A stretch of DNA of 64,000 nt from Mobula birostris (GCF_030028105.1 NC_092379.1:23615821-23679820), one strand, 5' to 3'; shown: positions 1 through 64,000, numbered from the stretch's first letter. Notes: generated by a model from the sequence alone, not told the origin. Program-made: numbers and translations.

Positions 1-553
1 GTCAAGACAGTTCTTCACTGGACATTTGCAGGCGATGGGACGTGGGGTTGTGAGAGACTGTGAGGGACTTTGAGATGGCCGAGATAGGGCAATGCAGTAA
101 ACTGCAGGGGCTGTATTAAAGATTTTGCTGACTAGGCAAATAAATACCAACAACCTCAGCAGCAATTAAAGAGGAGAAGTCTGCTATAATGGAAATAATA
201 TGCTCATAATTAGTTTTGAAATATAGCGGCCATTTTAACAAGTATTACTTTTCAGTGAATGAATGAGCTTACATTGGAATCATTTACCGCTTGCATTCTC
301 CATCCATTTTAACTTCCTCTTTTTATCTTCTCTTATATTATTTTCCTGCACATTTTTCTCTATCTCTGCAGGTCCACCGATCAACATAACCGTCATAACA
401 ATCGTTTCATATTGAACATGATTTGCAACACCCTCTGGGTTTGATTTAAGAGATAGAGCAGACAAATGACATTTTCCTACTTTTTATGAAAAAAAAACAC
501 ACAAATATGTTTTAAGCAAAATTGCTGCAAAATAACGATTGTTTCACACTTAC

Positions 554-616
554 TAGGTTCCACAATCAGTCTCGTTCCACTTCCAAATACCAGCTTGTCT
601 CCCGCTCCATAATTCA
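554..616 (-). CDS. TRAJ: TCR alpha J segment, intact
   Basis: NYGAGDKLVFGSGTRLIVEP; RSS CACAGTA(617)-12-ACAATAACA; donor GTAAGT. Confidence 0.92.
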
Positions 617-779
617 CACAGTACCTGATTCTCATACAATAACACCACTAGCCAATCCATGTTGTTTTTCTGAAAATCTCAGCACACAACGACCTCCTAA
701 CAGAAATATCTCTGGTCAATCTCTGGTCAATTAGAAATAATAAAGGATTTTTAAAAATTTGGAACCAAGAGTAACTTAA

Positions 780-834
780 TTGGAATTACAACGATTTTGG
801 TCTCTGATCCAAAAAATAGTCTGTAATTATTGTT
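780..834 (-). pseudogene. TRAJ: TRAJ pseudogene
   Basis: NNNYRLFFGSETKIVVIP (FGSE); heptamer CACATGG-12-ACATAAAAC; donor mutated to TTAAGT. Confidence 0.75.
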
Positions 835-1079
835 CACATGGAGACATTCACTCACATAAAACCTCTGTGCCATTACCAGTTGCTTTTTACCGTATACAGC
901 TAAATATTACTTTCATGCTGCAGATTAAGAGATAAAACTACTGACTACTATTGATGATATTAAGAGACTTACAGGAATTACGAATGAATCTTAAAATTAT
1001 TCATTATTAATCACATGATTATGAATGCTTTTAATATGTGCTTGTCATGATTTCATCAATCTGTCTATTTCTCTATATT

Positions 1080-1248
1080 AAAACAGAAAGTGCAGGGAAA
1101 ATTAACAGGCTTAGTGGCGTCTGTGGAAGCAGAACAGGAGTTATTTATAAGCTTGATCAAGAGCCTTTGACTTGAAACTTTATCTCTGCTTCTCTTTCCA
1201 TGGCTGGTGTCTGACCTGCTGAGTGTTTCCAGTATTTTATGTTTTTAC
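1080..1248. mobile_element. Penelope-like inverted-repeat element, degenerate, both arms
   Basis: Left arm aaacagaaagtgcagggaaa...ctgtggaagcaga is inverted relative to right arm tctctttccatgg...ctgacctgctgagtgtttccagtattttatgtttt. Confidence 0.6.
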
Positions 1249-2149
1249 AGTTACAGAGCTGGACAGCAGAGAAGCTAGTCCAATAGCCTAACATTTTTAT
1301 CCCTCCCTTTTGCCCGTCTATATTAATTCAATTTCCTGGCATGACCACCATATCTTATCACTTGCCTGTTAATATGTCTCTCTAAATGACACTACCTACG
1401 GGATTTTATTTCATTCCACCACCTCTTCTAGCAGTCATTCCAGATATCAATCACTGTGTGAAAAAAAATAATCACCTCCCCACAGAACCCCTATGAAGCT
1501 CCGTCCCCCACTTTAAACCCTCTCCCCATTGTTTTTGATGTCACGACCATAGGAAATATTTACTATTTACGCAATCTGTCACCCTCAGAATCTTATATAT
1601 CTCAACCAGAATTTGTGTTAACTAGTGTATATCGACTCTGTTTACTAAATGGATAGTTGAGTACTTCATGATACTTTATTGCCAACTTTAAGTTCTTACA
1701 GCAATTAACATTGTTGTATAGTCTTTGGTTTGCCAAGAATGAGAACATAATCATACTTCCTATGTTTATTGGTCGATACACTTAGGCTTGTTTCCATTCT
1801 CGTTTCCTGAAATTCTCATATGAAATTCCAAATAACCTTTCCTTATTTTGGGGATCTGGGCAGAGCTGGTCAATCAGCATTTATTGCCCTTGAGAAAGTG
1901 GCAGTAATTTAGAGCATGAGGGAAGCGTCTCTTGATAGGACAACACTCCGACCCATGAATTAGCCTGGGGATTTTCATTTGGACTGCTAATGACACTATA
2001 TATGTACATAATATTCCAGAAAACACCTCATTATTTCTGTAAAATTGAAACAAAATCGCCCTATTCTTAAACTTTAGTCAGATTCACAAGAAATAATAAA
2101 ATTTGTGTTCCTACTGAGCATCTGCCTTCTGTGATTTACACACTAGAAC

Positions 2150-2880
2150 ACCGAGAACCATCTGTATTATCCTCAATTTCTTTCTTTCCTGTTATTAATT
2201 CATCATCTTCGTTCTCTAGAGGTCCGACACAAACAGTATTTCCTTCTTCATGCTTATATATCGATAGAAACTCTTATTGCTTGATTTGTTATTGCGTGGA
2301 AGTTTTCTCTGAAAAACAAATTCGACCCTTCTGTGACCATTTTAGTCTTTCTTTGCTTGATCCTAAAGGAATCCTAGTTCTTTGGCCTACTATCAGTCCT
2401 TGCTATTTTGGATGCCCCATCCCTTAATTTTCGCATGATCCTAGACCTAATTTATGAACCAGATTTTGCATCTTTCTCAGGGTATCACTCTTTCTTTTTG
2501 AGTGTTATGGACTAATGTGTTCACCTTTTGACTCTCGTCATCAACCAAATCATCAACTTATGTTTCCACTCCATTTTCGACAACTCCACCACCACACTAT
2601 TATAATTGCTTTTCTTGAAGCCGAAGACAGTGTGATTGGTCCCGTCATGCTTTTCCTCAAACTGAACTTGGATCATGGTCACTACTTCTAGGAGATATTT
2701 CACCGCAAGTTCTCTTGAGGATTCTTCCCCACAGTTCATGATCAAATCTTACATTGCCTGTTCCTGGTAGGTTCTGTAGCATAGCGATCCCTGACGTAAT
2801 TCACAAATACCTTCTCTGCAATATCCTAGCCAATTCAGTTATCCCAATAAACACGGAGATTAAAACATTCCACGACAACT
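2150..2880 (-). mobile_element. CR1 LINE ORF2 relic (endonuclease-adjacent region)
   Basis: ORF 2521-2745 (...KKSNYNSVVVELSKMEWK...) resembles the CR1 ORF2 segment KGNYxxMRxELAKxDW; degraded. Confidence 0.55.
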
Positions 2881-3107
2881 GATGTTCACCCTATTTAGTG
2901 GTAGTGGCGGAGCAATCTATAGGCACCCAGAATCTGATCTTTCAATAGAACTTTCCGCAACTTTGCTTCGATCTGTCCTTCATATCGTTTTGTTCTTTCA
3001 CAATTCAATTAAAATATATATTGCGTGTAATGCATTTCATTTCTTCATAAACGTTAATTGTTTCCAATATTGTTAATTAGGCATTTATTACAGAGTACAT
3101 TACTTAC

Positions 3108-3164
3108 TTGGTGTCACGGTCAGTCTGGTACCAGACCCAAATGTTATTTCATAAGTACTAGACA
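3108..3164 (-). CDS. TRAJ: TCR alpha J segment, intact
   Basis: SSTYEITFGSGTRLTVTP; CACAGCA(3165)-12-ACAAAAACT; GTAAGT. Confidence 0.92.
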
Positions 3165-4309
3165 CACAGCATCAGAAAACCACACAAAAACTCAACACCG
3201 TGGCCAATGGAGAGATGAGTTTTATGGGATAAAGTTCTGAACGACTTTTACTGAAATATTCGTCTTTCTACAGAACCCCGTAACATCTATGCCGATTACA
3301 CTTAATGCAATTAGTATTCTATATGATATTGTAATACCTTAAGGGGGCCTGGGCCAAAGGTTCTATTAACACTTCTCATCTCCACAGATGCTGCCTGCCT
3401 GACCCGGTTTTCAGCATTTTTAATTTAGAATTCAGTTTTTCTTATTGAATATCTGTTTAACTAACAGTCCACCTATGCACTTGTTTATCTTCTCCTCTGT
3501 ACGTCTGTATGCTTGCTTGCAGCTATGCTTAACCTGTTTGATAGCCCGGTCATTTTCAGCAACAATGAAATACCAATTCCGAAAATAGGAAAATAACTCA
3601 CTGATACGCATTTTCTGAAGAATGTACATTAATTAATATGCTCCCTTCTTTAATTTGGGATATACAATAACATCTCTTGTCATTTGCGTATTTGCTAAAA
3701 TGTCCCATTTAGGACAAATAGCGAATGTTTTTCATTGAGTCAAGTGCTGTGAGACAGACTGGTTTTCTCCTCACCTACTTGGTCAAACAATTATTCATAA
3801 AATATACAACAGTACAACGCAGGAAAAGGCTAAAATGTTGTGCTGACCATCTAAAAAAAACAAATCAAAAACATCCAAACACTAATCCCTCCTACCCGCA
3901 CAATGTCGATATCTCCACTTCTTCCTTACATCCATGTGCCTATCTAAACGTCTCTTAAAACCGTATTTGCCACTATCACCATACCTGGTCCGGTTCCAAA
4001 TATTAACCCCAAAGTTTTTTTTCTTTGATCTAATTTTAGGAAACAACTTTAATCGCTTTCTGAGCTATTTAATTCCAGACCCAAAGCTGATTTGTACAGA
4101 ATTCCTGCTCGACTTAACTTCCACAAAAAGACTACAACTCAATAGAAATAAGAATTATCTTGCGCTCCAAACGAAATCACTGCCAACGTCTCTGTAGGAT
4201 TTAATATTCTCTATGTCAGAGTTTCACCTGTATCCATTATTTCCAGTAAAGTAAAATACGGGTGAAAATGAAAATTTTAATTCTTGCTGGTTCTCATTTT
4301 ATCAGACAT

Positions 4310-4530
4310 CTCCTCCTCCCCGTCACATGGGACTCCTCAGAATGCTGTTTTACTTCCGCATCCCAAGGATGTGCGAATCAGCAAGATGATTAGCTGCTGT
4401 AAGCTTCCCCTTGTGAAACTGGGAGCAAAATATTTGGGAATATGTGAGGTTACAAGGAAAATTATTCGGTGAATAGAATTGCTCTGTGAGCGGGCAGAAG
4501 CTCAGTGGGCCGATTGACCTTCTATGTCTT
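4310..4530 (+). mobile_element. tRNA-derived SINE (HE1-like) relic
   Basis: Contains ...cttccgcatcccaaggatgtgcg... core and ...gtgggccgattgacct.. 3' end shared with other copies in the window. Confidence 0.55.
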
Positions 4531-4609
4531 ATGAAAGTACACTTCTATTAATTCGCCTTCGGACTTTCACATCTTCGTTAACAGACCAATAAATTCAAAT
4601 CAATGACAG

Positions 4610-4695
4610 AAAAATAAAACACCCAACATGCCAGGCAGCATCTGTGGAGAGAGGAACCGCGCATATTTCAGGTCTGAGACCCTTTGTCAGAAGTG
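4610..4695 (-). mobile_element. Penelope-like element arm
   Basis: gccaggcagcatctgtggagagagg...tttcaggtctgagaccctttgtcagaag. Confidence 0.6.
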
Positions 4696-4931
4696 TGAAA
4701 GACAGAGGACAAGTTGTTCTTAATTTTCAGTGTGGGTGTGAGAGGGATATATCGGGCAACTGGAAGATGATGCTAGTTGTCTAACGCTTGGGTACTTCCA
4801 CCTTTTTCAGCAATGGGAAATAACATCTCATAGACTCTTTTCCTATTTGCTTAAACCTAGCATTTAGAATAAATTACACACGTTCGACTTTAATTATGAA
4901 GTAAGACAAAAATGGCTTTCTTGAAACTTAC

Positions 4932-4994
4932 TCGGTACAATAATCACTCGAGTTCCAGCTCCAAATATTATCTGTTGGCTGCCTCCAAAATTCA
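4932..4994 (-). CDS. TRAJ: TRAJ, intact (module type A)
   Basis: NFGGSQQIIFGAGTRVIIVP; CACAGTG(4995)-12-ACAAATACA; GTAAGT. Confidence 0.92.
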
Positions 4995-5374
4995 CACAGT
5001 GCCTGCCCCCCTTACAAATACACCTACTGGCCTTAACAATCTCCACTAGCCCTTTCCCAAATAACAATGCATTGATCGCAATACCCCCTAAACCTAAGAT
5101 GTGTGTTAGTCATCTGGTCTTTATTTTTATAAATAGTTTTAAAATATTTTTAATAACCTTCTCTTCCTGTGGACACCACCTCCAAGGCTGCCCCACTCTG
5201 CTGCTGAGTTCATTTCAAACCGAACATCCACAAAACAACCCAGAATGAAACAAGATTTATTTGCGCAATCGTGTTATAGTTGTGTTTGTTATTATTTCTC
5301 CTAAGACTTCTACGGAGCTTCGATTTTCAACATTTTAGTTTTGTTCTTCCTCATTTTTTAGTTGTTTGCTCGCC

Positions 5375-5570
5375 CCAACACTTCTGTAATGTGTTTCTCC
5401 CAGAGTGTTTTGGTTTTCTCCCAGATCCCAAGGATGTGCATTACGGTTAGGTGACTGGTATACACTGCTTCCTGCCGAATTACTGGAAAGTGGGGAGAAG
5501 TGGTTACAGGGAATATTTGAGAGCAAATGCAAATGGCCTCCCCTTAAGTCGTATGGAAAGAAATTCCTTT
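5375..5570 (+). mobile_element. SINE (HE1-like), part of duplicated module
   Basis: ggttttctcccagatcccaaggatgtgcattacggttaggtgactgg... Confidence 0.6.
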
Positions 5571-5614
5571 TGCCCATTCTCTACATCCTTATTGGCCCTC
5601 TAATAACTTTCATC

Positions 5615-5820
5615 CAAAAATGGAGAATAGCGGAAAACAAAACAGCGGGTCAGGCAACATCTCTGGAGAGAGAACTAGCGAACATTTCAGGTCGGAGACC
5701 CCTTGTTAGAACAGAGAAAGGGAGAAGACAGGATGGGTTTCCGTTTTAGGGATGGATTGGACAACAGGATGATGATGTTAGCTGCCTGACTTCTGAATGA
5801 CTGCAGTGTTTTCTGATTCT
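5615..5820. mobile_element. Penelope-like inverted-repeat element, part of duplicated module
   Basis: Arms cagcgggtcaggcaacatctctggagagaga / gctgcctgacttctgaatgactgcagtgttttctg; homologous copies near 15100, 17460, 20175 and 24455. Confidence 0.55.
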
Positions 5821-6268
5821 TTCTCCAATCTCACGCTTTCAGAGATATTCCCAGTGATTACACCATTCGTCCCTTATCAATTTTGCAACGTTAATCTGCT
5901 TTCTTTTTTTTTCATCCTCCCTGACTGAACTACAGTACCCTCAATTCCATAAATACGTAAGGATCATATTCCAAATGGGGCAATATTTATCTCCTATAAA
6001 TCAATCTGTATGTAAGGAGGCTTTCTCTGAATTTTCTACTAGATTAACAAACTATTTAGATATTTTGATATGTACTATCATATTGATATGGTGAACATCT
6101 CTTTAACTTTATGCATTTTTCTATCTTATCAAACCCTTGTACAGAGGTTACACACTGGACACACCTTTTCCTCTCAATCATGCATAATCTTTGCAATTTT
6201 CTTTGAATGCCAAGACTCTGATATTTGTCACCAAAGCAACATTTTTTAACACCGAAAGTCGAACTTAC

Positions 6269-6325
6269 TAGGTTCCACGTTCAGCTTGGTTCCAGATCCA
6301 AATGTTATGACATTGAAGGAATCCA
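6269..6325 (-). CDS. TRAJ: TRAJ, intact (module type B)
   Basis: DSFNVITFGSGTKLNVEP; CACAGTA(6326)-12-ACAGAAACA; GTAAGT. Confidence 0.92.
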
Positions 6326-6459
6326 CACAGTACTACACACCAGTACAGAAACATGCTTCTGGTCTCAGGTTCTACATACGCCACAGAGTCTTACATTCAC
6401 AAAGCACAATTACAGACCCTTCGGCCAGTATTGCATGCTGCCCATCAGATAAATATAAG

Positions 6460-7030
6460 ACAATAATACACAGGAACAGAATTAGGCCATTCGGCTCGTT
6501 GACCTTCCGCTATTTCATCATGACTGATTTATTATCCCCGTCAACCCCCTTCTCCCCGTGACCTTTGAAGCCCTTACTAATCAACACCTATCAACTTCAT
6601 CTTTAAATATGTCCATGGACTTGGCCTCCACAACCACCTGTGGCAATGAGTTCCACAGATTCACCACCCTCTGGCTGAAGAAATTCCTCCTCATCTCTGT
6701 TCTAAAGGGAAGCCCTCTAATTCCTAGGCTGTGCCCTCTGGTCCTAGATTCCCCATTATAGGAAATATCCTCTGCGTATCCCTTCCATCTAGGCCAATAT
6801 ATATTATGCAGGTTTCAATGAGACCCCCTTCTGCCGTTCCTCAGAACTTCAGCGAATACAGGCCCAGAGCCATCAAACGCTCCTCATGCGTTAAAGCTCT
6901 CATTCCTGGGATCATTCTCGTGAACCTCTTCTAGACCTCTCCAACGCCAACATATTCTTTCTTAGATAAGGGGGACCAGAACTGCTCACAATATTCCAAG
7001 CAAGGTCTGATCAATACCTTAATAAGCCTT
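6460..7030 (-). mobile_element. CR1 LINE 3' end
   Basis: Reverse complement of the CR1 3' terminus (ggcaatgagttccacagattcaccaccctctggctgaagaaattcctcctc...). Confidence 0.85.
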
Positions 7031-7738
7031 AGCATAAAGTATTAAGCCTTATTATAACCTTCCACTCCTATTATCCTACACTTGATCCATAGCCTTCTAT
7101 GGAGTAGTGATTCAAGAGCCTGTCCACATACTTGTTAGTTTTGTAACTGCCTCCACCAAGTTCTCAGACAGACTGCAATCCCTCCCTGAGTGAGAGAGTT
7201 GGCTGGTAATAGTTGTCTCCTGTGTGTGGCTGAATGGCAGATTCTGGGGAGATGTGAGAGGAGTATTTGGAGCATGGATGGGATTTTGTGAGTTAAGTGA
7301 AACTGGGTAGTTGATGATCTACACAGGTTTGTGGACGAAAGGTCTGTTTCCTTGCTATATGACTGTCACTCATTGGGCATTGGCGACTCAAGTCCTTAAT
7401 TGCGCGAGAGTCCCTGTCACTATCACTTCTTCAGCAGTGCCTGCCAGATTACTACATACACTGCATAAATAGAATTTCTTCTTTGTACCCCATTTAAACA
7501 TTTACTGGTTACTCTAAGTCTATGCCCAAGTTATCATTATGAATTATGATTCACAGAATTCACCTAAGATTTTATTTGATGAATGAAATTAGTGTGGATT
7601 CAGTTGCTTCCATGGTTTTGGAGCACCTAATCATGTTATGAGAAAGCATAGATGACGTCCATTACCAACAGCATATCATTTGATCTGAATACCGAATGTG
7701 ATTAGAATCTAATAATGAATACTGTATTGATAACTTAC

Positions 7739-7801
7739 CAGGTTTAACAATAAGCCTTGTGCCGTTTCCAAACACTAACTTGTCGATCCCCCCGGAATTC
7801 A
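7739..7801 (-). CDS. TRAJ: TRAJ, intact (module type C)
   Basis: NSGGIDKLVFGNGTRLIVKP (seen in ORF 7662-7868); CACAGTA(7802)-12-ACAAGAATT; GTAAGT. Confidence 0.9.
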
Positions 7802-8093
7802 CACAGTAAATGAGCCCCTGACAAGAATTCATTTCAGTGGCTCCCCCCTTGTGCGCTATTGGCACCACATATTTATTTCAAACCTTAAAATAACTTCATC
7901 TATTTGGTCATTTTCGTTGCCTAGTTGAGGGAATAATTGGTTTCATATTTGGAGTAATATTCATTAAAAGTATAATGCTTACTAGGACCCTCAATTTATC
8001 AAATAACTCCTCAAAATACAACCACGGATTTCGAACTTTTGATACACTCTTGCACTAACTGGAGGGAAACGAAGTGAGATACTCAGCACTCAC

Positions 8094-8153
8094 TGGGCTC
8101 TGCAATCACCCTGTTGTCTCTTCCACAGATTAGCTGGTTGCTTGCATAATTCA
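8094..8153 (-). pseudogene. TRAJ: TRAJ pseudogene (type D)
   Basis: NYASNQLICGRDNRVIAEP (FGXG lost); heptamer GACAATG; donor GTGAGT. Confidence 0.75.
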
Positions 8154-8276
8154 GACAATGCTGAACACTTAGAAAATAAAACTTTGACAATCGAAGATTG
8201 GCTGATTGAAGCAATAATGTAGATAACTCCACGTTTTAGATACTTATATCATATATGTATTCAAAGCATAAGGAAT

Positions 8277-8400
8277 TATGCAGATGCTAGAAATCCATAG
8301 CAACATACACAAGATGCTGGAAGAACTGTGCAGATCAGGCAGCATCCGTGGAAGTGAATGTTTTGTGCCGAGACCCACCTTCATGACTGGAGCAATACAT
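8277..8400 (-). mobile_element. Penelope-like element arm
   Basis: atgcagatgctagaaatccatagcaacatacacaagatgctggaagaactgtgcagatcaggcagcatcc. Confidence 0.6.
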
Positions 8401-8766
8401 ACTGTGCACGTATTGAGCTGTTGTCAGCTGCTGTCCCTCACTTTCCCTACATCACGTTCTGTCTCTTTCTATCTGTCTCTCAAATTTTTATCTCTGCCTG
8501 TTAACCTGTCCAAACTCTCCAGCCACCCATAGCTTCCTTTAACAGGGGTGATAACCAGTTAATTACGAGTACAATGTTGGAACAATCCTGAAAACGGGGA
8601 ATTGGTTGGTTGTCCAGATTGTGCGGAAAACCGTGTTCTAAATTAAGATACAGCGGCCACATCTCATGGCATTGCCATATTTGCTGTAAGGCTGCAATTA
8701 GAATAAATGACAGTTATATTTAATTTCAATAGGAGTTGTAAGTATGATTGCTTTCTTAACACTTAC

Positions 8767-8829
8767 TTGGTACAACAATTACTCTAGTCCCCGTTCCAAA
8801 TATTAACTTCACGTTGCTAGCAGAATTCA
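8767..8829 (-). CDS. TRAJ: TRAJ, intact (type A)
   Basis: NSASNVKLIFGTGTRVIVVP; CACAGTA(8830)-12-ACAAATACA; GTAAGT. Confidence 0.92.
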
Positions 8830-9832
8830 CACAGTACCTGACCCCCTTACAAATACATCTACTGGCTTTAACCATGTCCACAATGCCTTCTTCTAAGAAA
8901 ATGAAATGTAGCGACAGCAACGCCCATTAAACCTCAGATTTTTCTCGTCAATCTCTTCGCCTTTGGTAAATAATGTTTAATTATTTTCCAGCTATTTAAT
9001 TCCTTTGAATCTGTGCAATCATGTTGCATAAATGTATTGAATTCCAGAAAATAATGCAACATAATTAAAAGTAAGCAAGATTTATCTGGGCTCTGGAAAC
9101 AAAATAACTGCCAGTGTTTGCACGTGATTTTCTGTCGTTTCAGAGTTTTCTGTGTATCTATGATTCCCAGCAAAAAGTTTATAGGTGAAAAATTGAGTAA
9201 CCTCTTCGCTGTTCACTCTCATTTGTTCAGAGATTCCCTCTCCCCCCACGGTGCACTTTCTCCAATCTGAGAAAGAGCGAAGACTAGTTAGCTTTAAGTT
9301 TTAGAGAGGGTCACGTAGTATGGATTGGACAACTGGAGGATGATGTCATTGTCTGAATTCCGTGGGTTTCTAAATTGTTTCTGATCTCACACTCTCAGAG
9401 ATATTCTCAACGACCCCACCATCCCTTCCTTATCCTCATCTGAAATTTTAACCGGTTTTCTCAGATTCCTCCTTCCAAAACTGATCTCATTACCTTCAAT
9501 TCCTTTAACACCCAACAATCACATTCAAAGTGATAGGGAAAGCACCTACAGGAGAGCATTTTTATATCTATATTTTCCAATGAATTAATAAGCCGTTGAG
9601 TTATTTGTTTTTTTTTACTACATTATCTAAATGTTGAAAAGCTCTTTAAGTTTAGGTTGTTTTGGTATCCCATCAATCCTTGCACTGTAGTCAACTACAA
9701 AGACACACCCATCCACTCAATCATTCCTAATCTCAACAATTCGCTTTAAATGAGTAGAACATGATATATATTAACAAAATAAAATTTGCAGTCTTCAGAA
9801 TTTCGACGCATCACATGATGAATTGGCCTTAA

Positions 9833-9861
9833 TGGGTTCCACCCTCAGTTTGGTTCCAGAT
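9833..9861 (-). pseudogene. TRAJ: 5'-truncated TRAJ relic (type B)
   Basis: Only SGTKLRVEP remains; RSS and 5' half deleted; donor TTAAGG. Confidence 0.7.
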
Positions 9862-10090
9862 TAGAAGCTATAGTTGCGAATTATCAATCATATACGTTCA
9901 AATATTCATCTTGCATTTTACCTGATGAATCAATTCAGTGCAGCCCGAGTTATCTTCCCGTATTACTGATACCTAAGTAGTTTATGACAAAATATAGCTG
10001 ACATCTATTGGTGTCTATTTCCCAGTTCATGTCAGGTTGCTCAAGTTACAGAATGGGATTGGAATCTAATTTTGAATATTGATAACTTAC

Positions 10091-10153
10091 TAAGTTTAAC
10101 AATAAGCCTGGTGCCGCTTCCAAACTCTAATTTGCTGAAGAGTGCAGAGACCA
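10091..10153 (-). CDS. TRAJ: TRAJ, intact (type C)
   Basis: VSALFSKLEFGSGTRLIVKL; CACAGTA(10154)-12-GCAAGAACA; GTAAGT. Confidence 0.85.
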
Positions 10154-10453
10154 CACAGTAAATGGCTCTTTTGCAAGAACACATTTCAATTGCTGCTCCC
10201 TGTGCACTATCGGCATGACATATTTAATTCCAGCAGTAAAATAACTTCATCATCTACTTCGTAATTTTGTTTGACAGTTTAGGATAACAGCTGCTTTTCC
10301 GATTTGAGGCACTGATCATTCAATGGAAAGTGTTATTGGGACCCACAATTTATCAACACTTGATGAAATTATGAGTAGAAGTTTCCAATTATTAACGCAC
10401 TCTTGTACTAACTCATGAAAATTACCAAAGTAGAACATAGATTCAGCACTTAC

Positions 10454-10513
10454 TGGGTTCCACAGTCACTCTGGTTCCACTTCCAAATATTAGTTTTGTG
10501 CCTCCAGCATCCA
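10454..10513 (-). CDS. TRAJ: TRAJ, intact (type D)
   Basis: DAGGTKLIFGSGTRVTVEP; CACAGTG(10514)-12-ACAAAATTC; GTAAGT. Confidence 0.92.
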
Positions 10514-10984
10514 CACAGTGTTCAACCCTCTTACAAAATTCTCCCTGCCTATCCAATATTGGCAGACTGTGTGAAACAATATTGCAGATGGATACTCAGT
10601 GTATCATATTTATTATATATATATTGTCTTCTATACTTCCGTCTGCGCACCTTCCTCTCTGTTCCTCGCTCTTATCTCCCCGCTCTTCCTCTCTCCCTCT
10701 CTCCAGCTCCATCTAAACGTATTAGTGTCTCCTCGTCTGTCTGCAGTTTTATTTAACTTGCAAACCTGGAGCAAAAACTCTGAAAATGCGAAAATAATTT
10801 TATGATAGAATGTATTAAGTGACATACTCTTTCTTGATGTGGGCCATTAAGAAACATAGTATATTACCTAACAGGAGATGAGGTTACATTTACATTTTTT
10901 CTGAAGTCTTGTTTTTAGAATTTATAAGATGGTTTGGAATTTTAATCAAGAATTCTAGGGAAGAATGGGTTTTTTGAAACTTAC

Positions 10985-11047
10985 TTGGTTCGACAATTAC
11001 TCGAGTTCCAGTTCCAAATATTAACTGCCAGCTGCCTCCAGAATTCA
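10985..11047 (-). CDS. TRAJ: TRAJ, intact (type A)
   Basis: NSGGSWQLIFGTGTRVIVEP (in ORF 10890-11123); CACGGTG(11048)-12-ACAAATACA; GTAAGT. Confidence 0.92.
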
Positions 11048-11619
11048 CACGGTGCCTGCCCCCTTTACAAATACATTTTCTAGTCTTAACAATATCCCCG
11101 TGGTTTTCTCCCAAATAATGCAATTCAGCGACCTCAATGACCCTGAAGTTTCATTTTTTCGTCAATCTGGCCTTAGTTTAGGAAGCAATTACAATAATTT
11201 TCACACCATTCAAATTCACTTCATTGCAGCCCAAGTTCCTACTCATAAAGTCACTAAGTTCCTGTTCAACTTAGTCTTCACACACAAATATATCATAATA
11301 AGAATACATGGTCCCGTACATGATTTATCTATGGGACCTAAAGGAAATAATTTTAATAGCTTGTGTGTGTTTTGTTTCATCTTCAGTGTTCCCTCTGTAT
11401 TTTTTTTTAATCCCGGTAACAGGTGTTTAGGTAACACAATAAAAATATATGGTCCCGTGATTTATCTATGGGCCCCGAGGGAATTAATGTGTAAGATTGT
11501 GTGCGATTTTATTTTCCCTCAGAGTGCCATCTGCATGATTAATTTCTATAAGCAGGTGACTAGGGTGAAAGATATTGATGTAACTTCTCTTGAATATGCT
11601 CGGGTAGTTCCCCCTTACT

Positions 11620-11840
11620 GTCCTATGGGTTTGATCGGGTTATCCCCAGTGTTTCCAACATCCCACAGATCTGCAGGTCGGTAGATTAGTTGATAGGTGT
11701 CAACTGCGCTGAATGATAATGGAAGGTAGAAGTGTTTGAAATTCTCGGAATAGAAGTCACAAGGAAAAACTGTGGAGGAATTTGATTGCTTTGTGAACGG
11801 CAGAGGTTCTTGTGCTGACTAGACTTCTTGAATGTCGTTT
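11620..11840 (+). mobile_element. SINE (HE1-like), module copy
   Basis: gtttccaacatcccacagatctgcaggtcggtagattagttg... Confidence 0.55.
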
Positions 11841-12421
11841 TGAAATAAATCCCCTTTGCCCTCTTTCTAGAAGGTTTACTTTCTTATTGACCTGATCAAC
11901 ACTTTAATTCAAAAACAGTGAACTGGGAAGCAAAAAGGCAAGCTGGGGTTAACTTCTGAGTGTTCCAAGCATTTTCTGATTTTTTTTTGTCCCCAAATTC
12001 ATCTTGTCGGAGACATTCCCTCTGACCCCTTCATCCCTCCGCAGCCACTCTGCGACTTTAACTTGTTTTCTCTTTTCACTTAACCACACCAGAAGAATTA
12101 CCCTTAAGTCAATAAATGCTGAAGAATCATATTTAAAGTGACAGTGGATATCTCCTATAAATCATTCTCTGGGTACAGAAGCTTCCTGTTAATTGAATTG
12201 GTTATTTATTATGTATTTTCATAGCACCACGTTTTGAATTTTCTTTTTAGCTTGCGTATTTATATCCATTTTATCAATACCTAGCATAGAAGTCACCCAC
12301 TCCGACAAACCTCATCTTCTGATCACTACAAGTTACTTTTACGGCACCAATATGACGCTGATCATCAAATTTCATTGTGAATTCCTGGCATGTGAGACAT
12401 TGCATAATAAACCAGACTTAC

Positions 12422-12478
12422 TGGGTTTCACCTTCAGTTTGGTTCCAGATCCAAATGTCAGTACATTCATGTTATTCA
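12422..12478 (-). CDS. TRAJ: TRAJ, intact (type B)
   Basis: NNMNVLTFGSGTKLKVKP; CACAGCA(12479)-12-ACAGAAACC; GTAAGT. Confidence 0.92.
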
Positions 12479-12761
12479 CACAGCACCACAGACTTGTACA
12501 GAAACCCCTCACCTAGTCCCAACTTCAACATTCATTCCATCTAGAACAAAACAGATCATTCAGCCATATGAATACATACTTATTTAAGTCCCCTTCCATT
12601 GCATCTGATGAATTAATGTTGGTAGAATGGTTTTCACGTGTTATAGCACTTATGAATTTAATGGTAAGATATCACTGAAATCTACTGTGATCCTTTACAT
12701 ATCCCATAATATATTGACCAGGATATAGAATTTCTTTAAACATCGATTTTGAATATTAACA

Positions 12762-12823
12762 CCTGAACAAGATAAAGAATTCTGGTGTCACTTCCAGCAT
12801 TAATTTGCAGAGCTCACCAGAAC
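12762..12823 (-). pseudogene. TRAJ: Degenerate TRAJ relic (type C)
   Basis: tctggtgtcacttcc matches cctggtgccgcttcc of the 10091 J at the syntenic module position; frameshifted, no RSS or donor. Confidence 0.5.
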
Positions 12824-13346
12824 GAAGAGAGCAACCACCTCTCCTTCTCAAGAGCTCAATTTATTGGCTGCTCAATGTGCATTGTTGTCTTTGGATATTT
12901 CACTTCGAAGATTAAAGACTGACAATTTAGGAAAATGGATTATATTAGATTTTGGAGCATTATTCATCCGAAGTCCAATTGATACTGGGGTCCATGATTT
13001 ATCAAACACCTCAATAAAGCAGATGCATGACTCTATACAAGAGAAAATCTCACTCTACATCAGTACATGTGAAATAATCAACTAATTTACGAATAATGAC
13101 ATTATTTTGTACTAACTAATCGAAACTACAAGTGGAAAATCACAGAACCAAGAGTAGGAATGAACAACAAGGAAATTATTCTTTGGCCGGCATCAAATGC
13201 AGAACATGGTTTACAGAATACATTTTCTTTTCCAGCTGAGGAGATCGATCACATGAAATTTATAAGCGCGATCATTTAAAATAAATAATAATAATAAAAT
13301 GATTTAACCTGCAGTTCTAGGAGAAAATGCATTTCGCAGCACTTAC

Positions 13347-13409
13347 TTGGTTGGACAATTATTCGAGTCCCAGTTCCAAATAGTAACCCCGTGCTGGCTG
13401 TATTATTAG
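13347..13409 (-). CDS. TRAJ: TRAJ, intact (type A)
   Basis: NNTASTGLLFGTGTRIIVQP; CACGGTG(13410)-12-ACAAATACA; GTAAGT. Confidence 0.92.
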
Positions 13410-13799
13410 CACGGTGCCTAACCCCTTTACAAATACACTAAATGGTCCCCACTATGTCCACGCTACCTTATTTCAAATAATGCGACGTATTGGCCGAAAT
13501 GTCCATTATATCGAAGTTATTTTTCTTTATTCTAGCTTCATTTTAGTAAATAGCTTTAAATAATTTTACAGTCATCTAAATCCTATGGCTGAACCCCAGA
13601 TCTGCCCCATGCAGTCAACTAAGTCCTGTTGAACTTGGATTGAATCAAGGAATCAAGCATTATTGCAACCGTGTTTCACTACCAAAAATGTTTGGCTAGG
13701 TTTCTGTACGATTTAACTTCGCTTCACAGATGCCTCTGTATGTTTGATTCCCAGTTAAAGATGCTTGGAAGAAAAAAATCGCATTTTTGACTCCCTCAT

Positions 13800-14045
13800 T
13801 TGCACTGTGATTTCCCCCTCTCTGCAGTGTAAGTTTCAACTAGGCTCTCCGGATTTCTCCCACATCCGAAAGGTGTGTGCCAGATACATTAGCTGGCTGC
13901 TCTAAACTGCTTACAGAGATGATGTGAGGTAGAATTTTTGGAAATGTGCGAAAGGAGTTGCAGGGGAAATTACTGGGTGAATAGGATTGCTCTCTGAACA
14001 GTAGAGACTCGGTAAACCGAATAGTCGCTTTCTTTGTCGTAGGCT
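13800..14045 (+). mobile_element. SINE (HE1-like), module copy
   Basis: ctctccggatttctcccacatccgaaaggtgtgtgcc...gactcggtaaaccgaatagtcgctttctttgtcgta. Confidence 0.6.
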
Positions 14046-14114
14046 AATAAATTCATTTTGAACCATCCCAAAAAATGTCACATCCTTATTGATCCACTAA
14101 TTAATTCCACTCAG

Positions 14115-14215
14115 AAACATTGAATGCTGGAAGTACTAAGCAGGCCATGCAGCATCTGTGGGGAGAAGAACAAGTGGAATCGTTTCAGGTGGAAAACCCT
14201 TCGTCAGAACAGGCA
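14115..14215 (-). mobile_element. Penelope-like element arm with hammerhead-like core
   Basis: Minus strand reads gttCTGACGAagggttttccacctGAAAcgattcc (14176-14210). Confidence 0.6.
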
Positions 14216-14734
14216 GAGAGAAGACAGGATGGTTCTGAGTTTGTGGAAGGGTTGAGAAGGGATATGTTAGACAATGGGAAGATTGTGCCATCCGATTAAT
14301 GTCTGAATGTTTGTAACATCTTATGATTTTGAATCTGATTTTAACTAACCTTACTCTGACCTGATCTGTCAGAGTTATTTTCAGTGCCTCCTCTATAGCC
14401 TCTGTCTGCACCTTAATTTATTTTCCCTTTTTCCTCTTTCCTGTACTGGCCTTCTTACCATCAACTCAACAAATGCCCAAGGATCATATTCACCGCAGCA
14501 GTGCATACTTCCCAGAAATTATTTAATAGGAAGGAAAATTTTCATTAATAAATCCTTCATTGGATTAGCAAGATATTGAGCTACCGGGCTACGTATTAGA
14601 AGAAGAAGAAGCCACACGCCCTAGTCACTTCTAATCTTTATAAAGTGCTCTCTATGAATACAACAAATGTCTGTTAATGAAATGGCTTTTTGCACTCTGG
14701 AATGTAGGCATGTTACATCATAAGTTGGACTTAC

Positions 14735-14791
14735 TGGGTTCCACCATTAGTCTGGTTCCAGATCCAAATGTTAGCTCAGTGTAGCTATTCA
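14735..14791 (-). CDS. TRAJ: TRAJ, open frame, variant heptamer (type B)
   Basis: NSYTELTFGSGTRLMVEP; CACATCA(14792)-12-GCATAAACC; GTAAGT. Confidence 0.85.
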
Positions 14792-15822
14792 CACATCACT
14801 ATACAACAATGCATAAACCCTTTACCTGTCCCTATATTCAATCTACGTCATCGAGTCTCAGATGAATATAGCAGGAAAGCAGGACATTCAGTCCAACGAT
14901 CATAATTATTTAAGTTAAAATATGCACCTTTCACCCGAACCAATGAATTAATGTAGATTCAGCTCATTCACACACTCATGGTACATGTGTATGTTGTGAT
15001 AAAATATAGCTGAAATCTTATAGCATCCATTATCCATACCATAGTATGTTGAACAGAGCATAGAACATTCACATCCTTATTGACATACTGATAAATACCA
15101 TACAGAAACAGAGAATGGTAGAAACACACAGCGGGTCAGGTAGCACTTGTGGAGCTCGCAACAGTAAACATTTCAGGTGGAAGAACCTACGACAGGCGTA
15201 GGAATGAGAGGATAGATCGGTTTTGAATTTCTGGTAAGGTAGGAAAGGTACAGATCAGACAGTGGGAAAATGTTGCTATTCAAGATTTAAGATTTCAAGA
15301 TTCAAAAAATTCATTGTCATTCTAACCGTACATCAGCTCTGCAGGGCAGAATGAGAGCGGTTTTATTTTCGTTCCACTTCTGAAGGTTTCCAATATTTCT
15401 TGATGTTGTGTCCCATCTCAATCTGTTATAAATATTCTCGGTGACACCACCATCCCTCCCCACCCTCTCTGAAACTTTGAATTGATTTATTTCTTTTTAT
15501 CTTCCCTACACTGACCCCAATAACCTCAAGACAGTAAATTCTCAAGGTCATATTCCAAGTAGCAGTATGCACCTCCTGTGAATCATACTCCAGGTAACGA
15601 ACTTCCGTCTGAATTCTGTGAATTAACCTGCGACCTATTGTACAACGCTTTAGCTGCTTTTATTTCTATTTTATTTAACCTGAGCAAAAGCACCCACTAT
15701 AAGACCTCCGAATTTGTTTTAATCTGTACCAATTGTCCTAATGCCAGCAAACCGACTTCCATCAGCAAAACTGCATTTGACACTCTACAATGCAGAGGCA
15801 CTGCACAATTATACAGACTTAA

Positions 15823-15877
15823 AGTGTCTCATCTTCACTAGTTCAAGACTCAAATGTCAGTACATTTAGGTTATTCA
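15823..15877 (-). pseudogene. TRAJ: TRAJ pseudogene (type B)
   Basis: NNLNVLTFES* ; heptamer CAGAGCA; donor TTAAGT. Confidence 0.8.
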
Positions 15878-16166
15878 CAGAGCACCATGGGTCACTATAG
15901 AAACTTCTTACCTGGGCGCAAATCAAGCTAGGTTATAGTCTTAGATTTCTACAGCATGAAATAAACTTTCGGTCCAGTATGTTCATGCTTATAAAGATCG
16001 CTTAAAATTGGAGCATTCTATACGATATGTCGAATCTGTTATAGTGGTCCCTACTTAGTTATAAAATATATAGAGGAACCCACTCAGCCTCCATTGCCCA
16101 CATCACATGATATTGACCAAAATATAGCATTTGCTTGGAAAGTGAATTAGAAAATTGCCATCGTAT

Positions 16167-16228
16167 TGGGATTCACAATACGTCTGGTGCCGATTTCAAG
16201 CACATTTTGTCCAGTCCTCTAGAAACCG
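16167..16228 (-). pseudogene. TRAJ: TRAJ pseudogene (type C)
   Basis: VSRGLDKM then frameshift to EIGTRRIVNP; CACAGTA-13-ACAAGAACT; donor lost. Confidence 0.7.
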
Positions 16229-16520
16229 CACAGTAAGTGACCCACCTGACAAGAACTCCGTTTAGTGACTGCTTCCTGTGCACCATTGGCATTGATTATT
16301 TTATTTCAAAGAAACATTCATCAATTATTTGGTAATTTTGCTCGATACGTTGGGAAAATAGCTTACTTTTATATTCGAAGCATCATTCATTCAAAGTACA
16401 ATAATTGTTACTAGGACCCATAATTAATTAAATACTTCCTCAAAATATAACCACGAAGCTCTTGCACTCACAGATGAGAACCATCAAAATAGACCACATA
16501 TTAGGGATGTCTGCACTTAC

Positions 16521-16580
16521 TGGGTTCTACAGTCACCTTGGTTCCACTTCCAAAGATCAGCTTGTTACCACCATAATTCA
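16521..16580 (-). CDS. TRAJ: TRAJ, intact (type D)
   Basis: NYGGNKLIFGSGTKVTVEP; CACAGTG(16581)-12-ACAAAATAC; GTAAGT. Confidence 0.93.
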
Positions 16581-16922
16581 CACAGTGCTGAACCCTCTTA
16601 CAAAATACCCCATGCTAATCAAACATTGGCTAACTGAATGAAGCAACATGACAGTTAGCAACTCATTTCTTGCACATTCATATTACCTATCTATGCAACT
16701 AAATGTCTGTCTGTGCTCATCTCTCTTTCTCTCTAGAGTCCACCATGTCTCTACTTCTCCATCTTTTACTCTGTATCTATCTATCTTCATATCATCTGTA
16801 TGCCTGTGGTTTTAAGTAACATGCGTGATGGCCAGTTTATTATCAGTGAAGATACAGTAACAACTCTGAACATGCGAGATTTTTTTTTGATTGAAGGACA
16901 GAATGGTTTTCTCACCACTTAC

Positions 16923-16985
16923 TTGGTTCAACAATTACCCGGGTCCCGGTTCCAAACGTTAGCTCAGTGTTGACTCCATAACCCA
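16923..16985 (-). CDS. TRAJ: TRAJ, intact (type A)
   Basis: GYGVNTELTFGTGTRVIVEP; CACAGTG(16986)-12-ACAAATACA; GTAAGT. Confidence 0.92.
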
Positions 16986-18284
16986 CACAGTGCCTGGTTC
17001 CCTTACAAATACACCCATTGGGTTTCATTAGAACAGTCATCCTCTAAACATTACATGGCTTCTTAAGGCTAAGAATGCTTCCTCAATCCACACTATTTTT
17101 TTTCTGAATAGGTTGAAATCTTTATGAAACCTCTCTAATTTCCTTGACTCCAGCCCTATATCTGCACTATACAACATCGAATTTCTGTCCAACGTAATTC
17201 CCACAAAATAATTTAGCAAGAAAAGAAAATGGCAATGTGCATAATCCAAAGGAAATCAGTGCACAGGTATCAATGAAATTTTATTCCTTCTCAGAGACTC
17301 TCTGGATATGTGATTCTCAGTAGAAAAAGTTCAGAGTTTATAAAGATTTCCCTCATTTCCCTATTGTTTGCCCTTACTCACTTGGCCCTGTTAAATTCCA
17401 TTTTCATTTTCCCTAGAATCATTACACCTTCATTGAACAATTAACCAATTCCATTCAATTCAGAGAATGGTGGTAACACTCAGCAGGGGATACACTATCT
17501 GAGAGCAGAGAGAGGAGCATGGTGAACAGCGAAGTCCATTCGCCAGAATCAGGAAAGGCATACGACACTACGGTTTTGAGCTTTAGGGAGGCTGGGGATG
17601 TTGTGGGGGGGGGGAGTGGGTGGGGAGGGTGGCGGGTGTTGGGTGGATTAACTGGTCAGCAGGAAGATGAATGCCATTCACCTGACATCTGAGTATTTCC
17701 AACATTTTCTGCATTAGTCTCCAACGTCACACAGTCAGAAATATTCCCAGTGTCCCTGCTTTGTTTGATGCACGATAGCCAATTTATTACCAGTAAAGAT
17801 GTAGCAATAATTCTGAAAATGCTAGATTGTTGTTTGTTTCCTTCCCGTTTTTGGCTGTAAGATGCTTCCTTCCCAGTCTGTCCACAAAGTGAACTTGTTT
17901 TTCTAACTTTCCTCTTCCCTGCACTGATCCCATGAATCTCAATTCCAGAAATGCTCAAAAAGCACATTCAAAGTGACAATCTACACCTCCTACAAATCAC
18001 TCTCCAGATAAGGAGGCTTCTTCTGTATTTCTATTGGATTAACAAGCTGTTGAGTTATCTGCTACCTTATTTTAATAGTGGCATATTTTGAACAGCTTTT
18101 TAAATAACTCCTGTTTCCCACCTCAGAAACCTTGCACAGAATGGACTCAGCACGATACACCCACACTAGCAATCACTAATAATCTCTATAATTTGTCTTT
18201 AATGACGATGAAAAATGCACATAAAAGCAAAACTGCATTTTGCTCTGCAGAAATTAGACAAATGACATAACAAGTCGGATTTCC

Positions 18285-18340
18285 TGGGTGTTACTTCAGT
18301 TTGGCCACAGATCCAAATGTTATCACATTGAAGGTATTCA
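18285..18340 (-). pseudogene. TRAJ: TRAJ pseudogene (type B)
   Basis: NTFNVITFGSVAKLK* ; TACAGCA-10-ACAAACACT; donor GGAAAT. Confidence 0.8.
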
Positions 18341-18647
18341 TACAGCACTGCCAATATACAAACACTACCCACACCCCAAATTCAACTTACGTTATGAAGA
18401 CTTAGATTTCTAGAACACGAAGCAGTTTCTTTGGCCTACCATGTCCGTGTCAATTTAAATTAAAATACCTAGATCTCATTTTATATGATATATCATATCT
18501 GTGTAGATTAAGTTCTTTTCCCCTATTAGTAGTGATGTATGATGCAGCATATAACTGAAATCTCTTGGCGCCCATTGCCTACTTCATGTTAGGATGACTA
18601 GAATATCGAATTTGTTTGAAACATGATTTTCAATATTAACATCTTAC

Positions 18648-18705
18648 CGGGATTAACAATAATTTAGGTGCTGCTTCCAAACAGCAATTTATTGAGCACT
18701 GAATT
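18648..18705 (-). pseudogene. TRAJ: TRAJ pseudogene (type C), RSS deleted
   Basis: NSVLNKLLFGSST*IIVNP; donor GTAAGA; no RSS. Confidence 0.8.
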
Positions 18706-18979
18706 TAGTGGCCGTTACCAGTGCACTATTATCATTGCCAATTACATTTCTAAATACTAAAATCACTTCATCACAGATACGGCAAGTGGATTTGATTAGG
18801 TTGGAGAAAATAAAGCTTATTTTGAAACATCATTCCTGCAAAATACAATGCTTGCTGTGACCTAGATTTCAGAAAATTCTCCCTGTAAGTATAAAGACGG
18901 GTTTCCAACCATTAATCAGCACTCGCACCAACAGATGGAAACTGAAGTGGGAAATTGCAGTAGGAATGTCAACACTTAC

Positions 18980-19039
18980 TTGGTTCTACCGTCACTATGG
19001 TTCCACTTCCAAATATTAGCTCGTTGCCTGCATAACTCA
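18980..19039 (-). CDS. TRAJ: TRAJ, intact (type D)
   Basis: SYAGNELIFGSGTIVTVEP; CACAGTG(19040)-12-ACAAAATAC; GTAAGT. Confidence 0.92.
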
Positions 19040-19412
19040 CACAGTGCTCAACCCTCTTACAAAATACAGCCTTCCAATGCAATATTAGCTAACCGTTGAA
19101 GCAATAATGCAGATAGGCACTCATTTTAGCGTATTTATTTTCCATATGTATTAGTCAATCGGTATGTCCGCCTGTGCATCTATCTGAATCTCACTGCTGC
19201 TTTATAGCTTCCTCTTACTTTACATATCCATCTTTTTTTTTCTTTCTGTCTGCCTATCTGGATATTTTCTGCCCCCTCCTGTAGCTTTGTTTAACCTAGT
19301 AACAGGGAAACTTATTAGTGAAACTTATCATTATTTATGATCAGGGAAAATGAGGCAATAACTCTGAGTACTCGACTATTTTTTGTTGCTGATTGGCCTT
19401 CTCAGTACTTAC

Positions 19413-19475
19413 TTGGTTGAACAATTACTCGCGTGCCGGTTCCAAATATTAACCCAGTGTTCCCTCCATAATCCA
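19413..19475 (-). CDS. TRAJ: TRAJ, intact (type A)
   Basis: DYGGNTGLIFGTGTRVIVQP; CACAGTG(19476)-12-ACAAATACA; GTAAGT. Confidence 0.92.
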
Positions 19476-19899
19476 CACAGTGCTTGACCACCTTACAAAT
19501 ACACACACTGCTTTTAGCATTGTTCACATCGTCTTACTCCACACATGCAATGTAGCGAGTGCAAACCCAACACAATTTAACATTTTTTCAAGATACTTTC
19601 ATTCTTTAAAAAATAGTTTTATCCATCTATTCAGCTCAATATCGGCCTTATGCAGACAATAGGTTCGTACGCAATTTAGCTTCCATAAGTGAAGGTAACA
19701 GAATAAAAAAAAATAGGATTTATCTGTTTGATCCAAAGAGAATCATTGCGTATATTTTTGTGTGATTTTATTGCTCTTTAGAGTTACATCTGTATCTTTG
19801 ACTCTCAGAAAAAAAAATCTGTATGGCTGAAAATCATTTCCGTAATTTTTCTATTGTTCGCCCTTGTTTGCTCAGTCATTTCTCTCTCTCCGCCCTGCC

Positions 19900-20110
19900 T
19901 CCCTAGGGTGCTCTGTCTTTTTCTCACATTCCTAAACTATGCGAGATGATAGGTTAGTAGCCCACTGTGAACTGCTCTAAGTGAGGTGCGAGAAAGAATT
20001 GTCGAGGTTATGGTGAGAAAAGGTATTAAAGAAAATTTGATGAGGGATTGATTACTATATGAACAGACCGAGACACTTTGGCGTGACTGGCCAGCTTCTA
20101 TGTCTAATGC
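19900..20110 (+). mobile_element. SINE (HE1-like), module copy
   Basis: agggtgctctgtcttttctcacattcctaaactatgcgagatgataggttag... Confidence 0.55.
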
Positions 20111-20837
20111 TAATATATCACTTTTGCACTCTCCTAGCAATCTTCCCAAAGTTATGGACGTAGTGTTATCCATTGAAAATTAGCTAATACAGGAAGATTT
20201 CAACAGGTCAGAGAGCGTCTGTGGAGACAGAAGCAATGAATGCTTCAGATCAAAAGCCTTTGATCAAAACTGGGAACGAGAGAAGAGAGGTTTTGGTTCT
20301 GGGCATGACAGAGATTCGGGGAGAGTGGACTGGATTGCCATCTGCCTAATCCCTGAGGTTTTCCAGTATTTTCTGAATTTGTCTCCCATCTCACTCCGTC
20401 AGAAATGTTCCCAGTGACCCTAACATCCCTCCCTACCTCCTCTGTATCTTTGAATTGATTTATTCAAATTTGTATTCCCTACACTGACCCCACTACCCTC
20501 AAGACAGGAAATGCCCAAGAATCTTATTCAATTTAACAGTATGCACCTCCTGTAAATTATACTTCAGACAAGGAAGCTTCCTTCGTATTCTCTGTTGAAT
20601 TAGCACACTGTTGAATTAATTGGCTACTCATTACTGTAGTCTAATGGCTAGGGATTTTGTACACCTCTTAAGTTGTTTTTATTTCTATTTTATTAAACTT
20701 GTGCACAAGCACCTACTATAATACTTTCCAGTACCCAATCTCTTTTAATCTCTAACGTTTGCTTCTAATGCCAGCAACCTGACCTCCATCAGCAAAACTG
20801 CATAAGGTACCTAGGCTGTAGTGACACAACCTAATAA

Positions 20838-20920
20838 ACTTTCTTCACTAGCTTCAGATCAATTTGTCAGCACATTGAAATTATACTCAACTCAAAGCAC
20901 CATAGACCAGTATAGAAAAC
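20838..20920 (-). pseudogene. TRAJ: Degenerate TRAJ relic (type B) with decayed RSS
   Basis: NFNVLT then degenerate; CAAAGCA-12-ATAGAAAAC; paralogue of the 15823 pseudogene. Confidence 0.55.
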
Positions 20921-21210
20921 CCTTAGGTGGTCGCAAACTCAACCCACGTTATAGGCTCTTCGATTTCCCCGGCATGAGATAGGCTTACGGTCCAGCACTT
21001 TCAGGCTTATTAAGTTAACTTTAAATTAACATCGATAATTCCATCCGATAAGTTGGATCTGTGTGGATTTTAGTTGTCTATAAGTGTTAGCGGAGCATAC
21101 GTAAGTTAATAAAATACAAATGAACTCTTCCAGCGCCCACTGCTTACATCATATTATATTGACCAGAATATAGCACTTGCTTGAAACTGAATTATAAATT
21201 GCCACCTTAC

Positions 21211-21273
21211 TAGTATTCGAAATATGTCTGGTGCCGAGTTCGAAAACATTTTAGTCCAGTCCTCCAGAAACCG
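21211..21273 (-). pseudogene. TRAJ: TRAJ pseudogene (type C)
   Basis: VSGGLD*NVFELGTRHISNT; CACGATA-13-ACAAAACTC; donor GTAAGG. Confidence 0.8.
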
Positions 21274-21578
21274 CACGATAAACGACCCGCCTGACAAAAC
21301 TCTGTTTCGTGACTGCTTCCTGTGCACTATTGTCATTGATTATTTTATTTCAAAGAAACATTCATCACTTAGGAATTTTTTCTTGATACGTTGGCAGAAT
21401 AGTTTACTTTCAGATTCCAGGCATCATTCATTCAAAGTACAATAATTGTTACTAGGACCCACAATTAATTAAATGCCTCCTCAAAATATAACCACGAATG
21501 GTCAATTATTGACAAGCTTTTTCACTCACAGATGGAAACCATCAATATAGACCACATATTAGGGATGTCTGCACTTAC

Positions 21579-21635
21579 TGGGTTCTACAGTCACCTTGGT
21601 TCCACTTCCAAATATTAGCTTGTCTCCATAGTTCA
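21579..21635 (-). CDS. TRAJ: TRAJ, intact (type D)
   Basis: NYGDKLIFGSGTKVTVEP; CACGGTG(21636)-12-ACAAAAAAA; GTAAGT. Confidence 0.92.
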
Positions 21636-21986
21636 CACGGTGCTGAACCCTCTTACAAAAAAACCCAGGACAATTTAAAACTATCTAACTGAATGAAGCA
21701 ACATGGCAGTTAGCAACTCATTTCTTGCACATTCATATTACATATCTCTGTAGCTACCTGTCTGTGTTAATTTCTCTTTCTCTCTATCTCTCTGTCTAGG
21801 GCCCACCTTCTCTCTACTTCTCAATCTTTTACTCTGTTTATCCAACTGTATATCCGTCCGTATGCCTGTGGTTTAAATTAACTTGCGTGCTGTCCAGTTT
21901 ATTATCTGTGAAGATGCAGCAACAAATCTGAAAATGCGAGATGTTTTATTTTGAGTGAAAGACAGAATGGCTTTCTCACCACTTAC

Positions 21987-22049
21987 TTGGTTTAACAATT
22001 ACCCAAGTCCCGGTTCCAAATGTTAACCCAGTGTTGACTTCATTGCCCA
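21987..22049 (-). CDS. TRAJ: TRAJ, intact (type A)
   Basis: GNEVNTGLTFGTGTWVIVKP; CACAGTG(22050)-12-ACAAATACA; GTAAGT. Confidence 0.9.
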
Positions 22050-22889
22050 CACAGTGCCTGGGTCCCTTACAAATACACCCTTTGGTCTTTGTTAGAGTCT
22101 TCCTCTGAACATTGCAAGGCTTTTGATAGCTACGGATTCTTCTTCAATCTACTCTATTTTTTTTTCTGAATAGGTTGAAATCTTTCTGAGACCTATATAA
22201 TTCACTTGACTCCTCCCCAATACCTGCAGCACACAACATCGAAATCCTGGCCAACTTAGTTCCCGGAAAATAATAAATCACGACAAAAAAAATAATGCTT
22301 ATATGTATAATTCAAAGGAAATCAGTGCACAGGTATCTATGTAATTCTATTATTCATCGGAGTGCTTTCTGCGTATATGATTCTCCGTAGAAAAAGTTCA
22401 GTGTTGAAAAAGATTTCAGTAATTTCCTTATCGTTCACCCTTACTTGCTTGCTCCTAATAAATCCCATTTTCATTTTCCTTAGAATCAACACATCCTTAT
22501 TGAACAACTAACCAATTCCATTCAAAGCAGACAATAATGGCAACACTCAGCAGGTGATACAGTATCTGAGAGAAAAGGGAGGAGCATAGTGAATAGTGAA
22601 GAGCATTCGCCAAAATTCAACCTATATTGTGGACTCTTAGATTCCAAGAACTTGAAACAGTCACTTCGGCCCGCCATGTTCATTTGTATTTAAATTAAAT
22701 ATATATACATTTAATTTTATCTAACGAATCATATCCTTGTAGATTCAGTTCTTTTCACGTATAGGTAGTCCCAATGTATGTTATTGCAAGATATAGCTGC
22801 AATCTATTGGCATCCATTACTCATTGTATGTTAGGATGGCCAGTATATCGAATTTGTTTGAAAACTCATATTCCATATTAACATCTTAT

Positions 22890-22950
22890 CAGGATTAATA
22901 ATAAATTTGGGGCCGCTTCGAAACACCAACTTATTGATCCCTGAAGATCA
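22890..22950 (-). pseudogene. TRAJ: TRAJ pseudogene (type C)
   Basis: SSGINKLVFRSGPKFIINP; RSS decayed; donor ATAAGA. Confidence 0.75.
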
Positions 22951-23266
22951 TATTAAGCAAATGATCCCCTGAGCTCGGATTAAAGGCTGTCCCAGTGTCC
23001 CCAGTGCACTATTGATATTGCTCATTTTAACCCGAATATAAAATCAACCTTTCACCTATTCGTCAAGTGACCGTCATTAATCTGGAGAAAAAAGCTTACT
23101 TTCAGATTTGAAACGTTATTCCTGCAAAATACAATGCCTGCGGAGAGTCAGATTTCAGAAAATTCTCCCTGCAAATATAGACACGAGTTTACAACCGTCA
23201 ACACACACTTCCTGCACTAACAGATGGAAACCGAAATAGAAGTTGCATTAGGAATGTAACACTTAT

Positions 23267-23326
23267 TTGGTTCTACCTTCACTCTGATTCCACTTCCAAA
23301 TATCAGCTTGCTGCCTGCATACTTCT
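23267..23326 (-). pseudogene. TRAJ: TRAJ with open frame but dead donor (type D)
   Basis: KYAGSKLIFGSGIRVKVEP; CACAGTG(23327)-12-ACAAATTAG; donor ATAAGT. Confidence 0.8.
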
Positions 23327-23676
23327 CACAGTGCTCAAACCTCTGACAAATTAGAACCTTCGAATGCAATATTAGCTGATTGCTTGAAGTAATAATGCAA
23401 ATAGCTACTTATTTTAACGTGCTTATGAATTGGCCAATTAGTATGTCCGCTTGTGTAACTATCTGAATCTCACAGTGTCCCTGCAGCTCACGCCCATCTA
23501 CATATTTATCTATTTTCTTCTTTCTGTCTAGCTGTCCGTATACCTGCCCACCTGTCGGTAGCTTTGTTTCAGTTGTGTGATTGACAATTTATTATGTTCG
23601 AAAATGTAGTGAAAATTCTGAGTAAGCGAGCTTTTTTTTTGTTGTTGTCAGATGTAGAGGCCCTATCAGTACTTAC

Positions 23677-23739
23677 TTGGTTGAACAATTACTCGAGTGC
23701 CGGTTCCAAATATTATTTCACTGTTGCCTCCATAACCCA
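23677..23739 (-). CDS. TRAJ: TRAJ, intact (type A)
   Basis: GYGGNSEIIFGTGTRVIVQP; CACAGCG(23740)-12-ACAAATACA; GTAAGT. Confidence 0.92.
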
Positions 23740-24159
23740 CACAGCGCTTGATCCCCTTACAAATACACACACTGCTTTTAACATTGTTGACAATGCCTAA
23801 CTCAGCATAATTCAATTAGTGAGCGCAAAGCCATCTCCATTTAATATTTTTTCTTCAAGATATTTTAATTTTATTAAATAGTTTCATGTCTTGTACTATC
23901 TGTCCTGCTCAATATCGGCCTCATGCAGACAATAAGTTCGTTTGCAACTTAGTTTCTATAAGCGTACGTAACATAATCATAAAATAAGATTTATCCGTAT
24001 TACCTCAAGAGAATCATGCACATAATTTCTTATGATCCTTTTCTCCTTAGAGTTACCTCTGTATCATTAATTCTCAAAAAACATCTTATTGCTGAAAGTC
24101 ACTTCCGCAATTTCTGTCTCGTTCGTCCTCATTTGCTCAGACATTTCTATCTCTGTCCT

Positions 24160-24370
24160 GTCTCCCGAGGGAGCTCCTTTTTCCTAAATCCCCAAAATAC
24201 GCGGGTCTGTAGGTTCATAGTCTACTTTGAACTGCTGCAGGTGAGGTGGAAGAAAGAATTGTCGAGGTTGTGGTGGGAAAAGGTATTACAAAAAATTAGA
24301 AGGCGAATTGATTACTATATGAGCAGGCAGAGACACAATGGCCCGAGTGGCCTTCTTCTATGTCATATGA
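24160..24370 (+). mobile_element. SINE (HE1-like), module copy
   Basis: gagggagctcctttttcctaaatccccaaaatacgcgggtctgtagg...aatggcccgagtggccttcttctatgtcatatgata. Confidence 0.6.
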
Positions 24371-25102
24371 TAATATATCACTATTGCACTCTTCCAGCAA
24401 CCTTCCCAAAGTTATTGACCTCTCAATCAATTCTATGGAAAATCACATAATAGTGGAAGAATTCAGCAGGTCGGGCAGCGTCAGTGGAGAGAGAAACAAT
24501 GAGAGCTTCAGGTCAAAGACCTTTGATTATAACTGGGGAAGAGAGAAAAGAGCTTCGTTCTGAACTTGAGGGAAGGTCGGGGCGAGTGGTTCAGAGATGG
24601 GAAGATGTTGCCATCTGCCTAATTTCTGAGTGTTTCCAGCATTTGCTGCTTTTGTCGCCAATCTTATTTTCTCAGGGGTATTCCCAGTGGCCGCTCCATC
24701 TCTTCCACAACAACTTCAACTTGATTTGTCTCTTTCTTCCTGCACCCATTATCCTGAGGTCAATAAATGTCCAAGAATCATTTTAAATTGCAGTATACAC
24801 TTCCTGTAAACTGTTCTCTGGGTGAGAAGGCGACATCTTCAATCCCTATTCGATTAATAAAATATTCACTAATTTGGCTACTTTCTACCTCATTTTAATA
24901 GTTACCAGTTTTGAATGCCCCTTGAAGTGTAGTTATTGGTTTCCTCATGTTAAACCATTGGTAGAAATCACTTAATAGGTTATACTCTCATTCACTCCTA
25001 ATCTCTACAATTTTATTTAACTAAATGTAAACCCACATCTAACACCAGAACTACATTCCGACACACATAATGTAGGGACATTATATGACGAATTGGACTT
25101 AC

Positions 25103-25159
25103 TGGGTTTCACCTTTAAATTGGTTCCAGATCCAAATGTTATCTGATTGATGTTATTCA
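25103..25159 (-). CDS. TRAJ: TRAJ, intact (type B)
   Basis: NNINQITFGSGTNLKVKP; CACAGCA(25160)-12-GCAGAAACT; GTAAGT. Confidence 0.9.
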
Positions 25160-25452
25160 CACAGCACTACACACCAGGGCAGAAACTCCTTCCCTGGTCT
25201 CATATTCAACTTTTGCTATAGAGTCTTATATTCATACAGCACAATGGAAGTTTGTTCACCATGCCCATGTTCAGTTGTTAAAACATATAAATTTCATTCC
25301 ATGTAACGAATCGGTGTAGATTTAGTTGTTTTCACATATTGTGTACTCTGTTACTACAGAAAACAGGGTAACCTTTTGTTATTCCTTTACAAATGTAATG
25401 TAAACCAGGATATAGAATTTGCTTGAAAACTAATTTTCAATATTGGTTAACA

Positions 25453-25515
25453 CGAGCATTAAGAATATTGCAGTGCCGCCTCCAAATACTAATTTGATAA
25501 GCCCTCCAGAATACA
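25453..25515 (-). pseudogene. TRAJ: TRAJ pseudogene (type C), donor deleted
   Basis: YSGGLIKLVFGGGTAIFLML; CACAGAA-12-GCAAGTAGT; the GTAAGA present in the 18648 paralogue is missing. Confidence 0.75.
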
Positions 25516-26270
25516 CACAGAAATAAATACCCTCGCAAGTAGTATTCCTCCATATCCTGATCAGTTCGGAAAATAGCTTTTTCTTTCTGCAGATCTGGAG
25601 CCTTATTTATCAAAGTACAATGCTTACTGAGATCCACAAATAATCATGCACCATCCCAAAAATATAAGCAAGGGTTTCTAATCTTTGACATACTCCTGCG
25701 CTAACTATTGGAAAACACTGAAAGAAACAAACATGAGGTGTGCCAATTTAGCGGTTCAAATTGCAAATATTAAATTGCTGCCCACATAATTTACTCCTTG
25801 CCCGACCCCTATGTATACTTCTTCCTCATCATTTTGCGATTTGCTCTAGTTCTATACGGTTATGGGAAACAGTGACATATTTTGATTCGAGTGGTTGCTT
25901 ATCCATCTCCTCCCTCCCCCGTCTCTATCAAGCTCTCTGTATATCCTTCTAGAAATGTTGCCCGTATATTTGTCTGACTATCTAGTTTTCTCCTTTTCCA
26001 CACCTTCTTTTTGTCCATCTATCCTGTTATGTATTTGCCTGTCTATATGCATCTGTTTGCATAACTGGCTGCTGGAATATGGTATTTGACTGAGTTTTGT
26101 TTGGTTGTTCTTGGTGAAATCGCCGTTGGAACATAATTTATACGCATTTTGTTTAGGAAGATACAAACTACTGCATATCCCTTGGACTTTTTAGTGGTCC
26201 AATCTATTAATTAAAGTTAGAATGTATCTATTTACTAAGTTATGAGAACTAATACCAAAATCGCACTTAC

Positions 26271-26333
26271 TGGGTTCTACAATTAGTCTAGTTCCTCCTC
26301 CAAATATCAGCTTGTTATTGCCTCCAAGATTCA
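26271..26333 (-). CDS. TRAJ: TRAJ, intact
   Basis: NLGGNNKLIFGGGTRLIVEP; CACAGTC(26334)-12-TCAAAAATA; GTAAGT. Confidence 0.9.
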
Positions 26334-26624
26334 CACAGTCCCCGGCCCTCCTTCAAAAATACTTTCTGGCCAAACCAGCGCCTGTCTTATCTGTGAAAAA
26401 TGCAGCCCATCCTTCACAAAGAGCTTTCACAAAATATAATGCTATCAATTTTTCTAACCTGAGGATATCAATTACAAAGCCGATCCATAATTATGAAGGA
26501 TAAAGCATCTTGAGAATTTTATCACATCATTTAACAGAAGTTACACGCAATATTAAAAATTGATCACATTCTCTGTACTGTCCAAGGTAAATTGTTCTTT
26601 AGGATGTGCCATTTATTTACTTAC

Positions 26625-26681
26625 TAGGTTCAACAGTCACTCTAGTTCCGCTTCCAAATATTAACTGTTGTGCAAAATTCA
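26625..26681 (-). CDS. TRAJ: TRAJ, intact
   Basis: NFAQQLIFGSGTRVTVEP; CACGGTG(26682)-12-ACAAAAAGC; GTAAGT. Confidence 0.92.
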
Positions 26682-27554
26682 CACGGTGACTGCCCCCTCT
26701 ACAAAAAGCAATTTGTTAACCAATTCCCACTGTTTAGTTAATTTTCATTAGCAACCTCATTGGTAACTACTCATTTAGTCTCGTTCAACGTGAATTGGTA
26801 AATTTGAGTTAAAATTGTTTGATCTTGTTCGTAGCTTTGCTTTTATTAAGACAAGGTCCTCTGAGGCAAAGTTCTCTAAGAATTCCCCTTGAAATTATAA
26901 CAAACATTGGATGCTAGTTTTCAACAATGTCCAAAGGTTTTAGTTTAGTCCCAGTTTAATATAAGGGCTTTAGTAATAGATTCCAAACTTTTCTCCCAGG
27001 TGTAGACGAACTATAGAGAAGAAGTCACAAAATCATCCAGTAAACAAGTGGAAAATAATAACTGCTGATAGTAGAAATTTAAAGTAAAATCTGAAAATGC
27101 TGGAAACACTCTACAGGCCAGGCAGCAACTGTGTAAAGTAAAACATTAAGCGTTCTGTGTCCTAGAATGGAAAGAACAAAAGAAAAGGGAGTTTTCAGTA
27201 GGAGAGACAATGTGTAGGAAAAATATCTGATAGGAAAGGCTAAGTAGATGAATGAGGATAGTACAAACGCATTTAACAACCTTAGTTTGTGCAAAGCGTT
27301 GGGAAAGCGTTGTGAGACAGAGCCAAGGGGTAAGAAAAACCGAGCCTAGTGACAACTGGTGCAAATGTCTGTTTCTGCTACATGAAGTTGGAGAATTCGC
27401 TAATTTGACAAGATACTCCGGAATATGTATAATCTGATTTGGTTACATATTAATAATAGGACAACGAAGATAGGATCATGGACTGTGTAACTAGCACCCC
27501 AAACATTTGATCCATTATCCTCCACTTATCACATTCTTATTACAATTTACTTCC

Positions 27555-27606
27555 CTGGTGTTACTGTTGGCTTGGATCCAGACCCGAACGTAAGCTTCTC
27601 ATATAT
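27555..27606 (-). pseudogene. TRAJ: TRAJ pseudogene
   Basis: IYEKLTFGSGSKPTVTP; CACATTG with poor nonamer; donor GGAAGT. Confidence 0.75.
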
Positions 27607-29009
27607 CACATTGCACGTCATATTAGTGGGAAAACCTATCACCCTATTCCGATGTCGAGTTCCACACTGGACAATAGATAACAACCTCAAGAACATTACG
27701 TTCCTACGTAACCTTTGACACAACACACACTCAACTTGATGCAGTGCTGACAGTATCTACAGAGATTTCAATTACACTTCGGAAACTAATCACAGTAGTA
27801 TTCCAAGGGACCATAGAAAAGCGAGTCAGTGCCAAAAGTGTATTGTCTTCACTTCATTAATATAACCCGACTTCTTAAGCACACTGAATGCTTCATTGCA
27901 AATAAACGAGAATATTTCCACGGAAGTAATGTCACATCGGTTCAAAGGACGATATTTACCGAATCCATGTATTCTTTGCCATTTTCTGTTTGACTCCTAC
28001 ATCATTCGAGACTGCACCATGTTTGCCTGGCAATAACGCAAAATTTGTACGGGTTTGAAGTTGCTAAAATATGGAAAGATACTAAGTATTTTGTAATTGA
28101 ATGAATATTTACACTGACTGAATTTAGGTTAAATTGTGAATGTTATCGGCATTATATTAATGATGTAGCCCAGGACAGGGTATGGAAAATACCTACCCTC
28201 TAAAAGGCCCTTACATAGTCTCAGCAGAAAGAGTGGGTCTTCTGTTGCTTGGTTGTTCCAAGCGTCTGCTCCCGTGACAGAGCGCAAAGATACCGACATA
28301 CAAGTTTGCCGTAAATTCCCGAGCGGGGACAGATAGAGGAAGCGGAATTGGACTGGAGGGGCGAAGGCATGTGTCAGATGTCAATGAGACAAATTATCCA
28401 GGGTGAAGAGAATAGAAAGCACAGTAGGGGAATTTGTGCTTTTATCCTCAAACTACACCCAAACATCATGTAGGGCAAAATGTGGAGGTTATTCAATTAA
28501 ATCAGTGGAGTTATGATGTTTTACGGCCTGGTTGTGCCATGATTTTCCCTCGGTCATTAGCAGTGTGATTACTCTGGCTGGTAATATATTAACGATAGGT
28601 ATCTCCATTACCCCACTGGAGTTAAAATCCCTTAATTGTACAATAGAACTGTATAGAGTTACATAACTATTATCCTACTCCAAACATTAGCAGGGGATAT
28701 AACAAAGCATTTAAGAGCATCGGAATGATTGTGTGGTATTACTCATTCGGGTAGTTTCAATCTCAGCTACCATTCATGACTTTGGAAGCCCTTATCACAT
28801 TAGTGAAGAATGTCACACATTCCGAGAGAAGTTTAATATAGTTATGTATTTTTCTACAAGCAACACATATGGAAAGCACTTCAGTTTACTCATTGTTTAT
28901 GGTAAGATTGACAATGAGATTGAAAACACCTTTTGCTTTTAAAAATAAAATGTGTCGTACACAGCTTAAAAGATTATGCAAAAAACTGAGGAGATATTAA
29001 ACCACTCAC

Positions 29010-29069
29010 TAGGTTGAACTTTAAGCCTTGTTCCAGATCCAAATGTCAGCCTGCCAGTGTTATCATCCA
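29010..29069 (-). CDS. TRAJ: TRAJ, intact
   Basis: DDNTGRLTFGSGTRLKVQP; CACAGCA(29070)-12-ACAAAAATC; GTGAGT. Confidence 0.92.
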
Positions 29070-29269
29070 CACAGCATCATACCCTCAGACAAAAATCTAT
29101 TGATTCAACTTTGTTTCTTCCAATGCACGCCAAGGGAAGATCCCTTTTTTTTCACGTGTTGGATGATTGCAGTGATATAATTCCTGCAGCCCATATTGAT
29201 GCGAAATTATTTTCCAACTTCCTTCTCTTTCAGTTCTGCTCTCTGCTAATCACACGGTGGTCACCACCA

Positions 29270-30200
29270 TTCAGCTGTCCTGTTCCTTCTAAACTATTCC
29301 ACCTTCCGCTCCCCTGTTTACAGAATCCAAATACTTGTTTTCCCTTTATTTCACCACCAGTCCTGATGGAAATCCGACGTCCTGAACCATTAGCAAGACA
29401 ATAGGAACTGGGCCCTTCGACCTTTCTTCCTGCTCTCCAATTTCCAAGATCATGACAGATATTGTTACTCGTCAGCTTCAGATCCCTTGATTCCACCTAG
29501 TATCCATGAATTCAAATACCACCCCACGCCGTTTTGAATGAAATTAATGCCCGAACCTTCACATTTCTCCGATCCGGTTAGAGAATTCCAAAGACTCACT
29601 TCCTCCAAACGAAGGAACTGCTGCATATCCCAGTCATACCCCTTATTGTGTATTGTGGCACATTGTTCTCGATTCCGCGCCCGAGAGAACATACACCCCG
29701 GTCCACCCCAGTGAGGTAGCGGCATGGAAGATGCCCTCTCAGTGTTCTAAACTACAGAGCATTTAGGCTAAGTCTATATATTTCTTCTCCCCCTTCCCTA
29801 TCTGCATCTTAACACTTAGAACTGTCGTCTCTTCTTTCCATCTATTGAGCTAATTGAAAATCCAACTTGCCAGAACTTGCCTCACTTTTGTATATCTTTA
29901 AATGTTCCTTCATACAGGTCTTGCTCGAATTTCCCACAGGTATCTAGGCTATTTCTGACGTATATCTGCTTTATATCTCCTCCTCATGCAAAGAATGCTA
30001 TAACGAATTGGATCTATCAGACGGTACCTCATTTAGATGCCTAATTTTGTTCTTCCTTAAAATCAGAGAGATCTTCTCAATATCTGCCTTTCCTTATGTC
30101 TATATAATTAGAGACATTCTTTATTAGATTATCATTCATCCAACTTGTTTATAAAGGAGGACTTCATCTAAAGATGACCTGGGAAACTATTTACTGTTTT
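29270..30200 (-). mobile_element. Old CR1 LINE relics
   Basis: ORF 29465-29725 contains SLWNSL...GIKG typical of the CR1 ORF2 C-terminus; flanks degenerate. Confidence 0.45.
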
Positions 30201-30264
30201 AATTCTAACAATCTCACAATAGTTATGAACAGAGAACTCCAGAGTCTGGCATTGCCACACTTAC

Positions 30265-30321
30265 CTGGTTGTACGGTGAGTTTGGTCCCAGATCCAAATA
30301 TTATCTCGTTGCCAGCAAACG
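30265..30321 (-). CDS. TRAJ: TRAJ, intact
   Basis: FAGNEIIFGSGTKLTVQP; CACAGTG(30322)-12-ACTGAAACC; GTAAGT. Confidence 0.92.
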
Positions 30322-30486
30322 CACAGTGTTACACATCAGTACTGAAACCCCATTTGATCCTAAGCATGCAGACCATTTGCAAAACATGAGTTTTCAAAGA
30401 TTTAAAGATAACAAACAGGAATTCAGATTTTCAAAGTAATATCCTAAAACACTAGTTTATTGGATGCAGGATATCATTGAACTTAC

Positions 30487-30543
30487 TTGGTAAAACTGTC
30501 AGCTTACTCCCTGTACCAAATAAGAGTATCTGTCCATAGTCCA
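30487..30543 (-). CDS. TRAJ: TRAJ, intact
   Basis: DYGQILLFGTGSKLTVLP; CACAGTA(30544)-12-ACATAAACC; GTAAGT. Confidence 0.92.
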
Positions 30544-31495
30544 CACAGTAAGCCATGCCATAACATAAACCCATTTTCAGTTAAGTTAACCCATTCTCAC
30601 TAGTTAAGAATTCACCTATTTAACCAAAAAGACATGCTACTGCTGTTATAGCATTTTGTAGCAGAAAAGGAACTGATCTTCCACTTGCCGTGAATTCTGA
30701 ACTGTCAAATCTTCAGTACAATTTTCGTGATCTGAAATTTTGATTCAGATTTTCTTTCACTCTGAATACAGGTTAGACCTGCTGAGATTTGTGATACTTT
30801 CTAAAACGATTGAAATATTCCAGTACACTTCGCTATTTGAGTCAGAGCACGAACAAAATTTTCATGGATCTAGTAGAACAGGAAATGCTGGAATCACTCA
30901 GTAGGCCCGGTAGCAAATGTGCAAAGAGAAACAGAGCAGATGGATCTGGTCTAAGAGCCTTCATAAGAAACATAAAGTGAGAAAATAAGTTACTTTAAGA
31001 TGAGAGCATTTCTAAAAGGCGAGACCGGAATTGTCTAGGTGTTCCAAAGGTCTAATTTCCTGTCCCTGAATCGATGAGCATAATCGCCAGTTACTGGTCC
31101 AGTGACAAGAGTCATGTTTTAGTACACTAAATTGTTTGACAGCACACGTTATCTGAATTTTTTTTTTCAGAAGAGTAGATTTGGCTTATCATATTTCTGC
31201 AATTTCCTTACCAGAAGCCCATACCGGCCCTTAAAACAAACCTTTCATTCCCATTGCATTTATTTTCCTGTAATCCAAATTCTACTTCTAAGAATTCTTT
31301 AAAGCTACAAACATATCAAGTGTTAGGAAATGAACGGTTCTGCCATTGCCCTGAGTAGTCATAACCAAATGAATTCAGACTCCAGCTTATTAAATATAAC
31401 AGGGAACTAAAGTACATAATGCATGGATATCGAGAAATTGAACTTCTATACACTTGTAGGAAATAGACTCAGGTTAAATGTTAATTAATACTTAC

Positions 31496-31558
31496 TTAAC
31501 AACACAGATAGCTTAGTCCCAGTTCCAAAGATAAGTTTGGTATTAGCTCCTGCATTCA
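31496..31558 (-). CDS. TRAJ: TRAJ, intact
   Basis: NAGANTKLIFGTGTKLSVLL; CACAGTA(31559)-12-CCAAAAACT; GTAAGT. Confidence 0.9.
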
Positions 31559-31859
31559 CACAGTACTATACTCCAAACCAAAAACTCTCATTAGGCCAGA
31601 ATTAGTAGATAACCACACCTATTGGTTGCTAGATCTGAATGCTTGGAATCATTCAATGGAATTATCCACAGGACGCTCATTTTCAAAGGAATGCTGATCA
31701 ACACTCATTAATTACTTTGAAAGAGATTTTTGTTTAAAAACCATACTCTGCTTAGTTATTATTAATTTTAAAGTGGCACATGATAGTGTAATCTTTGTTA
31801 GTGAACAAGCAATTGAACTTCTGCAACAATTATCCAAGGACTTGAATATGAAACTTAAC

Positions 31860-32480
31860 CGTAGTGGTTAATGATTGATATTCAAGAAGGTCAATTTGAA
31901 ATGGAAACGGCAAACTCGTCTCGGCAATGACGACCACGAAAGCGAATGGCTTGCCATAAGACTCCTTGGTGAATCTCTGGAAATCTCTGCATCAGAGAGC
32001 TGTGGCAACTAGATTACTGGGTGCAGTATGAGAAGATGGAATTGACTGTTTGAAGGAACTGGAAATGAAGCATATGGAGAAAGAGCTCAGAAGAGAAGAT
32101 GATTGCTAAAGCAGATCACCCAAACACTGCTATAGGAAGAGGTTGGCATTAAATTGTAAAGGATGCAGAAAAGATTTGCATGGGTCCATTACAGGGACCA
32201 GAGATCCTGAGTTGTTAGGAAAGTGTGGACAAATTGAGCTTCATTTCTTGAAGCGCAGGAAGATTTGGGGTGACATATAGAAGCATATAAAACGACGAGT
32301 AGAATAGAAAAAGTGAACAATCATTTAGGGGAGTGTAATACTGGATAGTATAGGTTGAAGGTGAGAAGAAAAAGACATAAAGAGGACTTGAGAAGCAAAT
32401 TTTACAAAACCGAATGATGGTGTGTTTATGGAAGGAGCTGCACAAGAAGTTATAAATATGTTTAAAAGGCATTTAAATAG
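31860..32480 (+). mobile_element. Degenerate CR1 3' fragments
   Basis: ggtgaatctctggaaatctctgc...; gtggacaaattgagcttcatttcttgaagcgcaggaagatttggggtgacatatagaagcatataaaa (LDKLGLFSLE..RLRGDLIEVYK-like). Confidence 0.55.
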
Positions 32481-32686
32481 AACGAACCCGTACATTTCCG
32501 GGAAATGACCAACATTCCGACCCTTTCTCCTCAAATAGTCTGACTATGGATTTGAAGTTTAAAGAACAAATGATTTTGTTTAAAAAAGTCTACTAATGAT
32601 TTCATTTTAGAGGTCTACTGAAGGGGGGGGGGAGCAGAAAGAGGGGAGAGAGAGAGAGACAGAGAGAGAGAAAGAGGCACGGAGAC

Positions 32687-32837
32687 NNNNNNNNNNNNNN
32701 NNNNNNNNNNNNNNNNNNNNNNNNNNNNNNNNNNNNNNNNNNNNNNNNNNNNNNNNNNNNNNNNNNNNNNNNNNNNNNNNNNNNNNNNNNNNNNNNNNNN
32801 NNNNNNNNNNNNNNNNNNNNNNNNNNNNNNNNNNNNN
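32687..32837. other. Assembly gap (151 N) after a GA-rich microsatellite
   Basis: Run of N preceded by (GA)n tract 32620-32686. Confidence 0.98.
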
Positions 32838-33067
32838 CCATTTTGTAGTGATCAACATTAACTTATCTATGGAATAAATTATAATTTTGAAGAATGATTC
32901 AAGTTTCATTGAGACGATCTGTAAGCAATTCCCTCTCACTGTACGTAAACGCAGAAGGGCTTTGAAAGCGATCAGAGAAACAAAAGTTTATCTACGTTTC
33001 TGCTCAGTTCGTAAGATACACCTGACTCTCAATACATAAATATGATATCCCAAAAGCTCCTACTTAC

Positions 33068-33124
33068 TAGGCGTGATACGGAGCCTCGTGCCAGATCCAA
33101 AGATGATGTCGTTACCAACGTTCA
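33068..33124 (-). CDS. TRAJ: TRAJ, intact
   Basis: NVGNDIIFGSGTRLRITP; CACAGCA(33125)-12-ACCAAAAAC; GTAAGT. Confidence 0.9.
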
Positions 33125-33789
33125 CACAGCATGAAATCCTAGTACCAAAAACCTTTGCGGGTCAGACGTTACACTGCCAGCTCTGAATGCAAGACTACAT
33201 TACAGGAGCTATGAATAACTGTCGAAAGTAGCCCAAAATCTTATTATTTCCAGTGATGTATAATAATGAAATGCATTTTATTCTTGATTAGCAAATTTGT
33301 TTCTGAATATATGCTTTGAGTTAACTCCTGGCCAAGCCATTTAGAAACATTAAATGACTACAAATTGTCTAAATTGTATGAATCTATTACATATTTAATT
33401 ATTCCCAACTGTTAAATGTTAATTGACACCAGATTATTCTGTGTTAATGAAGCTCTGAGCCACAAAAGCGACACCACCTCTCCCCTCCCCCCCCCTCTCT
33501 CTCTCTCTCTTTGTCCTTCTGTCTCTGTCTCTCCGTATGTGTTTTGATTACTGAGAAACCTCAAAGAGTACAGTCTGAGGATAATTGGCACTTCTAACCT
33601 GTGAAGATTTTTCCTTATTATCAAACATTTTCTATCCCTTGACCCGTTCTTTATGCGTCTAGAGTTCGTACGTATTTCTACAAGGAAAAAATCGACATCC
33701 TCTATGAAAACTACGGTGGGATTTGCTTCTAAGTCTCCTGACTGAGTTGTAGACCATAACATCTCGAGTCGTCAATTCTCCCTGGCTAA

Positions 33790-34250
33790 TGACTTCACAT
33801 CTATGTCTCAGTCTCGGTATCCCTTCTGACAATGGGAGTGGTTACCTTTTCCTTTGCCTGCCATTAACTTGAATGAACATCTATCTCATGTCCTCCCTCG
33901 ACTTGCCTTTTCTTATGGAAAAGAGTACTGTTGACGTTTATGGCCGGAAAGACGCCAGATTTACCCATTCTATCCCTCTACCCAAGGAAACACTTCCAAC
34001 CTCTCTTCTAAGTCTAATTGTTTCGAAAGATTGGGGGCCAGAAATGGATACAGTGCTCCAGTTGTGGCCAAACCAGCATCCTAAGATAGTGCTGCATAAT
34101 TTTCTGCCGGGTCCCCTGCATTTTCATCCGATGTTTTCTCACGCTATCCTGTTACCATCGGCATATACTCGATTTCCCTTTGATCCCCACCCTTTTATAT
34201 TCCTCGTTATGTCACGTCGCCTCTTTGTGATCCAAATAAAAGCATATAAT
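33790..34250 (-). mobile_element. CR1 relic (duplicated at about 37090-37500)
   Basis: gatacagtgctccagttgtggccaaaccag CR1 motif present in both copies. Confidence 0.6.
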
Positions 34251-34413
34251 CGTTAGTCTGTCCTTGCTCACAGCCATAAAGAATTATCTCAAAGATCATC
34301 CAAATGAGTCAATTTATGTAAGTGATTATCTTGTAATCGTTCGCGATAATCGCATTAATCTAACATATCAATGGCCTCTTTCTGTTCTATTAGAAGTACA
34401 AAATAAGATTTAC

Positions 34414-34476
34414 CGGGCTGTACAGTTAGACGTGTCCCAGTTCCAAAGGTTAACACGTTTGTGCTGTCATAAGCCA
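34414..34476 (-). CDS. TRAJ: TRAJ, intact
   Basis: AYDSTNVLTFGTGTRLTVQP; CACAGTG(34477)-12-ACACAAACC; donor GTAAAT. Confidence 0.88.
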
Positions 34477-34770
34477 CACAGTGCCCTATCCCCAAACACA
34501 AACCCCCCACTTCATTCTGACTATTCCTACATAATCAACTCATTGTAGTACTCAGCTAAAACAGCCAAAAGCGTAGATACCAAAACGCACAAACAAGGAC
34601 TCGATGGGCCGAATGGCACAATTCTGTTACTATATCTTATGGTATTATTATAGCAGTATTGATCGCATGCTTATTTCATCTTCTGTTACATCATTACAAT
34701 ATACATGACAGCCATTTAATACAAATCCACACCCTTCACGATTAACCCTGGTAAATTGTCTGACACCTAC

Positions 34771-34832
34771 TTGGTTTAACAGTGAGTTTAGTACCAGATC
34801 CAAATATGAGATTGTATCCACCAGCATTCGCC
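34771..34832 (-). CDS. TRAJ: TRAJ, intact
   Basis: ANAGGYNLIFGSGTKLTVKP; consensus RSS CACAGTG(34833)-12-ACAAAAACC; donor GTAGGT. Confidence 0.9.
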
Positions 34833-35362
34833 CACAGTGTGTGAGAGGTTGACAAAAACCACTTGTCAGAGGTAAGCAGCAAAGTACAAAGTCTTATAAA
34901 TGGGCAACAGCCCTCAAAGGAATTTTTGGGATAGTCTCGCCATCAGTGCACGTCTATTTCGCATTGAATTAAAGAGGAATACCTTCACTCACAGGCAGAT
35001 ATATATTTTGAATTCTCTCCGCTGAAAGACTGTGGATGATGAAGCGCTAACCGCATCCACAACAGTGGAATTATAATTAAAGAAATCAAAAGAAAGATAG
35101 GAGGTTGATTTCATCGATTTAACAGACTGGAGGGGCTCAATGGGCTCTCCCTGCCTTTGTTCCTCAGGCTTTACTTCCCTATCGGACCACTATTAAAAGG
35201 AATATTGATGAAGGTTAACGGCACTGGCTTCCAGCTACATTTCGTTTGTTGTGTTTCCTAACCGAATCCTTTCCATAGTCGAAGGAGTTTGCTGTGTGGT
35301 TTGTTAAGAAGATTGCAGTTGTATCAGATCCATACAGTAATACAACATGCAAACAGACACTT

Positions 35363-35855
35363 CGGACCAGGATGTAGAAGCATTGGAAAGGGTACAGAGG
35401 AGATTTACCAGGATGCTGCCTGGTTTGGAGAGTATGCATTATGATCAGAGATTAAGGGAGCTAGGGCTTTACTCTTTGGAGAGAAGGAGGGTGAGAGGAG
35501 ACATGATAGAAGTATATAAGATATTAAGAGGAATAGATAGAGTGGACAGCCGGCGCCTCTTCCCCAGGGCACCACTGCTCAATAAAAGAGGACATGGCTT
35601 TAAAGTAAGGGGCGTGAAGTTCAAGCGTGGATATTAGAGGAAGATTTTTTACTCAGAGAGTGGTTGGTGCGCGGAATGCACTGCCTGAGCCAGTGGTGGA
35701 GGCAGATACACTAGTGAAATTTAAGAGACTACTAGACAGGTATATGGAGGAATTTAAGGTGGGGGGTTATATGGGAGGCAGCGTTTAAGTGTCGGCACAA
35801 CATTGTGGGCCGAAGGGCCTGTACTACGCTGTATTATTCTATGTTCTATGTTCAT
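35363..35855 (+). mobile_element. CR1 LINE 3' end, 5'-truncated, relatively young
   Basis: ORF 35347-35637 DVEALERVQRRFTRMLPGL...LRELGLYSLERRRVRGDMIEVYKIL; 3'UTR ending in (ttctatg)n. Confidence 0.95.
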
Positions 35856-36189
35856 TTCTGTGCTTATTCGGTTTGCGTTTGATTTTTTTTTATCTATAAT
35901 CGCCTCACCCCGAACTTTTCCCAACCAAGTAATTTTCCAACTGTTTTTTCACATACCATAATTGTGCCGCCTCTATCTCTTACTCTGGCAGCTTATTCCA
36001 TATTCTAACCACCTGAACACATTCCCCTCAGCTCCCCTTTAATTCTTTCCCTTCTTCCTATAAGCCAACAGCTCTAAAGTCAGGTTCCATGACCCTGAGA
36101 GAAAGACTGGAGGTTTTTACCCTATGCATGTCCCCCATAGTGGTATTATTAGCTATAAATTTCTCACACAGTCTCTTTCATTCCAAGAC

Positions 36190-36206
36190 AGAGAGAGTGA
36201 GTGAGA

Positions 36207-36255
<49 letters not shown>
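36190..36255. repeat. (GA)n/(GACA)n microsatellite
   Basis: gagagagtgagtgagagagagtgagagagagagagagagagagagagacagacagacagacagac. Confidence 0.9.
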
Positions 36256-36445
36256 TCAAGTTTCTAGGAGATGATATGGATTACTTTGATCAACATTTTG
36301 AAGCAGTTCATTTCTGCTGTCCATGGAGGTAGAAGGACTTTAGAGAGAAATCATGTTGATACAAGTTGACACACTTTTCTGCTCAACTTCTGTGATACAT
36401 CTGACTCCCAATTCATAAATACAATATGCTAAAACTCCTACTTAC

Positions 36446-36502
36446 TAGGCATAACATGAAGCCTCGTGCCAGATCCAAAGATGATGTTGTTAGCAAGGTT
36501 CA
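36446..36502 (-). CDS. TRAJ: TRAJ, intact (paralogue of 33068)
   Basis: NLANNIIFGSGTRLHVMP; CACAGCA(36503)-12-AACAAAACA; GTAAGT. Confidence 0.88.
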
Positions 36503-37650
36503 CACAGCATGAAATCCCAGTAACAAAACATTTGCTGGTCAGACGTTACGCTCCCATTTCTCAATGCAGGACTATATCACAAGAGCTGTATATGACTGTC
36601 CAAATTGCCTAAAATCTCATTATTTCCAGTGATGTATAATAATGCAATGTATTTTATTCCTTATTAGCAAATATGTTTCTGAATATATGTACTGAGCAAA
36701 CTCCTGGTCAAGCCTCTTAGAAATATAAAATGAATGCAAAAGCTCTAAATTGTATGAATCGATGACACATTTAATTATTCCCAACTGTTAAATGTTAATT
36801 GACACCAGTTTATCCTGTGTTAAGAAAGATCTGATTCACAGCGGCGATTCTGCCTCGGCATGTTCTTTGATTATAGAGAAAGCTCAAACAGTACATTTTG
36901 GGGTTAATCGGCACTTTTAGCCTGTGAAGACCTTTTCTGTAAAATCAAAGTCAAATACTTTTCATCACCAGTCCCCTTCCTTATCTGTCTACATCCCTTC
37001 CACTCCGCCACACGTAGAAATCCACATTCCCTATGAAAACTACGGTGGAATGTGCTTCCAAATCCCCTTCACTAAGCTGTAGACCAAAGCTTCTCATTGA
37101 ATAAATTCTTCCTGGCTAGTGATCTCATATCTGTGTCTCAATCTCGATGCTTCTGTCAGTTGGAGTGTTTTTTTCCCTTCATCTGCCTGCCATTAACTTC
37201 AATGGACAATTATCTCATGTACTCCCTCGCCTTGTCTTTTCAGAGTGGAAACACGCCAGATTTACCCATTCTATCTTTCGGCCTATGGACACACTTTCCA
37301 AGTCCCTTCTAATCCCAGTTGCTTTGAAAGTTTAGCTGCCAGAAATGGATACAATGCTCCAGTTGTGGCCAAACCAAAGTCCTACGAAAGTACTGCACAA
37401 CGCTTCCTTACACTACCGAAGCCCTTATATACATTCCATCGCCAGATACATCGCTTCTTCATGTTCTAAATAAAATTACAGCACTCTTGTTTAGTCCTCG
37501 CTCTGAGCTATAAAGAATTACCCCAAAGATTCCAAATACGTTAATTCATGGACGTGATTATCTTGTAATCGTCTATGACAATCACATTAATCTAAGGCGA
37601 TGTGTCAGCAGTCTCTTTCTGTGCTGTTAGAAGTACAAAATAAGACTTAC

Positions 37651-37713
37651 TAGGCTGTACAGTTAGGCGTGTCCCAGTTCCAAAAGTTAAAATGTTGGTG
37701 TTGCCATAAGTCA
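37651..37713 (-). CDS. TRAJ: TRAJ, intact (paralogue of 34414)
   Basis: TYGNTNILTFGTGTRLTVQP; CACAGTG(37714)-12-ACACAAACC; GTAAGT. Confidence 0.92.
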
Positions 37714-37989
37714 CACAGTGCCATATCCCCAAACACAAACCCCTCACTTCCTTCTGACCATTCCTGCATAATCAACTCATTGTAGCACTCAGATAAAACA
37801 GCAAAACGCGTAGAAGTAACAAAGACGAATTCTGTTTGCATATTTTATGGTCTTATTAATAAATATAGATGCTGGTATTGATCTCATGCTTATTTTATCT
37901 TCTGTAACATCATCGCAGCATACATGACAGCTATTTAAAACAGATCAAAACTCTTCACCAATAGCTCAGGTAATTTTTCTGTTACGTAC

Positions 37990-38051
37990 TTGGTTGAACA
38001 GTGAGTTTGGTACCAGATCCAAATATGAGCTTGTATCCAGCATCATTCACC
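37990..38051 (-). CDS. TRAJ: TRAJ, intact (paralogue of 34771)
   Basis: VNDAGYKLIFGSGTKLTVQP; CACAGTG(38052)-12-ACAAAAAAC; donor GTACGT. Confidence 0.9.
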
Positions 38052-38124
38052 CACAGTGTGTGAGAGGTTGACAAAAAACATTGTCAGAGGTGAGCAACAA
38101 ACTACAAAGTCCTATAAGTGGGCA

Positions 38125-38207
38125 GCACATGCAAAATGCTGGAGGAACTCAGTCGGCCAGGCAGCATCTATGGAAGAGAGTACAGGCGACGTTTCTGGCC
38201 GAAATCC
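38125..38207 (-). mobile_element. Penelope-like short insertion with degenerate 9-bp TSD
   Basis: gcacatgcaaaatgctggaggaactcagtcggccaggcagcatctatgg...gacgtttctggccgaaatcc flanked by AAGTGGGCA / AAATGAGCA; absent from the paralogous site near 34900. Confidence 0.75.
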
Positions 38208-39081
38208 AAATGAGCAACAACTCTCAAAATAATTTTCGGACAATCACACAACCAGTGGTTATCAATTTGGGATTGGATTCAAGAGAAATACCTCCTCTTC
38301 CAGAGTTATGTACTTTTGGAATTCTGTCCGCTGAACGGCTGTAGAGGCTGAATCTTTGATCATATTTATAAGCGTGGATTATATTTTAGAAAAAAATCTA
38401 GGGGTAGTGGGAAAGGTAGGAAGATGATTTCAACGATCTTATTAAATAGCAGAACAGATAATAAGGAACTTCGACAGAACACGTCTATGCCAACCACGAT
38501 GTATATATTTTCATATCCTATTTGCATTCGCTTTTTGCTTTAACCAAACCCCACCCCCCAAACGTTTCCCAACCAAGTACCTGGCGAAGTGATCTTTAGA
38601 CACCATAATTATGCTGCCTCTATCATTTCCTCTGACAGCCTATTCCATATAATGAGCCCCTAATCTTCCTTTCAAGGGTCCCTTTCCCCTTTTAACCAAT
38701 GCCTTTGTGTTCAGACTCAATGACCCTGAGGGAAAGACTGGAACTATCTATCCCATTCATGACTGTAAAGGTTACTACATAGTCTGTTCCAGTCCAAAGA
38801 AGAGTCTAAGCCTGAGTCTAAGTCTAAATAAACAATCTCTATTTATTTAGAGATCGTTGTTCCTCAGTCGTTAAGTCGAGTCTCGGGGAGAACTCCAAAC
38901 TCTGACGACCTAACTTCTACGCCACTGTGACGCCATTTTAACTGGAGTCAATAGTTCAAATCCAATTCAACCTTATAACTCAAGCTTCCAAACATTCAAA
39001 TTTGCACACAGCAGTTTTGGTGAAACTTGCTGTAATTACTCCGGCATGACACAAACCAAATGCAAACTATTCCAAACTTAC

Positions 39082-39138
39082 TCGGAATAACAGACAGCTT
39101 TGTTCCAGATCCAAATGTGAGGGTGTAACCATCATTCG
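39082..39138 (-). CDS. TRAJ: TRAJ, intact
   Basis: NDGYTLTFGSGTKLSVIP; CACAGTG(39139)-12-TCAAAAACT; GTAAGT. Confidence 0.92.
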
Positions 39139-39364
39139 CACAGTGGCAACATGGCGCTCAAAAACTCCTGGGCAACTGTATGAAATGCTATGTGTTTTGT
39201 AACAGAGATAATTTAAACCCTGCTTTTTCTCCACAAGCTCTACCCGCAATGTGGAACATTTTCAGAACTTTTTGCATCTATTACACAATTAGTGAAGGTT
39301 CCCTCAGCTCACTGTTCTTACTTGTTACAACATTTTACCATCTACTTCCTAAGGCTCGCAGGCA

Positions 39365-39535
39365 CAGAACCAATTAACCTATTAATCCTCTTCACCTAAT
39401 AATACATCAGGGAACAGCAGGAATCCCACTCCGTCATAAGGAGAAGTTATAAACTCCATAAAGACAGCACCAGAGGTCAGGATAGAACCCGGGACTCTGG
39501 AGCTGTGAAACAAGAGCTCTAGCAGCAGCACCATT
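39365..39535 (-). mobile_element. SINE with tRNA-like head
   Basis: acagcaccagaggtcaggatagaacccgggactctggagctgtg (reverse B-box region). Confidence 0.6.
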
Positions 39536-40557
39536 CCAATTCTGATGACTAGACGTGATTCTGATGCATACTTATCAACGTTTCACTGTTGCATTCTTTC
39601 AGTACGCCATCAAATGCTGAAACAATAGAAATATAGCAACGGTGTAAACTCAATCTATTAACCAAAATTGTTTGCCTACCGCTGGGTTGAATTTCATGGG
39701 TTGCATTATGGTGGGTAAATCCACCATGTATCGACAAATTTAAAGTGTTTTCCTTGCATTCTATCTTTGGAATCTTTCATTGCATAGTCCCTAAGAAAAT
39801 GATCGTCGTCATCTCTATAGAAACTCCCCAGTTATATCAATGGGGCTAATTATGTTTTCAGTTACCTTGCTGTACTGTAAAGACTACCGTAATCCTTATA
39901 CGAGTGAAATTTGTCTCTGGGGTATTTATTGGCTGCGGAGATAGGGTTAGAGACGATGAATAGGAGAGAAACTCTTCTGTTTTAGTTTGGCACATGTTTC
40001 AAACTATGGGGGCTGTGGAGGTGAGGATATTCCTACTTATATTGGGAAAAGCTATAATTTGGAACATGTCCGTTGTAAGGCAGAGGAGACAGACTAAACT
40101 AAAAGATAGAAGAACACCACGGTAAATCTAATCTGCGGAACTGTGTGAATTCCAATGACCGCAAAAGCAATTCCCAATGCATAGAATTATGTAATTTTGT
40201 GCCGTGAACATTCTATAATGAAATGTGCCCATTTGCCATACGTAATTGGTTATACGATTAATATTGCCCTTTTTTCAAAACTCAATTTGTTAGTGATGAT
40301 CTACTTCATCCTACCCGATAACACAAACCCCGGAAGCATTCTATCAACTATGTACAGCCTATGAAGATATCGTCCGGAGAAATGGTAGATACTATTGCCA
40401 AGGACCCATTTTCGGCTGTTTTGCTAATTAAGCTATCTGCTCTATAGGTTTATCCAACCTAACGTTATGGACATCAATGCTAAGTCGTATTTCATTCATT
40501 AGTTACATTTTACATAGCTTGAAAACTCAAATTATAATCGGAATAATCAATACTCAC

Positions 40558-40621
40558 TTGGAATTACAGTGAGCTTGGTCCCAGCTGCAAATATAAGCCG
40601 AGAGCCAGATCCATCATATCC
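40558..40621 (-). CDS. TRAJ: TRAJ with FAAG motif, signals intact
   Basis: GYDGSGSRLIFAAGTKLTVIP; CACAGTG(40622)-12-ACAAAAAAC; GTGAGT. Confidence 0.88.
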
Positions 40622-41667
40622 CACAGTGAGAAGCTAATGTACAAAAAACATCCCCTTTGCACCTGAGCGTCCATCATGATAAACGCTCTCCAACATTACA
40701 TTCGGGGTGTTGATAAATAATACTGACTGCATTAATCACATTATTAAGAGAACACTGTTAAGTTTTCACTTTACCACTTTTTGTTTACTTCACTTTACTT
40801 CAAACAGTATGTCGTTGTTAATAACATTATGCAGAACAAAATTTAGTCTATCAATGGAGCTTAAACGACAAGTCTCTTATCAATCAGCACAGGGATTTCC
40901 TTAAGCCTTCGCAAGAGCTGGCTAATTATTTCCGATGCTAGCCTTTGGAAGCAAATTTTGTTCCAAGTCTTTCGCTCTTACTGAATTACAGGAAGACACA
41001 GTGTTATTAATGATATATTAATAAGACGCATTCAAGCTGTATTTTAGACTACTTTGCTCTGTGAAACATTAATATGAAATAATGTTTAAGCTTTATTATG
41101 GGAATATTGTCGTTTGTGTTATATCACCAAGAGACGTATTTTGCGCTATTGCATGAGAATTTTGTTTTGCATAATGTTATTAACAACGACATACTGTTTA
41201 AGCTGTGTTGTTGGAATGATATCCTTTCGTGGAGATTTCGTAAGAGGTCTTCGTTTAAGCTGCTTTGCTTTTTTTTGTTAGACATATTAATTAATGGGGA
41301 ATTGTTTAATGCCCTTTGTGATTTTAATGACATAAGATCAGCAAGGTTCTCTTTCAAATTGAAGGAAATAGCAGAGAAAATAACAGTTACAAGAGCTCGA
41401 CTCAATGTTGAGAAAGTGTTACCTCGACTTATGTAAAACCTTTCATGATAAAACAAACACATCAGACTGCTCTCGAAAAATTTGATTATTTTTCATGGAA
41501 AAATCCAGCAGGTCAGGCAGATACTGTGGAAATAGAAACTGGCCTACAATGTTGTCTTCAATTCCATTTACACGGGTGCTGCCTTTCCTGCTGAGCATCA
41601 CCATTTATTTCTTAAAATTCGGACTGGGAAGAATCTGATGAACTCGTCAACATGCTGAACTACTTAC

Positions 41668-41730
41668 TCGGTTCGATGATCAACCGAGTTCCACCTCCAA
41701 ATATCAGTTGATCTGTTGCTCCTGTATACA
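41668..41730 (-). CDS. TRAJ: TRAJ, intact
   Basis: YTGATDQLIFGGGTRLIIEP; CACAGTG(41731)-12-ACAAAAACT; GTAAGT. Confidence 0.93.
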
Positions 41731-42744
41731 CACAGTGTCTAACCCCGCCACAAAAACTTGTTCAATGAATATTTACGTACTCATGATGACCTTCTGATGG
41801 GTAAACTATAGGGGCAACATTTTAACACAATTGTTTCTCAATTCTACTCTGTTCTGGCACTTCAATTCTTTTCTAAACCGTCATTATCTTTCAAACGATT
41901 CACCCTCGAATCCTTCCGTGAGGACACATTCCTCCTACAACATCTTACCCAGTGACGGGAACATTTCCAGACAATGCTAACTCAGTTTGCCACTGTCTAC
42001 CTCTCAGCCAGGCAGCCTGTCAAAGTCCACTGACTCCCCATACTTACCTTTTGCCTTTGAATAACAGATTTCTTAAATTTCTGAAATTAGTTTAGGGATT
42101 TAGAGAGACAACAGCCAGCGTCCTAGGAAGATGATCTTTCACTGGTGCAGTAACGCAGGTAGCGAAGTTGCTGGAACGGAGACAAAGGATCAGTCTACCC
42201 TTGGGGTGCCTTATGTGTGGGGTTTGCTGTTTCTCCCTGTGATTGCCTGATTAACTGACGGCGATACTCTTTATCCCCACAGCCTTCGGAGAATTACCAC
42301 CGCAAATTGCTCCCAGTTTGCAGGAAAGTGCAAGAAAGAAAGGAGAATAAAATAAAGTAGTAATGTAGGATTGATGTGAATGGTCTGCACGAACTCAGCA
42401 GGCTGAAGGATTGATTTTTGTGCTGCACCTCGTTAGAGCTCACTGATTCTATTTCGCCTGTGTTAAAAAAAAAATGTCTTTGACCTGAAACGTTGGCATC
42501 ATGCCTCCCTCCAAAGCTACTGGTACACCTACTGAATTATTACATTTAATATTGCCAGTATATGGAACAGAGCTCAAGCTGAGTAATGCAGTTCATCCAT
42601 ATTCCCAGACGTTGGACTGATAAAAATTATTATGATGTTTATATTTGGTTTGAAATTATTTTTACGAAATTCTAAACAAGGAGCTCAACAGGATTAATAG
42701 ATGGTTGCCAGTATAAGTCTCCACAAAATATACACCTTGCTTAT

Positions 42745-42806
42745 AGAGTACTAAGGGCAGTCTAGTCCCGCTTCCAGATATGAGGGGACACTTTTTCCCT
42801 ATACTC
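42745..42806 (-). pseudogene. TRAJ: TRAJ pseudogene
   Basis: SIGKKCPLISGSGTRLPLVL (F to S; seen in ORF 42662-42844); CACAATG-12-GCAAATCTT; donor ATAAGC. Confidence 0.7.
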
Positions 42807-43174
42807 CACAATGTCCAACACCGTCGCAAATCTTCCCCTGTCAACAGTTACTTAGTACTGCTACCTGCTGAATGCAAGCAAACTTCCAGACAAATAGAAT
42901 TTTACTTTATCTTTAGTTTTCTCTTGCGCTCTTCTTCGTATATCTTGGGATTTTTACATCTTGGGATTTTCAATTGTTCTCATTTCCCTCTCTGTCACTA
43001 CTCAGGATTCATCCCAATCGATATTGCAACGGAGAAACCCACTCCTAGTGCCCCTTACAAATGCATTGCAGGAATATATTCAGATATTTGTCGGGAGAAT
43101 ATACTTGGTCCATTTTTCTAACATGTAAAACCCAAAGAGTTTAATGCAGATGAATTTCCTTTCGAAATTCTTAC

Positions 43175-43234
43175 TTGGTATGACTGTCAGGTTCGTTCCT
43201 GATTTCAACGCTAGGTAGTCAATACTGGAATTCT
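43175..43234 (-). pseudogene. TRAJ: TRAJ pseudogene/ORF
   Basis: NSSIDYLALKSGTNLTVIP (LKSG); heptamer CATAGTA; donor GTAAGA. Confidence 0.75.
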
Positions 43235-43665
43235 CATAGTACTATTCACCAGTACCAAAGCCATTTTGGGGCTGTTCTGGTCCGGAGAAAAGAGACTCAG
43301 CTCTATATAATTCTCACTCCATCCTTCCATTTGGAGAACCCGTGAATATAGAAAAGGGTTATCTTCTTGTTGTTATGGATGAGTTACACCACACAGAGAG
43401 AAAACTACGCAGAAAGAATTAGAGTCAACAAATGGATTATTAAACTGAGGCATTTACACTCTCCTTCTTCCCCCTCCTTCACATTCTCCATCGAGGCTAG
43501 CTGACCTGGTGAATATTTTCTAACTTCACATTTTCATTTCTTTTTTTTCTCCCCCAGTATCTTGAAATTTAGATGAGTGTGGATTTTTGACCATTCAACC
43601 TTTCTAGTTTCCATTTTTTTTGATAATCCAGGCATAAAATCTAGAGAATGTTCAGGATTACTTAC

Positions 43666-43731
43666 TAGGAATCACGGTTAATCTGGTTCCTGGTCCGAAT
43701 GTTAACTTCCTATCGCCTCCACTATTATTCG
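43666..43731 (-). CDS. TRAJ: TRAJ, intact
   Basis: NNSGGDRKLTFGPGTRLTVIP; CACAGTG(43732)-12-GCAAAAACG; GTAAGT. Confidence 0.93.
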
Positions 43732-44772
43732 CACAGTGGCAATCAGCAGTGCAAAAACGTCAGAGTCTAATTTAGTGCTGGCGTGAACCTGTCGCCTCCG
43801 TCCTCAATCTGGTTATTTTCGTTTCTTTTAAGGAGCACAGGAACACACGAAAATAGGATCGGGAATAGGAAACCAGTCATCTCCGTCTTTAATACTTATA
43901 ATGTTCTGGATTTCAGAGTCCTAATTCTAGCGATTCCATACCCTCGGAGAGGTTTTACACATCTCAGTTTTAAATGGCTTCCGCCTTTAAAATGTAACTA
44001 CATTTCTTTGTCCATTAATCTCCCACAAACAGCGGATACCTCCATCCTTATTCCTCTAAGCTCTAAGAAATACAAACCGACCTACCCGGCCTCTCTTGGT
44101 ATGCAAGACACCTTTATCGCAGGGTTCTTTTAACATGGAAATATTCCATTTATTATTACATTCCAGAGTTTCTTGTCATGATACTTATGCCTCATTCTAC
44201 ACAACTCACAGATGAAAACCTGGCAACAATTGAGAATAAAAAAACATCTGCGTAACGAGATCTATTTCTATTTGACAGGACTTTGACAGGTTTTCGCAAA
44301 TGAGTTTTAACATGTATTGCTATAAGCTCAAGCTGCATTATTAAATTAATTCCAAGTACTTCTTTGCATATGATTAGCATTAGACGTGAGTCAGCAAGTG
44401 TTCTGTAAGATTACGTTATTTCATTGGAAATGAGAAGGAAACAGCTGGCATTTGCATCACATGTGGGACAACATCTCTTTCCAATAAACTGTAACCTTAT
44501 TACAAGATCCAAGAAGCAACTCCTTACCGTTATCAATAAAATATGTTTTGCGGTGTGTATTGATCGCTCAGATGGATAACAGATAGCCAACAATAATTGA
44601 TATATGATTGTCTATAATACCAGATGTTCTTTCCATAACACATTATAGTTGGTTCGAAATGTAAGGTTCAGGTTAGGTTAATAATTCGTTAAAACTATAT
44701 TCATTAAATATTAAGACTCGAGCAACTGGTGTTAGCTGATGGCTGAGCCCACCATCATATTGTTCTACTTAC

Positions 44773-44835
44773 TGGGTTCGATAGTGAGTTTGGTCCCACC
44801 TCCAAATATGAGAGTATTTGATCCTAGAGTATTCA
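44773..44835 (-). CDS. TRAJ: TRAJ, intact
   Basis: NTLGSNTLIFGGGTKLTIEP; CACAACG(44836)-12-ACAAAAACT; GTAAGT. Confidence 0.9.
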
Positions 44836-45162
44836 CACAACGCTTAATCCCGTCACAAAAACTTCGCTGACCACAGTTACTCAGTTATCCTGAAATCTCA
44901 TGTAGCTCCAAGGGTCAAAGCAGGGTATAAAATAGGAATTAATCTTGCTTCTCCTTCCTCACACACCCTACATTCCCGGAACATCATTTCCCTTGTTCTC
45001 GTTGCCATATGAGGCATAAAAGTATTTTCTTCGATGCGCATTCCTAAATATTACGAATTACTCAGTTATATAGCGTATTTATGGAAAAGTGGTAAACAGA
45101 TACACAAATTAAACATAGAGAGAGAAAGTTGCTGGAGAATTTCTGTTTGCAAAAACACTAAA

Positions 45163-45222
45163 TGGGTGTCATTGTTAGTCTTGTTCCCTGGTCGAATGTT
45201 ATTTTATCGTTGCCATAACACA
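45163..45222 (-). pseudogene. TRAJ: TRAJ pseudogene
   Basis: CYGNDKITFDQGTRLTMTP (FDQG); CACTGAA-12-ACACAAACT; donor TTTAGT. Confidence 0.75.
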
Positions 45223-45769
45223 CACTGAACAAACAAGGAATACACAAACTCGGGGGGCTCTTTTGAATCTGGGTATAACACAATAGTTCTTCAACGTTCT
45301 GATTCTGAACTCTTTTTGACTGGAAGCATCAGTTTTTCAATGACCTACAACCAAATCTATCACATGAAACCACATAGGTTACAATCCATTTGTAAACCCT
45401 TACTGCACACTCCCAAATAATCAGCCTTCTTCGAACAATTCAGAAAATTCAATTAAAGTTTGATCAAGGAGAGGTCTCCAATGAATTGTTTTCGTACTCG
45501 AAGTGCTTTAGTCCACTTAACAATACATACATGATCTAATATGAGTTCAAGCTATTTTGACAACTATCCTTATAATTTGTTACCTTGTGGTTACCTTCAG
45601 ATTATCCATTTATATAACTTTTCATAAAGTGATCAGGAGCTTCAAAGGTCTCTTTGTAAATCAAGTATTAAGGTGAGCTTAATGCTTTAAACATCCAGAC
45701 ACCAAATCATAAAGTTTGCTAATTCCCTTTAGCGTTAGTCAGGAATAAGGTAAACAGGGATATGAAGGG

Positions 45770-46099
45770 AGGGGGAGGGAGGGGTGGATCGAGCGAAGGA
45801 GAGCCAAGGAGAAAGATGGAGAGACAGCCAGAGATAGAGAGAGGGAGGGTGAGAAAAAGAGATGTTGGGTGAAAGCAAGCGACTGAGTGAGACAGGCAGG
45901 GACGAGCACTGGGAGGGAGAAAAACAACGACAGATACTGGGAGTTTCGAGACAGAAAGAGTGAAAGGGGAGGAAAAGAGATGCAGTGTATGGTGGTGGAG
46001 GAGATATAGAGATGGACAACGATAATCACATAGTTAAGTAGATCGATAGAAACGGGCAAAGATTTAGTTAGACAAGTAGATAGATAGATAGATAGATAG

Positions 46100-46110
<11 letters not shown>
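45770..46110. repeat. Purine-rich low-complexity tract ending in (GATA)n(GA)n
   Basis: Direct inspection; homologous tract at about 49310-49540. Confidence 0.85.
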
Positions 46111-46135
<25 letters not shown>

Positions 46136-46284
46136 TTCTGCCATCCCGCAGCTGCAGTTGTTTTGATCTTTCGGTTGTAATGATTTTCCTCATTCTTGAC
46201 AGACTATTTGGAAAATTGGGAACCATTTCCAGAAATTGGAGACAACAACTAGATTATTGCCGATATGCAGTTTGATACACTTAC

Positions 46285-46350
46285 TGGGGCCCACGTTTAA
46301 CTTAGTTCCTGGTCCGAATGTTAACTTTCCAGCTGCTGAATCAGTGTACA
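46285..46350 (-). CDS. TRAJ: TRAJ, intact
   Basis: YTDSAAGKLTFGPGTKLNVGP; CACAGTA(46351)-12-ACAAAAATA; GTAAGT. Confidence 0.92.
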
Positions 46351-47081
46351 CACAGTACTAACTACAAATACAAAAATACTCGTATCCGTATTGCTCCCGC
46401 GAATATCTGCAGAACATTCACTAGCCACTTCCCAGTGGACACTTTTGAGACTACTTTGGAAATATGTTCCCTAGCCTTTCGATTATCATGTCAGGCCACA
46501 TGCTTCGATCAAAATTATAGTAAATACCACGACTGCAATAATAAATGCCTGGCTTCCTCTCAAATTCACTTTATCGGAGGTCACCCTGCGGAACTCGCAA
46601 CCGAACAGTTTCTCAACTTATTAACAGCGAACAATATGGAAGAAGATGTCTCTCTAACTCTTGATTGTGATCCTGCTTTCCTGCTTCAGAAAATCTATCC
46701 TTTCAAATGAAGAATCACGCCACTGACAAAATTTCAAATTAGTTATTCAAACTGTAGATTTAGATTGATCCAAGGACATTCTCAACGAAAGATTTCTCTT
46801 AATGTGGATCAATATTAATTTCTTTCAAAGGCTATCCACTTACATGTACAAACAATGAATCCCCTGAAATATATCTTGAAGTGATCAGTAGAAGGCAGTG
46901 ATTAAATAAAATATCGTCGCTCACTTGCCCATATATCCTTCCAGCCGAAAATGATTGTTGGCTCTCTAGGTAAAATTGGGTATGCAGTAATAATACTTTA
47001 TTAAACCAGATAAACTAGATATTGGGACTGCAGTAACCGTTGTTTACTGATGACCGAACACCAAAATACTTTACTACTTAC

Positions 47082-47144
47082 TTGGTTCTACGGTCAATTT
47101 CGTCCCACCGCCAAATATGGGAGGAGTTGCTCCCATATTATTCA
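47082..47144 (-). CDS. TRAJ: TRAJ, intact
   Basis: NNMGATPPIFGGGTKLTVEP; CACAACG(47145)-12-ACAAAAACA; GTAAGT. Confidence 0.9.
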
Positions 47145-47569
47145 CACAACGCTTAACTCCGTCACAAAAACATTTCCAGTCATCTCAGAGTTATACTTTT
47201 ACCTCATGCAGTAATCCAAACAGGAAATAAGTCATGAAATATAACACTAACTTCATTCCCTTCTGACCTGTTTGTGTTCCATATCATGATCATTTCCTCT
47301 AGAATTCCTTCTTTCCCCTCCAGGAACAAGATTCACCCGAGTCTGAATTTTAACAGGCATCAGCTTTATCAGCCTCTAATTTATACGAATAACTCCAGGT
47401 GCCATGTTCCCGTTACAAATTACAGCCGAAGGAAGTTATTCCATTGCAAATATCTGTGAATATTACGCATTACCCTGTTTTACAGCACATTACTGAAAAT
47501 CTGGCGACCACATCCACAAACGATTGAAAAAAGGGAAGAATAGGATAGATTTGTGTTTGAAGCACTTAC

Positions 47570-47629
47570 TAGGCGTTACTGTTAACTTCGTTCCTGAGCC
47601 GAATGTAAGTGTGTCTAACCCGGATTTCA
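47570..47629 (-). CDS. TRAJ: TRAJ, intact
   Basis: KSGLDTLTFGSGTKLTVTP; CACAGTG(47630)-12-ACAAAAACA; GTAAGT. Confidence 0.93.
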
Positions 47630-48058
47630 CACAGTGCCAGTCACCAGTACAAAAACACTTCGGTGTTATTTTGATCCCTGGAATAATCAGAAGATGGCTT
47701 CCTGGCAGATGAGGTAACTTGACGTTAAATTGACTTCTGGGCGTTTGAGAAATAATGCCCAGAGTTTGCTCCCTTTGCCTAAAGACAAGCTTCAGGAATA
47801 ATGTAATACTATTTTTTTAAATTCTATAAGTTAGGTTGGGAGCCTGGTATCCGCATGTTGGTGCCAATAGTACTAATGAATTTGTTGCAAAACTCTAGTT
47901 CAAGATCATGGAGTCACACAGCACGAAAAAGGGCTTTGCGGGTCACAGAGTCCATCACGCATTTGCACTAAACTTACATAAATCCCACAGTATTTTCCTT
48001 ACATCCCATCAACACATAAATAAGTAGATAGATAGAAGCAGACAGACAGTTAGGTAGA

Positions 48059-48090
<32 letters not shown>

Positions 48091-48467
48091 GAGGTGGGTG
48101 GGAGGGAGAGAGACAGTAACGGAGTCAAGGAAATCCTCATTGACTTGTTAGGATGTGACATCTCTTTCTGCTAGAAAAATGCTGTCTACCTGTACAGATT
48201 TTTGTGCACTAAAGACTGCAGTTCATTTGACATTTCCACTGCTCTGTATTTCCTGAATTTTGACAGGATATTAGAAAGATTGATAGCCAGTTCTACAAAT
48301 GAGAGCCAACATTTTTTTTTCAAAACTACTGTTTGAAAATTATTGTTTTCTGCCAGAGTAGACTTTAGTTATGTTATAATACACTGCACTACTCCACACA
48401 AATTTGATATTGGTACTGGAAGAAGTGGTTGTTGATGGCTGAACCGTTAATGTGATGAGCTACTTGC

Positions 48468-48531
48468 TTGGATCCACGGCCAGTTTGGACTCATCGCTAA
48501 AAAATGAGAGGAATTGTTTCCATGCCTTTCA
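48468..48531 (-). pseudogene. TRAJ: TRAJ pseudogene
   Basis: KGMETIPLIF* with +1 frameshift, 3' frame SKLAVDP; heptamer CATAATG; donor GCAAGT. Confidence 0.8.
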
Positions 48532-48988
48532 CATAATGCTTAACCTCGTCACAAAAATATTTCCAGTCATCAGTTACACAGTTATCCATTTTCTTTGTGT
48601 AGTCTAACTGGAGAGGAACCAAGTCATGACATTCGACTGCAATCTTATTACAATTACCTTGCTTCGGGTACGTTTTGGGATCTTCCCTTCTCTTTTTCAT
48701 CCCCTTCTTTCTCAGTTCCTGGGAAAGGATTATCCCCTATCCGTATTTTAACATTACATCTCATTGCAATGCATCTGTATGTCTGATTACTGTCACATCT
48801 CTCAAATACTTCTGGATGATATAAATTATAATAGGATCTATGCTTCTCTAATCCTTTGCATCTGACTCAAATTATTTCTTTGAAGTTAATTGTGAAGAAA
48901 ATGAATTGTTCAATTTTGTACCAAGTTTATGGTAACAACCAAAATACAAAGGCAAGAATTTTGATAAATTTCCATTTGAAACACTTCC

Positions 48989-49048
48989 TAGGAGATATTG
49001 CTAACCTCTTTCATGTGCCGAACGTTACCTTAACGTTAATAACATCTA
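48989..49048 (-). pseudogene. TRAJ: TRAJ pseudogene
   Basis: DVINVKVTFGT*KRLAISP; heptamer GACGGTA; donor GGAAGT. Confidence 0.8.
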
Positions 49049-49754
49049 GACGGTACAAACCGCTGGCACAACGCACGTCAGGGCTATATGGATTTTGTAA
49101 GAGATCCAACTATTTTGAGAATGAAGTCTCTTCGTATTTTGCTTGTGAATATCTTCAGAATTTATATTATTTCCTGATTCCAAATATTGTTGTCTGAAAT
49201 GTTTCAGAATGCTAGTAAGGACTTTCAAGACATGAAATATCGTGACATACTTATTGTGTAGATTGGCGTAATCGCTGCTTCTGTTTAAAGACAAACTAGG
49301 AATAAGGTCGTACGGGAGAAAGAGAGAAAGACAAGACGTAAAGACAGACAGTGAGAGAAGGAAACGGAGAGAATAAGTGAGTGCAGCAGATTTGAGATAG
49401 ATAGAAAGATGAAGATAGGTAGGTACAGAGACACATAGAGGGAGGGAACAAGGCAAGCACTGAGACAAATGGAGGAGAACGAAGGGGTGAAGAGAACGGG
49501 AGACGAGAAGAAGAACAAAAGTTAAGAAGGAGAGAGTGAAAGGCAGAAACGATTATACAGAGAAAGTCAAAATCATTGCAAGGCCCGTTGATGGTACTTT
49601 TCATTTCCAGAATTTATTGATTCTGTTTCAGATTTCCCGCATTTGCAGATCATTTGACCTTTTCTGTGTTATGCCTGATTTAAGTTTCGACAGATTATTT
49701 AGAAGATTAGAAACCATTTGTGCAAATTGGAACCAACAATTTTGAAACACTTAC

Positions 49755-49821
49755 TGGGGGCCACGAATAACCTGGTTCCTGGTCTGAATATTATCTTTCC
49801 AGCAACTGAACTCAGTGTATA
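49755..49821 (-). pseudogene. TRAJ: TRAJ ORF/pseudogene (paralogue of 46285)
   Basis: YTLSSVAGKIIFRPGTRLFVAP (FRPG); heptamer CATAGTG-12-ACAAAAAGA; donor GTAAGT. Confidence 0.8.
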
Positions 49822-50577
49822 CATAGTGGTAACTAGCAGTACAAAAAGATTACGCTCTGCATTGCTCGAGGAAAGATCTGCAGAACATTTACTAGCCATT
49901 CCCCAATGGTTTTTGTGACCACTTTGCAAATCTGTTTCCCAGCCTTTCAATTATCACGTCAGCCTACATCCCCTATTCAAAATTAGATTAAATACCACGA
50001 TTGTCATAGTGAATTCTCTCTTCTTCTCCAAATCACCTTACTGGAATTCATTCTGTAGAAGCCGCAATTGAACAGTTTCTCGACTTAATTACAACGAACA
50101 ATATGGATCAATATGTATCTCTAACATCAGACTGAGATCCTGCGTTTCTTAAGCATCTTTAAGAAACCAGTCCTTTCAAATTAGGAATGCCTCCTCTAAC
50201 AAAATTTTAGATTAGATTTACCAAAAAATATAATATTGAAACTGAACTTTTAGACAAATACAAGTACTTTTTTAACAGAAGACTTCTCTAGATGTGGATC
50301 ACAATTATTTTGTTTAATTTAGTTTCAACAGAGTTCCATACATTTATAACTAAATAATGCCCTGAAATATATCTTGACTGTTGAAGAGAGCAGTAGAAGG
50401 CCATGAATTAGCAAGATATCGTCGCTTCCATGTCTGGATTTCGTTCCAGCAGAAAAGGATACTAGGCTCTCTTGGTATGAAGTACTAATACTTCACTAAA
50501 CCAGATAGACTTAATATTGGGACTGGACTAACTGCTGATTGCTGATGACTGGATCACCAGAATACTCTCCTACTTAC

Positions 50578-50640
50578 TTGGTTCTACGGTCAATTTGGTC
50601 TCACCGCCAAATATGAGAGGAGTTGCTCCCATGCCATTCG
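50578..50640 (-). CDS. TRAJ: TRAJ with FGGE motif, signals intact
   Basis: NGMGATPLIFGGETKLTVEP; CACAACG(50641)-12-ACAAAAATC; GTAAGT. Confidence 0.8.
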
Positions 50641-50879
50641 CACAACGCTTAACTCCGTCACAAAAATCATTTCCAGTCATCACTGAGTTATTCTTTTACC
50701 CTATGCAATCTAGCCAAAGAAAGCAAGTTTTGGAACTAGGCACCAATTTCATTCCATCCTGACCTGTTCCTGGTCCATATTGGGACCACTTCCTTAATAA
50801 TTCCTTCTTTTCTCTCCATGAACAGACAGAAAAAAACGGACAGAGAAAAAATTGTTGGATTTCTGTTTGAAACACTTAC

Positions 50880-50939
50880 TAGGCGTTACTGTTAACTTCG
50901 TCCCTGGGCCGAACGTTAGCTTTACTCCACCAGAACTCA
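50880..50939 (-). CDS. TRAJ: TRAJ, intact
   Basis: SSGGVKLTFGPGTKLTVTP; CACAGTA(50940)-12-ACAAAAACA; GTAAGT. Confidence 0.93.
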
Positions 50940-51329
50940 CACAGTATTAATCACCGGTACAAAAACACTTTGGGTTTATCTTGATTCCTGGAATGGCTAA
51001 AAGATGGCTGTTCGATACATTAGAAACTTGACGTTAGATTGATCTCTGATCGTTAGAGAAATAATGCCCAGTGATTGCTCCCTCTGCCTGAAACAGATTT
51101 AAGGAATAAGGAAATCTTATTTTTTGATTTTATCAATTAGATTGGGACCGGGATTTCTGCAAGTTGGTACCAAAATATCTAAATGAATTTGTTGCAAATT
51201 TGTAAATACGTGACATATCCCGCAGCTCAGAATCATTGAGTCACACAACATGGAAAAAGGCTTTGCGGCTCATAGAGTTCATCATCCATTTCCACTAATC
51301 TTACATGAATCCCATAGTATATTCATCAT

Positions 51330-51555
51330 AATCCCATCAACACCCCAGAATCTTACCTACACGTCAGGAGCAATTTAGAGTGGTAAATTAACCTACTGAT
51401 ACGTACTTATTTAGGATTTGTGAGGGGAACAAATTGCCAGAGGAAACCCACTCGGTCACTGGGAGAATGGCAAACTTCACATAGACATCGCTGGTTTGGA
51501 GGTGAGCCTCTAGAATTGTGATGTAGATGCTGAACCTGCTCTGCCAGTGTCACTG
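51330..51555 (-). mobile_element. SINE (HE1-like)
   Basis: gaggaaacccactcggtcactgggagaatggcaaacttcacatagaca... Confidence 0.65.
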
Positions 51556-51739
51556 AGTTGAAGCTTTGTGTCAGTGTATCACTGCTAAATATTTCCTGCA
51601 TTTCAAGTTTTCAGCATTGACAATTTAATTTTTGCTCTCTGCGTGCTACTTCCTCTTTTGATTTCGACGAGGACTTTGACAGTCCGTGAACTAGATCAAT
51701 CGTTTGGGAAACTTGCGAATTGGGTTTAAATTTACTTAC

Positions 51740-51806
51740 TAAGTGTCGCGGTTAACCTTGTTCCTGAACCGAGCGTTAAATCTCCAATACCCCCAGCAGT
51801 AATACA
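51740..51806 (-). CDS. TRAJ: TRAJ with LGSG motif (ORF class)
   Basis: CITAGGIGDLTLGSGTRLTATL; CACAGTA(51807)-12-AAGAAAAAC (weak nonamer); GTAAGT. Confidence 0.65.
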
Positions 51807-52603
51807 CACAGTACCACTACCAGTAAAGAAAAACAAACACCTGGGCATTCGTTGTTACAGACAATAAGTGTTTCATGCGCAATTCCTCAATTGTCTTTAT
51901 ATTTGGGTTCCGTTTGTATTTCGGGCCCCAAGCCTTATAATGATCTCGCCAGAACACAATTCTCTGTTTTATGTTAAAAGAGTGCCCTCGATGACAATAT
52001 TAAAAACATGGCTCACTGATATGAAAACTTTACCATAGTTCACTCTGTAGAACTCTCAAATGAACAGTTGCACGAATTATAAACAATAAACCAGAGGGAA
52101 CAAGATATACCTCCGACACCTGAATGTAACCTGACTTTAATTTCTGGAATAGCTTAGGGAAACATGTCCTTCGAATTAAGGAATGTATACTTCTGATTAG
52201 ATTTCGAAACAGTTTTAATATGAAATGCAGAGGCTAAGCAGTATTGTTAGATCCTACCGGGGGTTTATCTAACGGGAAATTTCTCCAGATGTGGATTAAC
52301 ATGTACTTTTCTATTCAGGTACAACATTACTAAAAGAACCTGCAGACAACTGTGAGCATTTGCAAATAAATCATAATGGATCATGATTATTGAGCATCCA
52401 ATTGATCACAGGAATGACATAAGGGGACAACATATTGTAGCTGACATGCCTAGATGTTCTTCCAACAGGAAATTATTCTTGGATCTAAGGGTATCCTTTG
52501 AGTATATGGCAACAAATCTTCAAAAAAGCACATAATCTTTCTATTAGTATTTGACAAATTGGTGGTTGTTGATAACTGAAACAACAACGTGACTTCTGTC
52601 TTC

Positions 52604-52667
52604 TGTGTTCTTTGGTCAGTTTGACCCCTCCTCCATATATCAGTGAACTTGCTGTTCCCGCATTCTC
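52604..52667 (-). pseudogene. TRAJ: TRAJ pseudogene
   Basis: ENAGTASSLIYGGGVKLTKEH (in ORF 52485-52718); RSS disrupted by poly-C; donor GAAGAC. Confidence 0.7.
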
Positions 52668-53006
52668 TCCCCCCCCACCAGCATCAGTGAATCCCGTCGA
52701 AAAGAGAAGCACAATCAACTCTTACACAGCGAAGCAAACAGTCTATCTTAAATTCCCCTCTGACCTGCCCCTAGTCCATTTCAGAATATTTCCTCCGTTT
52801 GTTCGCCACCCCACTCTTTTCATTCCCAACACAGGATTGTCTCCTCTCCGGATTATAACTGGACATCTTCTGCCAATACTATTTGCGGCACATTAAAGTC
52901 TATTCTTTAAGAAGGCTTCTGCATATATAAATTGGAATGGGGCCCGTTCTCGTGTCCAGATCAAAAACTGTAACAGATAGAACAGAATTCTGTCGGAAAC
53001 ACTTAC

Positions 53007-53066
53007 TTGGAGTCACTGTTAATCTCGTCCCTGACCCGAATATTAGCTTCTGATTGCCAGCATCCA
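53007..53066 (-). CDS. TRAJ: TRAJ, intact
   Basis: DAGNQKLIFGSGTRLTVTP; CACAGTG(53067)-12-ACAAAAACA; GTAAGT. Confidence 0.93.
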
Positions 53067-53927
53067 CACAGTGCTAATCCTTGATACAAAAACACCACGC
53101 TTATTTTGATCCTGGAACTGACATCTTAGTTCTTTGCAATTTGATTTTCCACCTCCTTTTCGTATGCAATAACCGATTTCTCTCGAAGATAATCACTATC
53201 AGCTCAATGTTCTGCGCTTCTATCACTTTAGTACAGCTGAACAAACTGCGTTCTTTAATCTCGCGGTTCTGCAGTATTGACTTCACAGAAATAATTAAAG
53301 GAAATAAGGATTTTCGTGCTGTTCTTGTGATTAAATGTAGAACATCCTTTACTTTTCAGATACATATATTATTCCTTGAACGTGATCAGATAGATACATA
53401 GGAATCCTTGTATATGAGGTATTTTGACATTAGATTATACGCTGGACGCTTAAGCAAAAACACACAGCTGTTAATTAAATATTAAAAGACTGCTGATACT
53501 CCAAGAGTAAAGTGGCACTATTTCTAGATGTTATATTTCATGCAAGGAGCCGAATAACTTCTTGTTGGCGCTGACTGTCACGAGTGACTTGTTGCAAAAC
53601 AGACAATATTGCACACATATTGCAGGACAGATTCACAGAGCCGTACATCACGGAAAGATGGCCCTTCAGCCAAGTGAGTCAGTCAACAACTCATTTACAC
53701 AAATCCTACAGGAATTCCATTCTATTCTCCCTACATTCCCATCATCTTCCTCAAATCTTCACCTACACCTCTATGCACCCATTTTCGGCATCTCTGGTTC
53801 CTTTATTTTTTGCTGCTGACTATTATACCTTGTCTAGATTTCCACAAGATTTTTGAAACACTGGGAACAAGATCTCACCTTTGTCACCAGGGCAATAAGA
53901 TTTGCAAATTCTGCTTAATATACTTAC

Positions 53928-53993
53928 TGGGTGTCACGGTTAACTTGGTTCCCTGGCCGAATATTAATTTTCCATATCCTGAACCTTCATTCA
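53928..53993 (-). CDS. TRAJ: TRAJ, intact
   Basis: NEGSGYGKLIFGQGTKLTVTP (in ORF 53884-54150); CACAATG(53994)-12-ACAAAAACA; GTAAGT. Confidence 0.93.
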
Positions 53994-54992
53994 CACAATG
54001 CCAACTACAGTTACAAAAACACCGTGTGGTTAAAAGTAATTGTATTCTTTCTAGTGGTATCATTCTACTGACTTCAGATATCTTTGAGTTATTATGCCTG
54101 CTTGTCATTGTGCTGCTCTCAATGTTACTTATGAAAGGCTTATCAATCACGTTGTAAAGTACAAGATTTCCTTGTCAAAAGGGTTCTATGCCTGAATTCC
54201 TGATTAACGAATTGCTACGATTGTTAAAATGGAGCATCAGCGGAATAATATTAAACCCGCTCTGCAATCATTTTACTGATTTTCTCTCTTGAGCTCATCA
54301 TCTTGCTATTTCTTTTTCGATCTGTCTTTCTTTCGTTTCTATTCTTGGATTGTACGGAGATATTTTTAATTTGTACAGACTGCATTCTAAAATGCACTTG
54401 AGGCTTATGTTGGATGAATGTGAAACATAATTAAAACGATACAGGGAGAAAGAAACGAAAGCGAGTGAAATCTTGATAAGCCTGCAGTTTGATTCAGAAG
54501 AGAGCAAAGACGAAGAGACAGGAGCCTATCCACCTAAACGACGCAAATTAAAGGCTCCTGGTACCCATTCCAATAATCTACAGGTTAAATAGAGCCAGGT
54601 GTTCATTAAATATTTAACATATCACTGAACTTTTCCCTCTATCGGCCTCGTAGAGCGAGGAATGGAATGTCTGCATTTGGAATTTAGCACCAGATACGCC
54701 CAATATTACTTGATTGGGGCACAGGATCTCCACGCCAATATATCTTTTTATAAACTAAGATTTCTTATTCTCTGAATTGTTTCAGGTTAAGAATAGGTGC
54801 GTGTTTTCTAACGAAGCCAAAATTTAAGCAGCTTCACCAGGACCATCGGCAGAAGCTGCCTTACCTGCTGACTGTTTAGATCATACACTATATAATTTTT
54901 CTTCAATATCTACAGTTTCTTTGTGAAAATTCAGTTGCAAATTCAATGCTAGAACAACAAAGTCCTGATTTGGTCATGCAGAGGGAACTCAC

Positions 54993-55052
54993 TCGGTTTC
55001 ACAGTTAACCTGGTACCACGTCCGAATATTATCTTGTCATAATTATAACTCA
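54993..55052 (-). CDS. TRAJ: TRAJ, intact
   Basis: SYNYDKIIFGRGTRLTVKP; CACAGTG(55053)-12-ACTAAAAAT; GTGAGT. Confidence 0.92.
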
Positions 55053-55519
55053 CACAGTGTCAATCAGCGGTACTAAAAATTGGAGTATCTTTGGTCACGG
55101 GAAGGACTTCTCTTTTCTCTAGTCTTTCAGGTTTACTTTTCAGATGGAATATTCTCTTTCATGGGAGCGAAATATTTCTCGATCAGTTTATTAGATGAGC
55201 AAATCACCTAGCCATATTTCCTTGATGTGATTTACAACTAAAGTTCGTTTTTAATAGTAATTCGCTGAAGCTCAAATTCTTGCTCAAGTATTGATGCTTT
55301 TGAGTTCGAAGTGCCAATTCTACATGGGGAACGATTTTTAGCAACAATTAAGATGCATTCTCTTCAAGAACAGTTGTAAGAATGAAGAGAAATTGACCTT
55401 GCATATTGCGAACAGATGTAGACCACTCGTAGTAATCAGGTCACAGATTCAAAAATATCTTGGATGATCTAATTAATATTTCAGCTCCGTATTCTCTTCT
55501 ACCCTCAGCGACCTTCTCG

Positions 55520-55700
55520 CCGAGATAGATAGATGGATAGATAGATAAATAGAGAGAGAGAGAGAGATAGAGAGAGAGAGAGATACTAAATTGACCGAGA
55601 AGAGTCGACCTCTCGACCCGAAATGTCTACTATTCATTTCCCTCCATACATTTTGTCTGATCTGCTGAGCTGTTCCAACATTTTCTCCTGTGTTGCTCAT
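55520..55700 (+). mobile_element. (GATA)n(GA)n microsatellite followed by Penelope-like arm
   Basis: ...ctcgacccgaaatgtctactattcatttccctccatacattttgtctgatctgctgagctgttccaacattttctcctgtgttgc. Confidence 0.65.
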
Positions 55701-56136
55701 CAGTAGAATTGCCCCTGCCAAACAACAATCGATTTATTGCATCCTACACGATGCCCATTACGGTCACAAAATCCTTACCAACAAACTTCCCTCCGCTATT
55801 ACCTTCCCCGACCAATCAACTCTATCGTTATTATATTCAGTGAACCTGCAATGGAACGTCCGATTCTAACATTATTCCTTTCACTTCTCTACTACTGCAT
55901 TTCTACGGATAACTGCACATTAGAGTCTCTTAGAAAATAATTTAGAGTTTCCATTTATCATTCACCACCCCCGGAAAACAATTGACTACTTTGGTTAATA
56001 ATTTCAGGAAACAAACAATTAATTGCTTCGTTTTGTCTCTGACATTATCTGGAGAGCCGTGTATTTAAAAAAAAAAAAAAAACACCCGAAGGCCCGACGA
56101 TGGGATCTTTGTGGAATAGCCATTTCAGTCACTTAC

Positions 56137-56196
56137 TTGGCATCACGGTTAGTTTTGTTCCCGCAGCGAATATTAGCCTGTCATTACCCACATTCA
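56137..56196 (-). CDS. TRAJ: TRAJ with FAAG motif, signals intact
   Basis: NVGNDRLIFAAGTKLTVMP; CACAGCC(56197)-12-ATAAAAACT; GTAAGT. Confidence 0.85.
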
Positions 56197-57047
56197 CACA
56201 GCCATTATCACCAATATAAAAACTAACCTCGGATAATCAGACAGCGAAGCATTAAGCTAGTCTCTAAGTCTGTTACTTTCATCGACTTTTAACGTATGAC
56301 GATCTTAATCATGTTCTCTTTCAAAATAATTCACAGCATTTGATCCCGTGTGCTGTGTGGAGGTTGCACTTTTTCCCAGTAATCGCGAAGGCTTCCCTCA
56401 CTGGCGCTGGTTTCCTCCTACTTTTTAAAGGAGTGCTTGGAGGTTATCTGGCGACTGCAAACGGGGGTTTGTGGGCATTCAACAGACAGGGAAGTCAAAA
56501 ATGGAATAGGACTGATGTGATTGTTTTTCCATGAACTGGTACGCACGTGATGGGCTGAGTTGCATTTTTTAGTATCATGACAGACATATGAAAAGTAAAC
56601 TATACACCACTGGCGAATGAAGAGTTATTGCTCAGTAATAATGACGAATGAAGAAAAATATTCACGGTCTGTTACTATCTGACGTGGCATCAACCTGAAG
56701 AGGCTTATTTTTGACAATAATTAGTTTGAATCTAAGATCGAGTATTTGAAGAGGATATTCAGAATAATGCTAATTACCGGCTTCTCCTGTGATGTTTCCA
56801 AGTGCTGCTCTGTAAAATGTTATTGCTTTTTTTAAAAAATAGAATTAATAGAAGGCACATTCTAAATTACAAATGAATTATATGCGGTATGTAAAGAATA
56901 TGGCCATGTTTGCCAATCAGTAGTCATTTTAATGCAAGGTAGCTGCTGTATCAATTTATCGAAAAATTTTGGTTATAGATTAAGGAATATGCTACTGCAT
57001 GACAAGGCACTTAATTACTGAATATTTTAGCAGACTTTCTTACTTAC

Positions 57048-57110
57048 TGGGTTTTACCGTAAGTCTGGTTCCACTCCCAAACTCCAATATATTAGCAACT
57101 CCTTGATTCA
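57048..57110 (-). CDS. TRAJ: TRAJ, intact
   Basis: NQGVANILEFGSGTRLTVKP; CACAACC(57111)-12-ACAAAAACC; GTAAGT. Confidence 0.9.
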
Positions 57111-57458
57111 CACAACCGTTAACACCATCACAAAAACCTCTGTGGTCATATTCAATCACCTCTTCACTACTTCATCCGTTCCAACGGAATGGCTTCCACC
57201 AATTTGTTTCGTTGATTTTCTAATGCCTGAGATGTCATCGATGTGAAAAAAGACGAAAAGCATTGAAAATGCTTTTAAATATGAAATATAGGGTTCTTCC
57301 TATTCCAACATCGTTCATTCCTATAAAACCTCTTTTTCCACGAATTCCTTTCTGAACATTCCTTATTTTGTTTTCTTTGTGAATTGAAAAGAAAGAACCC
57401 GTCACCAGATCTGCCAGTCAGCACCATGTTTGAGAATAAGTGAAGAATTCCCACTTAC

Positions 57459-58231
57459 TGGATGTCACTGTGAGATTATGAACCTTCTATAAGGACACCA
57501 ATCATTACAGAGGGACCAGAAAATGGACAGAGTGAGCAATTCCAAGCCATTGGGTATCAAATCTCCGAGGAACTATCCAGGACCTAGCATGTCGGTGCAG
57601 CTACAAAGAAGGCTCGACAGCGTTTGGCGTTTGAGGAGATTTTATATGTCATACTATGATACTCGTAAATTTCTCCCATGGAGGGCATAATAACTGGCTG
57701 CATCACCGTCTGGTACGGCAGGGTGGAGGGCACCCAATGCAAGGGATCGAAATAAGCTGCAGAGAGTTGTATTCCTAGCTCCATCATGGACACTATCATC
57801 CATTGTATCCAAGAAATCTTCAAGGAGCGATGTCTCAAAAAAGAGGCATCCATCATTAAGGGCCCAAGGATATTCACTGTTGTTATTGCTTTCATCAGGA
57901 AAGAGGGACAAGAGCCTGAAGGCACACACTCATCGATTCAGACACAGTTTGTCCCGCTCTGCCATCGATTGTTGAATGGACATTGAATCCATGAACACTA
58001 CCTCACTACATTTTTATTTTTATTTTTTTGCACTACTTATTTAATTTAACCATTTAATAAATATACTCATTGTAATTCATAGTTTCTTTCTCTAATATTA
58101 TGTATTGCATTGTACTGCTGCTGCAAAGACAACAGATGTCATTACATATGCCGGTGATATTAAACCTGATTCTGATTCTGATTCTCAGTTCCCGTGTCCA
58201 AGGTTAGTCTGAAATTATCAGAATCCACCCA
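57459..58231 (-). pseudogene. TRAJ: TRAJ pseudogene split by a Rex1 insertion
   Basis: 5' half 58184-58231 WVDSDNFRLTLDTGTE with GACAGTA-12-GCAAAAACA; 3' half 57459-57477 NLTVTS plus GTAAGT. Confidence 0.7.
57478..58183 (+). mobile_element. Rex1/Babar-type non-LTR retrotransposon 3' fragment
   Basis: Encodes KKARQRL... and MEGIITGCITVWYG RT C-terminal motifs; 3'UTR ends taaacctgattctgattctgattct. Confidence 0.85.
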
Positions 58232-58735
58232 GACAGTAACTGTCACTGATGCAAAAACACCCTGGGACAATTTGTTATACAGAAGAGCGTTCAGAGTCTA
58301 GTATAAAACCGTCTACTTGTGTGACAAAGTTCTCTTCGAATTGTTGAGGTTCGCTCCATGACCTTATAATAGCTCTGCCAAATGAGAGTTTTTGCAACCT
58401 CACTAAACAGATCGAGCTGCAACTCAACAAAGAAGAAAGATAATGGACATCAGTAAAGACAGTTATTTATATAAAAATAAAGCGAATTTAGACATTGGCA
58501 TTTCACATCTGAAGCGTTTCAAGGAGAAATGCGTTTTTGGCCGAAACTCTTCAGAATCAAAATAACCTATTTCGGTTACAAATGAACACTGACGTATTAT
58601 GTACACAGTTCTATCTTCCTTTTCCAAATACGAAATTGCTCTCCCCGTTGGACAGTAAGTAGCACCATCTTATTGAAATGCAATGGAGCTACAGAATGGT
58701 GGTCATTAAATTTATTAATGCGTTGTTTTACTTAC

Positions 58736-58798
58736 TGGGTTTTATGGTCAGTCTGGTCCCTCTTCCAAATATCATTAGATTCACACCACTTAAACTCA
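58736..58798 (-). CDS. TRAJ: TRAJ, intact
   Basis: SLSGVNLMIFGRGTRLTIKP; CACAATG(58799)-12-ACAGGAACC; GTAAGT. Confidence 0.9.
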
Positions 58799-59544
58799 CA
58801 CAATGCATAACATCCTCACAGGAACCTTCCCAGCGGACGCCTATTCAGTGATTACATCTTACTGTAAGCATGCTGTCTCTAGCATCCTTTGTCCTGAGTC
58901 GTTAGATTATGAGCTACTTTGGACGAGAATTCTTGCCAGATTAAGCGGTTTGCATTGTCTTTGATTGTGAAAATTAAAACTCCCCCCCGCGAGGAACCAG
59001 AGGAATTTTCAATTTTTCCACAGGATGAAACCTCATTCGTCTGAGCCTCAAATTGTCAATCTACTTGATGTCTCCTCAGGAATAGCCACATCTCGCCCCA
59101 GTCCTCAAAATAACCAAATGCCGTCCCCCAGGCCCAGAAATAAATCTGGACAACGGTTGTATAACCTTCCTCTATCTTTAGTAATCTCTTCTTCAATTAG
59201 GAAGGCTTTTCTGCAAAGAGCATTTAAGGCACCGTCTGATCAGGACCCAATATAATTGTAGTAGGGTACATTTACTTTGCAATTGGGGTTCGCTTGTAAT
59301 ATAGTTTACTTTACTTGGTTTACCTCGCTTGTGCATTGCTATTCATGTTACAAATCTCCCTCTAAATATTAACTGCTTCCACAACTAATAGCAACATTTA
59401 TCTTTATTCTATCAAATCGGATGAAGTCGCATTTCCCCCATATGTACCATCTCCTAAACCATTCTCCTAGAGATTCCATATCCCATTCAAGTGCACCTGC
59501 AGCACTATATCAATCCAGAAAAAGAAGCATTACGAAGAAGCACT

Positions 59545-59701
59545 AACAACAAGAATTCTGCAGATGCTGGAAATTCAAGCAACACACATCAAAGTCTCGG
59601 CCAGGGTCTCGTCAGGGTCTCGGCCTGAAACGTTGACTGCACCTCTTCCTACAGATGCTACCTGGCCTGCTGCGTTCACCAGCAACTTTGATGTGTGTTG
59701 C
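59545..59701. mobile_element. Penelope-like inverted-repeat insertion with 13-bp TSD
   Basis: TSD ACGAAGAAGCACT at 59532-59544 and 59702-59714; 17-bp inverted repeat GCAACACACATCAAAGT (59579) / ACTTTGATGTGTGTTGC (59685). Confidence 0.85.
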
Positions 59702-59717
59702 ACGAAGAAGCACTCAC

Positions 59718-59777
59718 TGGTTGTAACGATTAACTTCGTCCCAGGGCCGAATGTTAACCTATTATCACCAGCATACA
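59718..59777 (-). CDS. TRAJ: TRAJ, intact
   Basis: YAGDNRLTFGPGTKLIVTT (ORF 59575-59778); CACAGTA(59778)-12-GCAAAAACG; GTGAGT. Confidence 0.92.
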
Positions 59778-60836
59778 CACAGTATTAATGTACAGTGCAA
59801 AAACGTCCGAGAGCATCAGTATCGTTCTATATACTTGCATTCCTTTCCATGTATTGTGTATATTAATCCTGCTTTACCTTCCATACAATGGATAATCCTT
59901 TAAGTAAATTTCCAATTGCACAGATTATGCTTCCAGATTTATATAATACAATTACTTTGCATGCTCTTTTGATCCTCAGATAAATCAAATCTACGCTAAT
60001 ATTGAAAACCCTGCAGTTTATGGGATCATTTATTAACTCTTTATTTTAAGGGGAATCGGTTTGTAATCAGTTCAGACAGTTCACTGATATAATGCTTTCA
60101 GGGGGTTTAGTGTTTATCAAAAATATGGCTTAGACTTATCAGACTGCCTCCTGGATGCGTTGCGAACCTGACGCATCATTTGCTAAGACACCCAGAGGCA
60201 GTGCTAATATTGGCAACATTTTAGACAAAAGATTTTTTTTGCATAAATTATTTGTTTATATCTTATCTTTAAGATTGTTCTTGATCATGGCAAGAAACAG
60301 TGTGTGGTCACTTACTGGACTGGACACTGCATTGCACTCACACCCGACTAAATGGAGCCGTTCAGTAATAATGAACATTTCGTAAAGAGAGGTTAATATC
60401 TGAAGCACCTTGAGCGGAACTCGTCTTTTAAGACTATTGATGGACTACCTATGGCAATATTGAGAGATGCACTACTTACATGGCGTGTTCGACTTAAAAC
60501 ATTACTCTACTTCTCTGTCCATTGACGCCGTTGACTTGCCAATTTTGTAGTTATACTTCAAAATTCTATCATTTGTCGTTCCCTTTTAACCGATAGTTAG
60601 AATCACACCAATTTCTCGCCCTTCTGCAATTTATATCCGCTTTACCCTCTAAACGGGATAACATTTACCTTGCTACCATTAAAGTACGAGGTATTATATC
60701 GGATATACTATATATCTTTCCTTACTCGCCCAGATATTCTCCAAACACAGATTAATGTCAGTATGGTGATATGTTACTAAACCATACATTCTTCTTGAGG
60801 AACCGACTGTAACTAACAACACCTGGTACTACTTAC

Positions 60837-60899
60837 TGGGCTCGACGGTCAGCTTCGTCCCACCTCCGAATATCAGAGGAGTTGCTGTTCCTCCATACA
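60837..60899 (-). CDS. TRAJ: TRAJ, intact
   Basis: YGGTATPLIFGGGTKLTVEP; CACAACG(60900)-12-ACAAAAACC; GTAAGT. Confidence 0.92.
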
Positions 60900-61568
60900 C
60901 ACAACGCGTGAGCCTGTCACAAAAACCCCCCGACTGAACACTTATTCGTTCAGTTCTCTGGTCCAGTTACAGGGCAATAGAATAATGGAAATAAAATAAA
61001 TCCGATTCCTATTCTTCGTGTACATTCTCCTGTTCACCCTTTTCATCTCCCTGATCCATTATTGGGGTGCTGGGGGCAAATAACTTGCGTTGCCTTGTGT
61101 AATAGAGTACATTCTCCATCTAAACGTCCTATTACACTCCATTGCATTTAATTATCAAAAAACTGTATAAAATTGACTTAATTCAATTTTCATATTAATT
61201 TAGGATGCCATTTGTCTCATTTAGTTTATTCTGAGCATTCCCTCAGTTCCGTGTTTCCACTTATTTCCGTGTAAACTATTCTTTCTCATATTCTTTCCCT
61301 CCTAATTCTCCTATCATCCATATATGCTATGGCAGTTTACAGTGGACACTGAACCTTTCATCACGCACGCTTAGATGAAAATACGTGGCACGCAGTCATT
61401 CAGAAGAGGGGAAATATACACAGAGCGTCTTTTTATAAACCAGATTTAGCGACGAACAACTATTTTTTTTTCTAATCATAGGAGCCTGTGGGTTAGGTCA
61501 GTTTAAAAGACGCTAATAATCAACTTTTCAACTTATTTTGTTTACGAAATAAGAATAGTAGAACTTCG

Positions 61569-61632
61569 TGAGTTCTACAATTAGTCGGATTCCACTCCCG
61601 AATGTTAGCTTGTTGGTGCTTCCATTAATCCA
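61569..61632 (-). pseudogene. TRAJ: TRAJ with open frame but dead donor
   Basis: WINGSTNKLTFGSGIRLIVEL; CACAATG-12-GCAAAGGTT; donor CGAAGT. Confidence 0.8.
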
Positions 61633-61989
61633 CACAATGCCTGAGACCCTTGCAAAGGTTACTAAAATTTCAATCTTTTTCAGAAAAAGCGTAATGTTTC
61701 TGCTACGTAATTTACCACTCCAAGTTAACATTTATGATCCATAAATCATTTCACCATGGAACAGCCTCTCTAACTTCGTTAAACACGAGCGCATGAAATC
61801 TTAGTGATTTGCACAGCTATTGGTTATATTTTACTCGTTATATATCTTTGGTTATATATTGGCTGTATCAAGCCCATGCAGGTACTTGGAACATACCACA
61901 AATCATCCTCTCCTTCCTATATTCCTCGAAGACGTGGAATATAAAATCTTTTCGTTCTAACTCTCCTGGATCCCACCCGCACTGAAGAA

Positions 61990-62150
61990 AAATTGAAGCA
62001 GCAAATGCACTTGTGAGTCAGCACGACTTTGGGAAGTGGGAGGAAAACGGAGCACCCTGGTAAAGTCATTCCTTCACCAGAACCTTGAAAACCCAAACGG
62101 CAAGCACCGGAGATCAGAATGGAAAGCAGGTCACGGGAGCTATGCGGCAA
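61990..62150 (-). mobile_element. SINE (HE1-like)
   Basis: gactttgggaagtgggaggaaaacggagcaccctggtaaag...gcaccggagatcagaatggaaagcaggtcacgggagct. Confidence 0.65.
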
Positions 62151-62222
62151 CTATGTGGAGACGTATCCACAAACTTAAACCGAGCTCAAGGAAATTTAAG
62201 AATCATGGTCTGAGGTACTCAC

Positions 62223-62282
62223 TCGGTGTCGCGGTTAACTTAACTCCCGAGCCAAATGTTAGCCAAAACTGTCCTAATACTT
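62223..62282 (-). pseudogene. TRAJ: TRAJ with open frame and donor but decayed RSS
   Basis: VLGQFWLTFGSGVKLTATP; no CAC heptamer (TACAGAA-12-TTTAAAACT); GTGAGT. Confidence 0.75.
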
Positions 62283-62812
62283 TACAGAACAGTGAGAAAT
62301 ATTTAAAACTAGACTGCATTGCACACGCCTATAAGATTTTATCATACCATTTTGCATTTTAGAGGGATTATTTTTGTGCATTACATTCATACAGTTAGCT
62401 GGCTTACTTCTTGTGTTCTGAGACGCCACATTTAAATAACAGAATGTATTGGAAAAACACACTCTCTTAAAACCTAACCGTGACATAGCGGTCTCCGGTC
62501 ATTTGCTGCTTCATAGCTTTCTGATGCGCAATTAAGGTAGCCAAAAATTACATTTTAATAACTTCCATCAACGTTCTGTACCTAATTGACCTTCTCCTGA
62601 TACAGTCTGAACATATCGTTTCATTTCATTGAATGTTTAGCATACTTCTTCGGACGAGCATTATTTAGTTTTATATTTGCATATATGTGCTAAAACATAG
62701 CTTCTATACAGTACACCATTGATTCCTTCAGAACATTTTTTTCCTCTGAAGATGTGCTCCAAATTCGAAATGTTGCCAAGGACACAGCGTAATTGGGGTT
62801 TGAAGCACTTAC

Positions 62813-62878
62813 CAGGTAGCACCCTTAACTTGGTTCCTGATCCAAAGGTCAGCCCACTTATGGATCCACCAGCATTCA
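62813..62878 (-). CDS. TRAJ: TRAJ, intact
   Basis: NAGGSISGLTFGSGTKLRVLP (ORF 62661-62879); CACAATG(62879)-12-TCAAAAAAA; GTAAGT. Confidence 0.9.
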
Positions 62879-63074
62879 CACAATGATACTCACCAACTCA
62901 AAAAAAATGGAGCTCTTTTGATATCTATAAAGGCAGACTTCTCATAAAATTCTTGGAATTTTAAATAAAATAATTGCAGATTCTGGAAATCTACAACTAA
63001 ATATGCTATCCTGTAAAAACACGGCAGACCAAGCAGAATCAGTGAAAAGATAAACAGGATGAATACTGTTTCTT

Positions 63075-63330
63075 TTTAGCAGAATCATAGTGTTAGACAG
63101 CATGGAAACCGGGTATTGGGGCCAAATCATCTATGGCAACCAAGGTGTCAACGTTAGCTAGTCCCATTTTCCTTCATTTTTTCCATATCTCTCTACCTTC
63201 CATATCCACGTATTGACCTCTAATGCCTGTTAATCCTGGCGATTGCCCTGCCCCTACAGTTTTCTCTCGCAGGTCATTCCATATACACACCGCCCTCCGC
63301 GTGAAACTTTGCCTCTCCATATCAAATCTT
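63075..63330 (-). mobile_element. CR1 3' end relic
   Basis: agaatcatagtgttagacagcatggaaacc... and ggtcattccatatacacaccgccctccgcgtgaaac. Confidence 0.6.
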
Positions 63331-63892
63331 GAGTTGACTTCACGATAACGATTCCTATCTTGATTATATGATTATCTGAATCGTTGATTCAACACATTTT
63401 CCAAATTACATTAATCTTAACAGACTCATCCTCCCGCAGAAGTCAGACTCGAGGACTTAGCGTCCTTCAGCTATAATGAACAGAATTGTTACACATTTAC
63501 TTTTAAAGGCTATGGTTTATGTGATGGCCTCTGTATCTGAGGAGCCTTACGAAAACGTACGTTTTATCTGACCTCAATCACTTCCCTTGAATAATCGATG
63601 CAATTCTAAAACACCGTTCCTTGTCTGCACACACTTAATTGCTTCCGTCCCCTTATTGTTCCTATGGTGAGATTCCACAAATTTTGTTGAGAATTAGCAA
63701 ACGAAGAGAGGTAACAAGATATATATTAACACTTTTTTTTGGTTACATGTCTGGGTGGTGTACCGATAGGGAAATACTGTTTCACAGATACACTTCTTTA
63801 ATAATATTTTACTGAACTATACATTTCTGACTTCGATTAGAGTGACTGGCTGTGGATGGCGATTCTATTTATTAGCATGTTATCTTACTTAC

Positions 63893-63955
63893 TTGGTTCT
63901 ATGGTCAGCCTGGTCCCACTTCCAAATATCAGAGGGGTAGTTCCTCCAGTATTCA
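63893..63955 (-). CDS. TRAJ: TRAJ, intact
   Basis: NTGGTTPLIFGSGTRLTIEP; CACAACG(63956)-12-ACAAAAACC; GTAAGT. Confidence 0.92.
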
Positions 63956-64000
63956 CACAACGCCTGACTCCTTCACAAAAACCTCCCCAGTCTCCTCATT

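What the first reader, a model, noticed from the sequence alone, without database searches (positions are those of the whole stretch)
4932..26333. A four-J cassette (A-B-C-D, with embedded SINE and Penelope-like relics) repeated about 8 times
Seen: the order A (FGTGTRVIVxP, spacer cctg/cttg...ctt, nonamer ACAAATACA), then SINE and inverted-repeat element, B (N.V/I.TFGSGTKL.V.P), C (KL.FG.GTRLIV.P), D (KLIFGSGT.VTVEP) recurs. A copies sit at 4932, 8767, 10985, 13347, 16923, 19413, 21987 and 23677, with a period of about 1.7-3.8 kb, and intergenic sequence is homologous between units. Inference: a third of this J repertoire comes from serial amplification of one ancestral cassette, with paralogues diverging mainly in the CDR3-encoding 5' codons.
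Basis: seen in the sequence. Interest (0 to 1): 0.7.

Follow-up and report, generated by a model that had tools for sequence, protein, structure and literature searches.

The report
Tandem multi-J cassette array, ray TCR-alpha
About 22 kb of this ray's T-cell-receptor alpha J-segment cluster is a real head-to-tail array of nine copies of an old cassette of four J segments, many now dead; this is the usual duplicate-and-decay way such gene clusters grow, not a new kind of system.

Summary
The repeat is real. All J segments lie on the minus strand. Each has a 12-spacer RSS, an FGxG frame and an AGTAAGT splice donor. The eight 'A' coordinates are exact. Between about 3.67 and 25.83 kb, 85% of non-J bases match other array sites (median 5), against 8-19% in unduplicated flanks. 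Only one dispersed element of about 90 nt recurs outside the array.

The ancestral unit of about 2.4 kb held four J types, in gene order D-C-B-A. No unit keeps all four intact. Intact versus total: A 8/9, B 4/8, C 2/8, D 4/7. The 'missing' members are present as relics.

An old, star-like amplification was followed by a roughly 5-kb two-unit duplication (non-J identity 75-81%).

Paralogues differ 4.5 times more at nonsynonymous sites in CDR3-side codons (omega 0.79, neutral-like) than in FR4 (omega 0.33). This is relaxed constraint, not demonstrated positive selection.

RNA-like contigs show V-J-C transcripts using one D-type J. A related species shares the array.

The SINE claim is not supported. 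The Penelope-like relic is plausible but unproven.

TRAJ duplication is already known in teleosts, so this is a new member of a known kind. An untested first-reader note of this scan (s1-146217) reports triplicated J copies just beyond the window.

The parts
3666..25830 (-). Whole tandem array: nine units (one truncated) of an ancestral cassette of about 2.4 kb, gene order D-C-B-A
   Evidence: 85% of non-J bases match other array sites, median depth 5. Dot-plot diagonals. Edge HSPs.
3772..4010 (-). A-type relic(s) of truncated unit U0, followed by 4002-4785, which is homologous to the A-to-B intergenic sequence
   Evidence: Weak nhmmer hits. Decayed FGTG frame without RSS or donor. HSPs.
4932..5022 (-). 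A J (U1), intact: NFGGSQQIIFGAGTRVIIVP
6269..6353 (-). B J (U1), intact
6420..7570 (.). Unique insert of about 1.1 kb in U1; no match elsewhere in the window
7739..7829 (-). C J (U1), intact
8085..8181 (-). D relic (U1): FGxG replaced by CGRD
8767..8857 (-). A J (U2), intact
9828..9861 (-). B relic (U2): 5' half and donor lost
10091..10181 (-). C J (U2): open frame, last codon Leu instead of Pro
10454..10541 (-). D J (U2), intact
10985..11075 (-). A J (U3), intact
12422..12506 (-). B J (U3), intact. The C region of U3 is decayed (12593-12916 aligns to C flanks) and the D region is lost.
13347..13437 (-). A J (U4), intact; coding end starts CT rather than TG
14735..14819 (-). B J (U4), intact
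14884..15940 (-). Extra partial unit inside U4: distal A-to-B intergenic sequence plus B relic 15839-15907. U4 is two units fused by loss of C-D-A.
16164..16259 (-). C relic (U4), frameshifted
16521..16608 (-). D J (U4), intact and transcribed in V-J-C form
   Evidence: RNA-like contigs join V ends to 16576/16577 and a C exon to 16521.
16923..17013 (-). A J (U5), intact
18277..18353 (-). B relic (U5), in-frame stop
18643..18697 (-). C relic (U5), in-frame stop
18980..19067 (-). D J (U5), intact
19413..19503 (-). A J (U6), intact
20840..20925 (-). B relic (U6): heptamer disrupted, FG lost, 3' part deleted
21222..21302 (-). C relic (U6)
21579..21663 (-). D J (U6), intact. The orthologue in a related species is seen joined to a V end.
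21987..22077 (-). A J (U7), open frame (FGTGTW)
22885..22942 (-). C relic (U7). The B region of U7 is deleted (about 800 bp missing at 22612).
23257..23350 (-). D relic (U7): frame kept, splice donor GT changed to AT
23677..23767 (-). A J (U8), intact
25103..25187 (-). B J (U8), intact
25453..25543 (-). C pseudogene (U8): FR4 scrambled, no donor. It is the positional C of the last unit.
15380..20900 (-). Left copy of the later two-unit duplication
   Evidence: HSPs at 72-77% over 2.3 kb each. Non-J identity 75-81%. Module trees 100/100.
20353..25093 (-). Right copy of the later two-unit duplication
26271..26361 (-).
   Evidence: Outside the C clade. Only J-length homology.
26625..26709 (-).
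   Evidence: Groups with the A clade, not D. No flank homology.
14116..14222 (-). Best-kept copy of the dispersed element of about 90-110 nt. It carries the hammerhead-like core CTGACGA..GAAAC at 14182-14207.

Best explanation
The window is part of the J-segment cluster of a ray T-cell-receptor alpha gene, read on the minus strand.

Within it, about 3.67-25.83 kb is a head-to-tail array. It was made by repeated unequal crossing-over (tandem segmental duplication) of one ancestral cassette of about 2.4 kb. That cassette carried four different J segments, in gene order D, C, B, A, with CDR3-side lengths of 26, 29, 23 and 29 nt.

An old burst produced at least seven or eight units. These now differ by about 35-45% in neutral sequence, and their tree is star-like. 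Later a block of about 5 kb, two units long, was duplicated again (19-25% non-J difference).

After duplication the copies followed birth-and-death evolution. RSS, FR4 and splice donor stayed under purifying selection in the copies that survive. The CDR3-side codons drifted at about the neutral rate, which gives the receptor new junction sequences. Many copies died, mostly C, half of B, and some D.

Shown here: the array, the relics, the two phases, the selection pattern, and V-J-C transcripts using one array J.

Inferred: unequal crossing-over as the mechanism, and use of the other intact J segments.
For: - J anatomy: 12-RSS, FGxG frame and AGTAAGT donor in about 50 J segments, all on one strand.
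- Intergenic homology: 85% of 20.5 kb of non-J sequence in the array matches other array sites, median 5 sites. The figure is 8-19% in unduplicated parts of the window. Diagonals are colinear.
- Dispersed repeats do not explain it: only one element of about 90 nt recurs outside the array.
- J-type clades: C 100/99, D 97/94, B 86/90, A 83/97.
- Relics sit at the expected positions and spacings.
- Modules that include flanks pair U4tail-U6tail, U5-U7 and U6head-U8head at 100/100. Older nodes are unresolved, with terminal branches of about 0.26-0.35.
- Non-J K2P distance is 0.23-0.31 for the late duplication.
- Selection: FR4 omega 0.33 (P = 0.001). CDR3 part omega 0.79 (not significant). N:S contrast P = 0.016.
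- The A nonamer is invariant in 8/8 copies, while the adjacent spacer differs by 26%.
- Transcripts: contigs of run X3 (same species, 99+% identical) join V ends ..SASYLCAMR and ..SAVYYCALS to J 16521-16577, and join its last base to an exon reading (N)RRNPLKPSV.
- A related species (organism A) has contigs that are 95-98% identical to specific paralogues of U5, U6 and U7. Its DNA runs hold 35% of the sampled words of 4000-13400. The units are therefore not an assembly artefact, and the late duplication predates that species split.
Against: - No unit is a complete intact cassette, so the four-J ancestor is a reconstruction from relics and positions.
- The branching order of the old units is unresolved.
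- Global alignments of old units are only 47-58% identical, so their distances are rough.
- Breakpoints of the duplications were not mapped to the base, so unequal crossing-over is inferred and not shown.
- Transcript evidence covers only one array J in the same species. It comes from contigs, which cannot show absence or level.
- The constant exon is not in the window.
Confidence: 0.9

Rival explanations
1. The similarity between units comes from independent insertions of the same transposable elements (SINE, Penelope-like) between unrelated J segments, not from duplication of a cassette.
For: A dispersed element of about 90-110 nt occurs in the array and also outside it, at 1153-1249 (inverted), 27063-27145 and 30877-30983.
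Against: Apart from that element, no array intergenic sequence recurs outside the array. Homology is colinear over 1-2.3 kb and covers 85% of non-J bases. The element sits at the same relative place in U1, U4, U5, U6 and U8, so it was copied along with the cassette. J relics lie at the expected spacings.
Confidence: 0.02
2. The array is an assembly artefact: collapsed or expanded repeats, or haplotypes laid in tandem.
For: Tandem arrays are prone to misassembly. The window has one 151-N gap at 32687-32837, outside the array.
Against: Units are only 50-81% identical, far too diverged for haplotype duplication or collapse. Each has its own indels, relics and inserts. Contigs from another organism map specifically at 95-98% to individual paralogues. 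DNA runs of the same species hold 94-96% of the sampled words.
Confidence: 0.02
3. The cassette copies are kept and diversified by positive selection. The A type is preferentially preserved, and its CDR3 codons are driven to differ, because it serves a particular T-cell subset or a favoured rearrangement step.
For: A is intact in 8 of 9 copies against 10 of 23 for B, C and D together. Fisher's test on the pre-correction tally of 10 of 22 gave P = 0.045; it was not rerun after the U6 B relic raised the total to 23. The atypical A nonamer TGTATTTGT is invariant in all eight. All-pairs omega for the CDR3 part of A is 1.40.
Against: With independent pairs, CDR3-part omega is 0.79 and not different from 1 (P = 0.23). 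All-pairs values are not independent. The retention contrast is marginal and post hoc. No usage data exist for A-type J segments in the same species.
Confidence: 0.12

Closest known systems
TRAJ subgroups and duplicated TRAJ genes in teleost TRA/TRD loci: channel catfish, 125 TRAJ with subgroups of up to 12 at 75% identity or more (PMC8656973); Atlantic salmon, 128 TRAJ, 'many ... duplicated' (PMC8559430)
   Same: A large one-orientation J-alpha cluster that grew by local duplication. It contains families of similar J segments plus some pseudogenes and non-canonical FGXG variants.
   Different: Here the duplicated unit is resolved: a four-J cassette with its intergenic DNA, nine units and two phases, in a cartilaginous fish. 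Decay is heavy, with about half of the copies dead. The teleost papers report J subgroups, not a mapped multi-J cassette.
'Homology units' and tandem block duplication by unequal crossing-over in TR/IG V regions (murine TRAD per Glusman et al., as cited in PMC8656973; the catfish TRDV2-TRAV1-TRAV1-TRAV4 array in four copies)
   Same: Head-to-tail repeats that carry several different gene segments plus intergenic DNA. Birth-and-death evolution follows duplication.
   Different: Those cases are V-gene blocks of 5-12 kb or more. Here the blocks are J segments in units of about 2.4 kb.
Conserved J-alpha design in fishes: RSS positions spaced by 3 nt relative to FGXG, and a 'TG' start of the J coding end that supports microhomology-guided joining (Giorgetti et al. 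2023, PMC10322711)
   Same: 47 of 50 J segments here have 23, 26, 29 or 32 nt before FGXG, and 43 of 50 start with TG. The cassette holds three of these length classes.
   Different: That work did not address cassette amplification. Microhomology-guided joining was not tested here.
Penelope-like elements with hammerhead ribozyme motifs (Cervera and de la Pena 2014, PMC4209133)
   Same: The dispersed element of about 90 nt has one copy with a CUGANGA-stem-GAAAC core. This is the only such match in 64 kb, with 0.1 expected by chance.
   Different: There is no reverse-transcriptase or GIY-YIG coding remnant and no Rfam hammerhead hit at any threshold. The other copies have lost the core.

Membership tests
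TCR alpha J (TRAJ) gene-segment cluster | Each segment is preceded by a recombination signal with a 12-nt spacer (nonamer-12-heptamer, GTG next to the coding end) | tested here: met
   49 of 50 canonical J segments have a 12-nt spacer. All array J segments keep ..GTG at the coding border.
TCR alpha J (TRAJ) gene-segment cluster | Open J frame with FGXG, ending in a phase-1 splice donor | tested here: met
   FGxG[TS] in 50 J segments on the minus strand, against 1 chance hit on the plus strand. The donor is A|GTAAGT.
TCR alpha J (TRAJ) gene-segment cluster | Dozens of J segments in one orientation (only TRA loci have this many) | tested here: met
   About 50 canonical and about 20 relic or non-canonical J segments in 64 kb, all on the minus strand.
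TCR alpha J (TRAJ) gene-segment cluster | J joined directly to V (no D) and spliced to the alpha constant exon in transcripts | tested here: met
   Contigs join ..YLCAMR and ..YYCALS V ends to J16554, and join its 3' end to an exon reading (N)RRNPLKPSV. This was seen for one array J only. Naming that exon as C-alpha rests on its resemblance to the known start of C-alpha (my knowledge). The exon is not in the window.
Tandem segmental duplication (unequal crossing-over array) | Colinear homology through intergenic DNA, head to tail in the same orientation | tested here: met
Tandem segmental duplication (unequal crossing-over array) | Paralogue trees of different modules agree with one duplication history | tested here: met
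   Met for the late two-unit duplication: the J tree and two flank-module trees agree at 100/100. The older events are star-like and unresolved.
Tandem segmental duplication (unequal crossing-over array) | Breakpoints lie in homologous sequence of misaligned units | tested here: inconclusive
   The copies overlap at 20353-20900 inside A-to-B intergenic homology, which fits the expectation, but the breakpoints were not resolved to the base.
tRNA-derived SINE | Internal pol III A and B boxes or a tRNA-like head | tested here: not met
   ARAGORN found 0. The B-box pattern found 0 matches with 1 mismatch allowed. Rfam found 0. Other SINE types need a repeat library and were not tested.
Penelope-like element | RT and GIY-YIG coding sequence | tested here: not met
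   Ten longest ORFs of 1-30 kb gave no Pfam match. Shorter, degraded fragments were not searched.
Penelope-like element | Hammerhead ribozyme motif in the repeat | tested here: inconclusive
   One core-motif match at 14182-14207(-) inside the dispersed element, with 0.1 expected. No Rfam hammerhead hit.

The most novel reading that the evidence does not exclude
The A-type J is kept under special selection. It is intact in 8 of 9 copies, and its atypical nonamer TGTATTTGT is frozen in all of them. Repeated copies spaced through the proximal J cluster might raise its odds of use in successive V-J rearrangement rounds, or might serve a semi-invariant T-cell subset. Amplification would then be adaptive rather than neutral birth-and-death.
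Probability: 0.1. Interest if true: 0.6.

Novelty: new member of a known kind. Interest (0 to 1): 0.3.

Why it matters
The finding gives a resolved example, in a cartilaginous fish, of how a J-alpha repertoire grows. Whole multi-J cassettes are copied, the recombination signal and framework are held by selection, the CDR3-side codons drift, and about half of the copies die.

It supplies a corrected J map (intact versus relic) for this part of the locus, which repertoire studies in rays will need. It also yields a datable pair of duplication phases that can be compared across batoids.

It does not change how TCR loci are understood to evolve.

Tried and rejected
- Rfam at gathering and at E up to 10 gave no SINE, tRNA-like or hammerhead family. 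The only hits were two chance snoRNA-like matches.
- ARAGORN and a B-box pattern found nothing.
- Pfam on the ten longest ORFs found no transposon protein.
- An inverted-repeat search of three intergenic stretches gave one 19-nt pair at 84%, probably chance.
- The first MAFFT E-INS-i run timed out and was rerun with fewer iterations.
- My first flank divergence figures (rows up/dn) were ungapped comparisons and are meaningless. They were replaced by aligned estimates.
- All-pairs dN/dS suggested omega above 1 for the CDR3 part of A and B. This was rejected as non-independent, and independent pairs give 0.79.
- The 'goes back 5061' joint in read laying is an artefact of the query end: the contig continues into U7 sequence outside the query and was laid on its U5 paralogue at 81% identity.
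- The constant-exon start was searched for in the window and is absent.
- The collections available for related loci hold no eukaryotic genomes, so copy number in other sharks and rays could not be measured directly.
- A fifth J relic between C and D was considered. Support is weak (3.4 bits), so it is reported only as a passing note.


Full report
**What the region is**

The window is 39% G+C and has one 151-N gap at 32687-32837.

A scan for FGxG[TS] finds 54 hits on the minus strand and one on the plus strand. Fifty of the minus-strand hits are canonical J segments. Each has a nonamer, a 12-nt spacer (49 of 50), a heptamer ending in GTG at the coding border, 18-32 nt of CDR3-side coding sequence, an 11-codon FGxG...P frame, and a phase-1 donor A|GTAAGT. 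A profile built from them finds about 20 more decayed or non-canonical J segments, all on the minus strand.

Forty-seven of the 50 have 23, 26, 29 or 32 nt before FGxG, and 43 of 50 start with TG. This is the design described for cartilaginous and ray-finned fishes by Giorgetti et al. 2023 (PMC10322711).

Contigs of a small RNA-like run from the same species (X3, 99+% identical) join two different V ends (..SASYLCAMR and ..SAVYYCALS) to the J at 16521-16577. They also join the last base of that J to an exon reading (N)RRNPLKPSV. From my own knowledge, CAMR and CALS V ends and an N-x-x-N-P start are typical of TCR alpha. With this many J segments the locus is TRA. The constant exon itself is not in the window. 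Earlier notes of this scan call the genome a manta ray; I did not test that.

**Check of the observation**

A-to-A distances are 3835, 2218, 2362, 3576, 2490, 2574 and 1690 bp.

A self-comparison shows long colinear off-diagonal matches throughout about 3.5-25.8 kb.
- In 3500-26750, 85% of the 20.5 kb of non-J sequence matches at least one other array site, with a median of five.
- The unduplicated stretches 1-3499, 26751-32600, 38701-44000 and 53201-64000 reach only 8-19%, with a median of 0.
- Only one piece of array intergenic DNA recurs outside the array. It is an element of about 90-110 nt at 1153-1249 (inverted), 27063-27145 and 30877-30983.

The repeat is real.

**Structure of the array**

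A multiple alignment of the eight A-to-A units gives a common backbone of about 2.3-2.6 kb. Departures from it are:
- a unique 1.1-kb insert in U1 (6420-7570);
- an extra partial unit in U4 (14884-15940);
- a deletion of about 800 bp that removes B in U7;
- smaller losses in U2 and U3.

A tree of RSS plus J sequences recovers four clades: C (100/99), D (97/94), B (86/90) and A (83/97).

The apparent gaps in the A-B-C-D pattern hold relics at the expected spacings (C to D is about 345-390 bp; B to C is about 280-350 bp):
- D-psi 8085-8181 (FGxG replaced by CGRD);
- B-psi 9828-9861;
- B-psi 15839-15907;
- C-psi 16164-16259;
- B-psi 18277-18353 (stop);
- C-psi 18643-18697 (stop);
- B-psi about 20840-20925;
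- C-psi 21222-21302;
- C-psi 22885-22942;
- D-psi 23257-23350 (donor GT changed to AT);
- C-psi 25453-25543 (no donor).

A strongly decayed D position follows at about 25770-25830.

At the low end there is a truncated ninth unit. It has an A relic (3772-4010) followed by 4002-4785, which is homologous to A-to-B intergenic sequence.

Intact versus total copies are A 8/9, B 4/8, C 2/8 (one of the two ends in Leu instead of Pro) and D 4/7. No unit has all four intact.

**Correction at the high end**

In the tree, 26304 lies outside the C clade and 26658 groups with A rather than D. The stretch 25.85-26.75 kb has almost no homology to the array beyond the J segments themselves. The positional C of the last unit is the pseudogene at 25486. 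The 26304-26658 spacing (354 bp) resembles the C-D spacing, so the pair may be a much older relative of the cassette. It is not part of the array as defined by flanks.

**History**

Two blocks of about 2.3 kb match at 72-77% identity: 15380-17549 with 20353-22616, and 18375-20556 with 22610-24810.

Trees of two flank-inclusive modules (C-D-A, 923 columns; A-to-B intergenic, 1356 columns) pair U4tail with U6tail, U5 with U7, and U6head with U8head, all at 100/100. The older nodes are unresolved, with terminal branches of about 0.26-0.35 substitutions per site. The J tree agrees: A16956 pairs with A22020, A19446 with A23710, D19013 with D-psi 23300, C-psi 18670 with C-psi 22910, and C-psi 16210 with C-psi 21260.

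Non-J K2P distance is 0.23-0.31 for this late two-unit duplication of about 5 kb. For old unit pairs it is 0.63-0.94, from global alignments that inflate it. Local HSPs of old pairs are 60-69% identical.

The history therefore has two phases: an old, roughly simultaneous amplification to at least seven or eight units, then a later duplication of two adjacent units.

Contigs of a second organism (X1, organism A) match individual paralogues in U5, U6 and U7 at 95-98% identity. DNA runs of that organism hold 35% of the sampled words of 4000-13400. The array, including the late duplication, therefore predates that species split and is not an assembly artefact.

Unequal crossing-over between misaligned units is the textbook mechanism and fits the overlap of the two copies inside A-to-B intergenic homology. 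I did not resolve the breakpoints.

**Selection**

Among the A copies, mean pairwise differences are as follows:

| Part | Mean difference |
|---|---|
| Nonamer | 0% (invariant) |
| Spacer | 26% |
| Heptamer | 13% |
| CDR3-side part | 37% |
| FR4 | 17% |
| Donor | 9% |

Nei-Gojobori counts on nine non-overlapping pairs of intact paralogues give:

| Part | pN | pS | omega | Test against neutrality |
|---|---|---|---|---|
| CDR3-side codons | 0.31 | 0.39 | 0.79 | P = 0.23 |
| FR4 | 0.069 | 0.21 | 0.33 | P = 0.001 |

The N:S ratios of the two parts differ (P = 0.016). All-pairs figures point the same way, at 1.10 against 0.27, but those pairs are not independent.

It is explained by relaxed constraint, and positive selection is not shown.

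A is retained more often than B, C and D. The test on the tally before the U6 B relic was found (8/9 against 10/22) gave P = 0.045. With the corrected tally it is 8/9 against 10/23, which was not retested. This is a marginal, post hoc contrast.

**Transposon labels**

The dispersed element of about 90 nt sits at the same relative place in U1, U4, U5, U6 and U8, so it was in the cassette before amplification.

Its U4 copy carries CTGACGA-stem-GAAAC at 14182-14207 on the minus strand. This is the only match to a hammerhead-core pattern in 64 kb, with 0.1 expected. Penelope-like elements are known to carry such motifs (PMC4209133). Against this, Rfam reports no hammerhead and the ten longest ORFs have no transposon domain. 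'Penelope-like relic' is plausible but unproven.

I found no tRNA-type SINE signature and no sizeable inverted repeat. A repeat library for this genome is needed to settle these labels.

**Comparison with what is known**

Large J-alpha clusters with families of similar J segments are described in channel catfish (125 TRAJ; subgroups of up to 12 at 75% identity or more; PMC8656973) and Atlantic salmon (128 TRAJ, 'many ... duplicated'; PMC8559430). Multi-gene tandem blocks are well known for V genes in the same loci.

My searches found no description of a mapped multi-J cassette array in a cartilaginous fish. Much of the literature is not in the searched library, so this absence is weak.

The mechanism and outcome are ordinary birth-and-death evolution of antigen-receptor segments. 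I rate this a new member of a known kind, with modest interest.

An untested first-reader note of this scan (s1-146217) reports triplicated J copies just beyond the window's end, diverging mostly in the CDR3-encoding part. That fits the same pattern.

Noticed in passing
window 32994-34909 and 36373-38127: A three-J block (J33101, J34447, J34804) is duplicated as J36479, J37684, J38023. Non-J identity is 77% (K2P 0.27), about the same age as the late two-unit duplication in the array.
   Followed up: partly
window 46129-48015 and 49619-51343: Another three-J block is duplicated: J46318, J47115, J47603 against the FRPG variant at 49746-49849, the FGGE variant at 50571-50669, and J50913. Non-J identity is 74-78% (K2P 0.26-0.32). 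Three separate block duplications in this window thus have similar divergence, which may mark one episode.
   Followed up: partly
window, between C and D in every unit (e.g. 21449-21496, 7959-8006, 18832-18879, 16400-16440): A conserved patch reads like a decayed J FR4 plus donor (TTT TGA GGA GGC ATT TAA TTA ATT GTG GGT CCT | AGTAAC). It may be a fifth J that was already dead in the ancestral cassette. Support is weak: the consensus scores 3.4 bits against the J profile, with a maximum of 1.6 in 300 shuffles.
   Followed up: partly
window 40549-40649, 56130-56224, 45155-45251, 51732-51821, 61560-61656: These are J-like segments with non-canonical motifs (FAAG twice, FDQG, LGSG, FGSGI). They have otherwise J-like frames and mostly keep donors. 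They are candidates for 'ORF'-class J segments, as reported in salmon and catfish.
   Followed up: no
whole window, J coding ends: 47 of 50 J segments have 23, 26, 29 or 32 nt before FGxG, and 43 of 50 start with TG. This matches the fish-type J design linked to microhomology-guided V-J joining (PMC10322711).
   Followed up: partly
window 1153-1249(-), 27063-27145, 30877-30983: Copies of the dispersed element of about 90-110 nt lie outside the array, one of them inverted. The family is unnamed for lack of a repeat library.
   Followed up: partly
window 773-861 and 546-646: J587 (C-like by motif, KLVFGSGTRLIVEP) is followed on the + strand, about 230 bp on, by a decayed J (FFGSETKIVVIP). This is another close J pair below the array, related to the pair at 26304/26658 only at J level.
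   Followed up: no
window 19413 (A19446 exon end), run X1: In the related organism, an A-type J contig continues into an exon reading (N)RHETP. The same-species contig on J16554 reads (N)RRNPLKPSV instead. This may be a species difference or a second constant gene. Cross-mapping at 90% identity makes it uncertain.
   Followed up: no
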